In this document: piece by piece, positions 1 through 64,000 of the stretch
How the letters are laid out: every line of letters starts with the position of its first letter
Position numbering within the stretch: position 1 is the first letter of the stretch
From: Rebecca billardiae RCC1528
Taxonomy: Eukaryota > Protista > Haptophyta
Reading direction: 5' to 3'
DNA: 64,000 bases
Assembly: GCA_965240325.2 (NCBI GenBank)
Contig: OZ251254.1
Location: forward strand, 799,843-863,842
The notes under the pieces: generated by a model
What the model was told of the DNA's origin: nothing
The model's database searches: none
The model's input: only the letters and a program-made list of their open reading frames with translations
Translations under genes and position numbers: made by a program

Positions 1-1400
1 CCTCGCAGCTCCCACTGGGGACGCTCGGCCGAAAACATCTTCCGCATGGCGCGGAGCGCATGGGCCGCGCGCGCCAAATCCAACGCCGGCGCGGACATCG
101 TGAGAGGATTCCCTAAGGGGGTTTTCGCCCGATTCGCGATTGCTGCCCTCGTCGTCTCGCGTGCAGGTCGAACGGGGCCCAAATCGACCCGTTTGATGCG
201 GTACGCTCGGCGCGTCGACACGATCGTGCGACTTGGGGCGATCCTCGCCCGACGTGCACGTCGAACGCTCGCACCGGCCATAGCATCAGACGCTGCGCAC
301 GATGGCCGCCTCGCGCGATCCACCGCCGCGCGTCGAGCTCGGTGCAGAAAGGCCCTCATCACGAGGTGTCTCGCGGGCGGGAAGCGCCATCGCACGCACG
401 GGACGCAAGATTTGGCGCGGCCTTCTGAACTCGATCGCCGGAATCCGCGCACCGGACTCAGTCCTCGCTCGCGGTCCGGTCCCTCAGCCGAAGCCCACGT
501 CCGGCCTGCATGGCGTCGACGGTGACCGATGCGACGGAAGCGCAGCGCCACGGCGTACGACGCGCAGCGGACGCACCTCCCGGGTCTGTCGCCGTGGTAG
601 CAACCGCGTCATCGCGAGTTGGCGACCCTCGCCGCAGCGCGACACAGACAAGCCCGTGATGCCATCCGCAGAGAGATGAATCGTCGAGCATGCAACATCG
701 CCGCGCCATCCTCGTCCATGGCGCAGGCGCTGCGGGACGAGGCGGAAGTCGTCACGCCGGTGACGGATGCGCTGCGATTCGTGTGCCCGCGTGAGCAGCG
801 CTTGCCCACTCTCGATCGCGAGTGGCACACGCTGTCGCTGTGCGCACAGCTCCTCGTGCCGCCGAGCACACGAGCGCCAGACCTGTCGAAGATGCGAAGA
901 GCGACGACCGCGTGAACGTCAACGCGCTCGTGCTCAGCGTGGCGGCCGTGTACGACGTCAACGCGACCTGCGCCGAGCCCATCATGCCTGGAGCGGACAT
1001 CGGCAAGCATCCTCGCGACGACCGCTCTCGGCTGGCAGGAGGACATGCACATGATCTACTCTGGCGGCTTCGTCGGCGGCGAGGCGCTCGATTACGCCAT
1101 CGCGGTCGACATGCGGCACATACAGCGCGTACCCGCGCTCGCGCGGAGCAACGGGCTACCCGCCCCGCCCCGCGTGCTGCACATTCCCTCGTGGGTGTGG
1201 GGCCTCGCTGATGCGCATAAGAGTACAGACTGAGACGTGTGACACGTCGGGGAGCCAACTTCACGTGTCACTGGTCCTTGCACTCGACTGTCCGTCACCC
1301 ACGGCCACGAGCGAATGTGGAAGGACGCGAACCCGCAGAGGATACATTGCGACAGCACTGGCACGGCCCGCCGACCCCCCCGCCCGCCAGGGCACAGTTT
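1..1400 (+). mobile_element. Hairpin-ended Ulp1 element, copy 1 (diverged short subfamily; 5' end outside window)
   Basis: Homologous to the other copies; ends with ACGGCCCGCCGACCCCCCCGCCCGCCAGGGCACAGTTT at 1400; closest to 27720-29245. Confidence 0.85.
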
Positions 1401-1415
1401 ATATAGTATCATTCA

Positions 1416-3619
1416 ATGGCGGGCCGTAGGTCCGCCCCTTGTAGTGCCCGGGAAAAAGATAAGAAAAAAGAAAAAGAAAAAAGAAAATCGCCTCGCAAAG
1501 AAAAGAAAATCGCCTCCCTCACTGCCGGGTCGCTTCGCTCACTACCGGGCGCCCTCGCAGCTCCCACTGGAGACGCTCGGCCGAAAACATCAGACGCATG
1601 GCGCGGAGCGCGTGGGCGGCGCACGCCAAATCCAACGCCGGCGGGGACATCGTGAGAAGACTCCCGAGGGGGGTTTTCGCCCGATTCGCGATTGCTGCCC
1701 TCGTCGTCTCGCGTGCAGGTCGAACGGGGGCCAAAGTCGACCAGTTTGGAAGTACGCTCGGCGCGTCGACACGATCGTGCGACCTGGGGCGGTCCTCGCC
1801 CGACTTGCACGTCGAGCGCTCGCACGAGCCATAGTATTAAGCGCTGCGCACGACAACCACCTCGCGCGATCCACCGTCGCGCGTCGGGCTCGGTGCGGAA
1901 AGGCCCTCATCACGAGGCGTCTCGCGGGCGGGAAGCGCCATCGCACGCGAAGCAAGCTTTGGCGCGGCCTTCTGAACTCGATCGCCGGAAACGGCGCACC
2001 GGACTGTCGCGTGCCACAACTTCTCAAAGCCGGGCGCATGCAAATCCGTTTGCTACAGCTGTACCAGTTCCCGGCCAAGCCGAAGGGCCGGCCCTTGTCC
2101 CGGCGATCATCTTTCGCGATCGCGGCCAAAGATCGCTCTCAGCTCGGCGCTCGCGGTCCCTCACAGCCGAAAGCCCACGTCCGGCCTTCAGCATGGCGTC
2201 GACGGTGACCAATGCGACGGAGGCGCAGCGCAAAGCGGCGTACGAGGCGCAGCGAACGCAGCTGCCGTGTCTGTCGCCGTGGCAGGAACCGCGTCTTGGC
2301 GAGTCGGCGGCCCTCGTCGCACAGCGCTACAGTATGACCGATCCCAGAGGCGCATCCGCCACGAGCTGAAACGCCGAGCGTGCAACATTGTCGCCCCATC
2401 CTCCACCATGTCACGAGCGCTGCGGGACGAGGCCGACGTCGTGAAGTCAGTGGCACATGCGCTGCGCTTCCTGTGCCTGCTCGAGCAGCGCGTGCCCACC
2501 CTCGATCGCGAGTGGCACACGCTCTCGCACTGCGCGCGCGCGCACCGCCCGGACAGCTCCTGATACCGCCGAACGTGCGGGTGCCGGACCTGTCGCGCGA
2601 AGCGGCGAGCGCCGACGAGCGCTTGGACCTGGACGCGTTGTTGCGCAGCGTGGCGGCCGTGCACGACGCCGACGCGACCTTCGCCGAGCCCATCGTGCCC
2701 GGAGCGGACATCGGCATCCTCGCGACACACGATTTCAGCTGGCGGCAGGAGGAGATGCTGTCGCGTTATCCGTACAGCGCCGAGATTACGCGGGCTCTGC
2801 GATCCATGGCGAGCTTGTGACTTGGGGCGGCGACTCGCGCAGCAGTTTGGCCGCTCGATGTACGAGTTCGCGTCCGGAGGAGTACGCGCGGCATGCAGGC
2901 TGCCGCCAGTGGGTACTGGCTACGAGTCCAAGCCCGCATGACCCTCACATCTCGAGTCTGCACCCTGCCGTTCGCTGTGTCAAAGCAGCCGCAACGAACA
3001 AGCGTCGTTGAGTGTCGATTGGCTGCGCGAGCGCGGTCTCGCCCCGCCCAACCCAAGTGTGTGCGAGTGAGCATGTGTCTTGAGCATGTGGCGTGCGTTG
3101 ACGCCATCCGCGACGGCCGACATGGCCATGGAGCGCCCGCATCACTCGCCTGCACCGTGCCCTTCATAGCCTACGGGAAGCTCCGCAAATCTGTTGATTT
3201 TGCTCTTTTTTGCCCGTTGGAGTCATCTTCTTCGCTTGGTTCTTAGTGCACTGAAAACCCTATTTTAAAGAATGAATTTTAGCGCGCGCGGGCGGCAGCG
3301 GAGCGCAACCAACCCGCGGAGTCGGGAGTGTCCGAAGGAGATCTCCGAGACGCTAAATGTGAGCCAATTCTTGTCGCCTGCGCACCAACCTTGCGCCCGG
3401 GACCGACCATTAAAGTTGAGTGAGTCTCCCGTGAGTCTCCCGGCGCTGTACGGTTATTATTCGTCAGTGAGTCAGGTAGCTCACCATCATCTGTGTGTCG
3501 CATTGTTATTCGTCATCCTGCCCGTCAAACCGCTAAATAAAAGGCGCGAACCCGCTGGGGAAATATTGCGACAGCACTGGCACGGCCCGCCGACCCCCCC
3601 GCCCGCCAGGGCAGAGTTT
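1416..3619 (+). mobile_element. Hairpin-ended Ulp1 element, copy 2 (internally deleted, interrupted by a MITE)
   Basis: Starts ATGGCGGGCCGTAGGTCCGCC at 1416, ends GGGCAGAGTTT at 3619; colinear with 7256-8762 once 2770-3453 is removed. Confidence 0.9.
2770..3453. mobile_element. Non-autonomous TIR element (MITE), piggyBac-like ends, 4-bp TTAT TSD
   Basis: Perfect 13-bp TIR CCGTACAGCGCCG/CGGCGCTGTACGG; TTAT at 2766-2769 and 3454-3457; empty site GCGTTATTATTCG present in sister copies. Confidence 0.9.
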
Positions 3620-4360
3620 AATATATGGCGGGCCGTAGGTCCGCCCCTTGTAGTGCCCGGGAAAAAGATAAGAAAAATAAAAGGAAAAAAGAAAATCGCC
3701 TCGCAGAGAAAAGAAAATCGCCTCGCTCACTGCCGGGTCGCTTCGCTCACTACCGGGCGCCCTCGCAGCTCCCACTGGAGACGCTCGGCCGAAAACATCA
3801 GACGGATGGCGCGGAGCGCATGGGCCGCGCGCGCCAAATCCAACGCCGGCGCGGACATCGTGAGAGGACTCCCGAGGGGGGTTTTCGCCCGATTCGCGAT
3901 TGCTGCCCTCGTCGTCTCGCGTGCAGGTCGAACGGGGGCCAAAGTCGACGCGTTTGGAGGCACACTCGGCGCGTCGACACGATCGTGCGACCTGGGGCGG
4001 TCCTCGCCCGACTTGCACGTTGAGCGCTTGCACGGGCCATAGCATCAAGCGCTGCGCACGACAACCACCTCGCGCGATCCACCGTCGCGCGTCGGGCTCG
4101 GTGCGGAAACGCATTCATCACGAGGTGTCTCGCGGGCGGGAAGCGCCATCGCACGCGACGCAAGCTTTGGCGCGGCCTTCTGAACACCATAACCGGAATG
4201 CACACACCGGACTGTCGTCGCGTGCCCCTGTTGGCAAGGTCGGGCGCATGCAAATCCGTTTGCTACGGTCGGTGGTGTTCCAGAGCAAGCGCTCGTCTTT
4301 CGCGCTCGCGAGCTCGCGGCCAAAGATCGCTCGGCGCTCGGGGGCCCACGTCCGGCCTGC

Positions 4361-6712
4361 ATGGCGTCGACGGTGACCAATGCGACGGAGGGGCAGCGCA
4401 AAGCGGCGTACGACGCGCACCGCACCTCCCGGGTTTGCAGCCGTGGCAGGAACCGCGTCGTGGCGAGTCGGCGGCCCTCGTCGCAGCGCGCTATCACAAA
4501 TCCCAGGTGCGCATCTGCGACGAGCTGAAACGCCGAGCGTGCAAGATCGCCGCGCCATCCTGGTCCATGGCACGGGCGCTGCGGGACGAGGCCGACGTCG
4601 TGAAGCCAGTGGCACATGCGCTGCGCTTCGTGTGCCTGCTCGAGCAGCGCGTGCCCACCGTCGATCGCGAGTGGCACACGCTCTCGCACTGCGCGCGCGT
4701 ACAACGCCAACAGCTCCTGATACCGCCGAACGTGCGTGTGCCGGACCTGTCGCGCGGAGCGGCGAGCGCCGACGAGCGCTTGGACCTGGACGCGCTGTTG
4801 CGCAGCGTGGCGGCCGTGCACGACGCCGACGCGACCTTCGCCGAGCCCATCGTGCCCGGAGAGGACATTGGCATCCTCGCGACACACGATCTCAGCTGGC
4901 GCCACGAGGAAATGCTCACGATCTCCTCTGGCGGATTCGTCGGCGGCGAGGCGCTCGACTACGTCATCGCGGTCGAGATGCGGCACATGCAGCGCGTACG
5001 CGAGCTCGCGCGAAGCCACGGGCTGCCCGTCCCGCCCCGCGTGCTGCACGTTCCCTCGTGGGTGTGGACCTTGCTCATGGGCGCGGGCGTGTACGCGTGG
5101 GAGAAGGTGGCCGACATCTTTGCGCTCTTCGACCTGAACGAGTACGACGTGCTCTCCTTCATCATCAACCAGGACGGCAACCACTGGGCGCAGGGGGTCG
5201 TGGACTTGCGCCGCGAGATCATCGAGTACCGCGAGCCCCTGGGCGGAGGCGACATGATCGAGTTCGTCTCGAACGTGCAGCTGCTGCTCGCCGACGCGCA
5301 CGAGGCCCAGCAGCAGCGCACACCGCGCACATGCGCGCAGCGCGACCCCTCCACGTGGCGCGTGTTCGAGCGCGCGCGCGAGCTGCCGTTGACGATGGCG
5401 CGGCAGGTGCCGGGCACGGTGCACTGCGCGGTGCTCGTCTTCGCGTACGTCCTCGACACCGTGCGAGGCCACGCGCCGTGCGGCATGAGCCAGCCCTTCG
5501 ACCCCAAGGAGTGGCGGCGCTTGATGCTACTCACGGCGCTCACGGGCAAGTCTTTTGCCGACGTGGCAGGGACGTGCGCGCAGCCCGACGCGGTGGCGAC
5601 GTGTGTCAAAGGCGCACGCGAGTCGGCGCGCTCGCATCCGTCGCCGCATATCGCGCAACGCGCCTCCGACCCCGCGCTCGCCGCGGAGACCAACGCCGCG
5701 GACGCGACAGCGAGCCCAGCCGCCCCCATCGCCGGGCTCCCAGCCGTTGCCGACGCCATGCGCGTGGACATGGAGGAGTCGTGCGACGCGCTCGATGACG
5801 CCGTCGCGTCGAACCGCGGCACGGCGCCGCCGCGGCACTCGCTCGCAGGCGCCAGCGCACGGCTCGGCGCCATCCGCCCCGCATCCCACGCCGAGCGGCG
5901 CAGCGCCCGTGGGCGCCTTGCAGCCGGGCGCGCCGCCGCGCGCCGACGACCACGTCGCCGAGGAGCCGCTGAGCGACGACCAGGCCGACGCCACCGGCGT
6001 GACCAGCATGGCGGCGCCGCCACACTCGCGCGTGCTGCGCTCGCAGACGTCGGCGCGCGACTCGGCGCTTTCCAGACCGCACCCCACGCCGAGCGGCGCC
6101 GCCCCCTTGGCCGCCTCGCAGCCCGGCGCGCCGCCGCCCACCGACGGCCACCTGGTCGGCGACCCGATGAGCGACGACGAGGCCGACGCCACCGGCGCGA
6201 CGGGCATCCCGCCGCCGACTCCGGACTTCGACCCGTCGCAGCACGTGCAGGGGATGATCCACGCGAACACGCACTCGTGCGCAGCGATGCTCACCTTCAG
6301 CCGCGGCGAGGAGAAGCACGCCGTTGGCATGTGCACCGTGTGCCTGCAGGTGCGCAACATTGGCCACGACTCCGGCGCCGATCTGAGCGCACGCCCAGGG
6401 TTCAACACGGTCATCGCCGCGCCGTGGGACTGCCAGCCGCGCGCGCAGCGCTATCCGGGCGCGCCCAAGTCGCGCGTGATGTGCAAGATCTGCATGGCGC
6501 TGAACACCAGCGCGGCGCGGCGCCGCACGCCGGACAACAACGAGCTCAAGGCACACCCCTACTCGGGCTTCTCCAGCCCCGCCGGCGACATGTCCAGCGA
6601 CCTCCACCACAACAACATGCACTTCCTGCCCGTGTCCGAGTACCTGCTGCCGTGCACCGAGTTCGAGCTGCAGCTGCTGGGCAAGTACGCGTGCGCCGCC
6701 ACCTACGATTTT
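4361..6712 (+). pseudogene. Transposon-borne Ulp1/SENP-like (clan CE) cysteine protease fused to Cys-rich (CxC-like) domain; frameshifted and truncated
   Basis: Motifs IINQDGNHWAQGVVDL, EYREPLG, RQVPGTVHCAVLVF; then CTVC, CKIC, FLPVSEYLLPCTEFELQLL; 4-bp deletion near 4425 (vs 18078) and 11-bp deletion near 5841 shift the frame. Confidence 0.75.
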
Positions 6713-6784
6713 AATATAAAGACCGGGCCCATTACACTGATTTCAAATAATATAAAGACCGGGCCCATTACACTGATTTCAAAT
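6713..6784 (+). repeat. 36-bp tandem duplication at the truncation point of the ORF (also at ~14275-14346)
   Basis: AATATAAAGACCGGGCCCATTACACTGATTTCAAAT x2, followed by (GAGAGACA)3. Confidence 0.9.
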
Positions 6785-7255
6785 AATAATAACCGTTAGA
6801 AATCAACATAGAGAGACAGAGAGACAGAGAGACAGAAATCGGTAGGATGCACTGACTTCCAGACGACCTGAACAAATAATGAATCAGGACATCACACTCC
6901 GCCACAACTTGAACTGTTTTCGTGTTTAGCTCCAAGGACAAACCGTCACCGTCAGGCGCACACGGGCACGCCGCCGTCGCACGCCAATCAGTTGGCAGTG
7001 CGTGCGCGCAGTCGAAGGCTCGGCACGATGACGAGTAGCACAGTGGGTGCAGGAATACACGCGCAATCACACTGTCGCTGAGCTCGCACCAGAGTCATCT
7101 GTCGCGTTATTATTCGTCAGTGAGTCGGGTAGCTCACAATCATCTTGGTATGATGTCGCATTGTTATTCGTAGTCATCCTGCCCGTCAAACCGCTATAAA
7201 TAAAAGGCGCGAACCCGCTGGGGAAATATTGCGACAGCACTGGCACGGCCCGCCG

Positions 7256-8762
7256 AACTCTGCCCTGGCGGGCGGGGGGGGTCGGCGGGCCGTGCCAGTG
7301 CTGTCGCAATATTTCCCCAGCGGGTTCGCGCCTTTTATTTAGCGGTTTGACGGGCAGGATGACGAATAACAATGCGACACACAGATGATGGTGAGCTACG
7401 ACCTGACTCACTGACGAATAATAACGCGACAGCATCTCCTCCTGCCGCCAGCTGAGATCGTGTGTCGCGAGGATGCCGATGTCCGCTCCGGGCACGATGG
7501 GCTCGGCGAAGGTCGCGTCGGCGTCGTGCACGGCCGCCACGCTGCGCAACAACGCGTCCAGGTCCAAGCGCTCGTCGGCGCTCGCCGCTTCGCGCGACAG
7601 GTCCGGCACCCACACGTTCGGCGGTATCAGGAGCTGTCGGCGGTGCGCGCGCGCGCAGTGCGAGAGCGTGTGCCACTCGCGATCGAGGGTGGGCACGCGC
7701 TGCTCGAGCAGGCACAGGAAGCGCAGGGCATGTGCCACTGGCTTCACGACGTCGGCCTCGTCCCGCAGCGCTCGTGACATGGTGGAGGATGGGGCGACAA
7801 TGTTGCACGCTCGGCGTTTCAGCTCGTGGCGGATGCGCCTCTGGGATCGGTCATACTGTAGCGCTGTGCGACGAGGGCCGCCGACTCGCCAAGACGCGGT
7901 TCCTGCCACGGCGACAGACACGGCAGCTGCGTTCGCTGCGCCTCGTACGCCGCTTTGCGCTGCGCCTCCGTCGCATTGGTCACCGTCGACGCCATGCTTA
8001 GAAGGCCGGACGTGGGCTTTCGGCTGTGAGGGACCGCGAGCGCCGAGCGATCTTTGGCCGCGATCGCGAAAGATGATCGCCGGGACAAGGGCCGGCCCTT
8101 CCCGTTCGGCTTGGCCGGGAACTGGTACAGCTGTAGCAAACGGATTTGCATGCGCCCGGCTTTGAGAAGTTGTGGCACGCGACAGTCCGGTGCGCCGTTT
8201 CCGGCGATCGAGTTCAGAAGGCAGCGCCAAAGCTTGCGTCGCGTGCGATGGCGCTTCCCGCCCGCGAGACGCCTCGTGATGAGGGCCTTTCCGCACCGAG
8301 CCCGACGCGCGACGGTGGATCGCGCGAGGTGGTTGTCGTGCGCAGCGCTTAATACTATGGCTCGTGCGAGCGCTCGACGTGCAAGTCGGGCGAGGACCGC
8401 CCCAGGTCGCACGATCGTGTCGACGCGCCGAGCGTACTTCCAAACTGGTCGACTTTGGCCCCCGTTCGACCTGCACGCGAGACGACGAGGGCAGCAATCG
8501 CGAATCGGGCGAAAACCCCCCTCGGGAGTCCTCTCACGATGTCCCCGCCGGCGTTGGATTTGGCGCGCGCCGCCCACGCGCTCCGCGCCATGCGTCTGAT
8601 GTTTTCGGCCGAGCGTCTCCAGTGGGAGCTGCGAGGGCGCCCGGTAGTGAGCGAAGCGACCCGGCAGTGAGGGAGGCGATTTTCTTTTCTTTGCGAGGCG
8701 ATTTTCTTTTTTCCTTTTCTTTTTTCTTATCTTTTTCCCGGGCACTACAAGGGGCGGACCTA
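7256..8762 (-). mobile_element. Hairpin-ended Ulp1 element, copy 4
   Basis: Reverse complement of copy 2 without the MITE; 5' end cut in the hairpin loop (GGCGGACCT/A). Confidence 0.9.
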
Positions 8763-9860
8763 ACTCTGCCCTGGCGGGCGGGGGGGTCGGCGGGCCGTGC
8801 CAGTGCTGTCGCAATATTTCCCCAGCGGGTTCGCGCCTTTTATTTAGCGGTTTGACGGGCAGGATGACGAATAACAATGCGACAGGGCTGGAGGCTTCGG
8901 CCGCCAGCCTGATCACCCGGAGCCCGTTATAAAGGGGAATTTAAAAAACACAGATGATGGTGAGCTACCTGACTCACTGACGAATAATAACGCGACAGCA
9001 TCTCCTCCTGCCGCCAGCTGAAATCGTGTGTCGCGAGGATGCCGATGTCCGCTCCGGGCACGATGGGCTCGGCGAAGGTCGCGTCGGCGTCGTGCACGGC
9101 CGCCACGCTGCGCACCAACGCGTCCAGGTCCAAGCGCTCGTCGGCGCTCGCCGCTTCGCGCGACAGGTCCGGCACCCGCACGTTCGGCGGTATCAGGAGC
9201 TGTCGGCGGTGCGCGCGCGCGCAGTGCGAGAGCGTGTGCCACTCGCGATCGAGGGTGGGCACGCGCTGCTCGAGCAGGCACAGGAAGCGCAGCGCATGTG
9301 CCACTGGCTTCACGACGTCGGCCTCGTCCCGCAGCGCTCGTGACATGGTGGAGGATGGGGCGACAATGTTGCACGCTCGGCGTTTCAGCTCGTGGCGGAT
9401 GCGCCTCTGGGATCGGTCATACTGTAGCGCTGTGCGACGAGGGCCGCCGACTCGCCAAGACGCGGTTCCTGCCACGGCGACAGACACGGCAGCTGCGTTC
9501 GCTGCGCCTCGTACGCCGCTTTGCGCTGCGCCTCCGTCGCATTGGTCACCGTCGACGCCATGCTGAAGGCCGGACGTGGGCTTTCGGCTGTGAGGGACCG
9601 CGAGCGCCGAGCTGAGAGCGATCTTTGGCCGCGATCGCGAAAGATGATCGCCGGGACAAGGGCCGGCCCTTCGGCTTGGCCGGGAACTGGTACAGCTGTA
9701 GCAAACGGATTTGCATGCGCCCGGCTTTGAGAAGTTGTGGCACGCGACAGTCCGGTGCGCCGTTTCCGGCGATCGAGTTCAGAAGGCCGCGCCAAAGCTT
9801 GCTTCGCGTGCGATGGCGCTTCCCGCCCGCGAGACGCCTCGTGATGAGGGCCTTTCCGCA
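8762..9860 (-). mobile_element. Hairpin-ended Ulp1 element, copy 5 (5'-truncated)
   Basis: 3' terminus AACTCTGCCCTGGCGGG at 8762; homology ends at 9860 before filler AATATATTAT. Confidence 0.85.
8885..8948 (+). mobile_element. 64-bp insertion with stem-loop and A-tail
   Basis: Absent from sister copies (GACA|CACAGATG at ~11761); GGCTGGAGGC-TTCG-GCCGCCAGCC hairpin; ends TTTAAAAAA. Confidence 0.75.
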
Positions 9861-9870
9861 AATATATTAT

Positions 9871-11640
9871 AAACTCAGCCCTGGCGGGCGGGGGGGTCGG
9901 CGGGCCGTGCCAGTGCTGTCGCAATATTTCCCCAGCGGGTTCGCGCCTTTATTTATAGCGGTTTGACGGGCAGGATGACTACGAATAATAACAATGCGAC
10001 ATCATACCGAGATGATTGTGAGCTACCCGACTCACTGACGAATAATAACGCGACAGATGACTCTGGTGCGAGCTCAGCGACAGTGTGATTGCGCGTGTAT
10101 TCCTGCACCCACTGTGATGCTACTCGTCATCGTGCCGAGCCGCAAAGATGTCGGCCACCTTCTCCCACGCGTACACGCCCGCGCCCATGAGCAAGGTCCA
10201 CACCCACGAGGGAACGTGCAGCACGCGGGGCGGGGCGAACAGCCCGTTGCTCCGCGCGAGTTCGCGTACGCGCTGCATGTGCCGCATCTCGACGGCGATG
10301 ACGTAGTCGAGCGCCTCGCCGCCGACGAATCCGCCAGAGGAGATCGTGAGCATGTCCTCCTGCCGCCAGCTGAGATCGTGTGTTGCGAGAATGCCAATGT
10401 CCGCTCCGGGCACGATGGGCTCGGCGAAGGTCGCGTCGGCGTCGTGCACGGCCGCCACGCTGCGCAACAGCGCGTCCAGGTCCACGCGCTCGTCGGCGCT
10501 CGCCGTTCCGCGCGACAGGTCCGGCACTCGCACGTTCGGCGGTATTCAGGAGCTGTTGGCGGTGTACGCGCGCGCAGTGCGAGAGCGTGTGCCACTCGCG
10601 ATCAACGGTGGGCACGCGCTGCTCGAGCAGGCACACGAAGCGCAGCGCATGCGTCACCGGCTTCACGACGTTGGCCTCCTCCCGCAGCGCCCGTGCCATG
10701 GTGGAGGATGGCGCGGCGATCTTGCACGCTCGGCGACTCATTTCTCTGCGAACGAGCGCTTTGGCTCGGTCATAGCGCGCTGTCGCCTGCGTCGCCGACT
10801 CGCGAAGACGCGGTTCTTTCCACGGCTGCAACCCCGGGAGGTGCGTGCGGTGCGCGTCGTACGCCGCTTTGCGCTGCGCCTCCGTCGCATTGGCCACCGT
10901 CGACGCCATGCAGGCCGGGCGTGGGTCCTCGAGCGCCGAGCGATCTTTGGCCGCGAGCTCGCGAGCGCGAAAGATGATCGCTGGTCAGGAGTCCTGTGCG
11001 GTAGCAAACGGATTTGCATGCGCCCGACCTTGCCAACCGGGGCACGCGACAGTCCGGTGTGTGGATTCCGGTTATGGTGTTCAGAAGGCCGCGCCAAATC
11101 TTGCGTCGCGTGCGATGGCGCTTCCCGCCCGCGAGACGCCTCGTGATGAGGGCCGTTCCGCACCGAGCCCGACGCGCGACGGTGAATCGAGCGAGGCGGC
11201 CATCGTGCGCAGCGCTTGATGCTATGGCCGGTGCGAGCTTTCGACGTGCACGTCAGGCGAGGATCGCCCCAGGTCGCACGATCGTGTCGACGCGCCGAGC
11301 GTACCGCTCCAAACGCGTCGATTTAGCCCCCGTTCGACCTGCACGCGAGACGACGAGGGCAGCAATCGCGAATCGGGCGAAAACACCCCTCGGGAGTCTT
11401 CTCACGATGTCCGCTCCGGCGTTGGATTCGGCGCGCGCGGCCCACGCGCTCCGCGCCATCCAGGACTCTCTTTCGGCCGAGCGTCCCCAGTGGGAGCTGC
11501 GAGGGCGCCCGGTAGTGAGCGAAGCAACCCGGCAGTGAGCGAGGCGATTTTCTTTTCTTTGCGAGGCGATTTTCTTTTTTCCTTTTCTTTTTCTTATCCT
11601 TTTCCCGGGCACTACAAGGGGCGGACCTACGGCCCGCCAT
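9871..11640 (-). mobile_element. Hairpin-ended Ulp1 element, copy 6 (both termini intact, different internal deletion)
   Basis: AAACTCAGCCCTGG at 9871 to CCTACGGCCCGCCAT at 11640; deletion junction at ~10141. Confidence 0.9.
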
Positions 11641-12139
11641 AAACTCTGCCCTGGCGGGCGGGGGGGTCGGCGGGCCGTGCCAGTGCTGTCGCAATATTTC
11701 CCCAGCGGGTTCGCGCCTTTTATTTAGCGGTTTGACGGGCAGGATGACGAATAACAATGCGACACACAGATGATGGTGAGCTACCTGACTCACTGACGAA
11801 TAATAACGCGACAGCATCTCCTCCTGCCGCCAGCTGAAATCGTGTGTCGCGAGGATGCCGATGTCCGCTCCGGGCACGATGGGCTCGGCGAAGGTCGCGT
11901 CAGCGTCGTGCACGGCCGCCACGCTGCGCAACAACGCGTCCAGGTCCAAGCGCTCGTCGGCGCTCGCCGCTTCGCGCGACAGGTCCGGCACCCGCACGTT
12001 CGGCGGTATCAGGAGCTGTCGGCGGTGCGCGCGCGCGCAGTGCGAGAGCGTGTGCCACTCGCGATCGAGGGTGGGCACGCGCTGCTCGAGCAGGCACAGG
12101 AAGCGCAGCGCATGTGCCACTGGCTTCACGACGTCGGCC
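11641..12139 (-). mobile_element. Hairpin-ended Ulp1 element, copy 7 (5'-truncated)
   Basis: Abuts copy 6 with no spacer (GGCCCGCCAT|AAACTCTGCC). Confidence 0.85.
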
Positions 12140-12514
12140 AAAACTCAGCCCTGGCGGGCGGGGGGGTCGGCGGGCCGTGCCAGTGCTGTCGCAATATTTC
12201 CCCAGCGGGTTCGCGCCTTTTATTTATAGCGGTTTGACGGGCAGGATGACTACGAATAACAATGCGACATCATACCAAGATGATTGTGAGCTACCCGACT
12301 CACTGACGAATAATAACGCGACAGATGACTCTGGTGCGAGCTCAGCGACAGTGTGATTGCGCGTGTATTCCTGCACCCACTGTGCTACTCGTCATCGTGC
12401 CGAGCCTTCGACTGCGCGCACGCACTGCCAACTGATTGGCGTGCGACGGCGGCGTGCCCGTGTGCGCCTGACGGTGACGGTTTGTCCTTGGAGCTAAACA
12501 CGAAAACAGTTCAA

Positions 12515-14274
12515 GCTCGACTACGTCATCGCGGTCGAGATGCGGCACATGCAGCGCGTACGCGAGCTCGCGCGAAGCCACGGGCTGCCCGTCCCGCCCC
12601 GCGTGCTGCACGTTCCCTCGTGGGTGTGGACCTTGCTCATGGGCGCGGGCGTGTACGCGTGGGAGAAGGTGGCCGACATCTTTGCGCTCTTCGACCTGAA
12701 CGAGTACGACGTGCTCTCCTTCATCATCAACCAGGACGGCAACCACTGGGCGCAGGGGGTCGTGGACTTGCGCCGCGAGATCATCGAGTACCGCGAGCCC
12801 CTGGGCGGAGGCGACATGATCGAGTTCGTCTCGAACGTGCAGCTGCTGCTCGCCGACGCGCACGAGGCCCAGCAGCAGCGCACACCGCGCACATGCGCGC
12901 AGCGCGACCCCTCCACGTGGCGCGTGTTCGAGCGCGCGCGCGAGCTGCCGTTGACGATGGCGCGGCAGGTGCCGGGCACGGTGCACTGCGCGGTGCTCGT
13001 CTTCGCGTACGTCCTCGACACCGTGCGAGGCCACGCGCCGTGCGGCATGAGCCAGCCCTTCGACCCCAAGGAGTGGCGGCGCTTGATGCTACTCACGGCG
13101 CTCACGGGCAAGTCTTTTGCCGACGTGGCAGGGACGTGCGCGCAGCCCGACGCGATGGCGACGTGTGTCAAAGGCGCACGCGAGTCGGCGCGCTCGCATC
13201 CGTCGCCGCATATCGCGCAACGCGCCTCCGACCCCGCGCTCGCCGCGGAGACCAACGCCGCGGACGCGACAGCGAGCCCAGCCGCCCCCATCGCCGGGCT
13301 CCCAGCCGTTGCCGACGCCATGCGCGTGGACATGGAGGAGTCGTGCGACGCGCTCGATGACGCCGTCGCGTCGAACCGCGGCACGGCGCCGCCGCGGCAC
13401 TCGCTCGCAGGCGCCAGCGCACGGCTCGGCGCCATCCGCCCCGCATCCCACGCCGAGCGGCGCAGCGCCCGTGGGCGCCTTGCAGCCGGGCGCGCCGCCG
13501 CGCGCCGACGACCACGTCGCCGAGGAGCCGCTGAGCGACGACCAGGCCGACGCCACCGGCGTGACCAGCATGGCGGCGCCGCCACACTCGCGCGTGCTGC
13601 GCTCGCAGACGTCGGCGCGCGACTCGGCGCTTTCCAGACCGCACCCCACGCCGAGCGGCGCCGCCCCCTTGGCCGCCTCGCAGCCCGGCGCGCCGCCGCC
13701 CACCGACGGCCACCTGGTCGGCGACCCGATGAGCGACGACGAGGCCGACGCCACCGGCGCGACGGGCATCCCGCCGCCGACTCCGGACTTCGACCCGTCG
13801 CAGCACGTGCAGGGGATGATCCACGCGAACACGCACTCGTGCGCAGCGATGCTCACCTTCAGCCGCGGCGAGGAGAAGCACGCCGTTGGCATGTGCACCG
13901 TGTGCCTGCAGGTGCGCAACATTGGCCACGACTCCGGCGCCGATCTGAGCGCACGCCCAGGGTTCAACACGGTCATCGCCGCGCCGTGGGACTGCCAGCC
14001 GCGCGCGCAGCGCTATCCGGGCGCGCCCAAGTCGCGCGTGATGTGCAAGATCTGCATGGCGCTGAACACCAGCGCGGCGCGGCGCCGCACGCCGGACAAC
14101 AACGAGCTCAAGGCACACCCCTACTCGGGCTTCTCCAGCCCCGCCGGCGACATGTCCAGCGACCTCCACCACAACAACATGCACTTCCTGCCCGTGTCCG
14201 AGTACCTGCTGCCGTGCACCGAGTTCGAGCTGCAGCTGCTGGGCAAGTACGCGTGCGCCGCCACCTACGATTTT
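12515..14274 (+). pseudogene. Second copy of the Ulp1-like protease/Cys-cluster gene fragment
   Basis: Near-identical to ~4953-6712 including the same 11-bp frameshift. Confidence 0.75.
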
Positions 14275-14652
14275 AATATAAAGACCGGGCCCATTACACT
14301 GATTTCAAATAATATAAAGACCGGGCCCATTACACTGATTTCAAATAATAATAACCGTTAGAAATCAACATAGAGAGACAGAGAGACAGAGAGACAGAAA
14401 TCGGTAGGATGCACGCACTGACTTCCAGACGACCTGAACAAATGAATCAGGACATCACACTCCGCCACAACTTGAACTGTTTTCGTGTTTAGCTCCAAGG
14501 ACAAACCGTCACCGTCAGGCGCACACGGGCACGCCGCCGTCGCACGCCAATCAGTTGGCAGTGCGTGCGCGCAGTCGAAGGCTCGGCACGATGACGAGTA
14601 GCACAGTGGGTGCAGGAATACACGCGCAATCACACTGTCGCTGAGCTCGCAC

Positions 14653-17060
14653 CAGACTGAGTCTAGGGGGTCCATGACAGCAGCCCACTGAATTGTGATT
14701 TTCGACAACCATGCGATTTAGGTGTCTGACGAGCGTGGCGCTTGCGGAGGCACCCACAAATATGTCCTGGAACCCAGCCCAGCCGTCAGAAGCACCCAAA
14801 ACCGACTCCGCGCGTCGTCGCGCGGTCGTGCGCGCACGCCAGCTGCGCCACTGTGTCACATACAGATTCAGCCAAACGTCAACGACTTGTTATGGCGGCT
14901 AAATGACGGTATGTCGTCGGACTTACTTATTCATAACCGTTGCAACCCGCCCCAACAAAATTAAGGTGGACTTGCTAAATTTTAGTAGGCACGATGAGTG
15001 CGCGTAGAGGTCGGTGAAAAACTACTCCAAGATCGAGCATGTTACCCACTTAATTAGAGACATGTACCCGTATATATGCACTTACCCACCCGTTCATTAT
15101 ACAATGCGGGTGCTGGGTTTTAAATATATATTCAGGGTGGTGTCAATATGGGGGTACCTTGTTCACTATTCGTGCTGGGTCATCCGAATAGGCCGCGTCG
15201 CCGCGCGGAGTGACGGCGGGCTCATGCCACCGTCAAACCAGCAGGCCCGGACGAACCTGATGTGGGCGGCGGGCTGCGTGCCGAAGCACACTACCAAGCG
15301 CACCTCTGAGCATGCCACCATCCCCATAGTCGTGAAGGAGTCCTCCGCCATCGACGCTTGCGTGCGCAGACTAGCAGTCATCGCCGCCGCCGAGCTTGCC
15401 GCGGCCGTTCGGCGACTTCCGTGCCCGTGCTCTGTGTCACCGGCGTCGTCGCCGTTCGTCGTACCCCAGCCCACGCGAGGCCGTCACCGGTCCACCGGTC
15501 CTGCGGCGGACTGCGCGCGCTTCGCCGCGCGCTCGCCCTCGAGCTCCGCCGCTCTCCTCTCGCGCTCGAACTGGACGCAGTCGGCAGCCATGGCAGCCCG
15601 CTCGGCCGCAGCGCGATCTGTGCCCCCCCGCGCGCTGCGCTCGGTTGCGTCGGCGCGCAAGCTGGCGCGCGCAGCGTCAGCGACGGCGCGCGCGGTCGCC
15701 TTGCGCGACGAGTCCAGCTCCACCTGCTGCTCCGTCAGGCGCACCTGCTGCTCCAAGATGACCGCGTGCTCAGCAGGAGTCACGCGCTGCTCGTGCAGCG
15801 GCACCTGCACGCGGCCTGCTGCGGACGCGCGCGGCGCGCCGGCGTCGGGGGGCGAGTAGAGGTCGCGGAAGGGGCAGCTGTCGTCGCCGGCGCCCAGCGA
15901 CGTGTCGTTGGCATCCAGCTCCGCCTTCCTCTCCGCCGCCGACGCGCCCTGCTTCCGGCTCAGGATGCGCTCCATGTCCTTGTTCTTGCCCTTCCACCAC
16001 CTGTGCACGGTCATCAGCCAGATGCCGATCACCTCCAGCAGCGGCGAGTCGTGGCGCGCCGAGATGCCGAGCGCATCCGCGCAGACGAGCGCGAGCGCAT
16101 TGGGCTTCTTCGTCCCACCGTCGCGCGCGGTCTGGGCGCACGCCGGGGTGAACACTCTGACCAACGGCTTGTGCTTCTTCAAGTTCTCGAGCATGAGGTC
16201 CATGAGCGTACGGAGGAGGTCGAGGAGCATGAAGTTGAGCACCGATGCGTACCGCGGGCGAAAGCCGGCCACGGGCCGACCGGCCAAGGGCTGCAGCACG
16301 TGGATGGCGCGCGCCGCCACCGCCGTCTCCTCGAGCTGCTGCGCGCTGACGTTGACGTCAGGCCGTAGCTCGGGCCTGCACGGTTGCACACAGCCGAGGC
16401 CGTCCGCGGAGGAGGCGAGCCCCTCGGCGGTGCCAGCGGGGACCTCGGGCGGGCTGCACACATCCATGGGCACGCGTGCATCATCATCTGCCGCGCCCTG
16501 GACCTCGTCATGCCCGGCACAGCGGTCCGCAAGTTGGTCGGCGGTAGCTGGCCCTTGCGGCAGAGGCGTCGCGGGCACGTCCGAGGGCGAGAAGGCAGCG
16601 TCGGGTGGGGAAGGAGACAGCGTCGAGTCGTTGCCGATGCCTATCCCACCGCGTTGCGCATGTTCGTCTCCGCGTTGCTCGCCTGTACGTGCTCCTAGGA
16701 CGCGCTCCTTGGTCGCGGGCAGCACACGTTGAGCACGCAGATTCAAATCATGAAGCACGAGCGTCGACCGGCCAGCGACTCCCACCGAGAGCCCGGTCCA
16801 CACGAAGCATGGCTACCTGTCCGCAGCCGCCCAGCCGCTCGGCGAGGCGCCTGCGCCGAGGTGGGCGCGCCCAACGGCGAGCGGACGGCCGTCGACGAGG
16901 GCCATCAGCCTCGCCGACCCGTTCAGAGCTCCGCTCCCGCGCCGGGGCCAGCCGAGCGCGGATTTGGAATCTGCCGATCGCGAAAACACGCCGAACAAGT
17001 TCTGAACAGGAAAAGAAAAGAAATCAAAAATCAATTTAATCTGATGGACCCCCTACAGTG
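14653..17060. mobile_element. CACTG-ended TIR element (CACTA/CMC-like), probable 2-bp AC TSD
   Basis: Interrupts host sequence GCACCAGAGTC; right end ATGGACCCCCTACAGTG; left end shares TAGGGGGTCCAT but has small insertions. Confidence 0.7.
15484..16803 (-). CDS. Cargo ORF of the CACTG element, unknown function (helical core plus C-terminal coiled coil); start uncertain
   Basis: 439-aa ORF with protein-like core (LNFMLLDLLRTLMDLMLENLKKHK...HRWWKGKNKDMERIL) and Ala/Glu/Arg-rich tail. Confidence 0.5.
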   Translation of the reverse strand: MWTGLSVGVAGRSTLVLHDLNLRAQRVLPATKERVLGARTGEQRGDEHAQRGGIGIGNDSTLSPSPPDAAFSPSDVPATPLPQGPATADQLADRCAGHDEVQGAADDDARVPMDVCSPPEVPAGTAEGLASSADGLGCVQPCRPELRPDVNVSAQQLEETAVAARAIHVLQPLAGRPVAGFRPRYASVLNFMLLDLLRTLMDLMLENLKKHKPLVRVFTPACAQTARDGGTKKPNALALVCADALGISARHDSPLLEVIGIWLMTVHRWWKGKNKDMERILSRKQGASAAERKAELDANDTSLGAGDDSCPFRDLYSPPDAGAPRASAAGRVQVPLHEQRVTPAEHAVILEQQVRLTEQQVELDSSRKATARAVADAARASLRADATERSARGGTDRAAAERAAMAADCVQFERERRAAELEGERAAKRAQSAAGPVDR

Positions 17061-17288
17061 ACCAGAGTCATCTGTCGCGTTATTATTCGTCAGTGAGTCG
17101 GGTAGCTCACAATCATCTTGGTATGATGTCGCATTGTTATTCGTAGTCATCCTGCCCGTCAAACCGCTATAAATAAAAGGCGCGACCCCGCTGGGGAAAT
17201 ATTGCGACACTGACAGCACTGGCACGGCCCGCCGACCCCCCCGCCCGCCAGGGCTGAGTTTATATAATATCCGCTCAGTGCTCAGTGA

Positions 17289-19395
17289 ATGGCGGGCCGT
17301 AGGTCCGCCCCTTGTAGTGCCCGGGAAAAAGATAAGAAAAAGAAAAAGAAAAAAGAAAATCGCCTCGCAGAGAAAAGAAAATCGCCTCGCTCACTGCCGG
17401 GTCGCTTCGCTCACTACCGGGCGCCCTCGCAGCTCCCACTGGAGACGCTCGGCCGAAAACATCAGACGGATGGCGCGGAGCGCATGGGCCGCGCGCGCCA
17501 AATCCAACGCCGGCGCGGACATCGTGAGAGGACTCCCGAGGGGGGTTTTCGCCCGATTCGCGATTGCTGCCGCCTCGTCGTCTCGCGTGCAGGTCGAACG
17601 GGGGCCAAAGTCGACGCGTTTGGAGGCACGCTCGGCGCGTCGACACGATCGTGCGACCTGGGGCGGTCCTCGCCCGACTTGCACGTTGAGCGCTTGCACG
17701 GGCCATAGCATCAAGCGCTGCGCACGACAACCACCTCGCGCGATCCACCGTCGCGCGTCGGGCTCGGTGCGGAAACGCATTCATCACGAGGTGTCTCGCG
17801 GGCGGGAAGCGCCATCGCACGCGACGCAAGCTTTGGCGCGGCCTTCTGAACACCATAACCGGAATGCACACACCGGACTGTCGTCGCGTGCCCCTGTTGG
17901 CAAGGTCGGGCGCATGCAAATCCGTTTGCTACGGTCGGTGGTGTTCCAGAGCAAGCGCTCATCTTTCGCGCTCGCGAGCTCGCGGCCAAAGATCGCTCGG
18001 CGCTCGGGGGCCCACGTCCGGCCTGCATGGCGTCGACGGTGACCGATGCGACGGAGGGGCAGCGCAAAGCGGCGTACGACGCGCACCGCACGCACCTCCC
18101 AGGTTTGCAGCCGTGGCAGGAACCGCGTCGTGGCGAGTTGGCGGCCCTCGTCGCAGCGCGCTATCACAAATCCCAGGTGCGCATCTGCGACGAGCTGAAA
18201 CGCTGTCCACGCGCATGGCGTCGGCAACGGCTGGGAGCCCGGCGATGGGGGCGGCTGGGCTCGCTGTCGCGTCCGCGGCGTTGGTCTCCGCGGCGAGCGC
18301 GGGGTCGGAGGCGCGTTGCGCGATATGCGGCGACGGATGCGAGCGCGCCGACTCGCGTGCGCCTTCGACACACGTCGCCATCGCGTCGGGCTGCGCGCAC
18401 GTCCCTGCCACGTCGGCAAAAGACTTGCCCGTGAGCGCCGTGAGTAGCATCAAGCGCCGCCACTCCTTGGGGTCGAAGGGCTGGCTCATGCCGCACGGCG
18501 CGTGGCCTCGCACGGTGTCGAGGACGTACGCGAAGACGAGCACCGCGCAGTGCACCGTGCCCGGCACCTGCCGCGCCATCGTCAACGGCAGCTCGCGCGC
18601 GCGCTCGAACACGCGCCACGTGGAGGGGTCGCGCTGCGCGCATGTGCGCGGTGTGCGCTGCTGCTGGGCCTCGTGCGCGTCGGCGAGCAGCAGCTGCACG
18701 TTCGAGACGAACTCGATCATGTCGCCTCCGCCCAGGGGCTCGCGGTACTCGATGATCTCGCGGCGCAAGTCCACGACCCCCTGCGCCCAGTGGTTGCCGT
18801 CCTGGTTGATGATGAAGGAGAGCACGTCGTACTCGTTCAGGTCGAAGAGCGCAAAGATGTCGGCCACCTTCTCCCACGCGTACACGCCCGCGCCCATGAG
18901 CAAGGTCCACACCCACGAGGGAACGTGCAGCACGCGGGGCGGGACGGGCAGCCAGTGGCTTCGCGCGAGCTCGCGTACGCGCTGCATGTGCCGCATCTCG
19001 ACCGCGATGACGTAGTCGAGCTTGAACTGTTTTCGTGTTTAGCTCCAAGGACAAACCGTCACCGTCAGGCGCACACGGGCACGCCGCCGTCGCACGCCAA
19101 TCAGTTGGCAGTGCGTGCGCGCAGTCGAAGGCTCGGCACGATGACGACTAGCACAGTGGGTGCAGGAATACACGCGCAATCACACTGTCGCTGAGCTCGC
19201 ACCAGAGTCATCTGTTGCGTTATTATTCGTCAGTGAGTCGGGTAGCTCACAATCATCTTGGTATGATGTCGCATTGTTATTCGTAGTCATCCTGCCCGTC
19301 AAACCGCTATAAATAAAAGGCGCGAACCCGCTGGGGAAATATTGCGACAGCACTGGCACGGCCCGCCGACCCCCCCGCCCGCCAGGGCTGAGTTT
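17289..19395 (+). mobile_element. Hairpin-ended Ulp1 element, copy 9, with inverted interior (18204-19020)
   Basis: 5' terminus 17289, 3' terminus ~19395; protease segment on minus strand; same inversion junction as 12515. Confidence 0.85.
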
Positions 19396-19590
19396 TCTAA
19401 ATTCTTAAAGGCTATATCAGTATCACTCAGACCGGGGACCGGTGATGTCACTCAGATGCTGCTGTGTAATCCGTTACTCCGCCGCCGCACTCACGGTACA
19501 GTAAATCCGTACAGTTTCAGACTAAGCAGAATAAGAGATTCCGGCACACAGCTCAGGCAGGCGAGATTGTGCTCAGCATCATGACAATCA

Positions 19591-22229
19591 TGAGGCCCTT
19601 TCTCTCGAACGCCAGGCAATCCTGAAACCAAAACTGAAACCAAAAAGTGGGTTTCGGCTTGTATCTCCACATGTGCCGAAACGGAGATTTTCTGCGCCGG
19701 AAAACGAAGGGAAAAACGAGCCGGGCTTGGGAGGGCTTCAGTTTTCGCTTCGTTTCCCGAATCCAAAAAATCTCCTGCCCAAGATCGACCGTTCGACCTG
19801 CCACCTCGCCGCCCGCGGCTTGTCAGACAAACCCACAGGATTGCCAATTGTCCGGGAGGCGCAGATCAGCAACCGGACGACACACCTGCCCAGTCACCAG
19901 TGGAAGGTGTGTCGTCCGGTGCGCAGCGAATAGGCGTCGCGCGTGCGCGGACGCCGGTCTACGGCGGGATGGCGCTCACAGGCGACGCGAGGGCCCGCCT
20001 TGCGCCACGCGCCCAAGGCGGCACACGAGCTTGACGGCCGTGCGCGGGCGCCTCTTGGTGGCGAGAAGACCCGGTGGCAGCATTTCCGCCGCCTTGTCGA
20101 CGCCCTCGCCACCCTTTCTGCGCGCAGAGACTGCTGACTGGCACGAGCGGCCTTGAGAGAAGGGACTTGAAGGCCTGCCCGATGAGCACGAAGGGCACGC
20201 GTGCGCCCCTGAGGTATTCAACGGTCGGGGTTTTCGCTTCTGTGCGAGGGGCCTGAGAGTGCTGAACAGCGCGAGGGGCCTGAGAGTGCTGAACATCACC
20301 GCTGCGTCTTGAGCCATGCTGGCATCGGTCAGACCGCACGCCATGTGGCATGTGCCGTACTGACAGCCCGGACAGGCCAGTGAGTCACTTGGCATTCGCG
20401 CCGCCGTTGGCACGCGTCGCACAGTTCATTAAGTGTTGCGTCGACTCCCGATACCTTGCGGTCTGCTTCGTCGCGCATGCCTCGACCTCCCTGTGACGAA
20501 TGGCTGAATGGGCACCCGGCTCGCTTGCGGCGCCGGGAGTCGGATTCAGTGTTGACGACCGGCCTTCTTCGTGCAGCAGTGGACACCTTCCTGCTCCAGA
20601 TCAGACCACAACACGCTACCAGCGTAGGTACACACGAGCCTGCAGACGATCGCTCACAGGTCGAGCGCGCTGTCTACGGCCAGCAGGTGCCCGAGAACGC
20701 ACCATGCTGCAACATGAGCATTTGAGGTGTTTGAACAATGTACTCACCAAGCAACAAAACCGCTCAACTCCGCTGAGTATGCACGGGGATCGTCGTGCGC
20801 GGGGGCTCGCCGACGCGCCAACACCTAGGCCCATCAGGCGGACGCTGTAACTCGTCCTTAGGAGGCCTCTGGCACTTGCGTGCGCGCGTTCTCGCGCGGC
20901 GGGCGCGCATCGTGTACATGTCGCGTCGAAAATAACAGGGCCCTGCGCGCGGCGAGAGCGGCGAGGGCGGGCAGGAGCGCGCGGGCGTGAGGCCCATAGG
21001 TGTCCTCGGCCGCGCCGACCTCGCGCGCGCACCCGCAGCGGCCGTGGGTGCGCGTTCGAGCGCGCCGCGTGAGGCCGCCATCGTGCCGTGCGCGCGCCGA
21101 GCCCCATCCTGTGGGTTTGTCTGACAAGCCCGCGGCGCCGGGGCGCTCTCGCCGTGCGCTCCGGCGGTTGTCGGGTCGGACTGCGGTGGCGGCGCGGGGC
21201 TCGAGCCGTTGCAGAGTCGCTTTGCACTCCTCTCTGTGTTGCTCGCCTTCCTCCTCCTCGCCTTCTCCGCGCCTTGACGCAGCGCGCGCGCACGCGCCGC
21301 CGTGCACGCACGGCAGCGCAAGGGATTGCGCGCCGCGCGTGGCACGCGACGGGTCCGACTCGGGGCTGGAGCCACAGCGGGGCACGCAAACGCACGCTAC
21401 GTCGTCTCGAGCCTGTGGGCCTGAACATCAGCGCGCGCTATGCTGATGCACATTCCAAACTGTTCCGTGATCTGGCAGCATCACTCACCGGTGTGGCGTG
21501 CGCGAGAAGCTTGAACAACGAAACTTGAGTGCGCAGACGCGATCCATGCGGAGGCTGTCATGTTTGTGAAGGCGTCTCTAGTGGTGCCCATAAAGTAGTT
21601 GCTGGGCAGCGCCGTGTACGTGGCTGGCATCGTGTCTTGCCCACATAATCATCCCGACGCATGGCGGGGTCTGGTCAGGCCGCGCCTGCGGTGACAAAAA
21701 GACCTGTGAGCCTTTAGCGCATGGCAAGCAGACCGACACGCACGCTCGAGGCGGCGTAGCGTGCGTTTGCGATGGCTTTGCGTGCCCCCGCAGTGGCTCC
21801 AGCCCCGAGTCGGACCCGTCGCGCGCCACGCGCGCGGCGCGCAATCCCTTGCGGTGCCACGCGTGCACGGCGGCGCGTGCGCGCGCGCTGCGTCAAGGCG
21901 CGGAGAAGGCGAGGACGAGGAAGGCGCGCAACACAGAGAGGGGTGCACAGCGACTCTGCCATGCCTGGAGCCCCGCGCCGCCACCGCACTACGACCCTCG
22001 GAGGGCACGCGCAGTTGGCGGCATTCGGCCGCACCCGTGACCCAGCACTCGGGCAGCAGTATGATGATGCAAGCCTGCCGAAGTTGCTGATTGGTTGCTC
22101 GGACAATCTCGGCTTTTGTGATTTCCAGCTTGCGCAGGCGTCGAGAGAAAGGCCGCAGAGTCCCCAAAACCACTTTTGGTTTCAGGTTTTGGTTTCAGGA
22201 TTGCCTGGCGTTCGAGAGAAAGGGCCTCA
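19591..22229. mobile_element. Non-autonomous TIR element with ~60-bp outer TIRs and a ~250-bp inner inverted repeat
   Basis: TGAGGCCCTTTCTCTCGAACGCCAGGCAATCCTGAAACCAAAA at 19591 mirrored at ~22170-22229; inner IR ~21172-21415 vs ~21741-21997; no clear TSD. Confidence 0.75.
19817..21130. mobile_element. Nested TIR element, PIF/Harbinger-like (25-bp TIR, 3-bp TSD)
   Basis: GGCTTGTCAGACAAACCCACAGGAT / ATCCTGTGGGTTTGTCTGACAAGCC; CGC at 19814-19816 and 21131-21133. Confidence 0.75.
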
Positions 22230-24105
22230 GCAGCCACTAGATATGCGCAGCTGCTCAGGATGAGCTCGTCACTGCTAATTATTTAGATCGATCGACAGTT
22301 TTGCCTTATAATTTTGCAGTGGGCTACATCGGGCCGCAACTCGCCGCGGGTGGCGGTGGATCGTCGTCGCGCCAGACCTTCGCAGCGGTCTGCATGACGC
22401 ATGGGGCCCGGCCGCCGCCCGGCGCCGGCCGCGGCCCGGCGCGCGGGCAACTCCGCCGCCACTGACATGACGGTCACTGCCGCCGGCTGGTCAGCTCGAG
22501 GCTGGTGGCAACCGCCACCGTTCAACGGCTCCGGGGCCCGCGCGGCCGGCCGCGGCGCCGCGGCACTCCCGCCCCGGCCCCGGGCCCGGGGCGAGCCGGC
22601 CGCAGTGAGTGAGCAGTCTCTGTAGTATTCCAGTAGGCCGGGCGCCATTACCCCATACATGCATCAAGCCGCATCGTCTCGCTGCTGACTGCTGACTTGC
22701 TGCCGCCGGTCCGCGGTGACTATCCGCGAGCCCGCGGCGGCGCGCGCATGCCGGAGCAGGGGTAGCTGCGCCGGGCCTGACCCTGACTGAACCCGGCAGC
22801 CGCTGTGAAGCGTTCGGCATTGCTCATCCGACCAAACGAGTGGGAAGGGGCGGGCCGACGAAACCTGGCTCCAGCCCGCGGTGCCGCGGCGCGGGCCCGG
22901 TCCGCGGAATCAGCCTCCGCTGGGTTACGGTGGGTGGTCAAGACACCCGAGCTGTGAAGGCTGGCGTATTGGACAAGACACGTGTTGAGCGGGCGTGGTT
23001 TGTTTCATCGAAGAGCACTGATCTCCACCTCCACCTCCACACACACACCCGCCACCACGCTCTTCCAACACCGTTGTGTCCCAACACGGATGCGGCCGGA
23101 GCATGCATTCAAACGGTGGGTGTCTGAGTGCACTTGCGCACTGCTTCTTTGCAGGGCATGGGGGAGTTCGACAAGGTTGGGACGAAAGAGCGTGCCCCTA
23201 CCTGGCTAGGGTACACGGGGAGCCCCCGCGCCGTCTTGGGCGCAGAAGTTTCGTTCCCAGTCGCTCCCGTCCGCGACTCCGCCTTGACATCTTTTCGCTC
23301 GTTTGGTTCCGAAACCAACTTTGAATAGGGCTGAGTACGATGTTGCTCCGAACCGGTGCTATCTGCACTCATGGATGAAGTGGTCAAGTGGAAGCCGCCG
23401 ACGACTATGAGCTGAGTATCAGAGCACCGTCAAATATCATATGATGCGTGGATGATGAGTACTAGCGATTTCAGCAAACCCGTAGCTTCACTACCGCTTG
23501 CCAGCAGGAAGCTTTCCGGGAGCGAACTTGGAGGAGCTTGCATATTTCGTAATATCCGAAATGCGAGCCCCCAATGACACACATGCTATACGGTTGTGGT
23601 GGCCCTGAATCAGGGAGCCAACTTTGACTGCGCGGGGCCATAATATCTCGATCTGTGCTCGATCTGCTGGGGTAGGAGATTGCGGCAATCACGCTATTTG
23701 AAAGTATCAAGGTTTGCTTGCTGTACTCATATCATGCCATTTCGCCCACTCACAACGCGCGCGTTTGACGCCGACTCCACTCATCCCATGCCCTGCTTGG
23801 CAAGCTCGAGCTGGATTCCGGTGATCTCTGACGCTCATCAACTCCATCCCGATATTGGCGCACAAGGATGTCCGGGCGCTGAATAGTCATGATCTGGACG
23901 GATGGCCTTGAGCCCGCTACTCTTGGCCAGTGGGCTTGGGCTGGGTTGGAGCTCGTCATAAATATCTGGTTGCGATCCTCTCCCCCCGAACCCGCAAGAT
24001 TAACCGCCGGTTCAGAATTCACTCAACTCTCGCTGTCTCGCAACGCGCTGACTTGCTCACCCCGGCCGGCCGGGGTACCTGCGAGCTCGCGCACGGCGCG
24101 CGACG

Positions 24106-25659
24106 ATGTCGACCGTCACCGACGGCTCGAAGTCGGCGAGCCGATACGAGTCGGGTCCACAACGAGGCGATGCCCACCAAGCATCGGGCGCCTCGCGCCG
24201 CCGATGGACCTCGCACGAGGACAACGCGCTGCGCTCGGCGGTGGCGCTCTACGGGCCTCGGCAGGCACGCGCCCCGCGCGCACACCAACCACCGGCGCGC
24301 GGCGGTCACCATCGACCGTTGGTCCTGCCGTTAGCGCCCGCGGCTCTCATGCCCGCGATCCGCCCTCCCGCGTCATCCTCGCGCGCGCAGTGGGCGCTGA
24401 TCGCCGAGCAGATGCCCAACCGCTCGCGCTCGGACTGGCAGTGCCGCGAGCGGTGGCACAACCACCTGCAGCCGTCGGTCTCCAAGGAGAAGTGGTCGAC
24501 GGAGGAGGACGACGTGATTCTCAACGCCGTGCGCCAGATGGGGCAGGTGCGCCGCGCGCCGCCGCCGCCGCCGCCACGCCGTCGCCGCCGCCGCCGTGCA
24601 GCCGCCGCGCCGCCGCCGCTCATCCGCGTGCGCCCCACCCCCCCGCCCCTGCCTTGCACCGCGGCGGCGGGTGCAGCGATGGAGCCAGATCCGCGCGCTT
24701 CTTCCCGCGCGCTCGACGCACGCGCTCAAAAACCGCTACCACGCGCTCTGCCGCCAGCAGCGCGCGGGCCGCCTCAAGCCAGCGGGCGTGAGCAGCGCGC
24801 CTGGCGCCGCGTCGGATGAGCCGACGACCGGCGCTGAGGACTCGGCGGCGGACGAGCAGAGCAACGCCGACCGGTCCGTCACCGACGACGCGTCGGGCTC
24901 GGGCGCGCGCGCTGCGCAGCCCGCGCAGTGCGGCGCCCCCGGTGCGAACGGCGACGCGGCGGGTGCTCGCACCAACTGGGCGCGCAGCGGCGGCGCGGCG
25001 GCGAGCACGCTCTCGCGCGAGCGCGCCAAGCCGCGCGCCGCGGTGAGCCTCGCGCCCCCGCCCGAGGAGCAGATCGAGCGCCCTGTCGCCGCGTTCGCCG
25101 GCAAGACGCGCGGTGCCGACTACGACGGCAGCACGCGCGTGTCCGCCGCGCCGCAGCCGCACGACGCGGCCACTTTCGCCGCCGCCCTCGCCGAGGTGAG
25201 CGGCGCCGCGTCCGGCACGCCCAACCACCAGGCGTTCCTCGACGCGGTGATGAGCGCGCGCGGCGGGTATGAGGCGCTCGGGCTCGGGGCGCGCTGGCCC
25301 GAAGGTGCGCCTCCCGCCGAGCTCGGCGGCGGCGGCGGCGGCGACGACGACGGCGGCGGCGGCGAGGTCGATCCGAGCGTGGCGCTGCGCCGCGAGAAGA
25401 TCTGCCAGCTCACCGTGCAGCTGCTCGCGTGCTCGCGCGTGCCGCCCGAGCTGCCGCAGCGCAACGCGCTCGTGGACTCGGTGCTCGAGCAGCTGCGTGC
25501 GCTGTTCCTCGGAGAGCCTGGCGCGGGCGGGGGCGGCACGACTGGCAGCTCACCCGACTGCGCGGCGGCGGTGGCTGCGGCGGCGGCGATGCATGCGCAG
25601 CAGCAGGCGCAGGCGCGGACACAGCAGCAGACGCAGACGTCGATGCTGCAGCACGCGGC

Positions 25660-25755
<96 letters not shown>

Positions 25756-26251
25756 GTTACAGCAGCAGCAGCAGCAGCGGGCAGCCGCGCTGGGCGAGGG
25801 GCTGGGCCAGGGGCTGCAAAGCCCGTGGGGCGCGGAGGCGCCCGGCGGGCAGTACGCGCCCGCGCGGCAGCACGGCGGGCTCGGAGCTGCGGACGGCGGC
25901 GGGTACGGCGACGGGGACGCGCGTGCGAGCGGAGTGCCCGCGAGCATGGAGGTCGAGCTGGGCGGCATGGGCGGCGTCAACTTCGCCCTGAGCGGGCTGC
26001 CCCCTGAGACGCTGCTCGCGCTCAGCCAGCAGCTGCAGACGTCACAGCGGCAGCAGCAGGCGGGGCAGCAGCAGCAGCAGCTGCAGCTCTTCGCCGCGCA
26101 GCTGCGCATGCAGGAGCACGCGCAGCAGCAGGCGGCCGGCTGGCAGCCGCCCAGCAGCATGGGCGCGATGGCCGGCATGCAGCAGCTCTACAATTTCGGC
26201 GGCGGCGTGCAGCAGCAGCCCGGCGGACAGAATCCGTACGGCATGCGCTGA
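24106..26251 (+). CDS. R2R3-type MYB transcription factor with polyQ (3 exons: 24106-24264, 24391-24546, 24677-26251)
   Basis: WTSHEDNALRSAV..WALIAEQM..QCRERWHNHL..WSTEEDDVIL..WSQIRALLPARSTHALKNRY after removing a GC-AG and a GT-AG intron. Confidence 0.9.
25661..25777 (+). repeat. (CAG)n polyglutamine tract
   Basis: About 30 uninterrupted CAG codons, then RL and further CAGs. Confidence 0.95.
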
Positions 26252-26313
26252 GTCCCATGGGTGAGTCTGTGTGACAGCGGTCCGACAGTGTTCCGAGTGT
26301 GAGTGTGTGACTC

Positions 26314-26317
<4 letters not shown>

Positions 26318-26385
<68 letters not shown>

Positions 26386-26404
26386 GTGACTCGATATATA
26401 TATC

Positions 26405-26470
<66 letters not shown>
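26318..26470. repeat. Adjacent (CT)n and (AT)n microsatellites
   Basis: Direct inspection. Confidence 0.95.
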
Positions 26471-26472
<2 letters not shown>

Positions 26473-27253
26473 ATCTTTAAATTAGCGCAATGACAATACT
26501 ACGCCGTACTAGTCGTCTCACTACCGCTACGACGTACGATCCGACCGCCTGACGAGTGAACGAAGAGTGTTAGACGACTATAGTCTCGGAGACTAGTCGT
26601 CTGCCAACACTCTTATCGTTCGGACATTGACGGTCTGACCGCGACGTAGTACTCGTAGTAGCGCTTATTAGTCCGAATCACTCCGGGCTACATCATTGTT
26701 AGTGTTACATAGCAGCGACATATGAGTTGTAAATGGCCGCGGCCGCGCGGGATTCCATCCGCGTCGCCGATCAGCTGCTCGGAGGCCCTGACGGGCAGCA
26801 ACCGTCGGTAAGTCGGGAGTGGCGCCGAGTGACTGAGTAGTGAGTGCCAGAACAGCAGACCGACGAAGAACACCGTTCCGATCCGAGCGCAGCCACCGAG
26901 CGCAGCCACTACCGTCGCGAGGGGACCGTTTCATTTCGTCTTTATTATTTTCCGCCCGCCAATAATATCCGCCATCATCAAATAATATTGAATATTATAA
27001 CTCATCCGCCCCGAAATTAATGACAGCATGCGCGCAGCGACCGAGCCGTCCACGCCGGCGGAGGAGGATGGGCCCTCCTCCGCCGGCGGGAGCGACGCCA
27101 AGCCGGCCAAGCAGGCTCGCACCGCGTCCCTCGGCGACCCCCCCCGTGACCTGGCTGCCGCCGTGCCGCCCGGTCGCTGGCGTAGAGCCGCGCGCGGCGC
27201 TGGCGCGCCAGACGCGCCCGGTTGGGCAGCGCAGGCACCCTCCAGCGCAGCCA

Positions 27254-27358
27254 GGACGACGACTTCCTCAACGGCAAGGGCGACGACTTCCTCTGCGGCC
27301 AGGGCGACGACTTCCTCAACGGCAAGGACGACGACTTCCTCAACGGCAAGGGCGACCA
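27254..27358 (+). repeat. 24-bp minisatellite, about 4.3 units
   Basis: GG(A/G)CGACGACTTCCTCAACGGCAA repeated. Confidence 0.9.
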
Positions 27359-27719
27359 CGTTCCCTCAACTTGGGAAGGCCACTAGGCCGCGCACACCGG
27401 CCCGGGCGACCACATCCACTACCTGCGCACTACGGCATCAACTTGAACAGCCTCGGACGACGACGACGCGGGCAACTACTAGTTAGTGAACTACATGATG
27501 ACCAAGGCCGCGACTCGACGACTGCAAAACAGCTGCATCCCCGGGCGCCCGTACTACCTCAGTGACCGTGTGATCAGCATCGGTTACGACGACTCCCTCA
27601 CCCGCGGCCAACGCGCTCCGACATCCTCATCCATTAACTCCATTCAGTACTTCGACAGACGAATCAGGAGAGCTGCGCCCTCGTGCCTGTGTCTTTAATA
27701 AAGGCATAGAATTAGTCCG

Positions 27720-29245
27720 AAAACTGTGCGCCCTGGCGGGCGGGGTGGTCGGCGGGCCGTGCCAGTGCTGTCGCAATGTTTCCTCTGCTGCGGGTTTGCG
27801 CGTCTTTCCACATTCGCTCGTGGCCGTGGGTGACGGACAGTCCGAGGGCGAGAACCAACGGTGACACCTGAAGTTCTCCCTGCGGCGTGTACACGTCTGT
27901 GCGCATCAGCAAGGCCCACACCCACGAGGGAATGCGCAGCACGCGGGGCGGGGCGGGTAGCCCGTTGCTCCGCGCGAGCGCGGGTACGCGCTGTATGTGC
28001 CACATCTCGACCGTGATGGCGAAATCGAGCGCCTCGCCGTCGACGAAGCCGCCAGAGTAGATCGTGTGCATGTGCTTCTGCCGCCAGCCGAGAGCAGTCG
28101 TCGCGAGGATGCCGATGTCCGCTCCGGGCATGATGGGCTCGGTGAAGGTCGCGTTGACGTCGTACATGGCCGCCACGCTGAGCACGAGCGCGTTGACGTT
28201 CACGCGGTCGTCGCTCTTCGCCTCTTCGACAGGTCTGGCGCCCGCGTGTTTGGCGGCACGAGGAGCTGTTGGTTGTGCGCGCGCGCGCGCACAGCGACAG
28301 CGTGTGCCACTCGCGATCAAGAGTGGGCACGAGCTGCTCATGTGGGCACACGAATCGCAGCGCATCCGTCACCGGCGTGACGACTTCCGCCTCGTTCCGC
28401 AGCGCCTGCGCCATGGACGAGGATGGCGCGTCGATGTTGCATGCTCGACGTTTCATCTCTCTGCGGATGGCATAACGGGGTTGTCTGTGTCGCACTGCGG
28501 CGAGGGTCGCCAGCTCGCGAAGACGCGGTTGCTGCAACGGCGACAGACCCGGGAGGCGCGTCTGCTGCGCGTCGTACGCCGTTGGCGCTGCGCTTCCGTC
28601 GCATTGGTCACCGTCGACGCCATGCACGCCGGACGCGGGCTTCACTCGGGCTGACCGGCGGAGGGACCGCGAGCGACAGTCCGGTGCGCGGATTCTGCCA
28701 ATCCGATCGAGTTCAGAAGCGGCGCCAAATCTTGCGTCGCGTGCGATGGCGCTTCCCGCCCGCGAGACACCTCGTGATGAGGGCCTTTCCGCACCGAGCT
28801 CGACGCGCGGCGGTGGATCGCGCGAGGTGGTTGTCGCGCGCAGCGCTTGTTACTATGACCCGTGCGAGCGCTCGACGTGCAAGTCGGGGGAGGATCGCCC
28901 CAGGTCGCACGATCGTGTCGACGCGCCGGGCGTACCTCCAAACGGCGTCGACTTTGGCCCCCGTTCGACCTGCACGCGAGACGACGTGGGCAGCAATCGT
29001 GAATCGGGCGAAAATCCCCTGGGAGTCCTCTCACGATGTCCGTGCCGGCGTTGGATTCGGCGCGCGCCGCCCACGCGCTCCGCGCCAGCCTGAACCGATT
29101 TTCGGCCCAGCGTCCCCAGTGGGAGAGCGCTGCGAGGGCGCCCGCCCGGCGGGCGGGCGCCCGGTAGTGAGCGAAGCGATATTCTTTGCGAGGCGTTTTT
29201 CTTTTTTCTTTTCTTTTTCTTATCTTTTTCCCTACGGCCCGCCAT
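27720..29245 (-). mobile_element. Hairpin-ended Ulp1 element, isolated copy 10 (diverged subfamily)
   Basis: AAAACTGTGCGCCCTGGCGGG at 27720 to CCTACGGCCCGCCAT at 29245; no TSD seen. Confidence 0.85.
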
Positions 29246-29367
29246 ACAGCCGCCGCCGAGCCGTCCGGGCGACGCGGCGGCCCCCGCCCCCCGCGGCCCC
29301 CGCCCCCCGACGGCCTCCCGCGCTCGTTCTCCAGAGTTCGCGCCCGCGCACCAGCTGGCGGCCCACC

Positions 29368-30923
29368 ATGGCGATTGAGGACGAGGATGGCGATCCGGTC
29401 AGCACGACGGCGATCGTGGTCTCGTGCGTGGCAATCGCGTTCTGCACGCTCTTCGCCGGCCTGATGTCCGGGCTCACCGTCGGCCTCCTCTCGCTCGACC
29501 CGCTCAACCTGCGCGTGATCGAGCAGAACGGCTCGGCAAAGGACCGGCAGCACGCGGCGGCGGTGCGCCCGCTGATCGAGCAGCACCACCTGCTGCTCGT
29601 CACGCTGCTGCTGTCGAACGCGACGGCGATGGAGTCGCTCCCGCTCTTCCTCGACACCCTCGTCCCGCAGTGGGCCGCCGTCGTCATCTCGGTCACGCTC
29701 GTGCTCATGTTTGGCGAGGTGATCCCACAGGCGATCTGCACCGGGCCGAACCGGCTGGCGATCGGCGCGGCGCTCGTGCCGCTCGTGCGCGTGTGCATGG
29801 CCGCGACCATCGTCGTCTCCTACCCGCTCGCGAAGCTGCTCGACTGGCTGCTCGGTGCGCGCGCGCCGCGCCCACGCCACGCCCCGTGTGTCGCGCGCAC
29901 GCGCTCACGTCGCGTCGCGCGCGCGCGCGCGCGCACAGGCGACGAGCACGGGCCTCACCTGTACGGGCGCGGCGAGCTGAAGGCGCTGATCGGGCTGCAC
30001 GTGGGCGGCGAGCTCACGGCGCACGACTCGTCCTTCGACGCGAACGGCGGCGGCGGCGGCGGCGGCGCTGAGCCGCCTCCGGTCGGCAGCCGGCGCGGCT
30101 CCACGGGGCCCGCGGCGCCCGGCCCAGAGCGACCGCAGGCGCGGCGGCAGTCGTCGTCGTTCTTCGACTGGCTGGCGGGCGGGCACCACGGCGGCGGCCA
30201 CCCGCCGCCGCAGCCGCCCGCGATCACCAGGCCGCGCTCCGCCTCGAGCCTCACGATGGGCGGCGGCGGGTGCGGCGAGGGCAGCGTGCGCGGCGCGAGC
30301 GCGCCCGGCCCGCACGACGGCGGCGGCGGTCTTCTGCGCGAGGAGGCGACGATCATCGCGCAGGTGCTGGACGCGAGCGCGAAGACGGCGGCGGACATGA
30401 TGACGCCGTGGAGCGACGTCACGCTCATCGAGAACGGCGCCAAGCTCGACCAACACATGCTGCGGACCCTCGTGCACTTTGGGCGCTCGCGGCTGCCCGT
30501 GATTGGCACGGGCGGCGGCGTGGGCGCGGGCGGCGGCGCGGACGGCGGCGCGGACGGCGGCGCCAAGGGCGGCGCAGGCGCGCGCGGCGACACGCACGAC
30601 GTGCGCGGCGTGCTGCTGGTGAACGCGCTGGTCGAGCTCAGCGCGGAGGACAACCTCTCCGTCGCCGACCTGCGCCTCGTCAAGCCGGTGATCGTCGACC
30701 CCGCCACGCCCCTCTTTGAGCTGCTCGCCGAGTTCCAGCGCGGCCGCTGCCACATGGCCCTGGTCACGCGGCAGTGGCGGCTGGCGCGCGCGTGCCTCGC
30801 GGAGGGGCGCGCGGACGCGGCGCTGAGCGAGGCGGAGGGGGAGGAGGGCGGGCGCGGGCGCTCCGAGTCGAGCAGCGGCACGCCCCTCGGCCAGCCCAGC
30901 CCGGACTCGTCGCCCGGCCGCTC

Positions 30924-30954
<31 letters not shown>

Positions 30955-32098
30955 TCGGCGCCCGCCGGCGCGCCGAGCGGCGCGCCCGCCGGCAGCGCCG
31001 CGGCGCCGGCGGGTCCGCCGCGGCGCTGGATGCACCCGTCGGTGCGGTTCGAGGGCCTGGTGACGGTGGAGGACGTGCTGGAGGAGCTGATCGGCGAGGA
31101 GATCGAAGACGAGTTCGACAAGGCGCGCACCGAGGCCCTCAACGGCCTCGCCGGCTACGCGGAGGGACTCAACCCCACGGCGGCGCCGGGCGCGGCGCGG
31201 CGCGGCTCAGCTGGCTCGGCCGCGAGCAGGGAGGTGGCTGCCGCGCGCGTCGCACGGCTCTCGTTCGAGCTGCGCAGCCGGCGCGAGACGCCGATGGCGA
31301 TGCCGCCCGGGCCCCCCCGCGCGCCCGCCGCCGACGCGGCGGAGGAGGCCGCGCCCTCGGCCGCCGACCCGGCCGAGGCTGCGCTCGCCGCCGCGTCGGC
31401 AGCGCACGACGTGGCGGCGGCCGGCGCGGCGGCCATGCTGCGCGCGGCCGACATCGACGCGGCGCCGGCGGTGCCGCGCCATCCGGACAAGGGCGGGCTC
31501 CTGCTCGGCGACGGGGCGGTCCGGCGCGGCACGATCCAGGGGCACGCCGCCGCCGCCGCCGCCGCTGCTGCCGCCGCCGCCGCCGCCGCCGCGCAGATCG
31601 ACGCCAGCCTGACCAGCCTCGCCTCCTCCCCGCGCGGCTCCGTGGCCGCCTCTGTCGCCGGGGCGCCGCGCGCCGCGCCGCACAGCGACCCATCCGCGCC
31701 GCACAGCGACCCGACTGCCAGCCGGTTCCCGCCGCCGCCGCTCTCGCCCGAGCTGATCCGCGCGGCCGCGGCGGTGGCCGTGCCTGCGCCCGCCGCCGCC
31801 GCCGCCGCGTCGGACGGCGTGCCCCCCGCCGCGTCGATGCCCCTGCTCGCCTCGGTCGGCCCGTCCGGCGCGTCCGCGGGGCCTGTCGAGAAGCTTCTCA
31901 ACCAGTACGAGCGGAGGATGAGAAGGCGGCAGCTCACGTTCAGCGGCTTTGTGCCGTCCAAGCCCTCGTCGGCGCGGCGGGGGCGGTCCAAGGCGGGCTC
32001 CTTCGGCGCGGCCCGCCACCCGATCCGCCGCTCGGGCACAGACGTCTGCACCGAGCCCGTCTCCATTGCCGACGTGATCGACCGGATGGCGGCGGCGG

Positions 32099-32133
<35 letters not shown>

Positions 32134-33048
32134 AGTCGCGGCGTGCGGAAGCAGCGGCGCAGCGCGGGCGGCGCGTCGGACTGCACCGGCGCGTGCTCGA
32201 GCAGTGCCGCCTTCCTCCGCGTCGCCTCGCTCCCGCCCGCGCGGCCAGAGTCGCACTCTGCCGCCGCCTCCTTCAAGCGCCACGCCACCGAGCCGCGCGG
32301 CTCTGAGAGCGGCTCGTTCGGCCACCACCCTGCCCACCCGGCGGCGTACGCCTCTTCCTACTCGCGCGCGGACTCGGCGGAGTCGGACAGCGTGCTGGCG
32401 AGGCTCGAGGCGGCGGGCGGGGGCGGGGGCGGCGGCGGCGGCGGCGGCTCGCACGGCTGCGCGCAGCTCGCCGCGCCGACGGGCGTGCGCGCGAGCGCGC
32501 GCGCGGGCGGCGGCGCGTACGCGCCCAAGCAGCGGCTCGGCCGCAGCCGGCAGTCGTCGTCGGGGCTCGAGCTGGGCGCAGCGCAGCACGGCGCGCAGCA
32601 CGGCGCGCAGCACGGCGGCCACGGCGTGGACGACTCGCCGCAGCAGCGCGCGCGCACGGCGGCGGCGCTGCACGGCGCGCACGGCGGCGGCGGCGCGGAC
32701 AACTCGCCGCAGCAGCGCGCGCGCACGGCGGCGGCGCTGAGCGCAGGGCTGCACGGCTACACGCGCCTCGCCGAGCCCGCGCCGCCCTCTTGCTCCAGCA
32801 CCGCGTCCGCGTCCGCGTCCGCGCGCTCGGCGCGCGCCGAGCACGAGGGGCGCAGCGCGAGCGCGGACGAGGACTTCTTCTCCGCGATGCTGGCGCGCGC
32901 GCGCGGCTCGGTCTCCGCGTGTGAGCCGGACGCGGGTCTGTACACGCTGCCGCTCACCACGCCGCACCTCTCCGCAGCCACCAGCCGCCGGCTGACGCCG
33001 CCCGCCGGCTGCTCCGACGGCTCGGATGCGGAGGACGAGGAGCCGTGA
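29368..33048 (+). CDS. CNNM/DUF21 transmembrane plus CBS-pair metal (Mg2+) transport-family protein; intron 29855-29938
   Basis: FAGLMSGLTVGLLSLD, HHLLLVTLLLSNATAMESLP, FGEVIPQAIC, GRSRLPV, FQRGRCHMALV, GLVTVEDVLEELIGEEIEDEFD. Confidence 0.92.
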
Positions 33049-33177
33049 CCGTGACGCCCCCGACGGGCAGCGCCTTGCAGCGACTATGCACGGTGCCGCA
33101 GTGCGCTGCCGCCGAGTCGCGCGGCGGTCATCGCGCGCGCGCGCTATAGCTTAGTATTAGCTTATTAGCATTAGTGG

Positions 33178-33343
33178 TACGGGGGGTCCAAGCCAGCAGC
33201 CCACCGATTGGTGATATTTGACAACCGCCATGCCATGTTCTAAATTACTATAACTGTAGGCGTCTGATGAGCGTGACGCAGTGACGCTTGCGGAGTCAGC
33301 GCAGATTAAAAAGACCGGACGGCGTTTGTCCACCTGGCGCAAC
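33178..33343 (+). mobile_element. Degenerate left end of the CACTG element family
   Basis: GGGGGTCCAAGCCAGCAGCCCACCGATTGGTGATATTTGACAACC...GTCTGATGAGCGTG...GCTTGCGGAG aligns by eye to ~14664-14750. Confidence 0.65.
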
Positions 33344-33352
33344 GCCCCTGCC

Positions 33353-34465
33353 AAGGGAGTCAAGGGTGCCCGCGCCCCAGTGGCGCGCTCGGCGGATGTG
33401 AGCACACAGATTTTTGCCCGCGGCCTGTGGCGGGCGGCGGCGAGGGCGTGCTGATGCTCCGGTGGCGGAGCGAGCGCACGGGGCACGGCGCTGCGGGCGC
33501 GGATGTGCCCGCGAAGCCGGCGCGTGCGGACGGGCAGTTGCGGGAGAGCATATGGCGCCCTCCTGCGCCGCGCGACTTGCGCCACGCCTCTTTCGCCTCG
33601 GCTCAGAGCAGCGCGCACGCACGCGCCGCCTCAAGGCCAGCCTTGCCGCGCCGCAGCCGGCCGCGCGCGCGCCGTGTGCGGCGTGGTCGGGAAGGAGCGG
33701 GCGCTGCTGCCGGGCGAGATGGCGACATCGCGTGCGCACGCCATGCCGCCCCGTGGCGCCGCGAAAGGGCACGAGAACGGATCCGCACAGCTGTTGACGA
33801 GTGCTGATTACTTGTCGTGCCTGAAGCCAGACCTGAGCTCGAAGAAGATGATGAAAGAGCATCAGCGCGAGGAAAGCGTCGCACCCAGCACTTCTGCATG
33901 ACCACGCGGTGATGAACATTCATGTAAGAGTAGCCCGCGTGCCCGTCTGGCACTGTTCTGCGTCTCAATGATCGTCCCGACAAGGGTCACGACCGCGAGG
34001 CCGTGCACACCATTTGTGACAAGTCAAAGAGGCATGCAAACGGACCGACGACGCACTCGTCAAGGCGTGGCGGGGCGGCATGGCGTGCGCGCATGATGTC
34101 GCCATCTCGCCCGGCAGCAGCGCCCGCTCCTTCCCGACCACGCCGCGCACGGCGCGCGCGCGGCCGGCTGCGGCGCGGCAAGGCTGGCCTTGAGGCGGCG
34201 CGTGCGTGCGCGCTGCTCTGAGCCGAGGCGAAAGAGGCGTGGCGCAAGTCGCGCGGCGCAGGAGGGCGCCATATGCTCTCCCGCAACTGCCCGTCCGCAC
34301 GCGCCGGCTTCGCGGGCACATCCGCGCCCGCAGCGCCGTGCCCCGTGCGCTCGCTCCGCCACCGGAGCACGCCCTCGCCGCCGCCCGCCGCAGGCCGCGG
34401 GCAAAAATCTGTGTGCTCACATCCGCCGAGCGCGCCACTGGGGCGCGGGCACCCTTGACTCCCTT
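33353..34465. mobile_element. Mutator-like foldback element (~400-bp TIRs, 9-bp TSD)
   Basis: Arms 33353-33753 and 34071-34465; GCCCCTGCC at 33344-33352 and 34466-34474. Confidence 0.9.
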
Positions 34466-34532
34466 GCCCCTGCCCCGCCGGGTGAGTGACTGTCACTGAG
34501 TGTCCGAGACAGCCACTCGTCGTCGCGTCGCC

Positions 34533-35749
34533 ATGGCGCCCGGCGACGCCTCGCGCGCGCGAGCGAGCGGGGCCGGCGGCCGCGCGGCGCGGCGCGCGGT
34601 GGCGGCGGCGGCGCTCGTGCTGCTCGCGGGCGCCCTCCCCGGAGCGCTCGGCGCGCGCTACCACCTCTGCGCCTTCCACTGCCCCGGCTGCGCCGACGCC
34701 CCGTGGCTCTCGTGCCGCCCCGAGCCATGCGACGCCGCGCTGCCCGAGGACGGGTGCGAGGGCGGCGCGGAGGCGCAGCGCCTCGCCGTCGTGCGCGAGG
34801 GGGACGAGCGCGTGCGCAACGCCACCGAGCTCCCGCTGGACGGCCCCGAGGCGTGCGCCGCCGCCATCGCCGCCGCGCCCGCGCGCGCGCTCGCCGCCGC
34901 GGCGCGCGCCAACGCGAACGCTGCCACCGCCGCCGCCGCCGCCGCCGCCGCCGCGGACGAGGGCGCAGCCGAGGCTGGCGCGTCGGACGAGGAGGCGGAG
35001 GGCGACGACCCCGCTCCGCCCCCGCCGCCCAGCTGGGCGCGCCCCGCGTGGGGCTCCTTCGCCGAGCGCTGCGCCGTGTGCATGCAGCTCGTGCGCGCGG
35101 CCGAGCGGCTGCTCGCCGAGGCCGCGCACGGCGCGGCCGCGCACGAGGACGCGGCCGCGCTGTGCGCCGCGGCGCGCGCGCGCGCGCGGCGCGCGATCCA
35201 GTCGGTGCGCTCGTGCAGGCTGAGCCGGCACGCGCGCCGCCGGGCGCTCGAGGCCGCCGGCCGCGCGTACGACGCCGAGGAGGGCGCGGTGCGCGCGCGC
35301 GCCGCGCCGCGCGCGCCGCGGCCGAGCGCGCCGCACTGCGCGCCACCGCCCGCGCCGCGCCGCCGCTCACGCGCGCGCGCGCGCGCCGCGCGGTGCCGGC
35401 GCAGTGCGCCGAGCTCGCCGCGGAGCTGGCGGACGAGACGTGCGCCGCCGTGCTCGAGCACGCGCGCGCGCGCGCCGCGGGCCAGCCCGCTGTGCCCTCC
35501 GCCGCCGCGCTGCGCGCGCGCATCGGCGCCGCGTGCGGGCGCAAGATGAGCGCGCGCGCGCGCGCGGACGGCAGCGCGCAGTGCGGCGCCGTGCCCGGCG
35601 CGCTGACGTGCGAGCCCGCGCCTGACCGGACGTATTGGGTGGCGGGCGTGAGCTGCGCGCTCGGCGGCGTGCTCTTCTGGGCGCAGCTCGCCTCGTTCAG
35701 CCGCTTCAAGCGCGCGCAGGCCGTGGGCAGCTACCTGCATGACGAGTGA
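34533..35749 (+). CDS. Cys-rich predicted type I membrane protein, possibly saposin-like; intron 35289-35404
   Basis: Hydrophobic signal (AVAAAALVLLAGALPGALG), CAVCMQLV motif, C-terminal TM (YWVAGVSCALGGVLFW); GT-AG splice joins two ORFs in frame. Confidence 0.65.
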
Positions 35750-36926
35750 TCAATTGTGATGATGATGATGCTGATTGATGACGAAGTCGAAGACTCGTGA
35801 GATGATCGTCATTGTCATCAATGTCATCATTGCATATATGCATGAATAATATATAATACTACGACTCATCGTCGCGTCATCGTCGTCGTCATATATATAT
35901 ATATCATATATATATACGTCGTTAATATATATATATATATGACCACCGCGGTGGCGCGTGCGCGTCGACGCCAGACGTTGCGTCGAGCTTCCGCTCGGCG
36001 ATGGAGTGATGGGCGACTATGAGGGGGGGGGGACGACGGCGAGGAGCGCTGATCCTGGTGTTTGTCTCTGCTGCTCCGATCTGCTGCTACAGCAGCTTGC
36101 TGAAGTCTGACGCCTGCCCGTTGCAGCATACCACGTCCGTTAATATATCTATATCTATACATCTATATATCGCGCATCAGATTATTGCGCCGCGCCGCCA
36201 CGCCTCATCGGATGACGACATCGGACATGACGACGGATGATCGACGACGGACGACGCCGCGGGACGCGAGTCATCATCGGCATCCGCGTGCTCGCTGCGC
36301 TCCGAGCGGCCGGCGCGGCCGCGCGGCGGCACTACTACTACGGCACAGTGAGCAGACGACTGCTACGACTGCGACGACGGACTGTGATGCGAGTGACTCA
36401 GCAGCCGTCTGCCGTGACAGCGCCTATGTACACGTACTAGCCGTCCGCAGCGCGCGCGCCGCAGTCCGATACTTATCGGCCCGGCGGCGTCCCCGGCGCC
36501 GGCGGCGGGTGGCTGTTGGCCCGCGCCGCCGTTGGCGTTGCCACCCGCGGGCAGGGCCCCCGCCCACCGCCATGGGCATCGCGGGCGCGGGCCCGGCGGA
36601 CGCGGGCGATGAGTCCGGGCCGCGGGACGTGACTCAGTGTCGTGACGACCGCCGGCACGTCAGCAGGCAGCGGTGGCGCACCGGCCGCACCCCGGCGGCA
36701 GCGACTGTGGAGCGTGGTGGTGCGGCGTGCTGCTGAGCGCTGCCGAGCGAGCGAGGCGCCAAGGCTGCTGCCAGGGCTGCTGCCAGGGCTGCTGCCAGGG
36801 CTGCCGCCCCTCCCAGCGCGTGTGCGTCCGAGCAGGCCAGCGCAGCGCGTGTGCGCTCGTGGGCCGAGATCGGGTGGCCGCCATGCACCAGCCGCGTGGC
36901 GCGCGGCCCGTGGCCGCACGCGTCTG

Positions 36927-38489
<1,563 letters not shown>

Positions 38490-38635
38490 CGCACGCACCC
38501 ACCGGCGGAGCGCTCAGCGCGGCGCCGAGGTGCAGCGCACGCAGCCGAGTCGCACTACTACTCGTACGGAGGCCGCCCGCACGATGGCGGCGGCGCGCGG
38601 CTGAACCGCTTTTGGGAGGGAGCTTGCTCAGGCTG

Positions 38636-39517
38636 ATGGTCGCGGCGGAGCCGGGCATCCGCGTGCAGTACGCGACGGGCATCGAATCCGGCCCGTCCGA
38701 CGCCAAGGCGCGCGTGCTCGCGCGCGACTTTGCCGTGCGCACGCCGGACATGCGCGTGGGCGCCGCGCGCGCGTGGAAGCGCAACTCGCTCGCGCGCGCC
38801 GCGCTGCGCTCCGGCGGCGGCGCGTGGCTGGGCGTGCTTTCGCTCGCGCTGCTGCTCGCCGCGGCGCGCCCGTCGACGAGCACGCCCGCCCGGCTCGCCG
38901 CCACCACGCTGCTCGTCGCCGCGCTCCGCGCCCTCGTGCGCGAGGGCGTCGCGAATGCGTTCGAGGCGAGCGCCGCCGTGCACCGCGCCGCGCTCGCCGA
39001 CGCGCGGCACGCGCCCGACGTTCTCGTGGGCTCGAGCTGGGGCGCGGCGGTGCTGCTCCGCCTGCGCGACGAGGGCGCGTGGCACGGCCCGATGGTGCTC
39101 ATCGCGCCCGCCGCCGGCCGCGTGCACCGGCTGCTGCCGCGCGCGCGCGCGCGCGCCGACGCGCTGCGCGCGCCGTGGCCGCGCGCGCCGCGCGCCGACG
39201 CGCGCGCGGAGGAGGTGCTGGTCGTGCACGGCGCGCGCGACCCGATCGTGCCGGTGCGCGACTCGGAGGCGCTCTGCGCTGCGCGCGGCTACCGCCTCGT
39301 CGTCGTGCGTGACGGCGGCCACGTGTGCCGCCAAGCGCTCGAGTCGGCGCCGGCAGCGCACGGCGCCAGCCTGGCCGTGCCACCGGGCGCGCGCGCGGAC
39401 GGCAGCGCGCCGCGCAGCGTGCTCGCCGCGCTCGTGCGCGAGCAGGTGCGGCTGGCGCGCGCGCGGGCCGCCGAGTGCGAGGCCGAGGCGTGCGGCGCGC
39501 CGCAGGGCGGGCGATGA
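38636..39517 (+). CDS. Alpha/beta hydrolase (YqiA/UPF0227-like esterase)
   Basis: GIESGPSDAKARVL, nucleophile elbow VGSSWG, VVHGARDPIVP, DGGH. Confidence 0.8.
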   Translation: MVAAEPGIRVQYATGIESGPSDAKARVLARDFAVRTPDMRVGAARAWKRNSLARAALRSGGGAWLGVLSLALLLAAARPSTSTPARLAATTLLVAALRALVREGVANAFEASAAVHRAALADARHAPDVLVGSSWGAAVLLRLRDEGAWHGPMVLIAPAAGRVHRLLPRARARADALRAPWPRAPRADARAEEVLVVHGARDPIVPVRDSEALCAARGYRLVVVRDGGHVCRQALESAPAAHGASLAVPPGARADGSAPRSVLAALVREQVRLARARAAECEAEACGAPQGGR

Positions 39518-39932
39518 CACGCCGCGCGTGGCTCACGGCCGCCGTTTGACGACGTACGTTTTGACGTATAGTCGTTTCCGGCCGTCCGGCGGCACTTTTC
39601 CGTCTCCGATTAATTTTGCCGCCGTTTGCGGTGTTCCGCCGTGCCAATCGGGCGCTAATCTCGTTACTCAGTCCGACGTGAGCCAATGATCTGACACCCA
39701 TGTCACCTGGCTCGGCGGCCAATGAATCATGCCTCAGCTACGTCACGCGGTGTGTCACAATGATCGAGCCGCAGGCGTCAGGACGGGCTCAGCGGGCGGC
39801 GGCAGGCCGTGGCGACGTTCAGGGCCAGGCGGGGCGGCGCTTCAGCCGGGGCGGCGGGGTTCGGAGCGTGTGCTCGGACCACCGCCGCGGGGCGAGCGGG
39901 GCGGCACCTGTGGAGACGTCAGCAAGCCGGGC

Positions 39933-40370
39933 TCAGACAGCCGAGACCACGGAGGCCTGCACCATGAAGCGGCCAGTTCGTCGCAAGCTGCTGGCGCCGC
40001 CCTCGAGCTTGGTCGCCGCGTACAGCCGTCCGCGCATGCCGGCGGAGAGGTTGCGGTGGAGCGGGAGCGGCTCCTGCTTGTGCGCAAGCTTCCGCGGGGA
40101 GGCGCCCAGGCGCATCTCCGCGGTGGAGTGGCTCTTGCGCAGCGCGTTCGTGATGGCGCTCACGATCAGCTTGGGCTCGATCTGCCCGAGCTCGTCCGCG
40201 CCGTCGACGTCGTTGTCCTCGACGGCGGCGAGAGCGGCAGCGTGGTCGCGGTGCGCGGCGCAGCAGAAGGCGAAGCCGTCGAGCATGAAGAGCTCAGAGT
40301 CGGGGGAGAGGCGCCACCCACACAGCGGGCACGTCGTCTCTTGTGTTTGTTGGTCGGGGGACGGCGGCAT
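39933..40370 (-). CDS. Small protein with FLZ (FCS-like zinc finger)-like motif
   Basis: CPLCGWRLSPDSELFMLDGFAFCCAAHR fits Cx2C-x17-FC(S/C)x2(C/H)R. Confidence 0.65.
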   Translation of the reverse strand: MPPSPDQQTQETTCPLCGWRLSPDSELFMLDGFAFCCAAHRDHAAALAAVEDNDVDGADELGQIEPKLIVSAITNALRKSHSTAEMRLGASPRKLAHKQEPLPLHRNLSAGMRGRLYAATKLEGGASSLRRTGRFMVQASVVSAV

Positions 40371-41601
40371 CGGGAAGGTCGCGCGCAATGTGGGTCGGGT
40401 TGGAAGTGGGTGGGTTGAGTCAAGCCGGGGTTGAGTTTTCTCGGTTGAGTAAAACTTATCGGGGTTCGGATGGTTCGTCCGCGATATGATAATGCGGGCG
40501 CGTCAAACCCCCCTATGCGTATGCGAGCGGGTAGTTTTCAAGCGCGTTCTTGCACTTTTCGCTTGAGTGCGCACCCGTGTTGCAGCCTGAATGTCTAATT
40601 GTAGGTCCCGATTTGGAGGCTCCGCATTCAACGTCTTTGTTATGAAAATCATTATATCGACGAAATGTACGAGCGACCTGAAAAGTAGATCCGGGTTTGC
40701 TGCTATGTATTCAGGCCGGTCGCTTCCAAGTGGATTGTATCGACGAATCTCGGCCGTTGTACCCGCTTCGCAGAGTACCCGGATTCGCAGACCTACCCAG
40801 TGCTTCTATGATCGATCGTCAACGTTTCATACTCATCAACAGCCCAATACAAGGAGGAATTCTGAAATTCCGTAGCAAACCAGCGCACCTGTATCGGACG
40901 AACTTCTCACATGCGAAAGCAGTCAAATTCTCACATATGGGACTGGGTACGTCAGCAAAGCATTCGAACACTGCTCACGACGCCTGGTCATCTATTAATG
41001 AACGATACAGGACTCGCAAACAGTCACGACTGTTCATCAATCTTGCATTGGCGTGATTCTCCAACCGATTTTCGAGCTTCTTGGGGATTCAATAATAATC
41101 GATTTGTCCACACCGGTGTCCGCCTGTCCGGCGCCACCCGAACCAAGGTTGTCAGTCCGGGAAAATAGCCCGGAAATCCGGAATCGAATCCCGGAATCCG
41201 AGGCATTGCAGAATCCGGGCCGGCTTATGCCGGGCCGTGCCCATTACGACATCCGGCAGCAAGCGGACTTATGCCGCACTCCGGTGCACTTGGGCCAGAC
41301 TCAGAGTGCCGAACGCAAACCGACCGGGGCCACGCATGCACTAGTCACTAGCGCGTCGGCGTGCGGCAGCAACGCGCTCCAACAGTAGCACCGGTCGCCG
41401 CACTCGTATTGGCATCCGGCGTGACATGGGTTACTCCATCGCGGGTGGCGACGATCATACACGCCATCTGTCCGAGCGCCGTCGCAAGCCGGTGAAGCCC
41501 GCGTGCGCGCCCGGAGCCGCGGCTCCGCCCCGGCTCAATCGCTCGGTCGGCGCGTCCTACGAGTGCTTCCGCAGCCAGACGGGCCTGCCAGCGCGGCGGG
41601 C

Positions 41602-42458
41602 CTAGTCGTCACGCAGACCGAGCAGCAGCTTGGTGCGCTGGTATATGGGGTCGAGCGCCTTGTCGTACGGGTGCTCCTTCGAGGGCACCTCGAGGATGGC
41701 CGGCCGCTTCTCGCCGCGCTCCGCCCACTTGTCGAGCGTGCTGCGCATCTCGTGTGCGATCTGCGCGCGCAGTCAAAGGGCGCGGCGGCGGGCGCGCGCG
41801 GCGGGCTCAGCGCGGCGAGGGGCGAGCGTCGCGCGACGCGCGCGCGCGCGCGCACGCACGTATTGGTTGATGAGCAGCACGGAGATGCGCGGGTCGTTGC
41901 AGAACTTGAAGAAGGCGTCCTCGATCTGCGTCGAGGTCGTCTCTGCACGCGCACACGCGCGCACGCACGCACACGCGCACGCACGCAGAGGCTCAGACGC
42001 GGCGGGCGGGCTCGGCCGAGCGCGCGCGAGCGGCCGGTCGCGGGCTCCCGCGCGGCGAGGCCGCCAGCCCCACGAGTGCACCGCGCGACACGGACGGCGC
42101 CGCCACCACCACCCGCGGCGTGCGCGCACTCGCGTCGACGACGAGGAAGTTGGAGTTGCGCTTCTCGTCGGTGTTGCCGCAGCCGGCGAGGAGCATGCCC
42201 GTCACCGTGTCGTCATCCCCGATGATGGCCAGCAGGCCGTCGCTGCTCCCCTTGAAGACCGACTTCTCCGGCCTGCGAGCCAGCGCGCGCGCGCGCGTAC
42301 GGGGGAGCGCGCCCGCCGGCCAGAGGCGCGCGTGAGCCGAGCGCTCCGGCCGAGCTGCGCGCGGCGGCGGATGCGCCCCGCCCAGCTCGCCGTGCGCGCC
42401 CTGCACGCGCTCTGCGCCCGCGCCAGCGCGCGCATCGGCACGCCGATGGCGCGCACAT
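41602..42458 (-). CDS. ATP6V1F: V-type H+-ATPase subunit F (4 exons; ATG split by first intron)
   Basis: LLAIIGDDDTVTGMLLAGCG, NFLVVD, IEDAFFKF, LLINQYIA, PAILEVPSKEHPYD. Confidence 0.93.
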
Positions 42459-42791
42459 GGCTGCTGCTCGGCCCCTGCAGCCCGAAGATGAGGTGCTCCC
42501 TCGGCGGCCCCGAGATGATGCCTGGCTGCCTGCTGACCAGGGCAGTCCGGCTCGCCGGCTGAAGCGCGGGCCTGGCCGTGAGTCCGGGGCACAAGGACGG
42601 GTGGATCCGACGAAACTGAAACGGCGGTTTCCTCGGCCGGTGTGTTGCACCCGGTGCAGCAGTTCCCAAGCAGCAGGCGGCGCAATGGTGGTGTCGCGCC
42701 GCTGCAGCTGCTGAGCTTGCGGCGCGCGCATACCCTCCGCCCCCCGCTCAGCCGCACCCACCGCGCCCCCCCCCCCCCGCGCGCAAGCGCC

Positions 42792-45700
42792 ATGTCGTCG
42801 ACGAGCGGCGCGCCCGGCGGCGGCCCGCGCCGCGCGCTCACCACGTCGCACGTCGCGCTGCCGCCGCCTTTGGGCGCGGCGCCGTCGCCCGGCGGCGGCG
42901 CGGCGCCGGCGCGGCGCGTGACGACGGCGCCGGGCGGGCGGCGCGCGGGGCGCGCGTCGCCGCCGCAGCGCGGTCGCTCGTTCGTGCGCGCGCCCTCCGC
43001 CTCGCTCCACGACGTCCCCGCCCTCTCCGTCGACCGCACCGCGTGGATGCGCGCGGACATGACGCCGTTCACCTCGCGCTCCTCCGCGATGCAGCGGCTG
43101 CGCTCGCGGCCGACGCCGAAGCAGCTGCTCGCGGACATCGAGGACATGCTCGTGGAGACGGAGGAGGAGAAGAGCCGCGAAGGCGCCGCGGCCGTCGCGC
43201 TGCTGCGCGACGTGCAGGCGCGGCGCAGGTGGCAGCCGCCCGGCCGCGCGCACGCGGCACGCCTGCCGCACGCGCGCGGCGCGCAGACGGCGCAAGAGCA
43301 CACGCGCGCGGTGCTGGGGCTGAACCGGATGGTGCAGTCGCAGCTGCGGCGCAACGTGCTCGACGAGTTCCGCTCCTCCGACTTTGCGCACAACCCGCTC
43401 GTCGAGGACGACGAGGCGGCGGCGGCGGAGGCGGAGGCGGCGGCCGCGGCCGAGGCGCAGCAGGCGGAGGCCGCGCTGCTCGACGGCGGCGCCGCCGCCG
43501 CCGCCGACGGCGAGCCGCGCGGCTCGGCGCCCGGCGGCGGCGGCGGCGGCGTGGGCGGCGGGAGCCCGCCCTCGCCCACCGACGCGCTGCAGCCGTGGCA
43601 GACCTACCTGCTCGAGGCGAGCGCCGCGCCGCCCGGCGGCGGCGGCTCGCCGCTCGGGCGGCGCGGCTCGAGCGCGACGCTCGGGCGGCGCAGCTCGTGG
43701 CTGGGGCTGGGCGCGGCGGAGCACGGCGGGCAGCAGCCGCGCTCGTTTCGGGGCGCGCTGCCGGGCGGCTCGCCCACGCTCGGCGTGCCGTCGCTCGGCA
43801 CGCCGCGCGCCGCCGGCGCGGCCGGCGCCACCGAGCTGGGCACGCCGCAGCTGGGCACGCCGCGCGCGGGCTCGGCGCTCGCCCCCGCCTCGCCACCCCG
43901 CGCGGCCGCGGCGGCGTTCGCGCTGCCGGGGCCGTCGGCGGCGGCGGACGGCGGCGGCGGCGGCGGCGGCTCGCCGTCGGCCGCCGCGCCGGGCGCGTCG
44001 GCGCGCGCCCTCGGCTTCCGCGCGCGCCGCGCCTCCGCGCTCTCCTCGTGCGCGTCCGAGGGCGGCGGCGGCGGCTCGTCAGCGGCGGAGGGCGAGGGTG
44101 CGGAGGGCGCGGACGGCGCTGACGGGCCGATGGACGAGCTGGCCGCCCTCACGCGCGGCGGCGGCGTGTCCGACCTGCTCGCGCTGAAGCGGCAGGTGCG
44201 CGCGGCCGACACCGACGGCAGCGGCGCGCTCGAGATCGACGAGTTCGTCGAGGCCGTCGGCGCGCTCTGGGCGGGCCGCGCCAAGGCCTCGCGCTCGCAG
44301 CTGCGCAAGTTGTTCCTGCAGATCGACGCCAACTCAGACGGGGTCGTCTCGTGGGAGGAGCTCGTGACGTTCCTGCTGCTCAAGGACCAGAGCGCGCAGG
44401 AGGGGCAGTCGTCGCGGTACGCGCTCGACCACCTGCCGTACGACGAGCTGCACTCCACGCACGCCCACCCCGCCACGCACGTGCTGGCGCTGGCCGAGCG
44501 CGCCAAGTACGTGACTGTCTCGAGGGACGGCACGCTGCGCTCGTGGCAGCGGGACGGGCTGCGGCACCAGCACACGGTGCCGCTGGGGCCGGGCTGGGTG
44601 AGCGCGGCGCTGTACGTGCAGCCGTCCAAGCGGATCGCGCTCGCCTCCGCCCACCGCGAGCTCGTCCTCTACGACTCGCTCTTCTACCGGCAGGCCTCGC
44701 GCGTGCGGCTGCCGTTTGTGCCTCAGGCGCTGTACCACCACGCGCTGCCGGCCACGGCGGGCGGGCAGGGCGGGATCGAGGCGTCGCGGCTGCTGGTGGG
44801 CGACCAGGCGGGCTGCGTGCACGTGATCGAGTGGGAGCCGCTCGTGCACGCCAACGCGCTGCACCGCACCGCCACCCACCGCGTCGCCACCGACTGGGTG
44901 GAGCAGATCGCCTACGCCGAGTCGCTCAACGGCTTCCTGGTGGCGTCTGCGGACGGGTCGGTGCGCGTGCTGGACGAGTACTCGCTGCGGCAGCAGGCGG
45001 CGATCTGGAACCCGAGCCGGCGCGCGGTGCACTCGGTCGCGTGGTCGCCCTCGCACAACATCGTCGCGAGCGCGGGCGCCGAGCGCCACGTGCACCTCTG
45101 GTCCGCCTCGATCCCGTGGCCGGTGGCGACACTGTACGGGCACGCGGCGGCGGTGGTGCAGGTGCTGGCGTCGCAGCGCTCGGGGCAGCTCGTCACGCTC
45201 GCGGCGGACCACACGGTGAAGATCTGGGACACGCGCACGCACCGCGCGCTGCAGACGCTCGTGCCGCCGCGCGGCCAGCCCGCCACGTGCGCGCTGCTCG
45301 ACGAGGCGCGCGAGGCCATCGTGACGGCGGGCGCGCGGCCGGTCGTGTGGTCGAGCGTGCTGCGGCAGGCGGCAGACGCGGCGGGCGGCGCCGGCGGCGG
45401 CGGCGCGGTGAACGCGGGGCCCGGCGGCGCGGAGGCGGACGCGGGCGCGGACGGCGAGGGCGGTGGTGGCGCCGAGGGCGGCGGCGGCGCCGGCGGCGCG
45501 GACGCGCACGCGGCCGGCGGCGCGGGCGGCGGCGGCGCGCGGCCGCGCGCGCCCAAGGGCGTGCGCGCGCGCGCCTTCCCCTGGCTGACGGCTGAGCTGA
45601 TCCTCAGCCTGAGGGCGGGGGTGCAGAGGCGGCTGGCCGCGCAGGGCGGGCTCGAGGGCGGGGCGGACGGGGTGGAGGGGGCGCCCGCCGCCGAGGGCGC

Positions 45701-46595
45701 CGCCGCCGCCGCTGACGAGGCCGCGCCCGCCGCGGCCGCCGACCCGGCCGCGCAGCAGCAGCAGCAGCCGCAGCCGCAGCCGCAGCGCGCGAGCCGGCGC
45801 GCGAGCGCGCTCGGGCGGCGCGCGAGCACGCGCGCGGCCGCGCAGGCGGCGGGCGCGCCCGCCGCGGCGGACGGCTCCTTCGCGCTGGACCAGGCGGCGA
45901 TGCTCGACGCCGCGATCGCCGCGCGGCTCGGCGCGCCCTCCGCCGAGACGGCGCAGACCCCGGCCGAGGCGGCGATGAACGCCGCCACCCACGCGGCCCT
46001 CACGCAGCTGATCGCCGAGCCGGCTGCGCCCGCGCACCCCGAGCGGATCGTGACGGCGGTGGCGAGCGCGCAGTTCGAGCTGCTGCTCAGCGTGGACCAG
46101 GCCGCGTCGGTGCGCGCGTGGCGCTCCGACACGGGCGCGCCCGCCTTCCGCTTCCACGCCCACGCCGGCGTGAAGGTGACCGCGGCCGCGCTGGACACGC
46201 TGGGCCGCCGGCTGCTGGTCGGCTCTGCGGACGGACACGTGCGCGTGTGGAACTTCTCGTCGGGGCAGTGCCTGCTCGACTGCCTGCCGCCGCGGCTGGA
46301 CGCGAGCCACGCGGGGCGGCGGCGCGGCGCGCGCGGGCCCTCGCGCGGGCCGCCCACCGCCACCGCCGAGCGCGCCGCCGCGCGCGCGCGCGGCGCGAGC
46401 ACGCGCTCGCGCTCCGCGTCGCCGCCGCTCGCCGGCCGGCGCGCGCGCCGCCGCAGCCGCCCGCCCTCCGCCGCCGGCGCCAAGGACGGCAAGGACGGCG
46501 GCGGCGCGGAGGCGGGGGCGGCGGCGGCGGGCGCGCGCCCCGCCGCCACCGCCGCCGCCGCCACCGCCTCCGCCGCCGCCGCGCTCGCGGCCGCG

Positions 46596-46628
<33 letters not shown>

Positions 46629-49063
46629 GAGGAGGCGGAGGCGCTCGAGCTGAGCGTCGTGCTGGCGGTGCGCGAGGGGCCGTTCAGCCTGCTGCTGGGC
46701 GCGGGGGCGGCGGACAGCATCTGGGTGTGGCCCGACGAGCCCGAGCTCACGCAGGCGGGCGGGCAGGTGGAGTGCCAGCGCGTCCTCCCCGCCGTGGACG
46801 ACGTCCTCTCCCTCGCCTTTGCCGCGCCCAACAACCTGGTGGTCGGCTGCTACGGCGGGCTGCTGCTGGTGTACAACCTCGACTCGTTCGCGCTGAGGCT
46901 GCGGCTCTCGCACGCGACCAACGGGGCGATCCTGACGGCGGCGCAGCTGGCGAGCGTGCCCGGCGGCGCGGAGGGCGCGGACGACGCCGACGCCGCCCGC
47001 GGCAGCGCCTCGGCCGAGCGGCTCGGGCTGTGGGTGTGGGGCGGCGGGAAGGGCGCGGGCGGCGCACACGCGGCGGCGGGCGCGGCGGCCGTGCCGACGA
47101 CCGCGGCGGCGGCGGCGGCGGCGGCGGACATTCAGGGGCGGCGGCGCTCGGCGTTCGACCTGCCGCCCGACACGCCCGCCTCCGAGGCGCTCGCCGTCGC
47201 CGCCACCGCCGCCTCCACCGACCGCGCCGTGACCGCGCTGTGCGTGCTGGGCGCGCTCGTGAACGCGTCCGGCTTCCCGCAGCTGCTGGCGAGCGCGGGC
47301 GGCGACGGCCAGCTGCGGCTGTGGCACCTGGTGAACGCGCGGCTGCTGGCGCGGTGCGAGGTGGCGCCGTCGGGCGTGCCGCTGCTCTGCGTCTCCTTCT
47401 ACGCGCCGCTCCGCCTGCTCCTCCTCGGCGACGCGGAGGGCGGCGTGCACGTGCTCTCCATCGCCGCGACCCTCTCCTCGCTCACCAAGCAGCCGAGCAG
47501 GCAGCCGCCCGCGCCCAGGCTGCTGCTCAGCTGGCGCGGGCACTGGGCGGCGGTGGCGGCGATCTCGGCGTTCGACGACGCGCCGCCCTCGGACCCCGCG
47601 CCCGCGCCGCCGCCGCCGCCGCCGGGCGGCTCGCCCGCCGCGGGCGGCGGCGCGGCGGGCGCGCGCGCGCGCCGCACGCCCACGCCCGCACCCAAGGGCG
47701 GCGCCGCCGGCGCCGCCGACGCGGCCGGCGGCGTCGCGTCGACGGAGCCGCCGCTCGCGCTTGCGGGCGTGCGCCACTTTGTGTGCACCGCCGCGCGCGA
47801 CGGCACCGTGCGCGTCTTCGGCCTCGACGGCTCCTTCGTCGGCGCGCTCGGCTCGGAGTGCTGGCGGCTGCGGCGCAAGAGCAGCTACCACCGCGTCGGA
47901 CTGCCGCCGAGCGCGGTGCGCGTCTCCACGGGCCGCGCGGCGTGGCAGGTGGTCGAGGAGTCGACGCTGCCGCTCGTCGTGACGGCCGCGGCGTTCCAGC
48001 GCGCGGCGGCGCTCAAGGCGGCCGTCGCCGCGACGCGGCTCGCCGCCGGCCTCGGCGGCGGCGGCGGCGGCGGCGCGGCGGGCGCCGAGGGCGCGGGCGG
48101 CGCCTCGTTTGGCGGAGGACGCTTCTCGCAGCGCGCCGCGGCGAGGCGCGCCGCCGCCGCGGCCGAGGCGGGCGAGGCCGCCGCGCCGGCCGAGGCCGCG
48201 CGCGCCGCCCCCGCGTCGACGATGTTTGGCGCGCTCGCCGCCCTCAAGCAGCAGCAGCAGCAGCCGCAGCCGCAGCCGGCGGCAGCGCCCGCCGCCGCGC
48301 CCGCCGCCGCGCCGCCCGCCGCCGCCGCCAAGCCGCCGCCGCCGCGCGACGACGACGACGAGCTGCAGGCTGAGTGGATGCGGCTGCGGGACGACCAGGT
48401 GAAGGCGAGCGTGACCGAGAAGCTCTCCAAGACGGCCGCCGCCGGCGCCGAGTACGGTGCGCGCGCGCGCCCGCGCTGCGCGCGAGCGTCGCGCGCGGCG
48501 CGCCTCCCCCGCGCGCTGAGCGCGGCTCGGCCGTTGCGCGCGCCCGCGCCCGCGCTGCCGGGGCCGTGCGCCGTGGCGCGCGCAGGCGCCAAGCTCGCGG
48601 AGGTGCTGCAGATCTCCGCGACGGAGGGCTTCCTGCTCGCGCGCGAGAAGGCGCGCGTGGGCGACTTTGGCCCGCGCGGCGCCAAGCAGATCGTCATCCG
48701 CACCGCGCCGCTCGCCGAGGTGGTCGACCCGTCGACCAACCCGGAGCGCAGCGCGCGGCACGCGGAGCGCGAGCGCACGCTCAAGCCCAACACCGGGCTG
48801 ATGGCGGGCGGCGAGGCGAGCAAGCGCGCGGCCGTCGACCCGAAGGTGCGAGCGCGCGGCGCGCGAGCGCGCTGCCCGCCTCCGCGGCGGCGCGCCGCTC
48901 ACGCGCGCGCCCGCCGCCCTGGCCGTCCCTTGCGCCCTTTCGGTTGGTGCGCTGCTGCGCTGCTGCGCCGCAGGTGGTGGACCAGTACGCGCCCGGGCTG
49001 TGCCAGTGGCTCTTTGCGCCCACGCGCACCATCGAGACGGACGGCACGCGCCGGCCCGACTAG
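42792..49063 (+). CDS. Large EF-hand plus WD40-repeat protein (WDR49/EFCAB8-like); several introns
   Basis: DTDGSGALEIDEF and DANSDGVVSWEE EF-hands; many GH...WD/W repeats; introns near 43219-43287, 48457-48585, 48846-48973. Confidence 0.85.
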
Positions 49064-49708
49064 CGCGACGCCGCTCGGCGCTGGCTGCTTGCTGCTCAGC
49101 GCAGGCCGAGGTGCCCAGCCTGCAGCGCCGCGGGCTGTGCTGAGCCTGTGAGTCCGACTGGGACCGGCCGACTGCGTAGACGGTCCGCTGCGTGCGAGGC
49201 TGGGCCGTTGTGGCTCACTCCAAGTCCAGATACGACCAGTGATGCTGGTATCAAGCCGCACGCACTCCGCGAGAGCTCAGTCGGGCCGCCATTGTTTCGA
49301 TCCGCCCGGAATGGCAGTCGGGGAGCTCTCCAACGGAGGGGGGAACGGATGTCGGATTCCCGCACGATGGCGGTCGTCCGCGATAGCCTCACTCGACGCG
49401 TCAATTGGACATATTCGCCTCGTCGCGCCCACCTTGGCGCGACCGCGAGACTACCAGCGCGGGCGACCCGCCACGCTCTGTGACGGTGCCGACCTCATCG
49501 CCTCGACCGCGCGGTCCGGACGCGCGGACCCCTACCCGCGGCACCGAGTCCGACCCTACGGCCAGGCGGCGGCCCCCAGCTGATCCGACACGGACTGATC
49601 AGCCCCGGTGGCAGGCCACAGACGCGGGCGCGGATCGGGTGTCGACGCCCTCTCGCACACTCGGCGTCCAGCCCGGTCTGCCGCGCGGCCGCCCTCCTCG
49701 TCTCCGCC

Positions 49709-52508
49709 TCACCACCCCTCCCAGTAGCCCTCGTCGGTGGGCGTGTACGGCCTGATCGGGTTCTTCTTGCCGCCGCCCTTGGATGCGGCGGAGGGGCGCG
49801 GCTTGAACGGCACGTCCAGCTGCGCGCAAGCGCGCGCGCGGCGCGCGGGGCGCGCGCGCGGCGTGAGCGCCCGCCCTGCCCCCCGCCCCGCCGCGCGCGC
49901 GCGGTGTGCGGTTGGCGCGCGCGCGCCTTCTTGTCGTAGAGGCCGTCCCAGTTGAAGTGCGCAAAGAAGGGGTGCATCTTGACGTCGTCCGCGTCGTTCT
50001 GCAGGTTGCCCAGCCGCTTCGCCGCCTTCGGGTGCAGCAGCGCCGCGATCACGGACTGCGCCTGCGTGGAGAACGAGTCGGGGAACACGATCTCGTTCTT
50101 GAGGATCTTGACGTACCTGCGCGCGCGCCGGGCAGCACGCCGGGCGGCGGCTCGGCGCGCGGCGCGGCGCGCGCGCGGGCGCGGCGCGCGCGCGGCGGGC
50201 GGCGCGGCGCTGGCGGGCGCCCGCGGGCGGCGCGGGCCGCGCGGCGCGCGCACATGGCCTGCACGTTGTGGTCCGCCGTCTCGAAGGGCGTCCTGCCCGT
50301 GAGCAGCTCGAAGAGCAGCACGCCGCAGCACCACCAGTCGACTGCAAAGTCGTACGCCAGGTGTTGGATGATCTCAGGGGAGAAGTAGCACGGGGTGCCG
50401 CACTGCGTGAACGTCTTGGTGCCGACCATCAGCCGCTTGGCGAGGCCGAGGTCGACGACCTTGATGTACCCCTTGTCGTCGACCAGCACGTTCTCCGGCT
50501 TCAGGTCCCGGTAGATCACGTGCTGCTTGTGCATGTGCTCGAGCGCCAGCACGACGCCGCCGATGTAGAAGCGCGCGTGGTCCTCGGAGAAGTTGCCGCC
50601 CATGTCGTCCTGCACGTCGAAGAGGTCGCCGCCGGGGAGGTACTCGATGAGCATGTACACCCACTCGGCGTCCTGGTACGTGTTGAACATGGAGCACACG
50701 CACGGGTGCGGCATCATGTCCGCCATCAGGTTGCGCTCCTGGAACATGTTGTCCCGGCGCGAGCCTATCTTCTTCTGCGCCTTGAGCGCGTACCGCTCCT
50801 TGGAGCCGTCGTGCTCGACCAAAAAGACGAGGCCGTACGCACCCTTGCCGACCTGCGCGATGGTGGAGAGCGAGGAGGGGTCGCGCGTGTCCTCCGCCGC
50901 GCGCCTCCGCTTGATCAGCTGCTGCGGCTCCTTCAGCGGCTTGATCGTCGTCACGAAGAACGCCTTGGTCAGCGAGTAGCACACGAGCGGCGTGGCGGCG
51001 AGCACGGTTGCCATGCGCGGCTTCTCGTCCATCAGCGCGCGCTCGCCGAAGAAGTTGCCCTGGTGCAGGTGGTCGATCTGCTTGGAGCCGACCATCACGT
51101 CCACCTCGCCGTCCTTGATGATGTACAGCTTGTTCCCCGCGTCGCCCTGCCGGAAGACCACGTCGCCCCTCTTGAAGCGCTCCTCCGCGAGGTTGGAGGC
51201 CAGCTGCTCGCGCACCGACGCGTCGAGCACCGCCAGCAGCGGGATGCTGCCGACCGCCAGCTTGTTCAGCGCGGAGAGGTCGCGGTTGAGCACGACCTTG
51301 GGCTCGCCCACGGTGAGCACAAAGTCCTGCCGCGTGATGCTCGCGATCTCCACGTTCTCGCCGCGCGCGACCACCTGGTGCTCGGAGGAGGACGCGCCGA
51401 ACAGCGACTCCTCGCCAAAGTAGTCGCCCGGGTACTTGTGCGCCACCTCCGCCTCGCCCTTGCGCAGCGAGGCCTCGCCCATGCGCATGATGTACAGGTG
51501 CGCGATCTTCTCGCCCGCCTTGAGGATCACCTGCCCGTCCGTGAACTTGTCCACCTGCGCGCGGCGCGGCGCGGCGCGGCGCGGCGCGCGGCGCGCTCCG
51601 GTCGGCGCGCGGCGCCGCGGGGTGGGCGCCGGGCGCCGGGCGCCGGGCGCCGCGCCGCGCGGCGCGCGCACCTGCAGCGCGGAGGCGAGGCGGAGGCGCT
51701 CCTTGGGCGTCATGTGGTGGAAGATGGGCATCGTGCGGATCAGCTTCTCGTTGGCGCCGAACTGGTGCGCGACGCGCCGCGCGGGCGAGCGGCGGTGGCG
51801 GTGGCGGGCGGTCGGTCGGCGCGCGGCGCGGCGCTCGCGGCGGCGACGGCCGCGCGCGCGCGCGCGCGGTGGCGGCGGCCGCCGCGGCCAGCGCGAGCGA
51901 GCGCCGCGCCCCTCCTCGCGCCGCCACGCCGCGCCGCGCCGCGCGGCGTGCGCGCGCGCGCGCACCTCGCGCTTCTGCGCCCACTTGAAGACGAGGTGGA
52001 AGGTGCGCTTGGGCAGCACGTACGCGAGCGCGTCCCCCTTGGGCGCCTTGAGCGAGTACATCCGGCTGTCCTCGTAGAGCAGGCCCTCCTCGCCGTGGTG
52101 CTGGCCCACGCCGAGCGTGCGCGGCTTGTCCCGCGGGTCGTCGGACGAGAGCACCACGCTGCCCGCCGTCACGACGATCAGGCCGGGCGCGAGCGGGCGG
52201 CTCTGCCCCTTGCCGATCTCGAGCTGCTCCGTGTGGTCGATGAGGTCGGACATGTGCTCGGGGGACATGCGCGCGCCGAGGTTGGTGGTCTCGATGGCCT
52301 TCTTGATGATCGCCGCGTCCTCGGGCGGCTTCGCCACCGCCTTCACGTCCGGCGCGTCCTTGAGCTCCTGGCCGCGCGTCGTCTCGCCCCACACGCGCCC
52401 GCGCTGCCGGTCGGACTTGACGTGCTTGGTCTCGCGGCGCACGCCCGAGATGCGCTGGGCGGCCTCGGTGGGCTTGCCCCCGAGGATGCCCTTCACCTTG
52501 CCCAGCAT
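49709..52508 (-). CDS. cGMP-dependent protein kinase-like (three cNMP-binding domains plus AGC kinase); 5 exons
   Basis: FFGERALMDEKPRMAT, GKGAYG, YRDLKPEN, DLG, CGTPCYFSPE, VDWW, HPFFAHFNWD. Confidence 0.92.
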
Positions 52509-52963
52509 CTCCGCCGCGTGCTGCTGCGCCGCGCGCGCCTGCTCCGGGCCGCGATGCGCCGGCCCTGCCCGCGCGGCTGCCACCCTTTTGCAGCCCCTGC
52601 CGTGCGGCCGCCGCTGGACCGCCGCCGTTCTGAGACCATCCACCGGCGGCCGGGCGTCGGTCCCAAACCACCGTCGGCGCGATGACTAGCGGAGATACGC
52701 GTCCGTATGGGAGTAACGGGCAAAACCGCTCGAAGACGTGCGCCGCTTCGCATTCATCAGTACGCCTCGTGCTCATTACGCCGGCGGGACGGAACGAGGC
52801 GCGAGGCAGAACGCGCCGCTTCCGGCTGAGGGGCTGAGGGCGTTGCGGAGACCGTACAGCACGATGGCGGTCGGCGCTACCTCCACCACGATGAGCACGC
52901 AGCCAGAGCTTGTTGGGCGCGACGGCCGAGCGCACGCACGGCGCGCCGCCTCGCGCCGCGCGC

Positions 52964-54439
52964 TCAGCCGAGTGAGACGCGCGAGAGCGCCGCGGCCGCG
53001 CCGTCCGCGCCGCCGCCGTCGCGCGCGGCCGACGCGTCCGCGCCCGCGCTCGGCTCGGCCGCGGCGGCGCCCACGCCGTCGTACGGCCCGACGTTGTCGG
53101 CGACGAACCGCCAGAACGCCGCGACGCCGCGCGCGCTGTCCACGTCGCACACATCCGCGAGCGGCCGCGCGGGCGGCGCGTCGGCGGCGTCCGCTGCGCC
53201 CGCGCCGGGCGCCGCCTCCTTGGGCCTCGCCTTGAGCTGCGCCATGCCCAGCACGCACTCCACGACCTCGGCGGAGAGCGTGCGCTCGGCGAAGGGCCAG
53301 TCGCGCCCGAGCGCCGCCTCCGCGCCGCGCGCGCGCGCGCCGCCGCCGCCCGCGCCGAGCGCGCGCACCGCCGCGTCCGCGCCCGCGCCGCCGGGCGGCA
53401 CGGGCGCGGCCTCGAACGCGAGCGCGCACGGTGCGCGCGCTGGCTGTGAGAGCAGGTAGAGCGCGCGCCCGCCGTGCTCGGCGCCGCCCGCGCCGTCGAG
53501 CGCGGCCGCCTCGAACGCCGCCGCGCGGTGCCGCGCCAGCCCGGGCAGCTGCGACGCCCACGCGCGCCGCACGCGCACCGCGCCGAGGCTGTAGCGCTCG
53601 AGCGGCGGCGCGCGCGCCCAGTGGCACGGCGCGCGCGCCTCGGCGGCGCCGCCGCCGTCGGCGCCGCCGTCGGCGCCGCCGACGGCGGCGGCGTCGGCGT
53701 CGGCGTCGGCGTCGCCGACGGGCCGGAGCGCGAGCCACCAGCGTCCCGCCGCGTCCACCTCGAGCAGCAGCGCGTGCTGCTCGCGGCACGCCCAGTCCGT
53801 GCCGCCGCCGCGCACGGGCGACGCGCGCCGCTCGTGCGCGAGGCCGCAGCCGAGCAGCAGCGCGGCCCTGCGGCCCATCTCCAGGCTGTGCACCGCCTCG
53901 CGCGCGGAGGCGAGCGCGTCGGCGTGCGGCGCGAAGGGGTGCGCGCCCGGCGCGTGCGTCGGGCCCGCGCCCGCGCCGCCGAGCAGCGCCGCCGCGCTCA
54001 GCGCGAGCGCGAGCGCGCGCGCGGCGGCGTCGAGCCGCGCCGCCAGCCGCGGCAGCGCGTCGCGCCGCCGCACGCCGCCCGTCTGCCGCTCGAGCCAGGC
54101 GCGCACGCCGCCGCCGCCGCCCGCGTCGTCGTCCGGCTCGCTCGCGCCCTCCTCCGCCTCCCCATCCTCCGCCGCGCCGCCCTCGTCCTCCGGCGCGAGC
54201 GCCGCCTCGCACTCGGCGAGCGCCAGCCGCGCGAGGCAGACGGCGCCGTCGAGCAGCGCGGTCGTGCGGTGGCGCGCGTGCAGCCGCAGCGCGAGGAGGA
54301 GCGGCGCGTCGAGCGCGCGCAGCGCGAGCACGAGCTGCATCGCCTCCTCCGGCACCTCCTGCAGCGCGCGCACCGCGCTGATCGCCCGGCCCACGTTCGA
54401 GACGACGGCGAGCGACGGGCCGATGAGCGCGAGCGCCAT
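52964..54439 (-). CDS. Hypothetical protein (491 aa)
   Basis: ATG-initiated ORF with GC3 codon pattern like neighbouring genes; no recognised domain. Confidence 0.7.
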   Translation of the reverse strand: MALALIGPSLAVVSNVGRAISAVRALQEVPEEAMQLVLALRALDAPLLLALRLHARHRTTALLDGAVCLARLALAECEAALAPEDEGGAAEDGEAEEGASEPDDDAGGGGGVRAWLERQTGGVRRRDALPRLAARLDAAARALALALSAAALLGGAGAGPTHAPGAHPFAPHADALASAREAVHSLEMGRRAALLLGCGLAHERRASPVRGGGTDWACREQHALLLEVDAAGRWWLALRPVGDADADADAAAVGGADGGADGGGAAEARAPCHWARAPPLERYSLGAVRVRRAWASQLPGLARHRAAAFEAAALDGAGGAEHGGRALYLLSQPARAPCALAFEAAPVPPGGAGADAAVRALGAGGGGARARGAEAALGRDWPFAERTLSAEVVECVLGMAQLKARPKEAAPGAGAADAADAPPARPLADVCDVDSARGVAAFWRFVADNVGPYDGVGAAAAEPSAGADASAARDGGGADGAAAALSRVSLG

Positions 54440-54538
54440 CGCGCGCCGCTCACGAGTTAATATTATAAGAGTACTCGACGCGACCGGCGACGCGCGGCCA
54501 AATCAGTGGAACGAAAGACAGTCTGAAAGTCCGGCGGG

Positions 54539-55414
54539 ATGGCGACACCGGGCGAGCGCGCCGCCCTCGTCGAGCGGCTCGTGACGACACGGTGCGAGAC
54601 GCTGCGCGCGCTCAAGGCGGTGCACCTGGGGCAGGGCCACTGGCTGGGCGTGGTGCGCTTCTCCGCGCCGGGCGACCCGCCCGGCCCGCCGCCCTCGCTC
54701 GCGACCGCGCTCGCGTCCGCGGACGGCGTGGGCGCTCGCACGTACCGCTGGTTCTGCCTGGGCGCCTCGCTCGCGCCGCTGCTGCAGCTGCCGGGCGGTG
54801 CGCCCTTCGTCGGCGCGCTGCTGCAGCTGCTCGAGGAGGAGGCCTACCACTTCGCGCCGCCCGCGCTGCGCGGCGTCCGCTCGCTCGCGGCGCGCTACTC
54901 GAGCAGGTGGGGCGGCGGCGGCGGCGGCGAGGGCGGCGCGGACGACGGCCCGCTCGGCCAGCCGCGCGACGAGGCGGCGGCGCTGCGCCCGGTGCTGCGC
55001 GTCGCGCCGGGCGGCGGCGTGCAGTACGCGCGGCTGCGCACGCCGCCCGCGCGCGCGCCGCTCTCCCACTCGGTGGTGCTCTGCTGCGTGTCCGAGCTGC
55101 TCGTGTGCTGCTACCGCAAGCTGGCCGCCACCGAGCCGGACGCGCTCAGCGCGGGCCTGCTCGAGGCGGTGGGCAAGGCGGACGCGGCGCTGGAGGCGCG
55201 CGTGCTCGCGCCGGCGGCGCGCGAGCTGCAGGCCGCGGCGCTCAGCGTCGCGCAGGCGCGGCTCGGCTCGCTCGACGGCGCCCTCTTCGGGCTGGGCTCG
55301 GCGCTCGGCTCGGCGCTCTCGCAGCTCAGCGCGGCCACACCCGCACCCGCCGGCGGCGCGGGCGGCGCGCTCGGCGACTACTACGCGCTCGGCGCCGCCG
55401 GGGACGACGACTGA
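54539..55414 (+). CDS. Hypothetical helical protein (291 aa)
   Basis: ATG-initiated ORF, protein-like composition (WFCLGASLAPLL, ELLVCCYRKL), divergent from previous gene. Confidence 0.72.
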   Translation: MATPGERAALVERLVTTRCETLRALKAVHLGQGHWLGVVRFSAPGDPPGPPPSLATALASADGVGARTYRWFCLGASLAPLLQLPGGAPFVGALLQLLEEEAYHFAPPALRGVRSLAARYSSRWGGGGGGEGGADDGPLGQPRDEAAALRPVLRVAPGGGVQYARLRTPPARAPLSHSVVLCCVSELLVCCYRKLAATEPDALSAGLLEAVGKADAALEARVLAPAARELQAAALSVAQARLGSLDGALFGLGSALGSALSQLSAATPAPAGGAGGALGDYYALGAAGDDD

Positions 55415-57469
55415 GCGCGCGCGGCGGGCCGGCGCGCGAGGCGGGTGCGCGCGCCGCGTGCTGCTTGCCCGAAGGCCCGCGCACACCGGCGGCGCCGGCG
55501 CGCTGCCAATAATGCTCAGAAGTGCCGGCCCAGTGACCCGTGAGCCATGCAGTGGCGGCCCGGGCCGGGCTGCGGGCACGCGACGGTGTCGTGGCAGCTG
55601 GCGGTCGTCGTCCGAGCGCACTATTCTAATGATAATCGATAGGCGCGCACAAGCGCAACGGTCAGAGCACTGCGTCAGGCAGTAGACTGAGTTTATTTGT
55701 TTTAACGTGCGTAAGGCTCACGGTGGCAGGTTGCCGCGCCATCCTTCATCACACGCTCTCCGAAGAGAGACCTGGAAACTGGTAGTGCGGGCGGGCTCCA
55801 GCCACAGTCAGGGACGTCCACTGACCCTATGGGGGGGGTGCATTTAGACGAACCCCTGGGAGCCAGGGAGCGATGAGGGTACCAATCGAAAGATCTCCGG
55901 GGCGGCGGACGAAGCCGCAGGTTCAAAACCGAAGCCGCAGACGAGTTCGTATGTTTCCTTGTCCTTGAACGCGTCGTCACAGTCGAACACGGAGGACTCC
56001 ATCGTGCTGAACTTTTTTGGGGGCTCCCGGACCGGTCTCTCGCACGATGGAGCGCCGCCGAGCGGGCGAGGAGACGAGACGTCTTGGAGGCCTTGATCCG
56101 GGCGCATCCGCTGGTTGGCCGCGGCACCCTGTCGCGCTCGCGCCCCGGGTGCACCTTCGTGCACTGAGAGTCACCGATGGGCGAGAAGCTGCTCGTCGAC
56201 TCGAGCAAGCTGCGCGCTTTCCGCGTTGAGCTGCTCGCGCCGGCGGCCACACCTCGCGGCGGTGCGGGCGTGCGCATGAGCTTGTCGGCTTCTAGCTGCT
56301 CGCGCCCCGGGCCGCGCCGTCAGCTCGTGGTGCCACGGGTATGCGCACGAGCTCGTGCTTGGCTGCAGCTCCTCAGAGGACTGCCACAGCTGGCTGGCTC
56401 AGAGCTTGTTCGCGAGTGCTAAGGTGCGGCGTGGCCTGCGCGGTGCGCCGCAGCGGTCAATGCGTTGCTCGATCCTGCACTACGCTACGTCGTGACTCGC
56501 GAGGGAGGCGCCGATATTGGGGCTGTGTGCAATGCGTCATGGCCGCCCGGCGCAGAGCCGACGCCGCACGACGCAGCCCTCAGCCAACACCACGGCGAAC
56601 ACGGTCTGCTATGCGAATTCTGGCGAGTTGGGGCCTTATTGAGGCGTATTTGGTCCTTCGATCGGCTGGGGGGAGCCCCCCCCGGACCCCCCCAGAGAGT
56701 CTGAATGCATCCCTGCTGGACGTCCCGGACAGTGACCGGAGCCGGCGGGGCCCGACCGCGGGGAATCGGCCGCGACTGCGCTTAACTCATATTAATAGCC
56801 GGCCGCCTGCCGCGGCCGGCAGGCCGCGGACGCGCCCGCGCCGCCAGCCCGGCTGCCGGCAGACGGCAGTACATTGCAGCAGGCAGTCGTGGCAGCAGTT
56901 AGACGGGAGATGCGGTAGCCGCGGCCTTCGATCCCCGACGATATATATATATACTATTGACGAAAAAGTAGTGCCGCCGACAGCACGGCCTGACGGCCAC
57001 GATGAGTCGGGGTTACTACTTACTACGTACCGGTCCGCGAGCCGCGGCGCCGGCCCGCGGCACGGCCGGCCGGGCTGCCCGGCCCGTTCTGCGCCGGCCG
57101 CCTAGTGCGGATACGCGCGCGACGATGACGACCGCCATATATATCTCAGCGCACGCAGTCAGTATCTAGTACGGCAGTAGTGCGTTGCCACCCGGTTAGA
57201 GCCAGTGGCATGGTCATATTATATATCTATGGATATATGGATATACATATATACTTTATTATAGGCGGGCCAGGGGCGGTGCGCGGTAACATGATATATG
57301 ATGATGAGTACATAAACTAGTCGTCGTCCGCACGACCGCACCGGCGCACCGCGACTGCGCGGCACGTCCGGCTGTTCCTTCTTCATCATCGGCTCCCGCG
57401 CATTATAAACGTATGATCAGTGTCGGCTGATTCGAGCGCCCTGGGACCGGGCGCACGGATGCGCTCCAG

Positions 57470-58288
57470 TCATTGCGCTGCCTCGTCACCACCGGCACCA
57501 CGCGCTTGGACGCGCCGGCGCCGTACGTGGCGGCCACGGCCCCTTTGGAGCCGCGGCAGCCGGTGCTGCTGGTGGCCGCGGCCGTGGCTGCCGCTCTGGA
57601 CACTGCTGCTGCTGGTTGTGCTCACGCCATCCGCGAGCTTCGGCATGCTCGGGGCGCGCAGGCGGCCGATCGCGTTGCTGACGCCCTGCAGCGCGTCCAC
57701 GAGTAACGGGCGCGCCAAGCCGTGCTCATCGTCGCGCCGGATCGCAAGCGGCTGCGTGATGGCGCCCGCCGGCAGCACGCTGGTGTGCGAGCTCACCGTG
57801 CGCACGAGCAGTGCGAGAGCGCTGTCGAGGTCCACGGACTCCCACTGCGTCTCGCAGATGAGGCGCGTCATGGCGTCAAACTCCTCCGGTGAGACGTTCA
57901 GGCCCGAGGTGTCGAGCAGGAGGCTGAAAGTGTCCAGCTCCGCGCGGAGAAGCATCGTCGCGTCGAGGATCGCGGCGTCGGCGACGAGCGGCAACAGGTT
58001 GTCGACGCTGCGGTCGTTGCAGTACTTGTCGGCGAGGACGACGCATGTGCTGAAGTGTAGCTCAGCGCGCTCCGCAAAGCGCCTCGCCGCCTCGACGTTC
58101 GCGACGACGCGGCTGAGGTATGCGCACGCCAGCACGAGCGACTCGGGCTTGATGCAGGCGGTCCAGCGCATGTCTGTCGTCGGGGAGCCGGGCGTGATGG
58201 CAGCGACGAGTGCTGGCACGCGCCTCGGCACGTGTGGCCTCAACTCCTCGTACGCGGCCATGCGAGAGATCGTCGGGAGGTGGTGCAT
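57470..58288 (-). CDS. Cyclin-like protein, PHO80/P-type family
   Basis: ESLVLACAYLSR, STCVVLADKYCND, AELDTFSLL..LNVSPEEF cyclin-box pattern. Confidence 0.75.
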   Translation of the reverse strand: MHHLPTISRMAAYEELRPHVPRRVPALVAAITPGSPTTDMRWTACIKPESLVLACAYLSRVVANVEAARRFAERAELHFSTCVVLADKYCNDRSVDNLLPLVADAAILDATMLLRAELDTFSLLLDTSGLNVSPEEFDAMTRLICETQWESVDLDSALALLVRTVSSHTSVLPAGAITQPLAIRRDDEHGLARPLLVDALQGVSNAIGRLRAPSMPKLADGVSTTSSSSVQSGSHGRGHQQHRLPRLQRGRGRHVRRRRVQARGAGGDEAAQ

Positions 58289-60173
58289 TGCGGGTTCGTC
58301 GAGAGTCGAGACAGCCCTCGGTCGGGGTGGGCCGGAGGGAAGCGATCATCAGTGATTCTGTTTGAGCTCATGTTCAAGACGCGTGGCTCTACCGCTCGAT
58401 CTACCCAATGGCTGATGAACCACCGGGCGCACCCCCTGGTCACTACTGGGTAGATCGATGAGGATCAGCAACGCTTCCATCAGCCTTCGTTGTAGATTCT
58501 CAAAGATGCTTCCGCCGTCTTCCAAAAGAGCTCTCCGCGAGGTCGCGGATGCCGGCGGGCGAATCATGACTCATGAGCCTCGCTGGCGATTTTAACGGGC
58601 GAATCACGGGGGTCTGCCGGCCGCGGCGGCGGCGGCGACCCGGGCCGAAAGCATTTACTTGTGCTCTATCAGTTCGTTCCGGCCATTTGCAACCATCATG
58701 GAAATGAGCGGGCGCCCAGCCGCCCGTCGTCCCGACCGGTGTCATCCGGTCGGGACGACCGCGGCGGGCCGGCAACCAGTCATACCATCGCCATCAGCCA
58801 AAACGCGGAATGAAAAATGGCCGGCTTCAGCCCGCTGCTGTGGGTCCCAGAGTAGTGCGGGCCTTGGTGGCGGCCCCGCGGCGGCACGCCCCGGTTGGCA
58901 CATCCGCGCTCGTACTATGAGACGCTGACTAGTGAGCTGCGGCGAAAGACATTGCCAAGACATATACTGCTTCATCGACTTGCCGAGGTGCTTCGCCTTG
59001 ACACAGGGTTTACTCTTGCGGCGCACTCGTGACGCGCGACGAGCCGCCGAGTGAAGCCGGCAGCGGCGGGCCCGCTGCAAGCACTCTGTGTTGGCTGCGT
59101 CTTGAGCCCGCGCCATGTCAGATGACCAAGGCCGCTTGATAGGAAGATAGTCTGCCATCGAAAATAGCTCTATACACGCTCCACCGCCGCTTCTCGCCTG
59201 CCTGAGCTTTGTGATGCGTCTCTTATTCTGATCTTAGTAAACTGTACCTTGTCGAGCTTGAGATGCGTCCGCGTCGTTGCAAATGCATGCGCTCGAATGC
59301 AGCCTGCCGCCCGCTGCAATTTGCCATATCAACGTGTCTACGTGATCGCAGCAGGTCGGCTGGCCGGATTGCCAAGCCTGGCCACGGCGAGTAAACCGTA
59401 CCTACGAGTACTACGACACGATGCGTGTCACGCGCACCCACGACTACGACACTCACCGACGAAATCAAAATACAATAAGGCGTATGCACGCGTCATCGCG
59501 CATCTGTCAGGCTGCGGCGTCTATATTATTCATGCGCATTCGTCGTCGCGCAGCGATGATGCCATTATATTATACTGGCGGGCGGATCATTATTCATATT
59601 GTTGCTGCATCATATCAGATCCGAGGCGGCCGCCGTGACATGCCGTTACTTCACATCGGCACCGATCCGAGCAGCGCCGAACGCGTACAATAATATGTGT
59701 GTTATATTATATTATGTATATACATATATATGTATATATATACATAATAATATATATATATTATAAGTAGTATATGATAATGTATAGATATGTTATTAAA
59801 CGCGGCGCCCTCAATCAATCAGAAGCCTGCGACGCATATCAGACGATTTCTGTGGCTGTGCCGCGCGCGCTGCTGCTTCAATGTGCAGCTGGCGGATCAC
59901 TGATCAGGCGTTCGACGGTTCGGACGGCGCCGCCGGCGCGCGCGGCGCGCGCCGACGCGGCCTCCAGCCTCATCCAGGGGGCGGGCGGAAGCGGCGGCCC
60001 GAACAGCGGTGTGACGATGATGGTCCGTGTCCGCCGAGCCGCGCCGTCGGCCGGCCATCCATGATTCATCCATGCGGGGGTTGGTCGGAATCGGGTCGGG
60101 ACAAAGTGTGCCATGCCGTGTGCGCACGCAAAATCAGAGCGGGCGGGCGCGATCGGGCGGCGGACGGCGCCCG

Positions 60174-62529
60174 TCATGCGCGCGGCGCCGCGGGCGTGGC
60201 GCGCTCTCGGCGGCTGCCCGGCAGCATCTGCAGGAAGCCGCGGCGCGGCGGCTCGGCGTCGGCGGCGCCGCCGTCCGCGCTGAGCGCCGACGTGCCGCGG
60301 CGCGCGAGGTGCGCGGGCGGGTGCGCGTCCGCCGCCTCGGCGGGCGTGACGGGCGCGGCGGCGTGGCGCGAGCCGGCGTCGGCGGCGTGCGCGCTCGGCC
60401 CGTGCACGAAGGCCATCAGCGCCTCCGGCTTGGCGCGCGCGCGCTCCCGGAAGCGCGTGCCGAAGAGCGAGAGCGCGGCGGCGCTGTCCGCGTCGATGGC
60501 CGCGCACTGGAAGAGCGCGTCGACCGTCTTTGCGTACAGCCCGAGCACCAGCCCGGCCAGCAGGTAGCCGCCCACGCCCACGAGCACGCACGGGCCCGCG
60601 CAGCCGTACGTGAGCGAGGAGGCGTACGGCTCGTACGTGCGCAGCACGTACCACGTGCACACCACCGCGCCGCCCTGCGCGTCGCGGCGGGAGGGGGCGC
60701 GCACGCGCGCGCGACGCGGCGCGGCTGAGCGCTCGGCGCGCCGGGCCGGGCGCTGCGGCGCGAGGCGGGCGCGCGCGTCGCGCGCGTCGCGCGCGTCGCG
60801 GGCAGGGCGGGCGGCGGCGCGCGCGTACGGCGATGACGATGCGCGCGAGCAGCGTGACGTACGCCAGCACGACGGAGAGCACGGACAGCCGCAGCGCGTG
60901 CCCCTTGAGCACCTGCGCGGCGGCCGCAGCGGCCGCGCGGAGGCGGGGTCGGCGGCGGGGTCGGCGGCGCGCGGCGCGCGGCGCGCGGCGCGGCGCGAGC
61001 GGGGCGGGGCGCGCCGCGCGCGCGCGCGCGCACCGACGAGGCGGTGGCGGCGGCGGCCATGAACGACTTGCCGCCGAGCATCACCTGCACGTACGCGTGC
61101 GTCGTCACCAGCTCGAGCACGCGCTCGAAGCAGCCCAGGCAGCACGCCACGCAGCAGCACACAAAGTCGACGAGCGACGTGCAGCACGAGTGCACGCGCG
61201 AGGCGGCGCGCAGCCGCTGGTACGCGGCAAAGAGCGTGAGGCGCACGGCGCGGACGAGCGCGATGAGCAGCGAGCCGAACGCGACGGTGCCGAGGTGGTA
61301 CCGCGTGACGAGCCACATGGAGTGCAGCACCGGCAGCCGCGCGGGCAGCGGCGGCACGAGCGACGAGCCGAGCGAGCCGCCGCCCGCGCGCAGCGCGCCG
61401 CCCGCCGACGGCGCGCGCCGCGGCTTGGCGCCGCCGCCGCGCCGGCCGAGCGCGCCGCCGGCGCGGGCGGCGGCGGCGTCCGCGCCGTCGGCGTCGGCCG
61501 CCTCCTCGCCGTGCGCCGTCGACGCGTTCGACGCGGCGGACGGCGAGTCGGTCACGGCGCGCGCGAGCGCGGGCGCGGGCGCGTGGCGCGCGTGCTCGTC
61601 CGCGGGCGCGCGCGCGTAGTGGCCGGGCGGCGCGTACGGCTGCGGCGGCGCGCCGTTGAAGTACCACTCGGCGACGGCGCCCGAGACGACGCAGCGGCCG
61701 ACGTGCGCGACGAAGGTGTAGAGCCAGAGCACGCAGAGCGCGTGCCCCGCCATCAGCCCCACCAGCGCGTCGTCGTAGTAGTACGCGGGCGCGCCGCGCG
61801 TGAGCTGGCGCTCGCCCGCCGCCAGCAGGTGCGCGAGCACGTACGCGCCATACCCGAGCACGGAGACGCAGCCCGCGGTGGTGAGGACGGGCTCGAGGCA
61901 GAGCGAGGGGATCGCGCCGATCGCGGCGGAGGCGTCGCGCAGCACGACCACCGCCGACTGGATCCGCCCGCGCAGCCACAGCGTCGAGAGCAGCAGCAGC
62001 ACCGCCGCGCCGCCCGTGCCGTATGCGCCGTGCTGCAGCGGCGGCGCGAGGTAAAAGTGCATGTAGTACGTGCACGCCAGGAGGCCGGCCTGCAGGAGCG
62101 CGATGGGGAGCCAGACGATGAGCGCGGCGAAGTGGCGCATGAGGAGGAGCCACAGCGCCGCGAGGCCCACCACGCCCGCCGCCGCCGCGCCGAGCACGTC
62201 CCTCGAGGCGAGCACGTCCGCCCAGAGCATGAGCGCGAGGCCCCACGCCAGCAGCGCGCGCGAGGGGCCCTCGGCAGACGCGCCGCCGGCGGGGGCGTCG
62301 CCGAGGACGAGCGCCATGAGGCTGCGCAGCGGGTCGTCGGCGATGGCGTTCGCGCCGCGCGCCGACTCGCCCAGCCGCGTGTCCACCGCGCGCCACGCGC
62401 GCCGCGCCGCCGTCACCGCGCCCACGCCGCCCGCGCCCTCGTCCGCGGCCGCGGCCGCGCCGCCCTCGGCGGCGGCGTCGGCCGCGCTCGCGTTGGCCGC
62501 GCGCGTGCCGTTGGCGAGGCGCGCGTGCA

Positions 62530-62564
<35 letters not shown>

Positions 62565-63370
62565 GGCTCGCGCCCGGCGTCGAGCGCCTCGTCGTACGCG
62601 CGCGCGCGCTCGAGCGCCGCGTGCGCCGCGTTGGCGTCGGTGGGGAGGCAGTAGGCGCCCAGCAGCGGCACGGTGGCGTACACGGGCGCACACACGGAGG
62701 CGCACGGCGCGTCCGCGGCGGCGCAGCGGCGCAGCGCGACGGGGGCGGGCGCGCCGCAGGCGACGGCGTCGGCGTACGGGTCGGCGTGCGCGTCGGCCCC
62801 GCCCGCCGCCTCGTACTTGCGCCGCCGCCGCGCGTTCGCGCGCGCGAGGCCGGTCGCGTTGGCGGTGAGCGCGCAGCGCGGCGCCTCCGCCTCGACGCAC
62901 GCCCACGAGCGCGCGAGCCCGTCGGCGTCGAGCGCGTCGGCGTCGGCGCGCACGTCGGCGGCGGTGGGGCAGCGCGGCACGCACACGCCGATCCCGCCGG
63001 GCGCGTGCGCCGTCGCGCCCGGCGGCACGACAAAGTAGAGGAGCGGCCGCGCGCGCTGGTCGCGGCCGCCGCGCAGCACGGGCTCCTCGACCGAGGCCTC
63101 GGACCAGTCGCCGCCGCCGAGCCAGGCGGGGAGGCGCGCGCGGAGGGGCAGGTCGGCGCCCGGCGGCTTGTGCGTCACGCTCGTGCGCAGCGGCAGCCCG
63201 CGCGCCGCCACCGAGTTGTCCGCGCCGCACACGTCGTACGACACGTCGGCCGCGCGCACGAGGTCGCGCGGCTCGCCGGAGCGCAGCGCGAACTCGCACG
63301 TGTACGCGAGCAGCGTGGCCGCGCCGGCGAGGACGAGCAGGCACGGCGCGTCCGTGCAGCCGCGGCCCAT
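60174..63370 (-). CDS. Choline transporter-like protein (CTL/SLC44); introns 60913-61033 and ~60676-60828
   Basis: RGCTD, RYHLGTVAFGSLLIA, CCVACCLGCFE, HAYVQVMLGGKSF, VDALFQC. Confidence 0.9.
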
Positions 63371-63692
63371 CGGGGCGCGTGCCCGCGGCGGGGGAGAGAG
63401 CTAGCTCAAGGGGGGGCGCAGGGAGTTGGGGGGGCCGCCTTTGCTTAGCCTGCCCACCTCTTGCTCCCACACTGCAGTGGCCAGTGGGGGCTCGGGCCCC
63501 GATCCGGTGACGATGATTGATGAGGCGTCTCGAAAGGGACGCCCGTACTCAGCCTCGACCTCTGATTGGCTGCGGCGAAGACGAAGCGGCACATCCAAGG
63601 TAACCGTTCCGCCTGCCGGACCCCTCGCCCCGGACGCCAGGCTGGCCACTCGACGGGGCGCGAACGCGCACAAGCGCAGCCAACCCCGATCG

Positions 63693-64000
63693 ATGCCCAC
63701 GCGCAGCGCGACTGGCGGCGCGGCGGCGGCCGAGGGCGGCGGTGGCGGCGGCGCGGCGGCGGCGGCGGCGAACGACGGCGCCGAGCGCTCCGCCGCCGCC
63801 GCCGCCGGCTCGGCCGCCGCCGTGCCCGCCACCGACGGCGGCGGCGCGGCGGCGGACGGCGCGGACGACGACGCGGCGGCGCGCGCCGCGGCGGCCAACG
63901 CGCGCGGCGTGCCGGGCAAGCCGTACTACGGCGTGTACTGCAACCGGCGGCAGAAGGGGTCCAAGTACCGCGCCGACTGCACCGTCGGCGGCCGCAACCA
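63693..64000 (+). CDS. 5' part of probable AP2-domain DNA-binding protein (runs off window)
   Basis: Open frame from ATG 63693: ...GKPYYGVYCNRRQKGSKYRADCTVGGRN resembles the AP2 beta-sheet. Confidence 0.55.
   Translation, partial: MPTRSATGGAAAAEGGGGGGAAAAAANDGAERSAAAAAGSAAAVPATDGGGAAADGADDDAAARAAAANARGVPGKPYYGVYCNRRQKGSKYRADCTVGGRN

Follow-up and report, generated by a model that had tools for sequence, protein, structure and literature searches.

A 64,000-nucleotide stretch of contig OZ251254.1 of the haptophyte Rebecca billardiae RCC1528, in the following referred to as the window, raises the question which kind of element built the dense repeat array found at its left side. We find that positions 1-19396 hold some ten copies of one repeat family, which are complete, truncated or rearranged, and a lone copy of the same family is placed outside of the array (Table 1). 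The G+C content of both host genome and window is approximately 70%. The repeat family is real. The initial annotation had proposed an undescribed transposon family; our analyses show that it is clearly new but an element of a known kind and not a new class. The best explanation is probably a non-autonomous family of rolling-circle transposons of the Helitron2 (HLE2) type.

Table 1. Copies of the repeat family, fillers and coding remnants in the window. S, M and L denote the short, middle and long types of copy.
Feature	Position	Strand	Basis and remarks
Copy 1, short (S) type	1-1400	+	5' part cut by window edge; 3' end intact at 1400; 3' motif 1363-1393
AT-rich filler, 15 bp, separating copies 1 (3' end) and 2 (5' end)	1401-1415		80% A+T in 70% G+C window
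Copy 2, M type, 2.2 kb, both ends intact	1416-3619	+	5' motif 1416, 3' motif 3582-3612, reference mapping
Copy 3, L type, 3.6 kb, longest, with Ulp1-like ORF	3625-7255	+	5' end intact
Credible coding part of ORF 4198-6714	4330-5610	+	N-terminal region of unknown kind and Ulp1/C48-like domain
Cys cluster	6200-6705	+	+1-frame translation, 8 Cys, including two CxxC
Copy 4, M type, 1.5 kb	7256-8761	-	98% identical to copy 2; junction read
Copy 5, 5' truncation at M position 479, 3' end intact	8762-9860	-	99.5% identical to copy 2
A+T filler, 10 bp, adjoining copy 5	9861-9870		Junction read
Copy 6, 1.8 kb, both ends intact	9871-11640	-	5' motif 11620-11640; 3' motif 9878-9908
Copy 7, 5' truncation at M position 1016	11641-12139	-	Junction and reference mapping
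L-type 3'-terminal piece, 375 bp	12141-12515	-	Chimeric junction at 12515 with inverted L body
L-type copy, L position 1329 to 3' end	12515-17261	+	99.6% identical to 4953-7093
Second Ulp1 ORF, in interrupted L-type copy	12540-14276	+	PF02902, 24.0 bits
Copy 9, 2.1 kb, both ends intact, right edge of array	17289-19395	+	Motifs, junction, mapping
Isolated S-type copy, 1.5 kb, both ends	27721-29245	-	Motifs and reference mapping

Termini of the family

Ten copies have a common 3' end composed of ACGGCCCGCC, a spacer of 10-11 nt, the hairpin GCCC-GCCA-GGGC and (A/T)GAGTT(T). The motif ACGGCCCGCC-spacer-CCCGCCAGGGC occurs nine times at up to three mismatches (0 expected by chance), and the tenth 3' end, at 7262-7292 on the minus strand, shows the motif with one extra C. 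ACGGCCCGCC is present and followed by GCCC-GCCA-GGGC in all ten 3' ends, the sequence past the hairpin being (A/T)GAGTT(T) or CAGTTT in 10/10. With a mean identity of 96% in the last 70 nt across the copies, the shared hairpin-bearing 3' end reported initially is confirmed, whereas the corresponding statement that ten copies share the 5' end is not: the intact 5' end ATGGCGGGCCGT is found in only five copies, only four of these having the full hairpin, and the remaining copies are 5'-truncated or rearranged. The full 5' motif ATGGCGGGCCGTAGGTCCGCC accordingly has four occurrences (1416+, 3625+, 17289+ and 11640-; 0 expected). Ten intact 3' ends are present versus five intact 5' ends, and 5' truncation was observed at four different sites (M positions 12, 479 and 1016; L position 1329).

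Both termini carry a 10-bp inverted repeat, which is asymmetric in that its distance from the tip is 2 bp on the 5' side but 28 bp on the 3' side. GGCGGGCCGT begins at base 3 in all five intact 5' ends and its reverse complement is ACGGCCCGCC, in agreement with the earlier observation that the 3' motif is the reverse complement of the 5' arm. At the 5' end the repeat is included in the hairpin GGCGGGCC-GTA-GGTCCGCC with a folding energy of -7.6 kcal/mol (four copies); the 3' stem comprises 4 bp. Compared to shuffled sequence, neither hairpin is more stable (z -1.0 and -0.25).

Bao and Jurka defined Helitron2 by asymmetric inverted repeats (ATIRs) of 8-15 bp and no target site duplication (TSD), with the 5' ATIR located 0-2 bp from the end within a hairpin and the 3' ATIR approximately 20-30 bp from the end directly upstream of a hairpin, and described overabundant 3' ends and 5' truncation for Helitron2 elements of Chlamydomonas (PMC3627910). 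An equivalent layout with T-T insertion is given for HLE2 in the HELIANO paper (Li et al. 2024; PMC11417382). We find in our family the length and position of the ATIRs, the subterminal 3' repeat with its hairpin, the 5' hairpin and the excess of 3' ends. As far as can be judged from the sequence, its anatomy thus appears to match the published Helitron2 (HLE2) definition point by point, and the initial assignment as Helitron2/Helentron-type ends, made on the asymmetric repeat and the hairpins, fits the published layout.

The ends might instead be served by another HUH-type enzyme, such as a helicase-less Rep resembling that of Replitrons or a HUH transposase not yet described, as Rep-mobilised transposons in general have hairpins and insert in a specific orientation without TSD, and as putative Replitrons are present in haptophytes (PMC10288648). 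We regard this as unlikely, since the mark of Replitrons is a short direct repeat at the termini (PMC10288648), while the family has no direct terminal repeat and its termini carry the inverted asymmetric repeat instead, a layout that is the published hallmark of Helitron2 (PMC3627910).

Mobility of the family and local rearrangement of the array

At a distance of 8 kb from the array, the isolated copy lies in inverted orientation among other genes, beyond a Myb-domain ORF and about 120 bp upstream of a CNNM-domain host gene. Its 5' end is ATGGCGGGCCGTAGG, and the next 21 bp including the second hairpin arm are absent. Direct reading of the flanks (...GGCTGT and TCGGAC...) reveals no TSD, as stated initially, and the insertion context is ...T/element...GTTT/T.... 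In the public run X1, the summed contig depth drops from 332 at the isolated copy to <1 immediately outside its 5' end. Numerous diverged pieces of the family are present on contigs of the same run, the depth stopping at the 5' terminus. Empty sites sought for the family copies were not recovered, and the boundaries and the T/T target rest on the alignment of the copies. These data support a mobile family, which probably inserts without TSD.

The array shows an architecture of internal deletions and head-to-tail stacking. The four both-ended units of the family, of 1.5, 1.8, 2.1 and 2.2 kb, have common ends and differing interiors. Neighbours in the array belong to different subfamilies of 80-92% identity, which speaks for independent insertions. 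Over 1.4 kb, copy 1 and the isolated copy share 88% identity. A 675-bp stretch (2770-3444) is unique to copy 2. Copy 6 is the one internal-deletion derivative, being an L-type copy without L positions 1504-3392. The L-type copy 3 has a whole 5' end and its 3' end is cut directly after the 3' inverted repeat, forming a tail-to-tail junction with copy 4. The latter lacks the first 12 nt at its 5' end, resulting in a join inside the 5' hairpin loop, and its 3' end meets the 3' inverted repeat of copy 3 in reverse complement. The 3' end of copy 7 meets the 5' end of copy 6 with no base in between (GAGTTT directly followed by ATGGCGGG); overall, the interval between a 3' end and the next intact 5' end is 0, 5, 15 or 27 bp long, the filler being mostly A+T.

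At the right side of the array, the 375-bp piece shows 100% identity to the reverse complement of 6908-7256, and the L-type copy following it is split by an unrelated 2.4-kb element at 14657-17061, for which empty sites exist. The chimeric inverted junction occurs twice, at 12140-13332 and in reverse orientation at 18204-19396, with 99.7% identity, and the interior of copy 9 is rearranged, comprising L 1-909, inverted L 1329-2146 and L 3284 to the end. Several segments of 99.6-100% identity, among them the chimeric inverted junction with its two occurrences, demonstrate local duplication and inversion at this locus, and segmental duplication rather than transposition has made parts of the array. 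The same segments could be taken to suggest that the whole array is an immobile, locally amplified and rearranged, satellite-like segmental duplication, the ends being duplication breakpoints. This is very improbable, as the isolated copy, inverted and past the Myb-domain ORF, has both ends the same to the base, as the last 70 nt remain 96% identical among subfamilies of 80-92% identity, and as the many diverged copies in contigs of run X1 end in depth at the 5' terminus.

Coding content of the copies

The Ulp1 protease content noticed initially is confirmed, with weak homology. The ORF of copy 3 matches Pfam PF02902 at approximately 5131-5361 with 23.3 bits, compared to 24.0 bits for the ORF in the interrupted L-type copy and a cut-off of 20.7 bits, and SENP1 chains match with E = 0.001. 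As to the catalytic His, Asp and Cys and the oxyanion Gln of the fold, the His (in an HW motif) and the Cys are aligned with SENP1, a Glu occupies the Asp position, and a Gln is present seven residues before the Cys but unaligned. Ulp1 clusters account for 35 of 40 feature hits in the ESM Atlas. Past residue 470 or so, ORF 4198-6714 continues as out-of-frame-looking Arg/Ala/Pro-rich text, and a single-sequence AlphaFold model of the Ulp1 ORF has a pLDDT of 42, too poor for use. The Ulp1-like domain is real but weak, and the copies show no codon constraint in their evolution. Helitron-like elements repeatedly carry Peptidase_C48 as an extra domain (PMC11417382), so that the presence of Ulp1 does not identify an element as KDZ. 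Most simply, the ORF represents a relic or cargo of an ordinary Helitron2 lineage. Neither the Ulp1 ORF nor the Cys region has detectable relatives among 1.8 billion representative proteins, so that a link of the Ulp1 ORF to a RepHel protein is putative.

The Cys region follows two 198-bp repeats and has an AT-rich 36-bp tandem repeat at its far side. Searches against Pfam, PDB, homologues and the Atlas gave no match for it; neither CxC1-6 nor another Pfam family was found in it even at E up to 10, and DUF6570, a marker domain of HLE2, was undetected. The Cys cluster exists as a stretch of eight Cys with two CxxC and matches no KDZ/CxC or other family. We found no RepHel, KDZ or RT gene among the tested ORFs in the window, in line with the earlier notion that the catalytic transposase is absent from it, and a public metagenome scan for an autonomous partner, which would encode Rep (HUH, two Tyr) fused to a Pif1-type helicase, gave chance-level matches only. 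The proposed combination of rolling-circle ends with KDZ-style content is not supported, as none of the tested ORFs has a Pfam match to the KDZ transposase domain, and none to CxC1-6, at E up to 10. Zisupton-type transposases carry an Ulp1 domain. A KDZ-related new kind of transposon, i.e. a cut-and-paste element with Ulp1 and a Cys-rich protein and with merely incidental hairpin ends, would fit the Ulp1-like domain and the +1-frame Cys-containing stretch after it but is scarcely credible, given these missing profiles, the absence of a TSD at the isolated copy, a repeat that is asymmetric (2 bp versus 28 bp from the tips) and not terminal on both sides, a 2:1 ratio of intact 3' to 5' ends unlike that of cut-and-paste elements, and Helitron-like elements carrying Ulp1 too (PMC11417382).

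A model for the origin of the array

The termini with their counts and the junctions are read directly from the sequence, and so are the series of deletions, the absence of a TSD and the weak homology to Ulp1. We interpret the array with good confidence as a pile-up of decayed, non-autonomous Helitron2-type rolling-circle transposons in a GC-rich alga. In this model a transposase, presumably RepHel, would peel off one strand in 5' to 3' direction, which would then be inserted at T-rich sites, the presumably preferred target, leaving the target unduplicated. Later copies would settle beside earlier ones, because in a host of approximately 70% G+C every insertion supplies a GTTT end and is surrounded by A+T-rich sequence, resulting in a head-to-tail stack that may later have been scrambled through local inverted and direct duplications. 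The shorter copies are deletion derivatives of the 3.6-kb L copy. The Ulp1 ORF is most likely the leftover front part of the protein of the autonomous element, or old cargo, and is now in neutral decay.

The 3' ends have four kinds of partners, namely an exact 5' end, the 5' hairpin loop (GT/A), the reverse-complement 3' repeat of another copy and internal sites, some joins containing small A+T fillers. We tentatively suggest, although with doubt, that the array junctions could be a natural record of how the Helitron2 transposase handles ends, the reverse-complement 3' repeat acting as a surrogate 5' end. If the junctions are transposase products and not later rearrangements, the 10-nt repeat would direct 5' cleavage in either context, the preferred target would be the T-run of the element itself, and RepHel proteins of haptophytes would ancestrally have had the Ulp1 module as their front domain. 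The family reveals no new transposition mechanism. For an algal lineage that is poorly annotated, it is a Helitron2-type addition with clear limits, a series of deletions and ten junctions that can be read, and it provides a compact natural set of end-joining products for testing models of HLE2 end recognition and self-targeting. For annotation, the Ulp1-like ORFs found here should be regarded as transposon relics and not as host SUMO proteases.

Comparison with known systems

With KDZ/Zisupton elements the family shares the Ulp1-like domain only, having no KDZ transposase or CxC domains in the tested ORFs and neither a TSD at the isolated copy nor symmetric terminal inverted repeats, and it differs by its inverted repeat from Replitrons, in which a short direct repeat is found at or close to each terminus (PMC10288648). 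HLE2 elements as described by HELIANO resemble it in the stem-loop after the right repeat and in the T-T insertion that is probable here, their repeats being approximately 12-16 nt; in these elements, domains such as OTU, UCH and Peptidase_C48 are repeatedly found on either side of RepHel (PMC11417382), and a C48-like domain is found here. As the copies are without RepHel, the family has no placement in the HLE2 protein tree.

FoHeli1/2 of Fusarium oxysporum (Chellapan et al. 2016, PMC5148889) carry a hairpin at each end and a 12-bp repeat that is likewise asymmetric, terminate in a T-run on the 3' side, and also undergo self-insertion and form tandem copies, resulting in composites with multiple termini and joined ends. 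They are autonomous elements of 5-6 kb, whereas the stack reported here packs ten 3' ends more densely, into 19 kb, and additionally shows tail-to-tail and hairpin-loop junctions.

Compared to Helitron2 of Chlamydomonas reinhardtii (Helitron-1N1_CRe, CRe-1/2/3; PMC3627910), the family differs in its terminal sequences, in its haptophyte-type host and in the Ulp1-like protease remnant as cargo, and the single readable isolated copy shows no TSD, whereas CRe-1/2/3 have TSDs of variable length. Both have in common the ATIR positions with hairpins at both repeats, an insertion beside a T-run that is apparently TSD-free here, copies that are often 5'-truncated and internally deleted while the 3' ends are intact, and non-autonomous copies carrying a non-transposase ORF, which is Fanzor in C. 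reinhardtii and Ulp1-like in the family described here.

Termini of the family

We show the structure formed by these repeats to be real and sharply delimited. The 3'-end motif, consisting of ACGGCCCGCC, a spacer of 10-11 nt and CCCGCCAGGGC, occurs nine times in the window at ≤3 mismatches versus 0 expected, and a tenth copy of it carries one additional C. All 3' ends (10/10) run on as (A/T)GAGTT(T) or CAGTTT, the point at which similarity between the copies ends, and their last 70 nt share a mean identity of 96%, whereas identity falls to 80-92% across the bodies of the subfamilies. The 5' motif with a complete hairpin is present only four times in the window; the isolated copy, lying apart from the array of stacked copies (1-19396), has kept the first 15 nt of the 5' end and lacks the next 21 bp, among them the second hairpin arm. 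Both hairpins are visible in the sequence, folding being no better than for shuffled sequence in either case. The initial annotation had described ten copies with shared ends, which holds for the 3' end (n = 10) but not for the 5' end (n = 5); its account of the ends is otherwise correct, and the flanks of the isolated copy (...GGCTGT and TCGGAC...) bear out the lack of a target-site duplication.

Architecture of the array and its junctions

The window was mapped onto three reference copies, i.e. copy 3 for the L type, copy 2 for the M type and the isolated copy for the S type; L and M positions refer to coordinates within these references. Four units (1.5, 1.8, 2.1 and 2.2 kb) have kept both ends intact. 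The S and M types stop in the middle of the ORF encoding a Ulp1-like protease and are further deletion derivatives.

Copies of the family and neighbouring features in the window
Feature	Position	Strand	Description
Copy 1	1-1400	+	S type, cut off by window edge
Copy 2	1416-3619	+	M reference; both ends present
Copy 3	3625-7255	+	L reference, 3.6 kb, with Ulp1 ORF; 5' end intact, 3' end cut after repeat
Copy 4	8761-7256	-	head to tail with copies 5-7
Copy 5	9860-8762	-	head to tail with copies 4, 6 and 7
Copy 6	11640-9871	-	L type with L positions 1504-3392 deleted
Copy 7	12139-11641	-	head to tail with copies 4-6
3' fragment	12515-12141	-	375 bp, fused to inverted L body
L body	12515-17261	+	split by unrelated 2.4-kb element
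Copy 9	17289-19395	+	both ends present, interior rearranged
Myb-domain ORF	24106-24819		
Isolated copy	27721-29245	-	S reference
CNNM-domain gene	starts near 29367		PF01595, E = 3e-23; host gene, right part of window
WD40/EF-hand gene	right part of window		ordinary host gene

The junctions form a neat set. Where a 3' end is followed by an intact 5' end, the two are 0 (11641/11640), 5, 15 or 27 bp apart, the filler being mostly A+T; the head-to-tail joint at 11640/11641 reads GAGTTT followed directly by ATGGCGGG. Elsewhere, a 3' end is joined to an internal site of another copy, either at M position 479 after a 10-bp A+T filler or at M position 1016, or, at 19396 and 27720, to host DNA with a high A+T content on the 3' side. 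Two joins differ in kind: at 8762/8761 a 3' end is fused to a 5' end missing its first 12 nt, the join lying within that end's hairpin loop (GTA), and at 7256/7255 a 3' end is fused to a reverse-complemented 3' repeat from another copy, the 10-bp terminal inverted repeat, which in this reversed form (CGGCGGGCCGT) resembles a true 5' end (TGGCGGGCCGT). These hairpin-loop and reversed-repeat joins are either aberrant products of the transposase or later rearrangements.

Neighbouring copies belong to different subfamilies and are therefore separate insertions, not a single concatemer. The 99.6-100% identity between several array segments, together with a chimeric junction that recurs in the opposite orientation (12140-13332 and 18204-19396), shows that local duplication and inversion helped to shape the array as well. 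Only copy 2 contains a 675-bp stretch (2770-3444, between M positions 1354 and 2030), which has no other match in the window and is richer in A+T over its last 260 bp; copy 2 either gained it by insertion or kept it as ancestral interior sequence that the other copies lost.

Coding content

The ORF at 4198-6714 and its twin at 12540-14276 match Peptidase_C48 with 23.3 and 24.0 bits (cut-off 20.7). An alignment of the Ulp1-like domain to SENP1 (E = 0.001) matches the catalytic His, within an HW dipeptide, and the Cys, with Glu at the position of the Asp, and Ulp1 clusters account for 35 of 40 ESM Atlas feature hits. Past about residue 470 the frame turns into out-of-frame text rich in Arg, Ala and Pro; in the +1 frame downstream follow a pair of 198-bp repeats and then a stretch with eight Cys, including two CxxC, which ends in an A+T-rich tandem repeat. 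The Cys reading frame stops exactly at this perfect 36-bp repeat (2.1 copies, 6712-6788 and 14274-14350, containing GACCGGGCCC), a possible trace of an ancient breakpoint within the L element, left by a deletion or an insertion.

A phmmer search with the 838-aa ORF against 1.84 billion representative proteins returned no match at E ≤ 0.001, and word-indexed searches for homologues of the Cys and Ulp1 regions found none. The Cys stretch has no match at E up to 10 either in Pfam, with its CxC and DUF6570 families, or among PDB sequences, and no usable match among ESM Atlas features; single-sequence AlphaFold models (pLDDT 42 for the Ulp1 region, 33 for the Cys region) are of too low quality for a fold search. 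Differences between copies show no bias towards any of the three codon positions (p = 0.06 to 0.9), hence no sign of selection on the ORF in these copies, which decay neutrally. In none of the 37 ORFs tested in the window was a domain of the Helitron transposase RepHel (Rep fused to a helicase), a KDZ (Kyakuja-Dileera-Zisupton), reverse transcriptase or other transposase domain found; the Pfam check proposed initially gave no KDZ, CxC, RepHel or RT domain in these ORFs.

Copies beyond the window

X1, the single public sequencing run listed, contains pieces of low depth that match the unique flanks exactly, as well as numerous diverged ones (80-99% identity) across 27656-29311; the isolated copy taken with its flanks gave no listed run. 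The summed contig depth, which does not equal copy number, falls from 332 to <1 just past the 5' terminus of the isolated copy; together with the diverged pieces this supports a multi-copy family and the 5' boundary. In the X1 contigs, no read spanning an empty site was found, and the flanks of the array and of the isolated copy have no similarity in common. In a metagenome scan, no locus matched the exact 21-mer from the 3' end, and of 67 loci fitting the gapped pattern of repeat plus hairpin none had the upstream CACTGGC, the downstream GAGTTT or a 5' end; we rejected all of them as chance matches on G+C-rich, apparently bacterial contigs.

Neighbouring insertions

About 120 bp (29246-29370) separate the isolated copy's 5' end from the likely ATG of the downstream CNNM gene, placing the copy in the promoter or 5' UTR region of this gene. 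Adjoining the 3' end of the isolated copy, X1 contigs also pile up over 26920-27700, a segment including a 24-bp tandem repeat of 4.8 copies (27253-27370); the insertion may here border on a second repeat family unrelated to the first. The 2.4-kb element inserted into one Helitron2-like copy (14657-17061) has a 5-6 bp target-site duplication, (A)CCAGA, two uninterrupted copies providing the empty sites (7088-7093 and 19201-19206), and a subterminal inverted repeat of 12 bp without mismatch, TAGGGGGTCCAT. An ORF of 439 aa in this element (15484-16803, minus strand) has no Pfam match at E up to 10, and the element is probably a cut-and-paste transposon, not assigned to a superfamily. A 400-bp inverted repeat of 97% identity (33352-33753 versus 34466-34071) lies within 33182-34466; just upstream of it, 33182-33226 shares 84% identity with the end of the 2.4-kb element. 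Together they may represent a related TIR element within or close to the region of the CNNM gene.

Proposed mechanism and comparison with known systems

We propose a model according to which RepHel supplied in trans would drive rolling-circle transposition of the family, with the conserved last 70 nt of the element, the 5' repeat and its hairpin acting as cis signals and the Ulp1 ORF being a putative relic. The window has a G+C content of about 70%, and its genic part has roughly one TTTT or AAAA per kb. The element's own GTTT end and its A+T-rich landing sites are rare sequences in such a genome, so that new insertions would accumulate beside older ones.

Direct terminal repeats, the mark of Replitrons (PMC10288648), are absent from the window family. 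The initial annotation had combined rolling-circle-style ends with KDZ-style content, pointing to an undescribed transposon family. Neither a KDZ nor a new-family reading finds support: no KDZ domain was found in the 37 ORFs, the Cys stretch has no CxC match, and the asymmetric repeat and lack of a target-site duplication depart from the cut-and-paste signature of KDZ elements, whereas the structure fits Helitron2/HLE2. Helitron2 elements are defined by asymmetric terminal inverted repeats of 8-15 bp, the 5' one lying 0-2 bp from the end and pairing with downstream bases to form a hairpin, the 3' one lying about 20-30 bp from the end with a hairpin directly downstream, and by insertion after a T-run with no target-site duplication (Bao and Jurka, PMC3627910); the HELIANO paper describes the same layout and T-T targeting and lists Peptidase_C48 among the recurrent passenger domains of Helitron-like elements (PMC11417382). 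In Chlamydomonas Helitron2 families, 5' truncation and internal deletion are frequent and 3' ends intact (PMC3627910), and Chellapan et al. report Helitron2-like self-insertion, tandem copies and composite elements with several termini (PMC5148889). All other structural features of Helitron2 that we tested are found in the window family, whose target site is consistent with Helitron2; the array and the isolated copy are a new, non-autonomous family of a known kind, Helitron2/HLE2.

Follow-up and report, generated by a model that had tools for sequence, protein, structure and literature searches.

Helitron2 transposons were defined by asymmetric terminal repeats and hairpins in Helitron-1_CRe and CRe-1/2/3 of Chlamydomonas reinhardtii (Bao and Jurka 2013, PMC3627910). 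FoHeli1-5 of Fusarium oxysporum share such repeats with hairpins and insert after ...AT and before T (Chellapan et al. 2016, PMC5148889). That report attributes FoHeli copies with several short 5' termini to self-insertion, and describes an insertion of one element 2 bp upstream of the 5' end of another, tandem triplets in Metarhizium and joined-end (circle) products (PMC5148889). Adjacent, co-oriented canonical Helitrons in maize are sequence-divergent and were therefore read as consecutive insertions (Du et al. 2008, PMC2267711). Head-to-tail Helitrons of Myotis (Pritham and Feschotte 2007, as described in PMC2267711) and centromeric arrays of truncated copies (Xiong et al. 2016, as cited in PMC5148889 and PMC12001565) extend the list. 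Head-to-tail Helitrons, 5' truncation with an overabundance of 3' ends, and duplicated 5' termini are thus all published (PMC2267711, PMC3627910, PMC5148889), and stacking of this kind is a known Helitron habit, so that neither a new system nor a new mechanism is described here.

We analyzed a window of 64,000 nucleotides from contig OZ251254.1 of the haptophyte alga Rebecca billardiae RCC1528, in which a 19-kb array consists of one Helitron2-type family stacked mostly head to tail, a pattern that is real and non-random. The family is assigned to the Helitron2-type rolling-circle transposons by its termini and RepHel features. As in the Chlamydomonas elements (PMC3627910), the first base is T, a short asymmetric inverted repeat lies 0-2 nt from the 5' end and forms a 5' hairpin, the target appears to be T-rich, apparently with no regular target duplication, the RepHel gene lies on the same strand, and 5' truncation is frequent while nearly all 3' ends are intact ('one-ended transposition'). 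The family differs from them in its haptophyte host, in a target that looks like A|T or T|T within TA-rich islands rather than TTTT|T/C, in truncated copies without the 7-19-bp duplications reported for CRe-1/2/3, and in a RepHel that bears an N-terminal Ulp1-like protease. Whereas the stacking cases of FoHeli are anecdotal, we count 28 junctions with a measured orientation bias, and find joints at a look-alike site and in a hairpin loop. The maize and Myotis elements are Helitron1 (TC...CTRR ends, A|T target) with perfect junctions, whereas here at least a TA spacer precedes a true 5' end; for these and the centromeric arrays, as here, the debate is between rolling-circle tandem repeats and insertion beside a resident copy. 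The haptophyte family is clean, with ends defined to the nucleotide, and offers a natural data set on that question.

The bacterial insertion sequences IS91 and ISCR also move by rolling circle, have no helicase fusion and target GTTC/CTTG. They are compared here by way of working, not membership: as far as they are treated in PMC3627910, they too use an HUH Rep transposase with distinct origin and terminator ends, and undergo one-ended transposition that leaves one fixed and one variable end.

Termini of the family and layout of the array

Elements were delimited as TGGCGGGCCGT...AGTT. The 5' end is T followed by GGCGGGCCGT, a 10-nt inverted repeat that pairs with a stretch farther downstream to give an 8-bp hairpin (-7.6 kcal/mol, z -2.1). 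At the other terminus, the partner repeat ACGGCCCGCC lies 27-28 nt before the AGTT 3' end and is followed by a 4-bp stem, GCCC-GCCA-GGGC, which is the Helitron2 arrangement of a repeat ~20-30 nt from the 3' end and directly upstream of a stem. The 3' end alone folded no better than its shuffles (z -0.75); when 3' and 5' ends are joined, an 11-bp stem forms between the two repeats (-20 kcal/mol, z -2.8). These features agree with the Helitron2 definition given in PMC3627910. Genome-wide the family counts ~330 copies, of which non-autonomous 1.4-2.2-kb forms are the majority and four are autonomous.

Positions 1-19394 of the window contain nine intact 3' ends (CCGCCAGGGCNNAGTT), against a chance expectation of 0.06. 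The leftmost belongs to copy A (1-1399, plus strand), of the short ~1.5-kb non-autonomous type, whose 5' end lies left of the window and whose AGTT ends at 1399; it is 88% identical to a solitary short copy at 27721-29245 (minus strand), which has AT-rich flanks and a partly deleted 5' hairpin. The junction from 1399 to 1417 carries a 17-nt AT-rich spacer (1400-1416) and leads into copy B (1417-3618, plus), a full-length member of a young subfamily that contains a 684-bp MITE (2770-3453). From 3618 to 3626 the spacer is the 7-nt TAATATA (3619-3625). Copy C (3626-7255, plus) is a 3.6-kb long form that derives from the 9.4-kb autonomous element by internal deletion and retains the Ulp1-like part of the ORF; the terminal 27-28 nt of C are gone, cut right after the 3' subterminal repeat.

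The next five units lie on the minus strand. Copy D (7256-8761), of B type, has its 5' end cut within the hairpin loop, with 11 nt lost, and copy E (8762-9860), also B-type, is 5'-truncated at B position 479. Eleven nucleotides of AT-rich filler (9861-9871) separate this truncated side, a copy interior, from the 3' end of copy Z (9872-11639), a full-length 1.77-kb element of C type without the 1.9-kb Ulp1 segment. The minus-strand junction from 11642 to 11639 has the 2-nt spacer TA and joins Z to copy W (11642-12139), B-type and 5'-truncated at B position 1016, whose interior is followed by TT (12140-12141) and by fragment V (12142-12515), the final 374 nt of a long-form copy. V is joined inverted, with 1 nt of microhomology, to copy U (12515-17260, plus), a long form from position 1329 through its 3' end that is interrupted by an unrelated 2.4-kb TIR element (14657-17060). 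A 29-nt spacer (17261-17289) then makes the junction from 17260 to 17290, where fragment T begins (17290-18203, plus; the initial 909 nt of a long-form copy). Within 18204-19394 lie fragment S (minus; long-form positions 2146-1329) and fragment R (plus; the final 374 nt), whose 3' end at 19394 closes the array, with an AT-rich flank beyond.

Part of this layout is secondary. Positions 12140-13332 and 19396-18204 form an inverted duplication of 1193 bp at 99.7% identity, and the 3' ends at 12142 and 19394, both inside it, therefore do not count as separate events. At 12515, 18203/4 and 19021 the sequence is broken by ordinary rearrangement joints, which show 0-1 nt of microhomology.

The nine junctions lie where a preliminary description of this DNA had placed them, with boundaries shifted by 1-2 nt (spacers of 17, 7, 2 and 29 nt instead of 15, 5, 0 and 27). 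Its observation of intact incoming 3' ends beside trimmed neighbors holds as well: all nine array 3' ends are AGTT, exact to the nucleotide, and four minus-strand copies have lost 11, 478, 1015 and ~3283 nt from their 5' ends. It had also argued against simple tandem duplication, and with good reason, because adjacent copies in the window differ in subfamily (78-93% identical) and in internal structure, with 1.5-kb, 2.2-kb and 3.6-kb forms side by side.

Spacers, orientation and the growth of the array

Among the 100 3' ends listed, the base after AGTT is T in 93, C in 4 and A in 3, and often opens a (TA)n run; at the other end, GGCGGG is always preceded by T, and that T usually by A. Every spacer has T as its first base and A as its last, a pattern that most single-copy flanks share. 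The AT-rich filler had been put down to non-templated repair, an explanation that finds no support here: solitary copies carry the same kind of T/TA-rich flank, so the spacers are most simply leftover AT-rich target DNA. No consistent target duplication was found across the flanks of 12 solitary copies, and a TA target-site duplication was dropped as inconsistent among solitary copies. From the copy flanks, T|Y and A|T readings of the insertion target are both compatible.

Across the genome, exact 3'-to-5' junctions with a spacer of up to ~30 nt number 28, against one tail-to-tail and one head-to-head arrangement, and 25:2 is left when three repeated junctions are removed (binomial p about 3e-6). 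Outside repeats, the window has one AT-rich island per ~2 kb (about 0.5 per kb), a density at which random co-occupancy is expected to yield ~1-5 pairs. The enrichment of self-termini that had been predicted for a genome-wide tabulation of 3' ends is thus borne out. For the first 100 5' ends, neighbors less than 3 kb apart are co-oriented in 18 cases and opposed in one; at 30-100 kb the ratio is 7:8.

Comparison of the copies also points to independent insertions. The young B-type subfamily comprises ~13 copies at least 96% identical genome-wide, four of them in the array, and in each of these four 0-7 nt separate the 3' end from a motif that resembles a 5' end. The similarity among B, D, E and W gives no support to local copying as such: copies 98-99% identical lie on at least six other contigs, which marks the B type as a young dispersed subfamily. 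Neighbors at C1:3866269, C16:81147 and C19:513589 likewise differ in subfamily and length; the independence of pairs was judged for the window pairs and, by coordinates, at these three loci of the 28 junctions.

We therefore favor, at a probability of roughly 60%, a reading in which the array grew mainly by separate, oriented and putatively Rep-guided insertions of different members beside resident ends, overlain by later events. Different family members would have inserted separately into the short AT-rich DNA that flanks the ends of resident copies, in an orientation nearly always shared with the resident, which would leave the order 3' end, T...A spacer, 5' end. The inverted segmental duplication, the MITE and the TIR-element insertion would be the later events.

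The strongest competitor, although rather improbable, is passive co-occupancy: rare T/TA-rich islands are preferred by the family, resident ends are not recognized, and the orientation bias arises later or regionally, either because inverted pairs (quasi-palindromes) are lost or because single-strand insertion follows the direction of replication or transcription. The flanks of solitary copies fit this proposal, being T/TA-rich and often (TA)n, and the spacers resemble them; AT islands are abundant, however, large (TA)n tracts nearby are empty (one of 90 bp lies 7 kb from the array), and shared islands are 5-20x more frequent than random expectation. Neighbors 3-30 kb apart are co-oriented 12:3 raw and, without the duplicated block, 8:3, which is not significant. 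Co-orientation possibly reaching ~25 kb would favor a regional strand bias over terminus recognition, yet none is left at 30-100 kb. The centers of inverted neighbors are all damaged (7255/6, 12515 and 19021), as if palindromes had been processed. Against this, the C and D arms are just 90.7% alike, so that strong palindrome instability is unexpected, and the C/D joint is broken on each side exactly at a functional boundary, on one side the AGTT terminus and on the other the repeat edge. The same low identity of the arms led to the rejection of a foldback origin for this tail-to-tail joint.

Improbable, too, is the production of whole arrays in one step, by rolling-circle read-through into concatemers or by unequal crossing-over between AT-rich flanks. 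Rolling-circle tandem arrays of Helitrons have been described, as cited in PMC12001565 and PMC5148889, and two triplets elsewhere in this genome have units with identical match scores and matching spacers, one on C3 (period 2127) and one on C5 (period 1538, with an identical 22-nt spacer); these triplets are true tandem duplications. The array in the window is built otherwise, since A/B, B/C and W/Z pair different subfamilies at 78-93% identity and no two spacers are alike, and coordinates and subfamily assignments show differing neighbors at C1:3866269, C16:81147 and C19:513589, too. Both routes, tandem duplication and insertion beside a resident copy, are thus seen in this genome, and oriented insertion probably dominates. 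Collapsed or chimeric assembly joins between dispersed copies are very improbable, even though contigs from a public run are short, stop at copy ends and bridge none of the junctions, since the 72-Mb assembly in 41 contigs suggests long reads, junctions of this type are found at 24 further loci, where the spacers differ, and the joins fall at exact element termini rather than at arbitrary points of homology.

Joints inside resident termini

Two joints of the array have no spacer. At 7255/7256 the minus-strand AGTT of copy D abuts CGGCGGGCCGT of copy C, which is the reverse complement of the 3' subterminal repeat of C and thereby a look-alike of a 5' end. At 8761/8762 the AGTT of copy E abuts AGGTCCGCC of copy D, inside the loop of the 5' hairpin. 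Under oriented insertion beside resident ends, these would be the clearest footprints of Rep joining. The HUH Rep would nick at the 5' repeat and hairpin that it recognizes on its own element and would act also at or near resident 5' ends, joining the incoming 3'-OH there on the same strand and hence in the same orientation. If the incoming strand is incomplete, host repair would seal its 5' side, at the cost of truncation and of small deletions in the target.

A genome-wide search found no other cryptic-site joint like these two, and wherever AGTT faces a true 5' end at a junction, a spacer of at least TA lies between them, which counts against a Rep that simply nicks at the boundary of the resident 5' end. 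The evidence that GGCGGGCCGT or its hairpin guides insertion is suggestive only: both zero-spacer joints lie exactly beside the motif and hint at Rep-guided joining, but both are unique to the window. In its specific form, with a Rep that homes to its own 5' repeat and hairpin, nicks no more than a few bases from a 5' end, be it resident or a look-alike, and links the incoming 3' end at that point on the same strand, the idea is tentative and somewhat unlikely. If the orientation bias does reflect recognition of resident ends by Rep, the family would be a good system for testing targeted integration by a eukaryotic HUH transposase, and recognition of this kind would help to explain how Helitron arrays and satellites start. 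Homing, if true, would turn the co-oriented, self-built arrays into a self-made safe harbor within a genome that is GC-rich and dense in genes. It would also open a direct path from a transposon to a satellite-like array, and integration by this eukaryotic HUH transposase would be directed by both sequence and structure.

The autonomous partner and its protein

The four autonomous copies (9.4-11.4 kb) have the same ends as the array copies, and two of them are 99.9% identical, so that the family has apparently been active recently. Each carries a single open frame (2736-2873 codons), which lies on the same strand and whose predicted protein combines a Ulp1 domain and an SF1 helicase with an HUH/YxxxY Rep. 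Pfam models for Ulp1 and the SF1 helicase matched the frame, and DUF6570 matched it weakly; the helicase P-loop (AAA_30 and AAA_19 at residues 2303-2429) is of the SF1 (Pif1-like) kind and lies C-terminal to Rep. Homologs of the Rep region were recovered by an exhaustive protein search; a word-based protein search and a sequence search against solved structures returned no match to it. In the homolog alignments, an H-x-H motif ('IHSH') and Y287/Y291/K294 (YxxxYxxK) of the 2873-codon frame of the C1 copy are invariant. The homologs of the autonomous protein carry DUF6570, Helitron_like_N (PF14214) and PIF1; PF14214 scored below significance on the autonomous protein itself. The AP-endonuclease (Exo_endo_phos) that is the criterion for a Helentron was absent from the Pfam scan of the whole frame.

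A tyrosine-recombinase (Crypton-like) or IS200/IS605-like element had been considered and was abandoned after the RepHel partner was found. Five large canonical Helitrons (PF14214) were rejected as partners, having different ends (5' ACGCACAACAC...) and proteins that share nothing detectable with the autonomous one. One of the five sits inside a copy of the Helitron2-type family.

Layout of the array and identity of its element

The genome (72 Mb, 41 contigs) is very GC-rich, and the first 19.4 kb of the window, with 60-70% GC versus 75-80% downstream, consist almost entirely of copies of a single repeat that starts (A)TGGCGGGCCGTAGGTCCGCC and ends ...ACGGCCCGCCGACCCCCCCGCCCGCCAGGGCNNAGTT. The interval 1-19394 contains nine of these 3' ends, compared with 0.06 in shuffles. 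Mapping against three reference copies gave the order of the array. On the forward strand lie copy A (1-1399), a 17-nt spacer, the full-length copy B (1417-3618), a 7-nt spacer and copy C (3626-7255), a long form without its last 27-28 nt. Reverse-strand copies follow: D (7256-8761) without its first 11 nt, the 5'-truncated E (8762-9860) and an 11-nt AT stretch, the full-length Z (9872-11639) and TA, the 5'-truncated W (11642-12139) and TT, and V, a fragment holding only the last 374 nt. Copy U (12515-17260, forward) has a foreign 2.4-kb element inside and a 29-nt spacer behind it, and the array ends with fragments T (forward, first 909 nt), S (reverse) and R (forward, 3' end at 19394). All junctions listed in the preliminary description were found in the sequence, and its observation holds: the AGTT 3' terminus is exact wherever it occurs and the 5' sides are variable. 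The element boundaries and the target dinucleotide can be drawn in two ways 1 nt apart, either as A|T with an element starting TGG or as T|T/C with one starting GG.

Through a 1.9-kb segment peculiar to the long form, four loci were traced on contigs other than that of the window, at which the family's 5' and 3' ends enclose 9.4-11.4 kb. Each contains a single open frame, 2736-2873 codons long, on the strand running from the 5' to the 3' end. The autonomous copies on contigs C1 and C10 are 99.9% identical across 9.28 kb, and copy C derives from the autonomous element by an internal deletion that spared the element's first 3079 nt and last 300-400 nt. Pfam matches in the frame comprise a Ulp1-like protease (residues 422-493), an SF1 helicase P-loop and, weakly, DUF6570. 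An exhaustive protein search returned 135 relatives, of which the long ones carry DUF6570, Helitron_like_N and PIF1, and the HUH and YxxxYxxK motifs are invariant in the alignments with relatives. Judged by these domains and motifs, the predicted product is a Helitron-type RepHel. A Helentron was ruled out, because the Pfam search of the frame found no endonuclease domain. The family's ends fit the Helitron2 group as defined in the literature by element ends (PMC3627910): the element starts with T, a 10-nt repeat placed 1 nt from the 5' end pairs with bases downstream of it to form a hairpin, and its partner repeat lies 27-28 nt from the 3' end and is followed by a small stem. When the joined 3'-5' form was folded, both repeats paired as an 11-bp stem, and the junction fell at the loop edge.

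Five PF14214-positive Helitrons of the genome belong to a different family. This second, unrelated family (L015+L020 at G000:C7:281221-289598, with sisters on C13, C23 and C33) measures 8.4-11.2 kb, has open frames of 2865-3640 codons and combines a shared 5' end (ACGCACAACACAC...) with variable 3' truncation; one member is nested within a copy of the array family (L018+L023). The motif CAAAGGACCATCAAA lies 3' of this family, and the autonomous copies of the array family on C16 and C10 (L036-L039) both adjoin it or its reverse complement. One possibility is that these elements insert next to another repeat, of which the motif would be the terminal hairpin.

Polarity of self-junctions

Genome-wide, about 334 5' ends of the family were counted, and its exact 3' ends number at least 171. 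A 3' end is followed by a 5' end within ~30 nt in 28 instances, 24 of them outside the window, and the equivalent tail-to-tail and head-to-head patterns occur once each; without three repeated junctions (the tandems on C3, C5 and C17) the ratio is 25:2 (p ~3e-6 versus 50:50). For the first 100 5' ends listed, the ratio of co-oriented to opposed neighbours is 18:1 at distances below 3 kb, 12:3 at 3-30 kb (8:3 without a duplicated block on C5) and 7:8 at 30-100 kb. AT-rich islands are common (~24 in 44 kb of non-repeat window), so random double occupancy by 330 copies would be expected to yield roughly 1-5 pairs. The excess and polarity of 3'-to-5' self-junctions are real.

Long (TA)n or TA-rich microsatellites lie in the 75-80% GC host DNA of the window, a 90-bp (TA)n tract at 26394-26484, which is one of the ~24 islands, and others at 35889-35942, 57214-57263 and 59700-59769; none of these four is occupied by the family, though it favours such sequence.

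The spacers do not call for the non-templated filler synthesis proposed in the preliminary description. Solitary copies are followed on their 3' side by T in 93 of the 100 listed and then by T/A-rich sequence, often (TA)n, and their 5' flank reads ...W-A ahead of TGG. All 28 spacers likewise begin with T, and 27 end with A ahead of the 5' T, the pattern that a new copy would leave on landing in the AT-rich remnant next to a resident one. The AT stretches at 9861-9871 and 12140-12141 would most simply be the 3' flanks of Z and V, beside which the 5'-truncated E and W were joined.

Tandem duplication and separate insertions are both present in the family. The triplets on C3 (period 2127; three units with identical match scores) and on C5 (period 1538; three units with identical match scores and a common 22-nt spacer) are, by their unit structure, true tandem amplifications. 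The array, as previously proposed, is not a simple tandem duplication: its neighbours differ in subfamily and architecture, no two spacers are alike, and identities are 78-90% for A and B, 90-93% for B and C and ~93% for W and Z. Pairs at C1:3866269, C16:81147 and C19:513589, compared by coordinates and subfamily, are also unlike. The young subfamily of copy B is scattered through the genome, copies 98-99% identical lying on C16, C18, C32, C10, C36 and C20, and four of its ~13 young copies (B, D, E and W) share the array. The 3' end of each lies 0-7 nt from a 5'-end-like motif, namely the true 5' ends of C and Z, the look-alike in C and the hairpin loop of D.

Joints at the 5' motif and a candidate mechanism

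Two joints have no spacer. In the one at 7255/6, D's AGTT is joined to CGGCGGGCCGT, which is C's 3' repeat in reverse complement, at a position equivalent to the boundary of a true 5' end (TGGCGGGCCGT); a foldback origin was excluded, because the arms are only 90.7% alike. In the one at 8761/2, E's AGTT adjoins AGGTCCGCC within the loop of D's hairpin, directly after GGCGGGCCGT. Few joints run into GC-rich interior, and two of these coincide exactly with edges of the 10-nt motif (chance <1e-3 by a rough estimate), a placement that fits transfer of the 3' end by Rep to a Rep-recognised site. No other such joint was found in the genome, and in none of its junctions is AGTT fused straight to a true 5' end, so guidance by the 5' motif or its hairpin, as first proposed, is kept here as a hypothesis at which these two joints hint. 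At C1:3183734 and C1:4468222 the opening 10-11 nt of the 5' end are duplicated, and on C5 and C8 there are pairs of 5' ends 26-58 nt apart; both observations point to the same hot spot and match the 'multiple 5' termini' of Fusarium Helitron2-like elements (PMC5148889).

We conclude that this is a Helitron2 family whose 3' termini are exact and whose 5' truncation varies, with AT-rich targets and co-oriented clustering at its own ends. In the mechanism we propose, Rep bound at, or nicking near, the resident 5' repeat and hairpin would supply the target strand, to which the incoming 3'-OH would be joined. The 5' end of a complete incoming strand would then be joined by the second tyrosine; an incomplete strand would be closed by host repair, leaving 5' truncation and small target deletions. 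Alternatively, RepHel unwinding a resident copy would expose the same strand of its AT-rich 3' flank as the target, with the same outcome.

The array adds no new kind of system. Adjacent head-to-tail Helitrons of unlike sequence in maize were explained by consecutive insertions, and perfect head-to-tail junctions in bat were interpreted as rolling-circle tandems (PMC2267711). Chlamydomonas Helitron2 elements show 5' truncation with nearly all 3' ends intact, termed 'one-ended transposition' (PMC3627910), fungi show self-insertion near 5' ends, tandem triplets and joined-end circles (PMC5148889), and Xenopus has arrays from Helitron2 elements (PMC12001565). New are the counts (28:1:1), the host group and the two unusual joints.

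Rearrangement and foreign insertions

The structure of the array is partly due to rearrangement rather than insertion, since 12140-13332 and 19396-18204 form a 1193-bp inverted duplication (99.7% identity) bracketing 4.9 kb of array, and ordinary breakpoints, sharing 0-1 nt of microhomology, account for the joints at 12515, 18203/4 and 19021. Such microhomology at breakpoints inside elements suggests a recent template-switch or end-joining event, not transposition. Outside the array, a 220-bp inverted repeat (21173-21390 and 21777-21997; 92% identity) encloses 390 bp.

The long form contains two adjoining 180-bp units, 81% identical, within the Ulp1-bearing open frame (5840-6217 and again 13402-13779), and three AT-rich motifs of 16-19 nt spaced ~35 nt apart (6707-6793); these motifs are free of family insertions. 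The 2.4-kb element interrupting U (14657-17060) has imperfect terminal inverted repeats with the core TAGGGGGTCCAT and an apparent 6-bp duplication, ACCAGA; a Pfam search of its ORFs gave no match. A 684-bp insertion in copy B (2770-3453) is bounded by perfect 12-bp terminal inverted repeats (CCGTACAGCGCC) and flanked by TTAT on either side. It is missing from the otherwise 97-99.5% identical D, E and W and resembles a MITE inserted at an AT-rich place within the Helitron.
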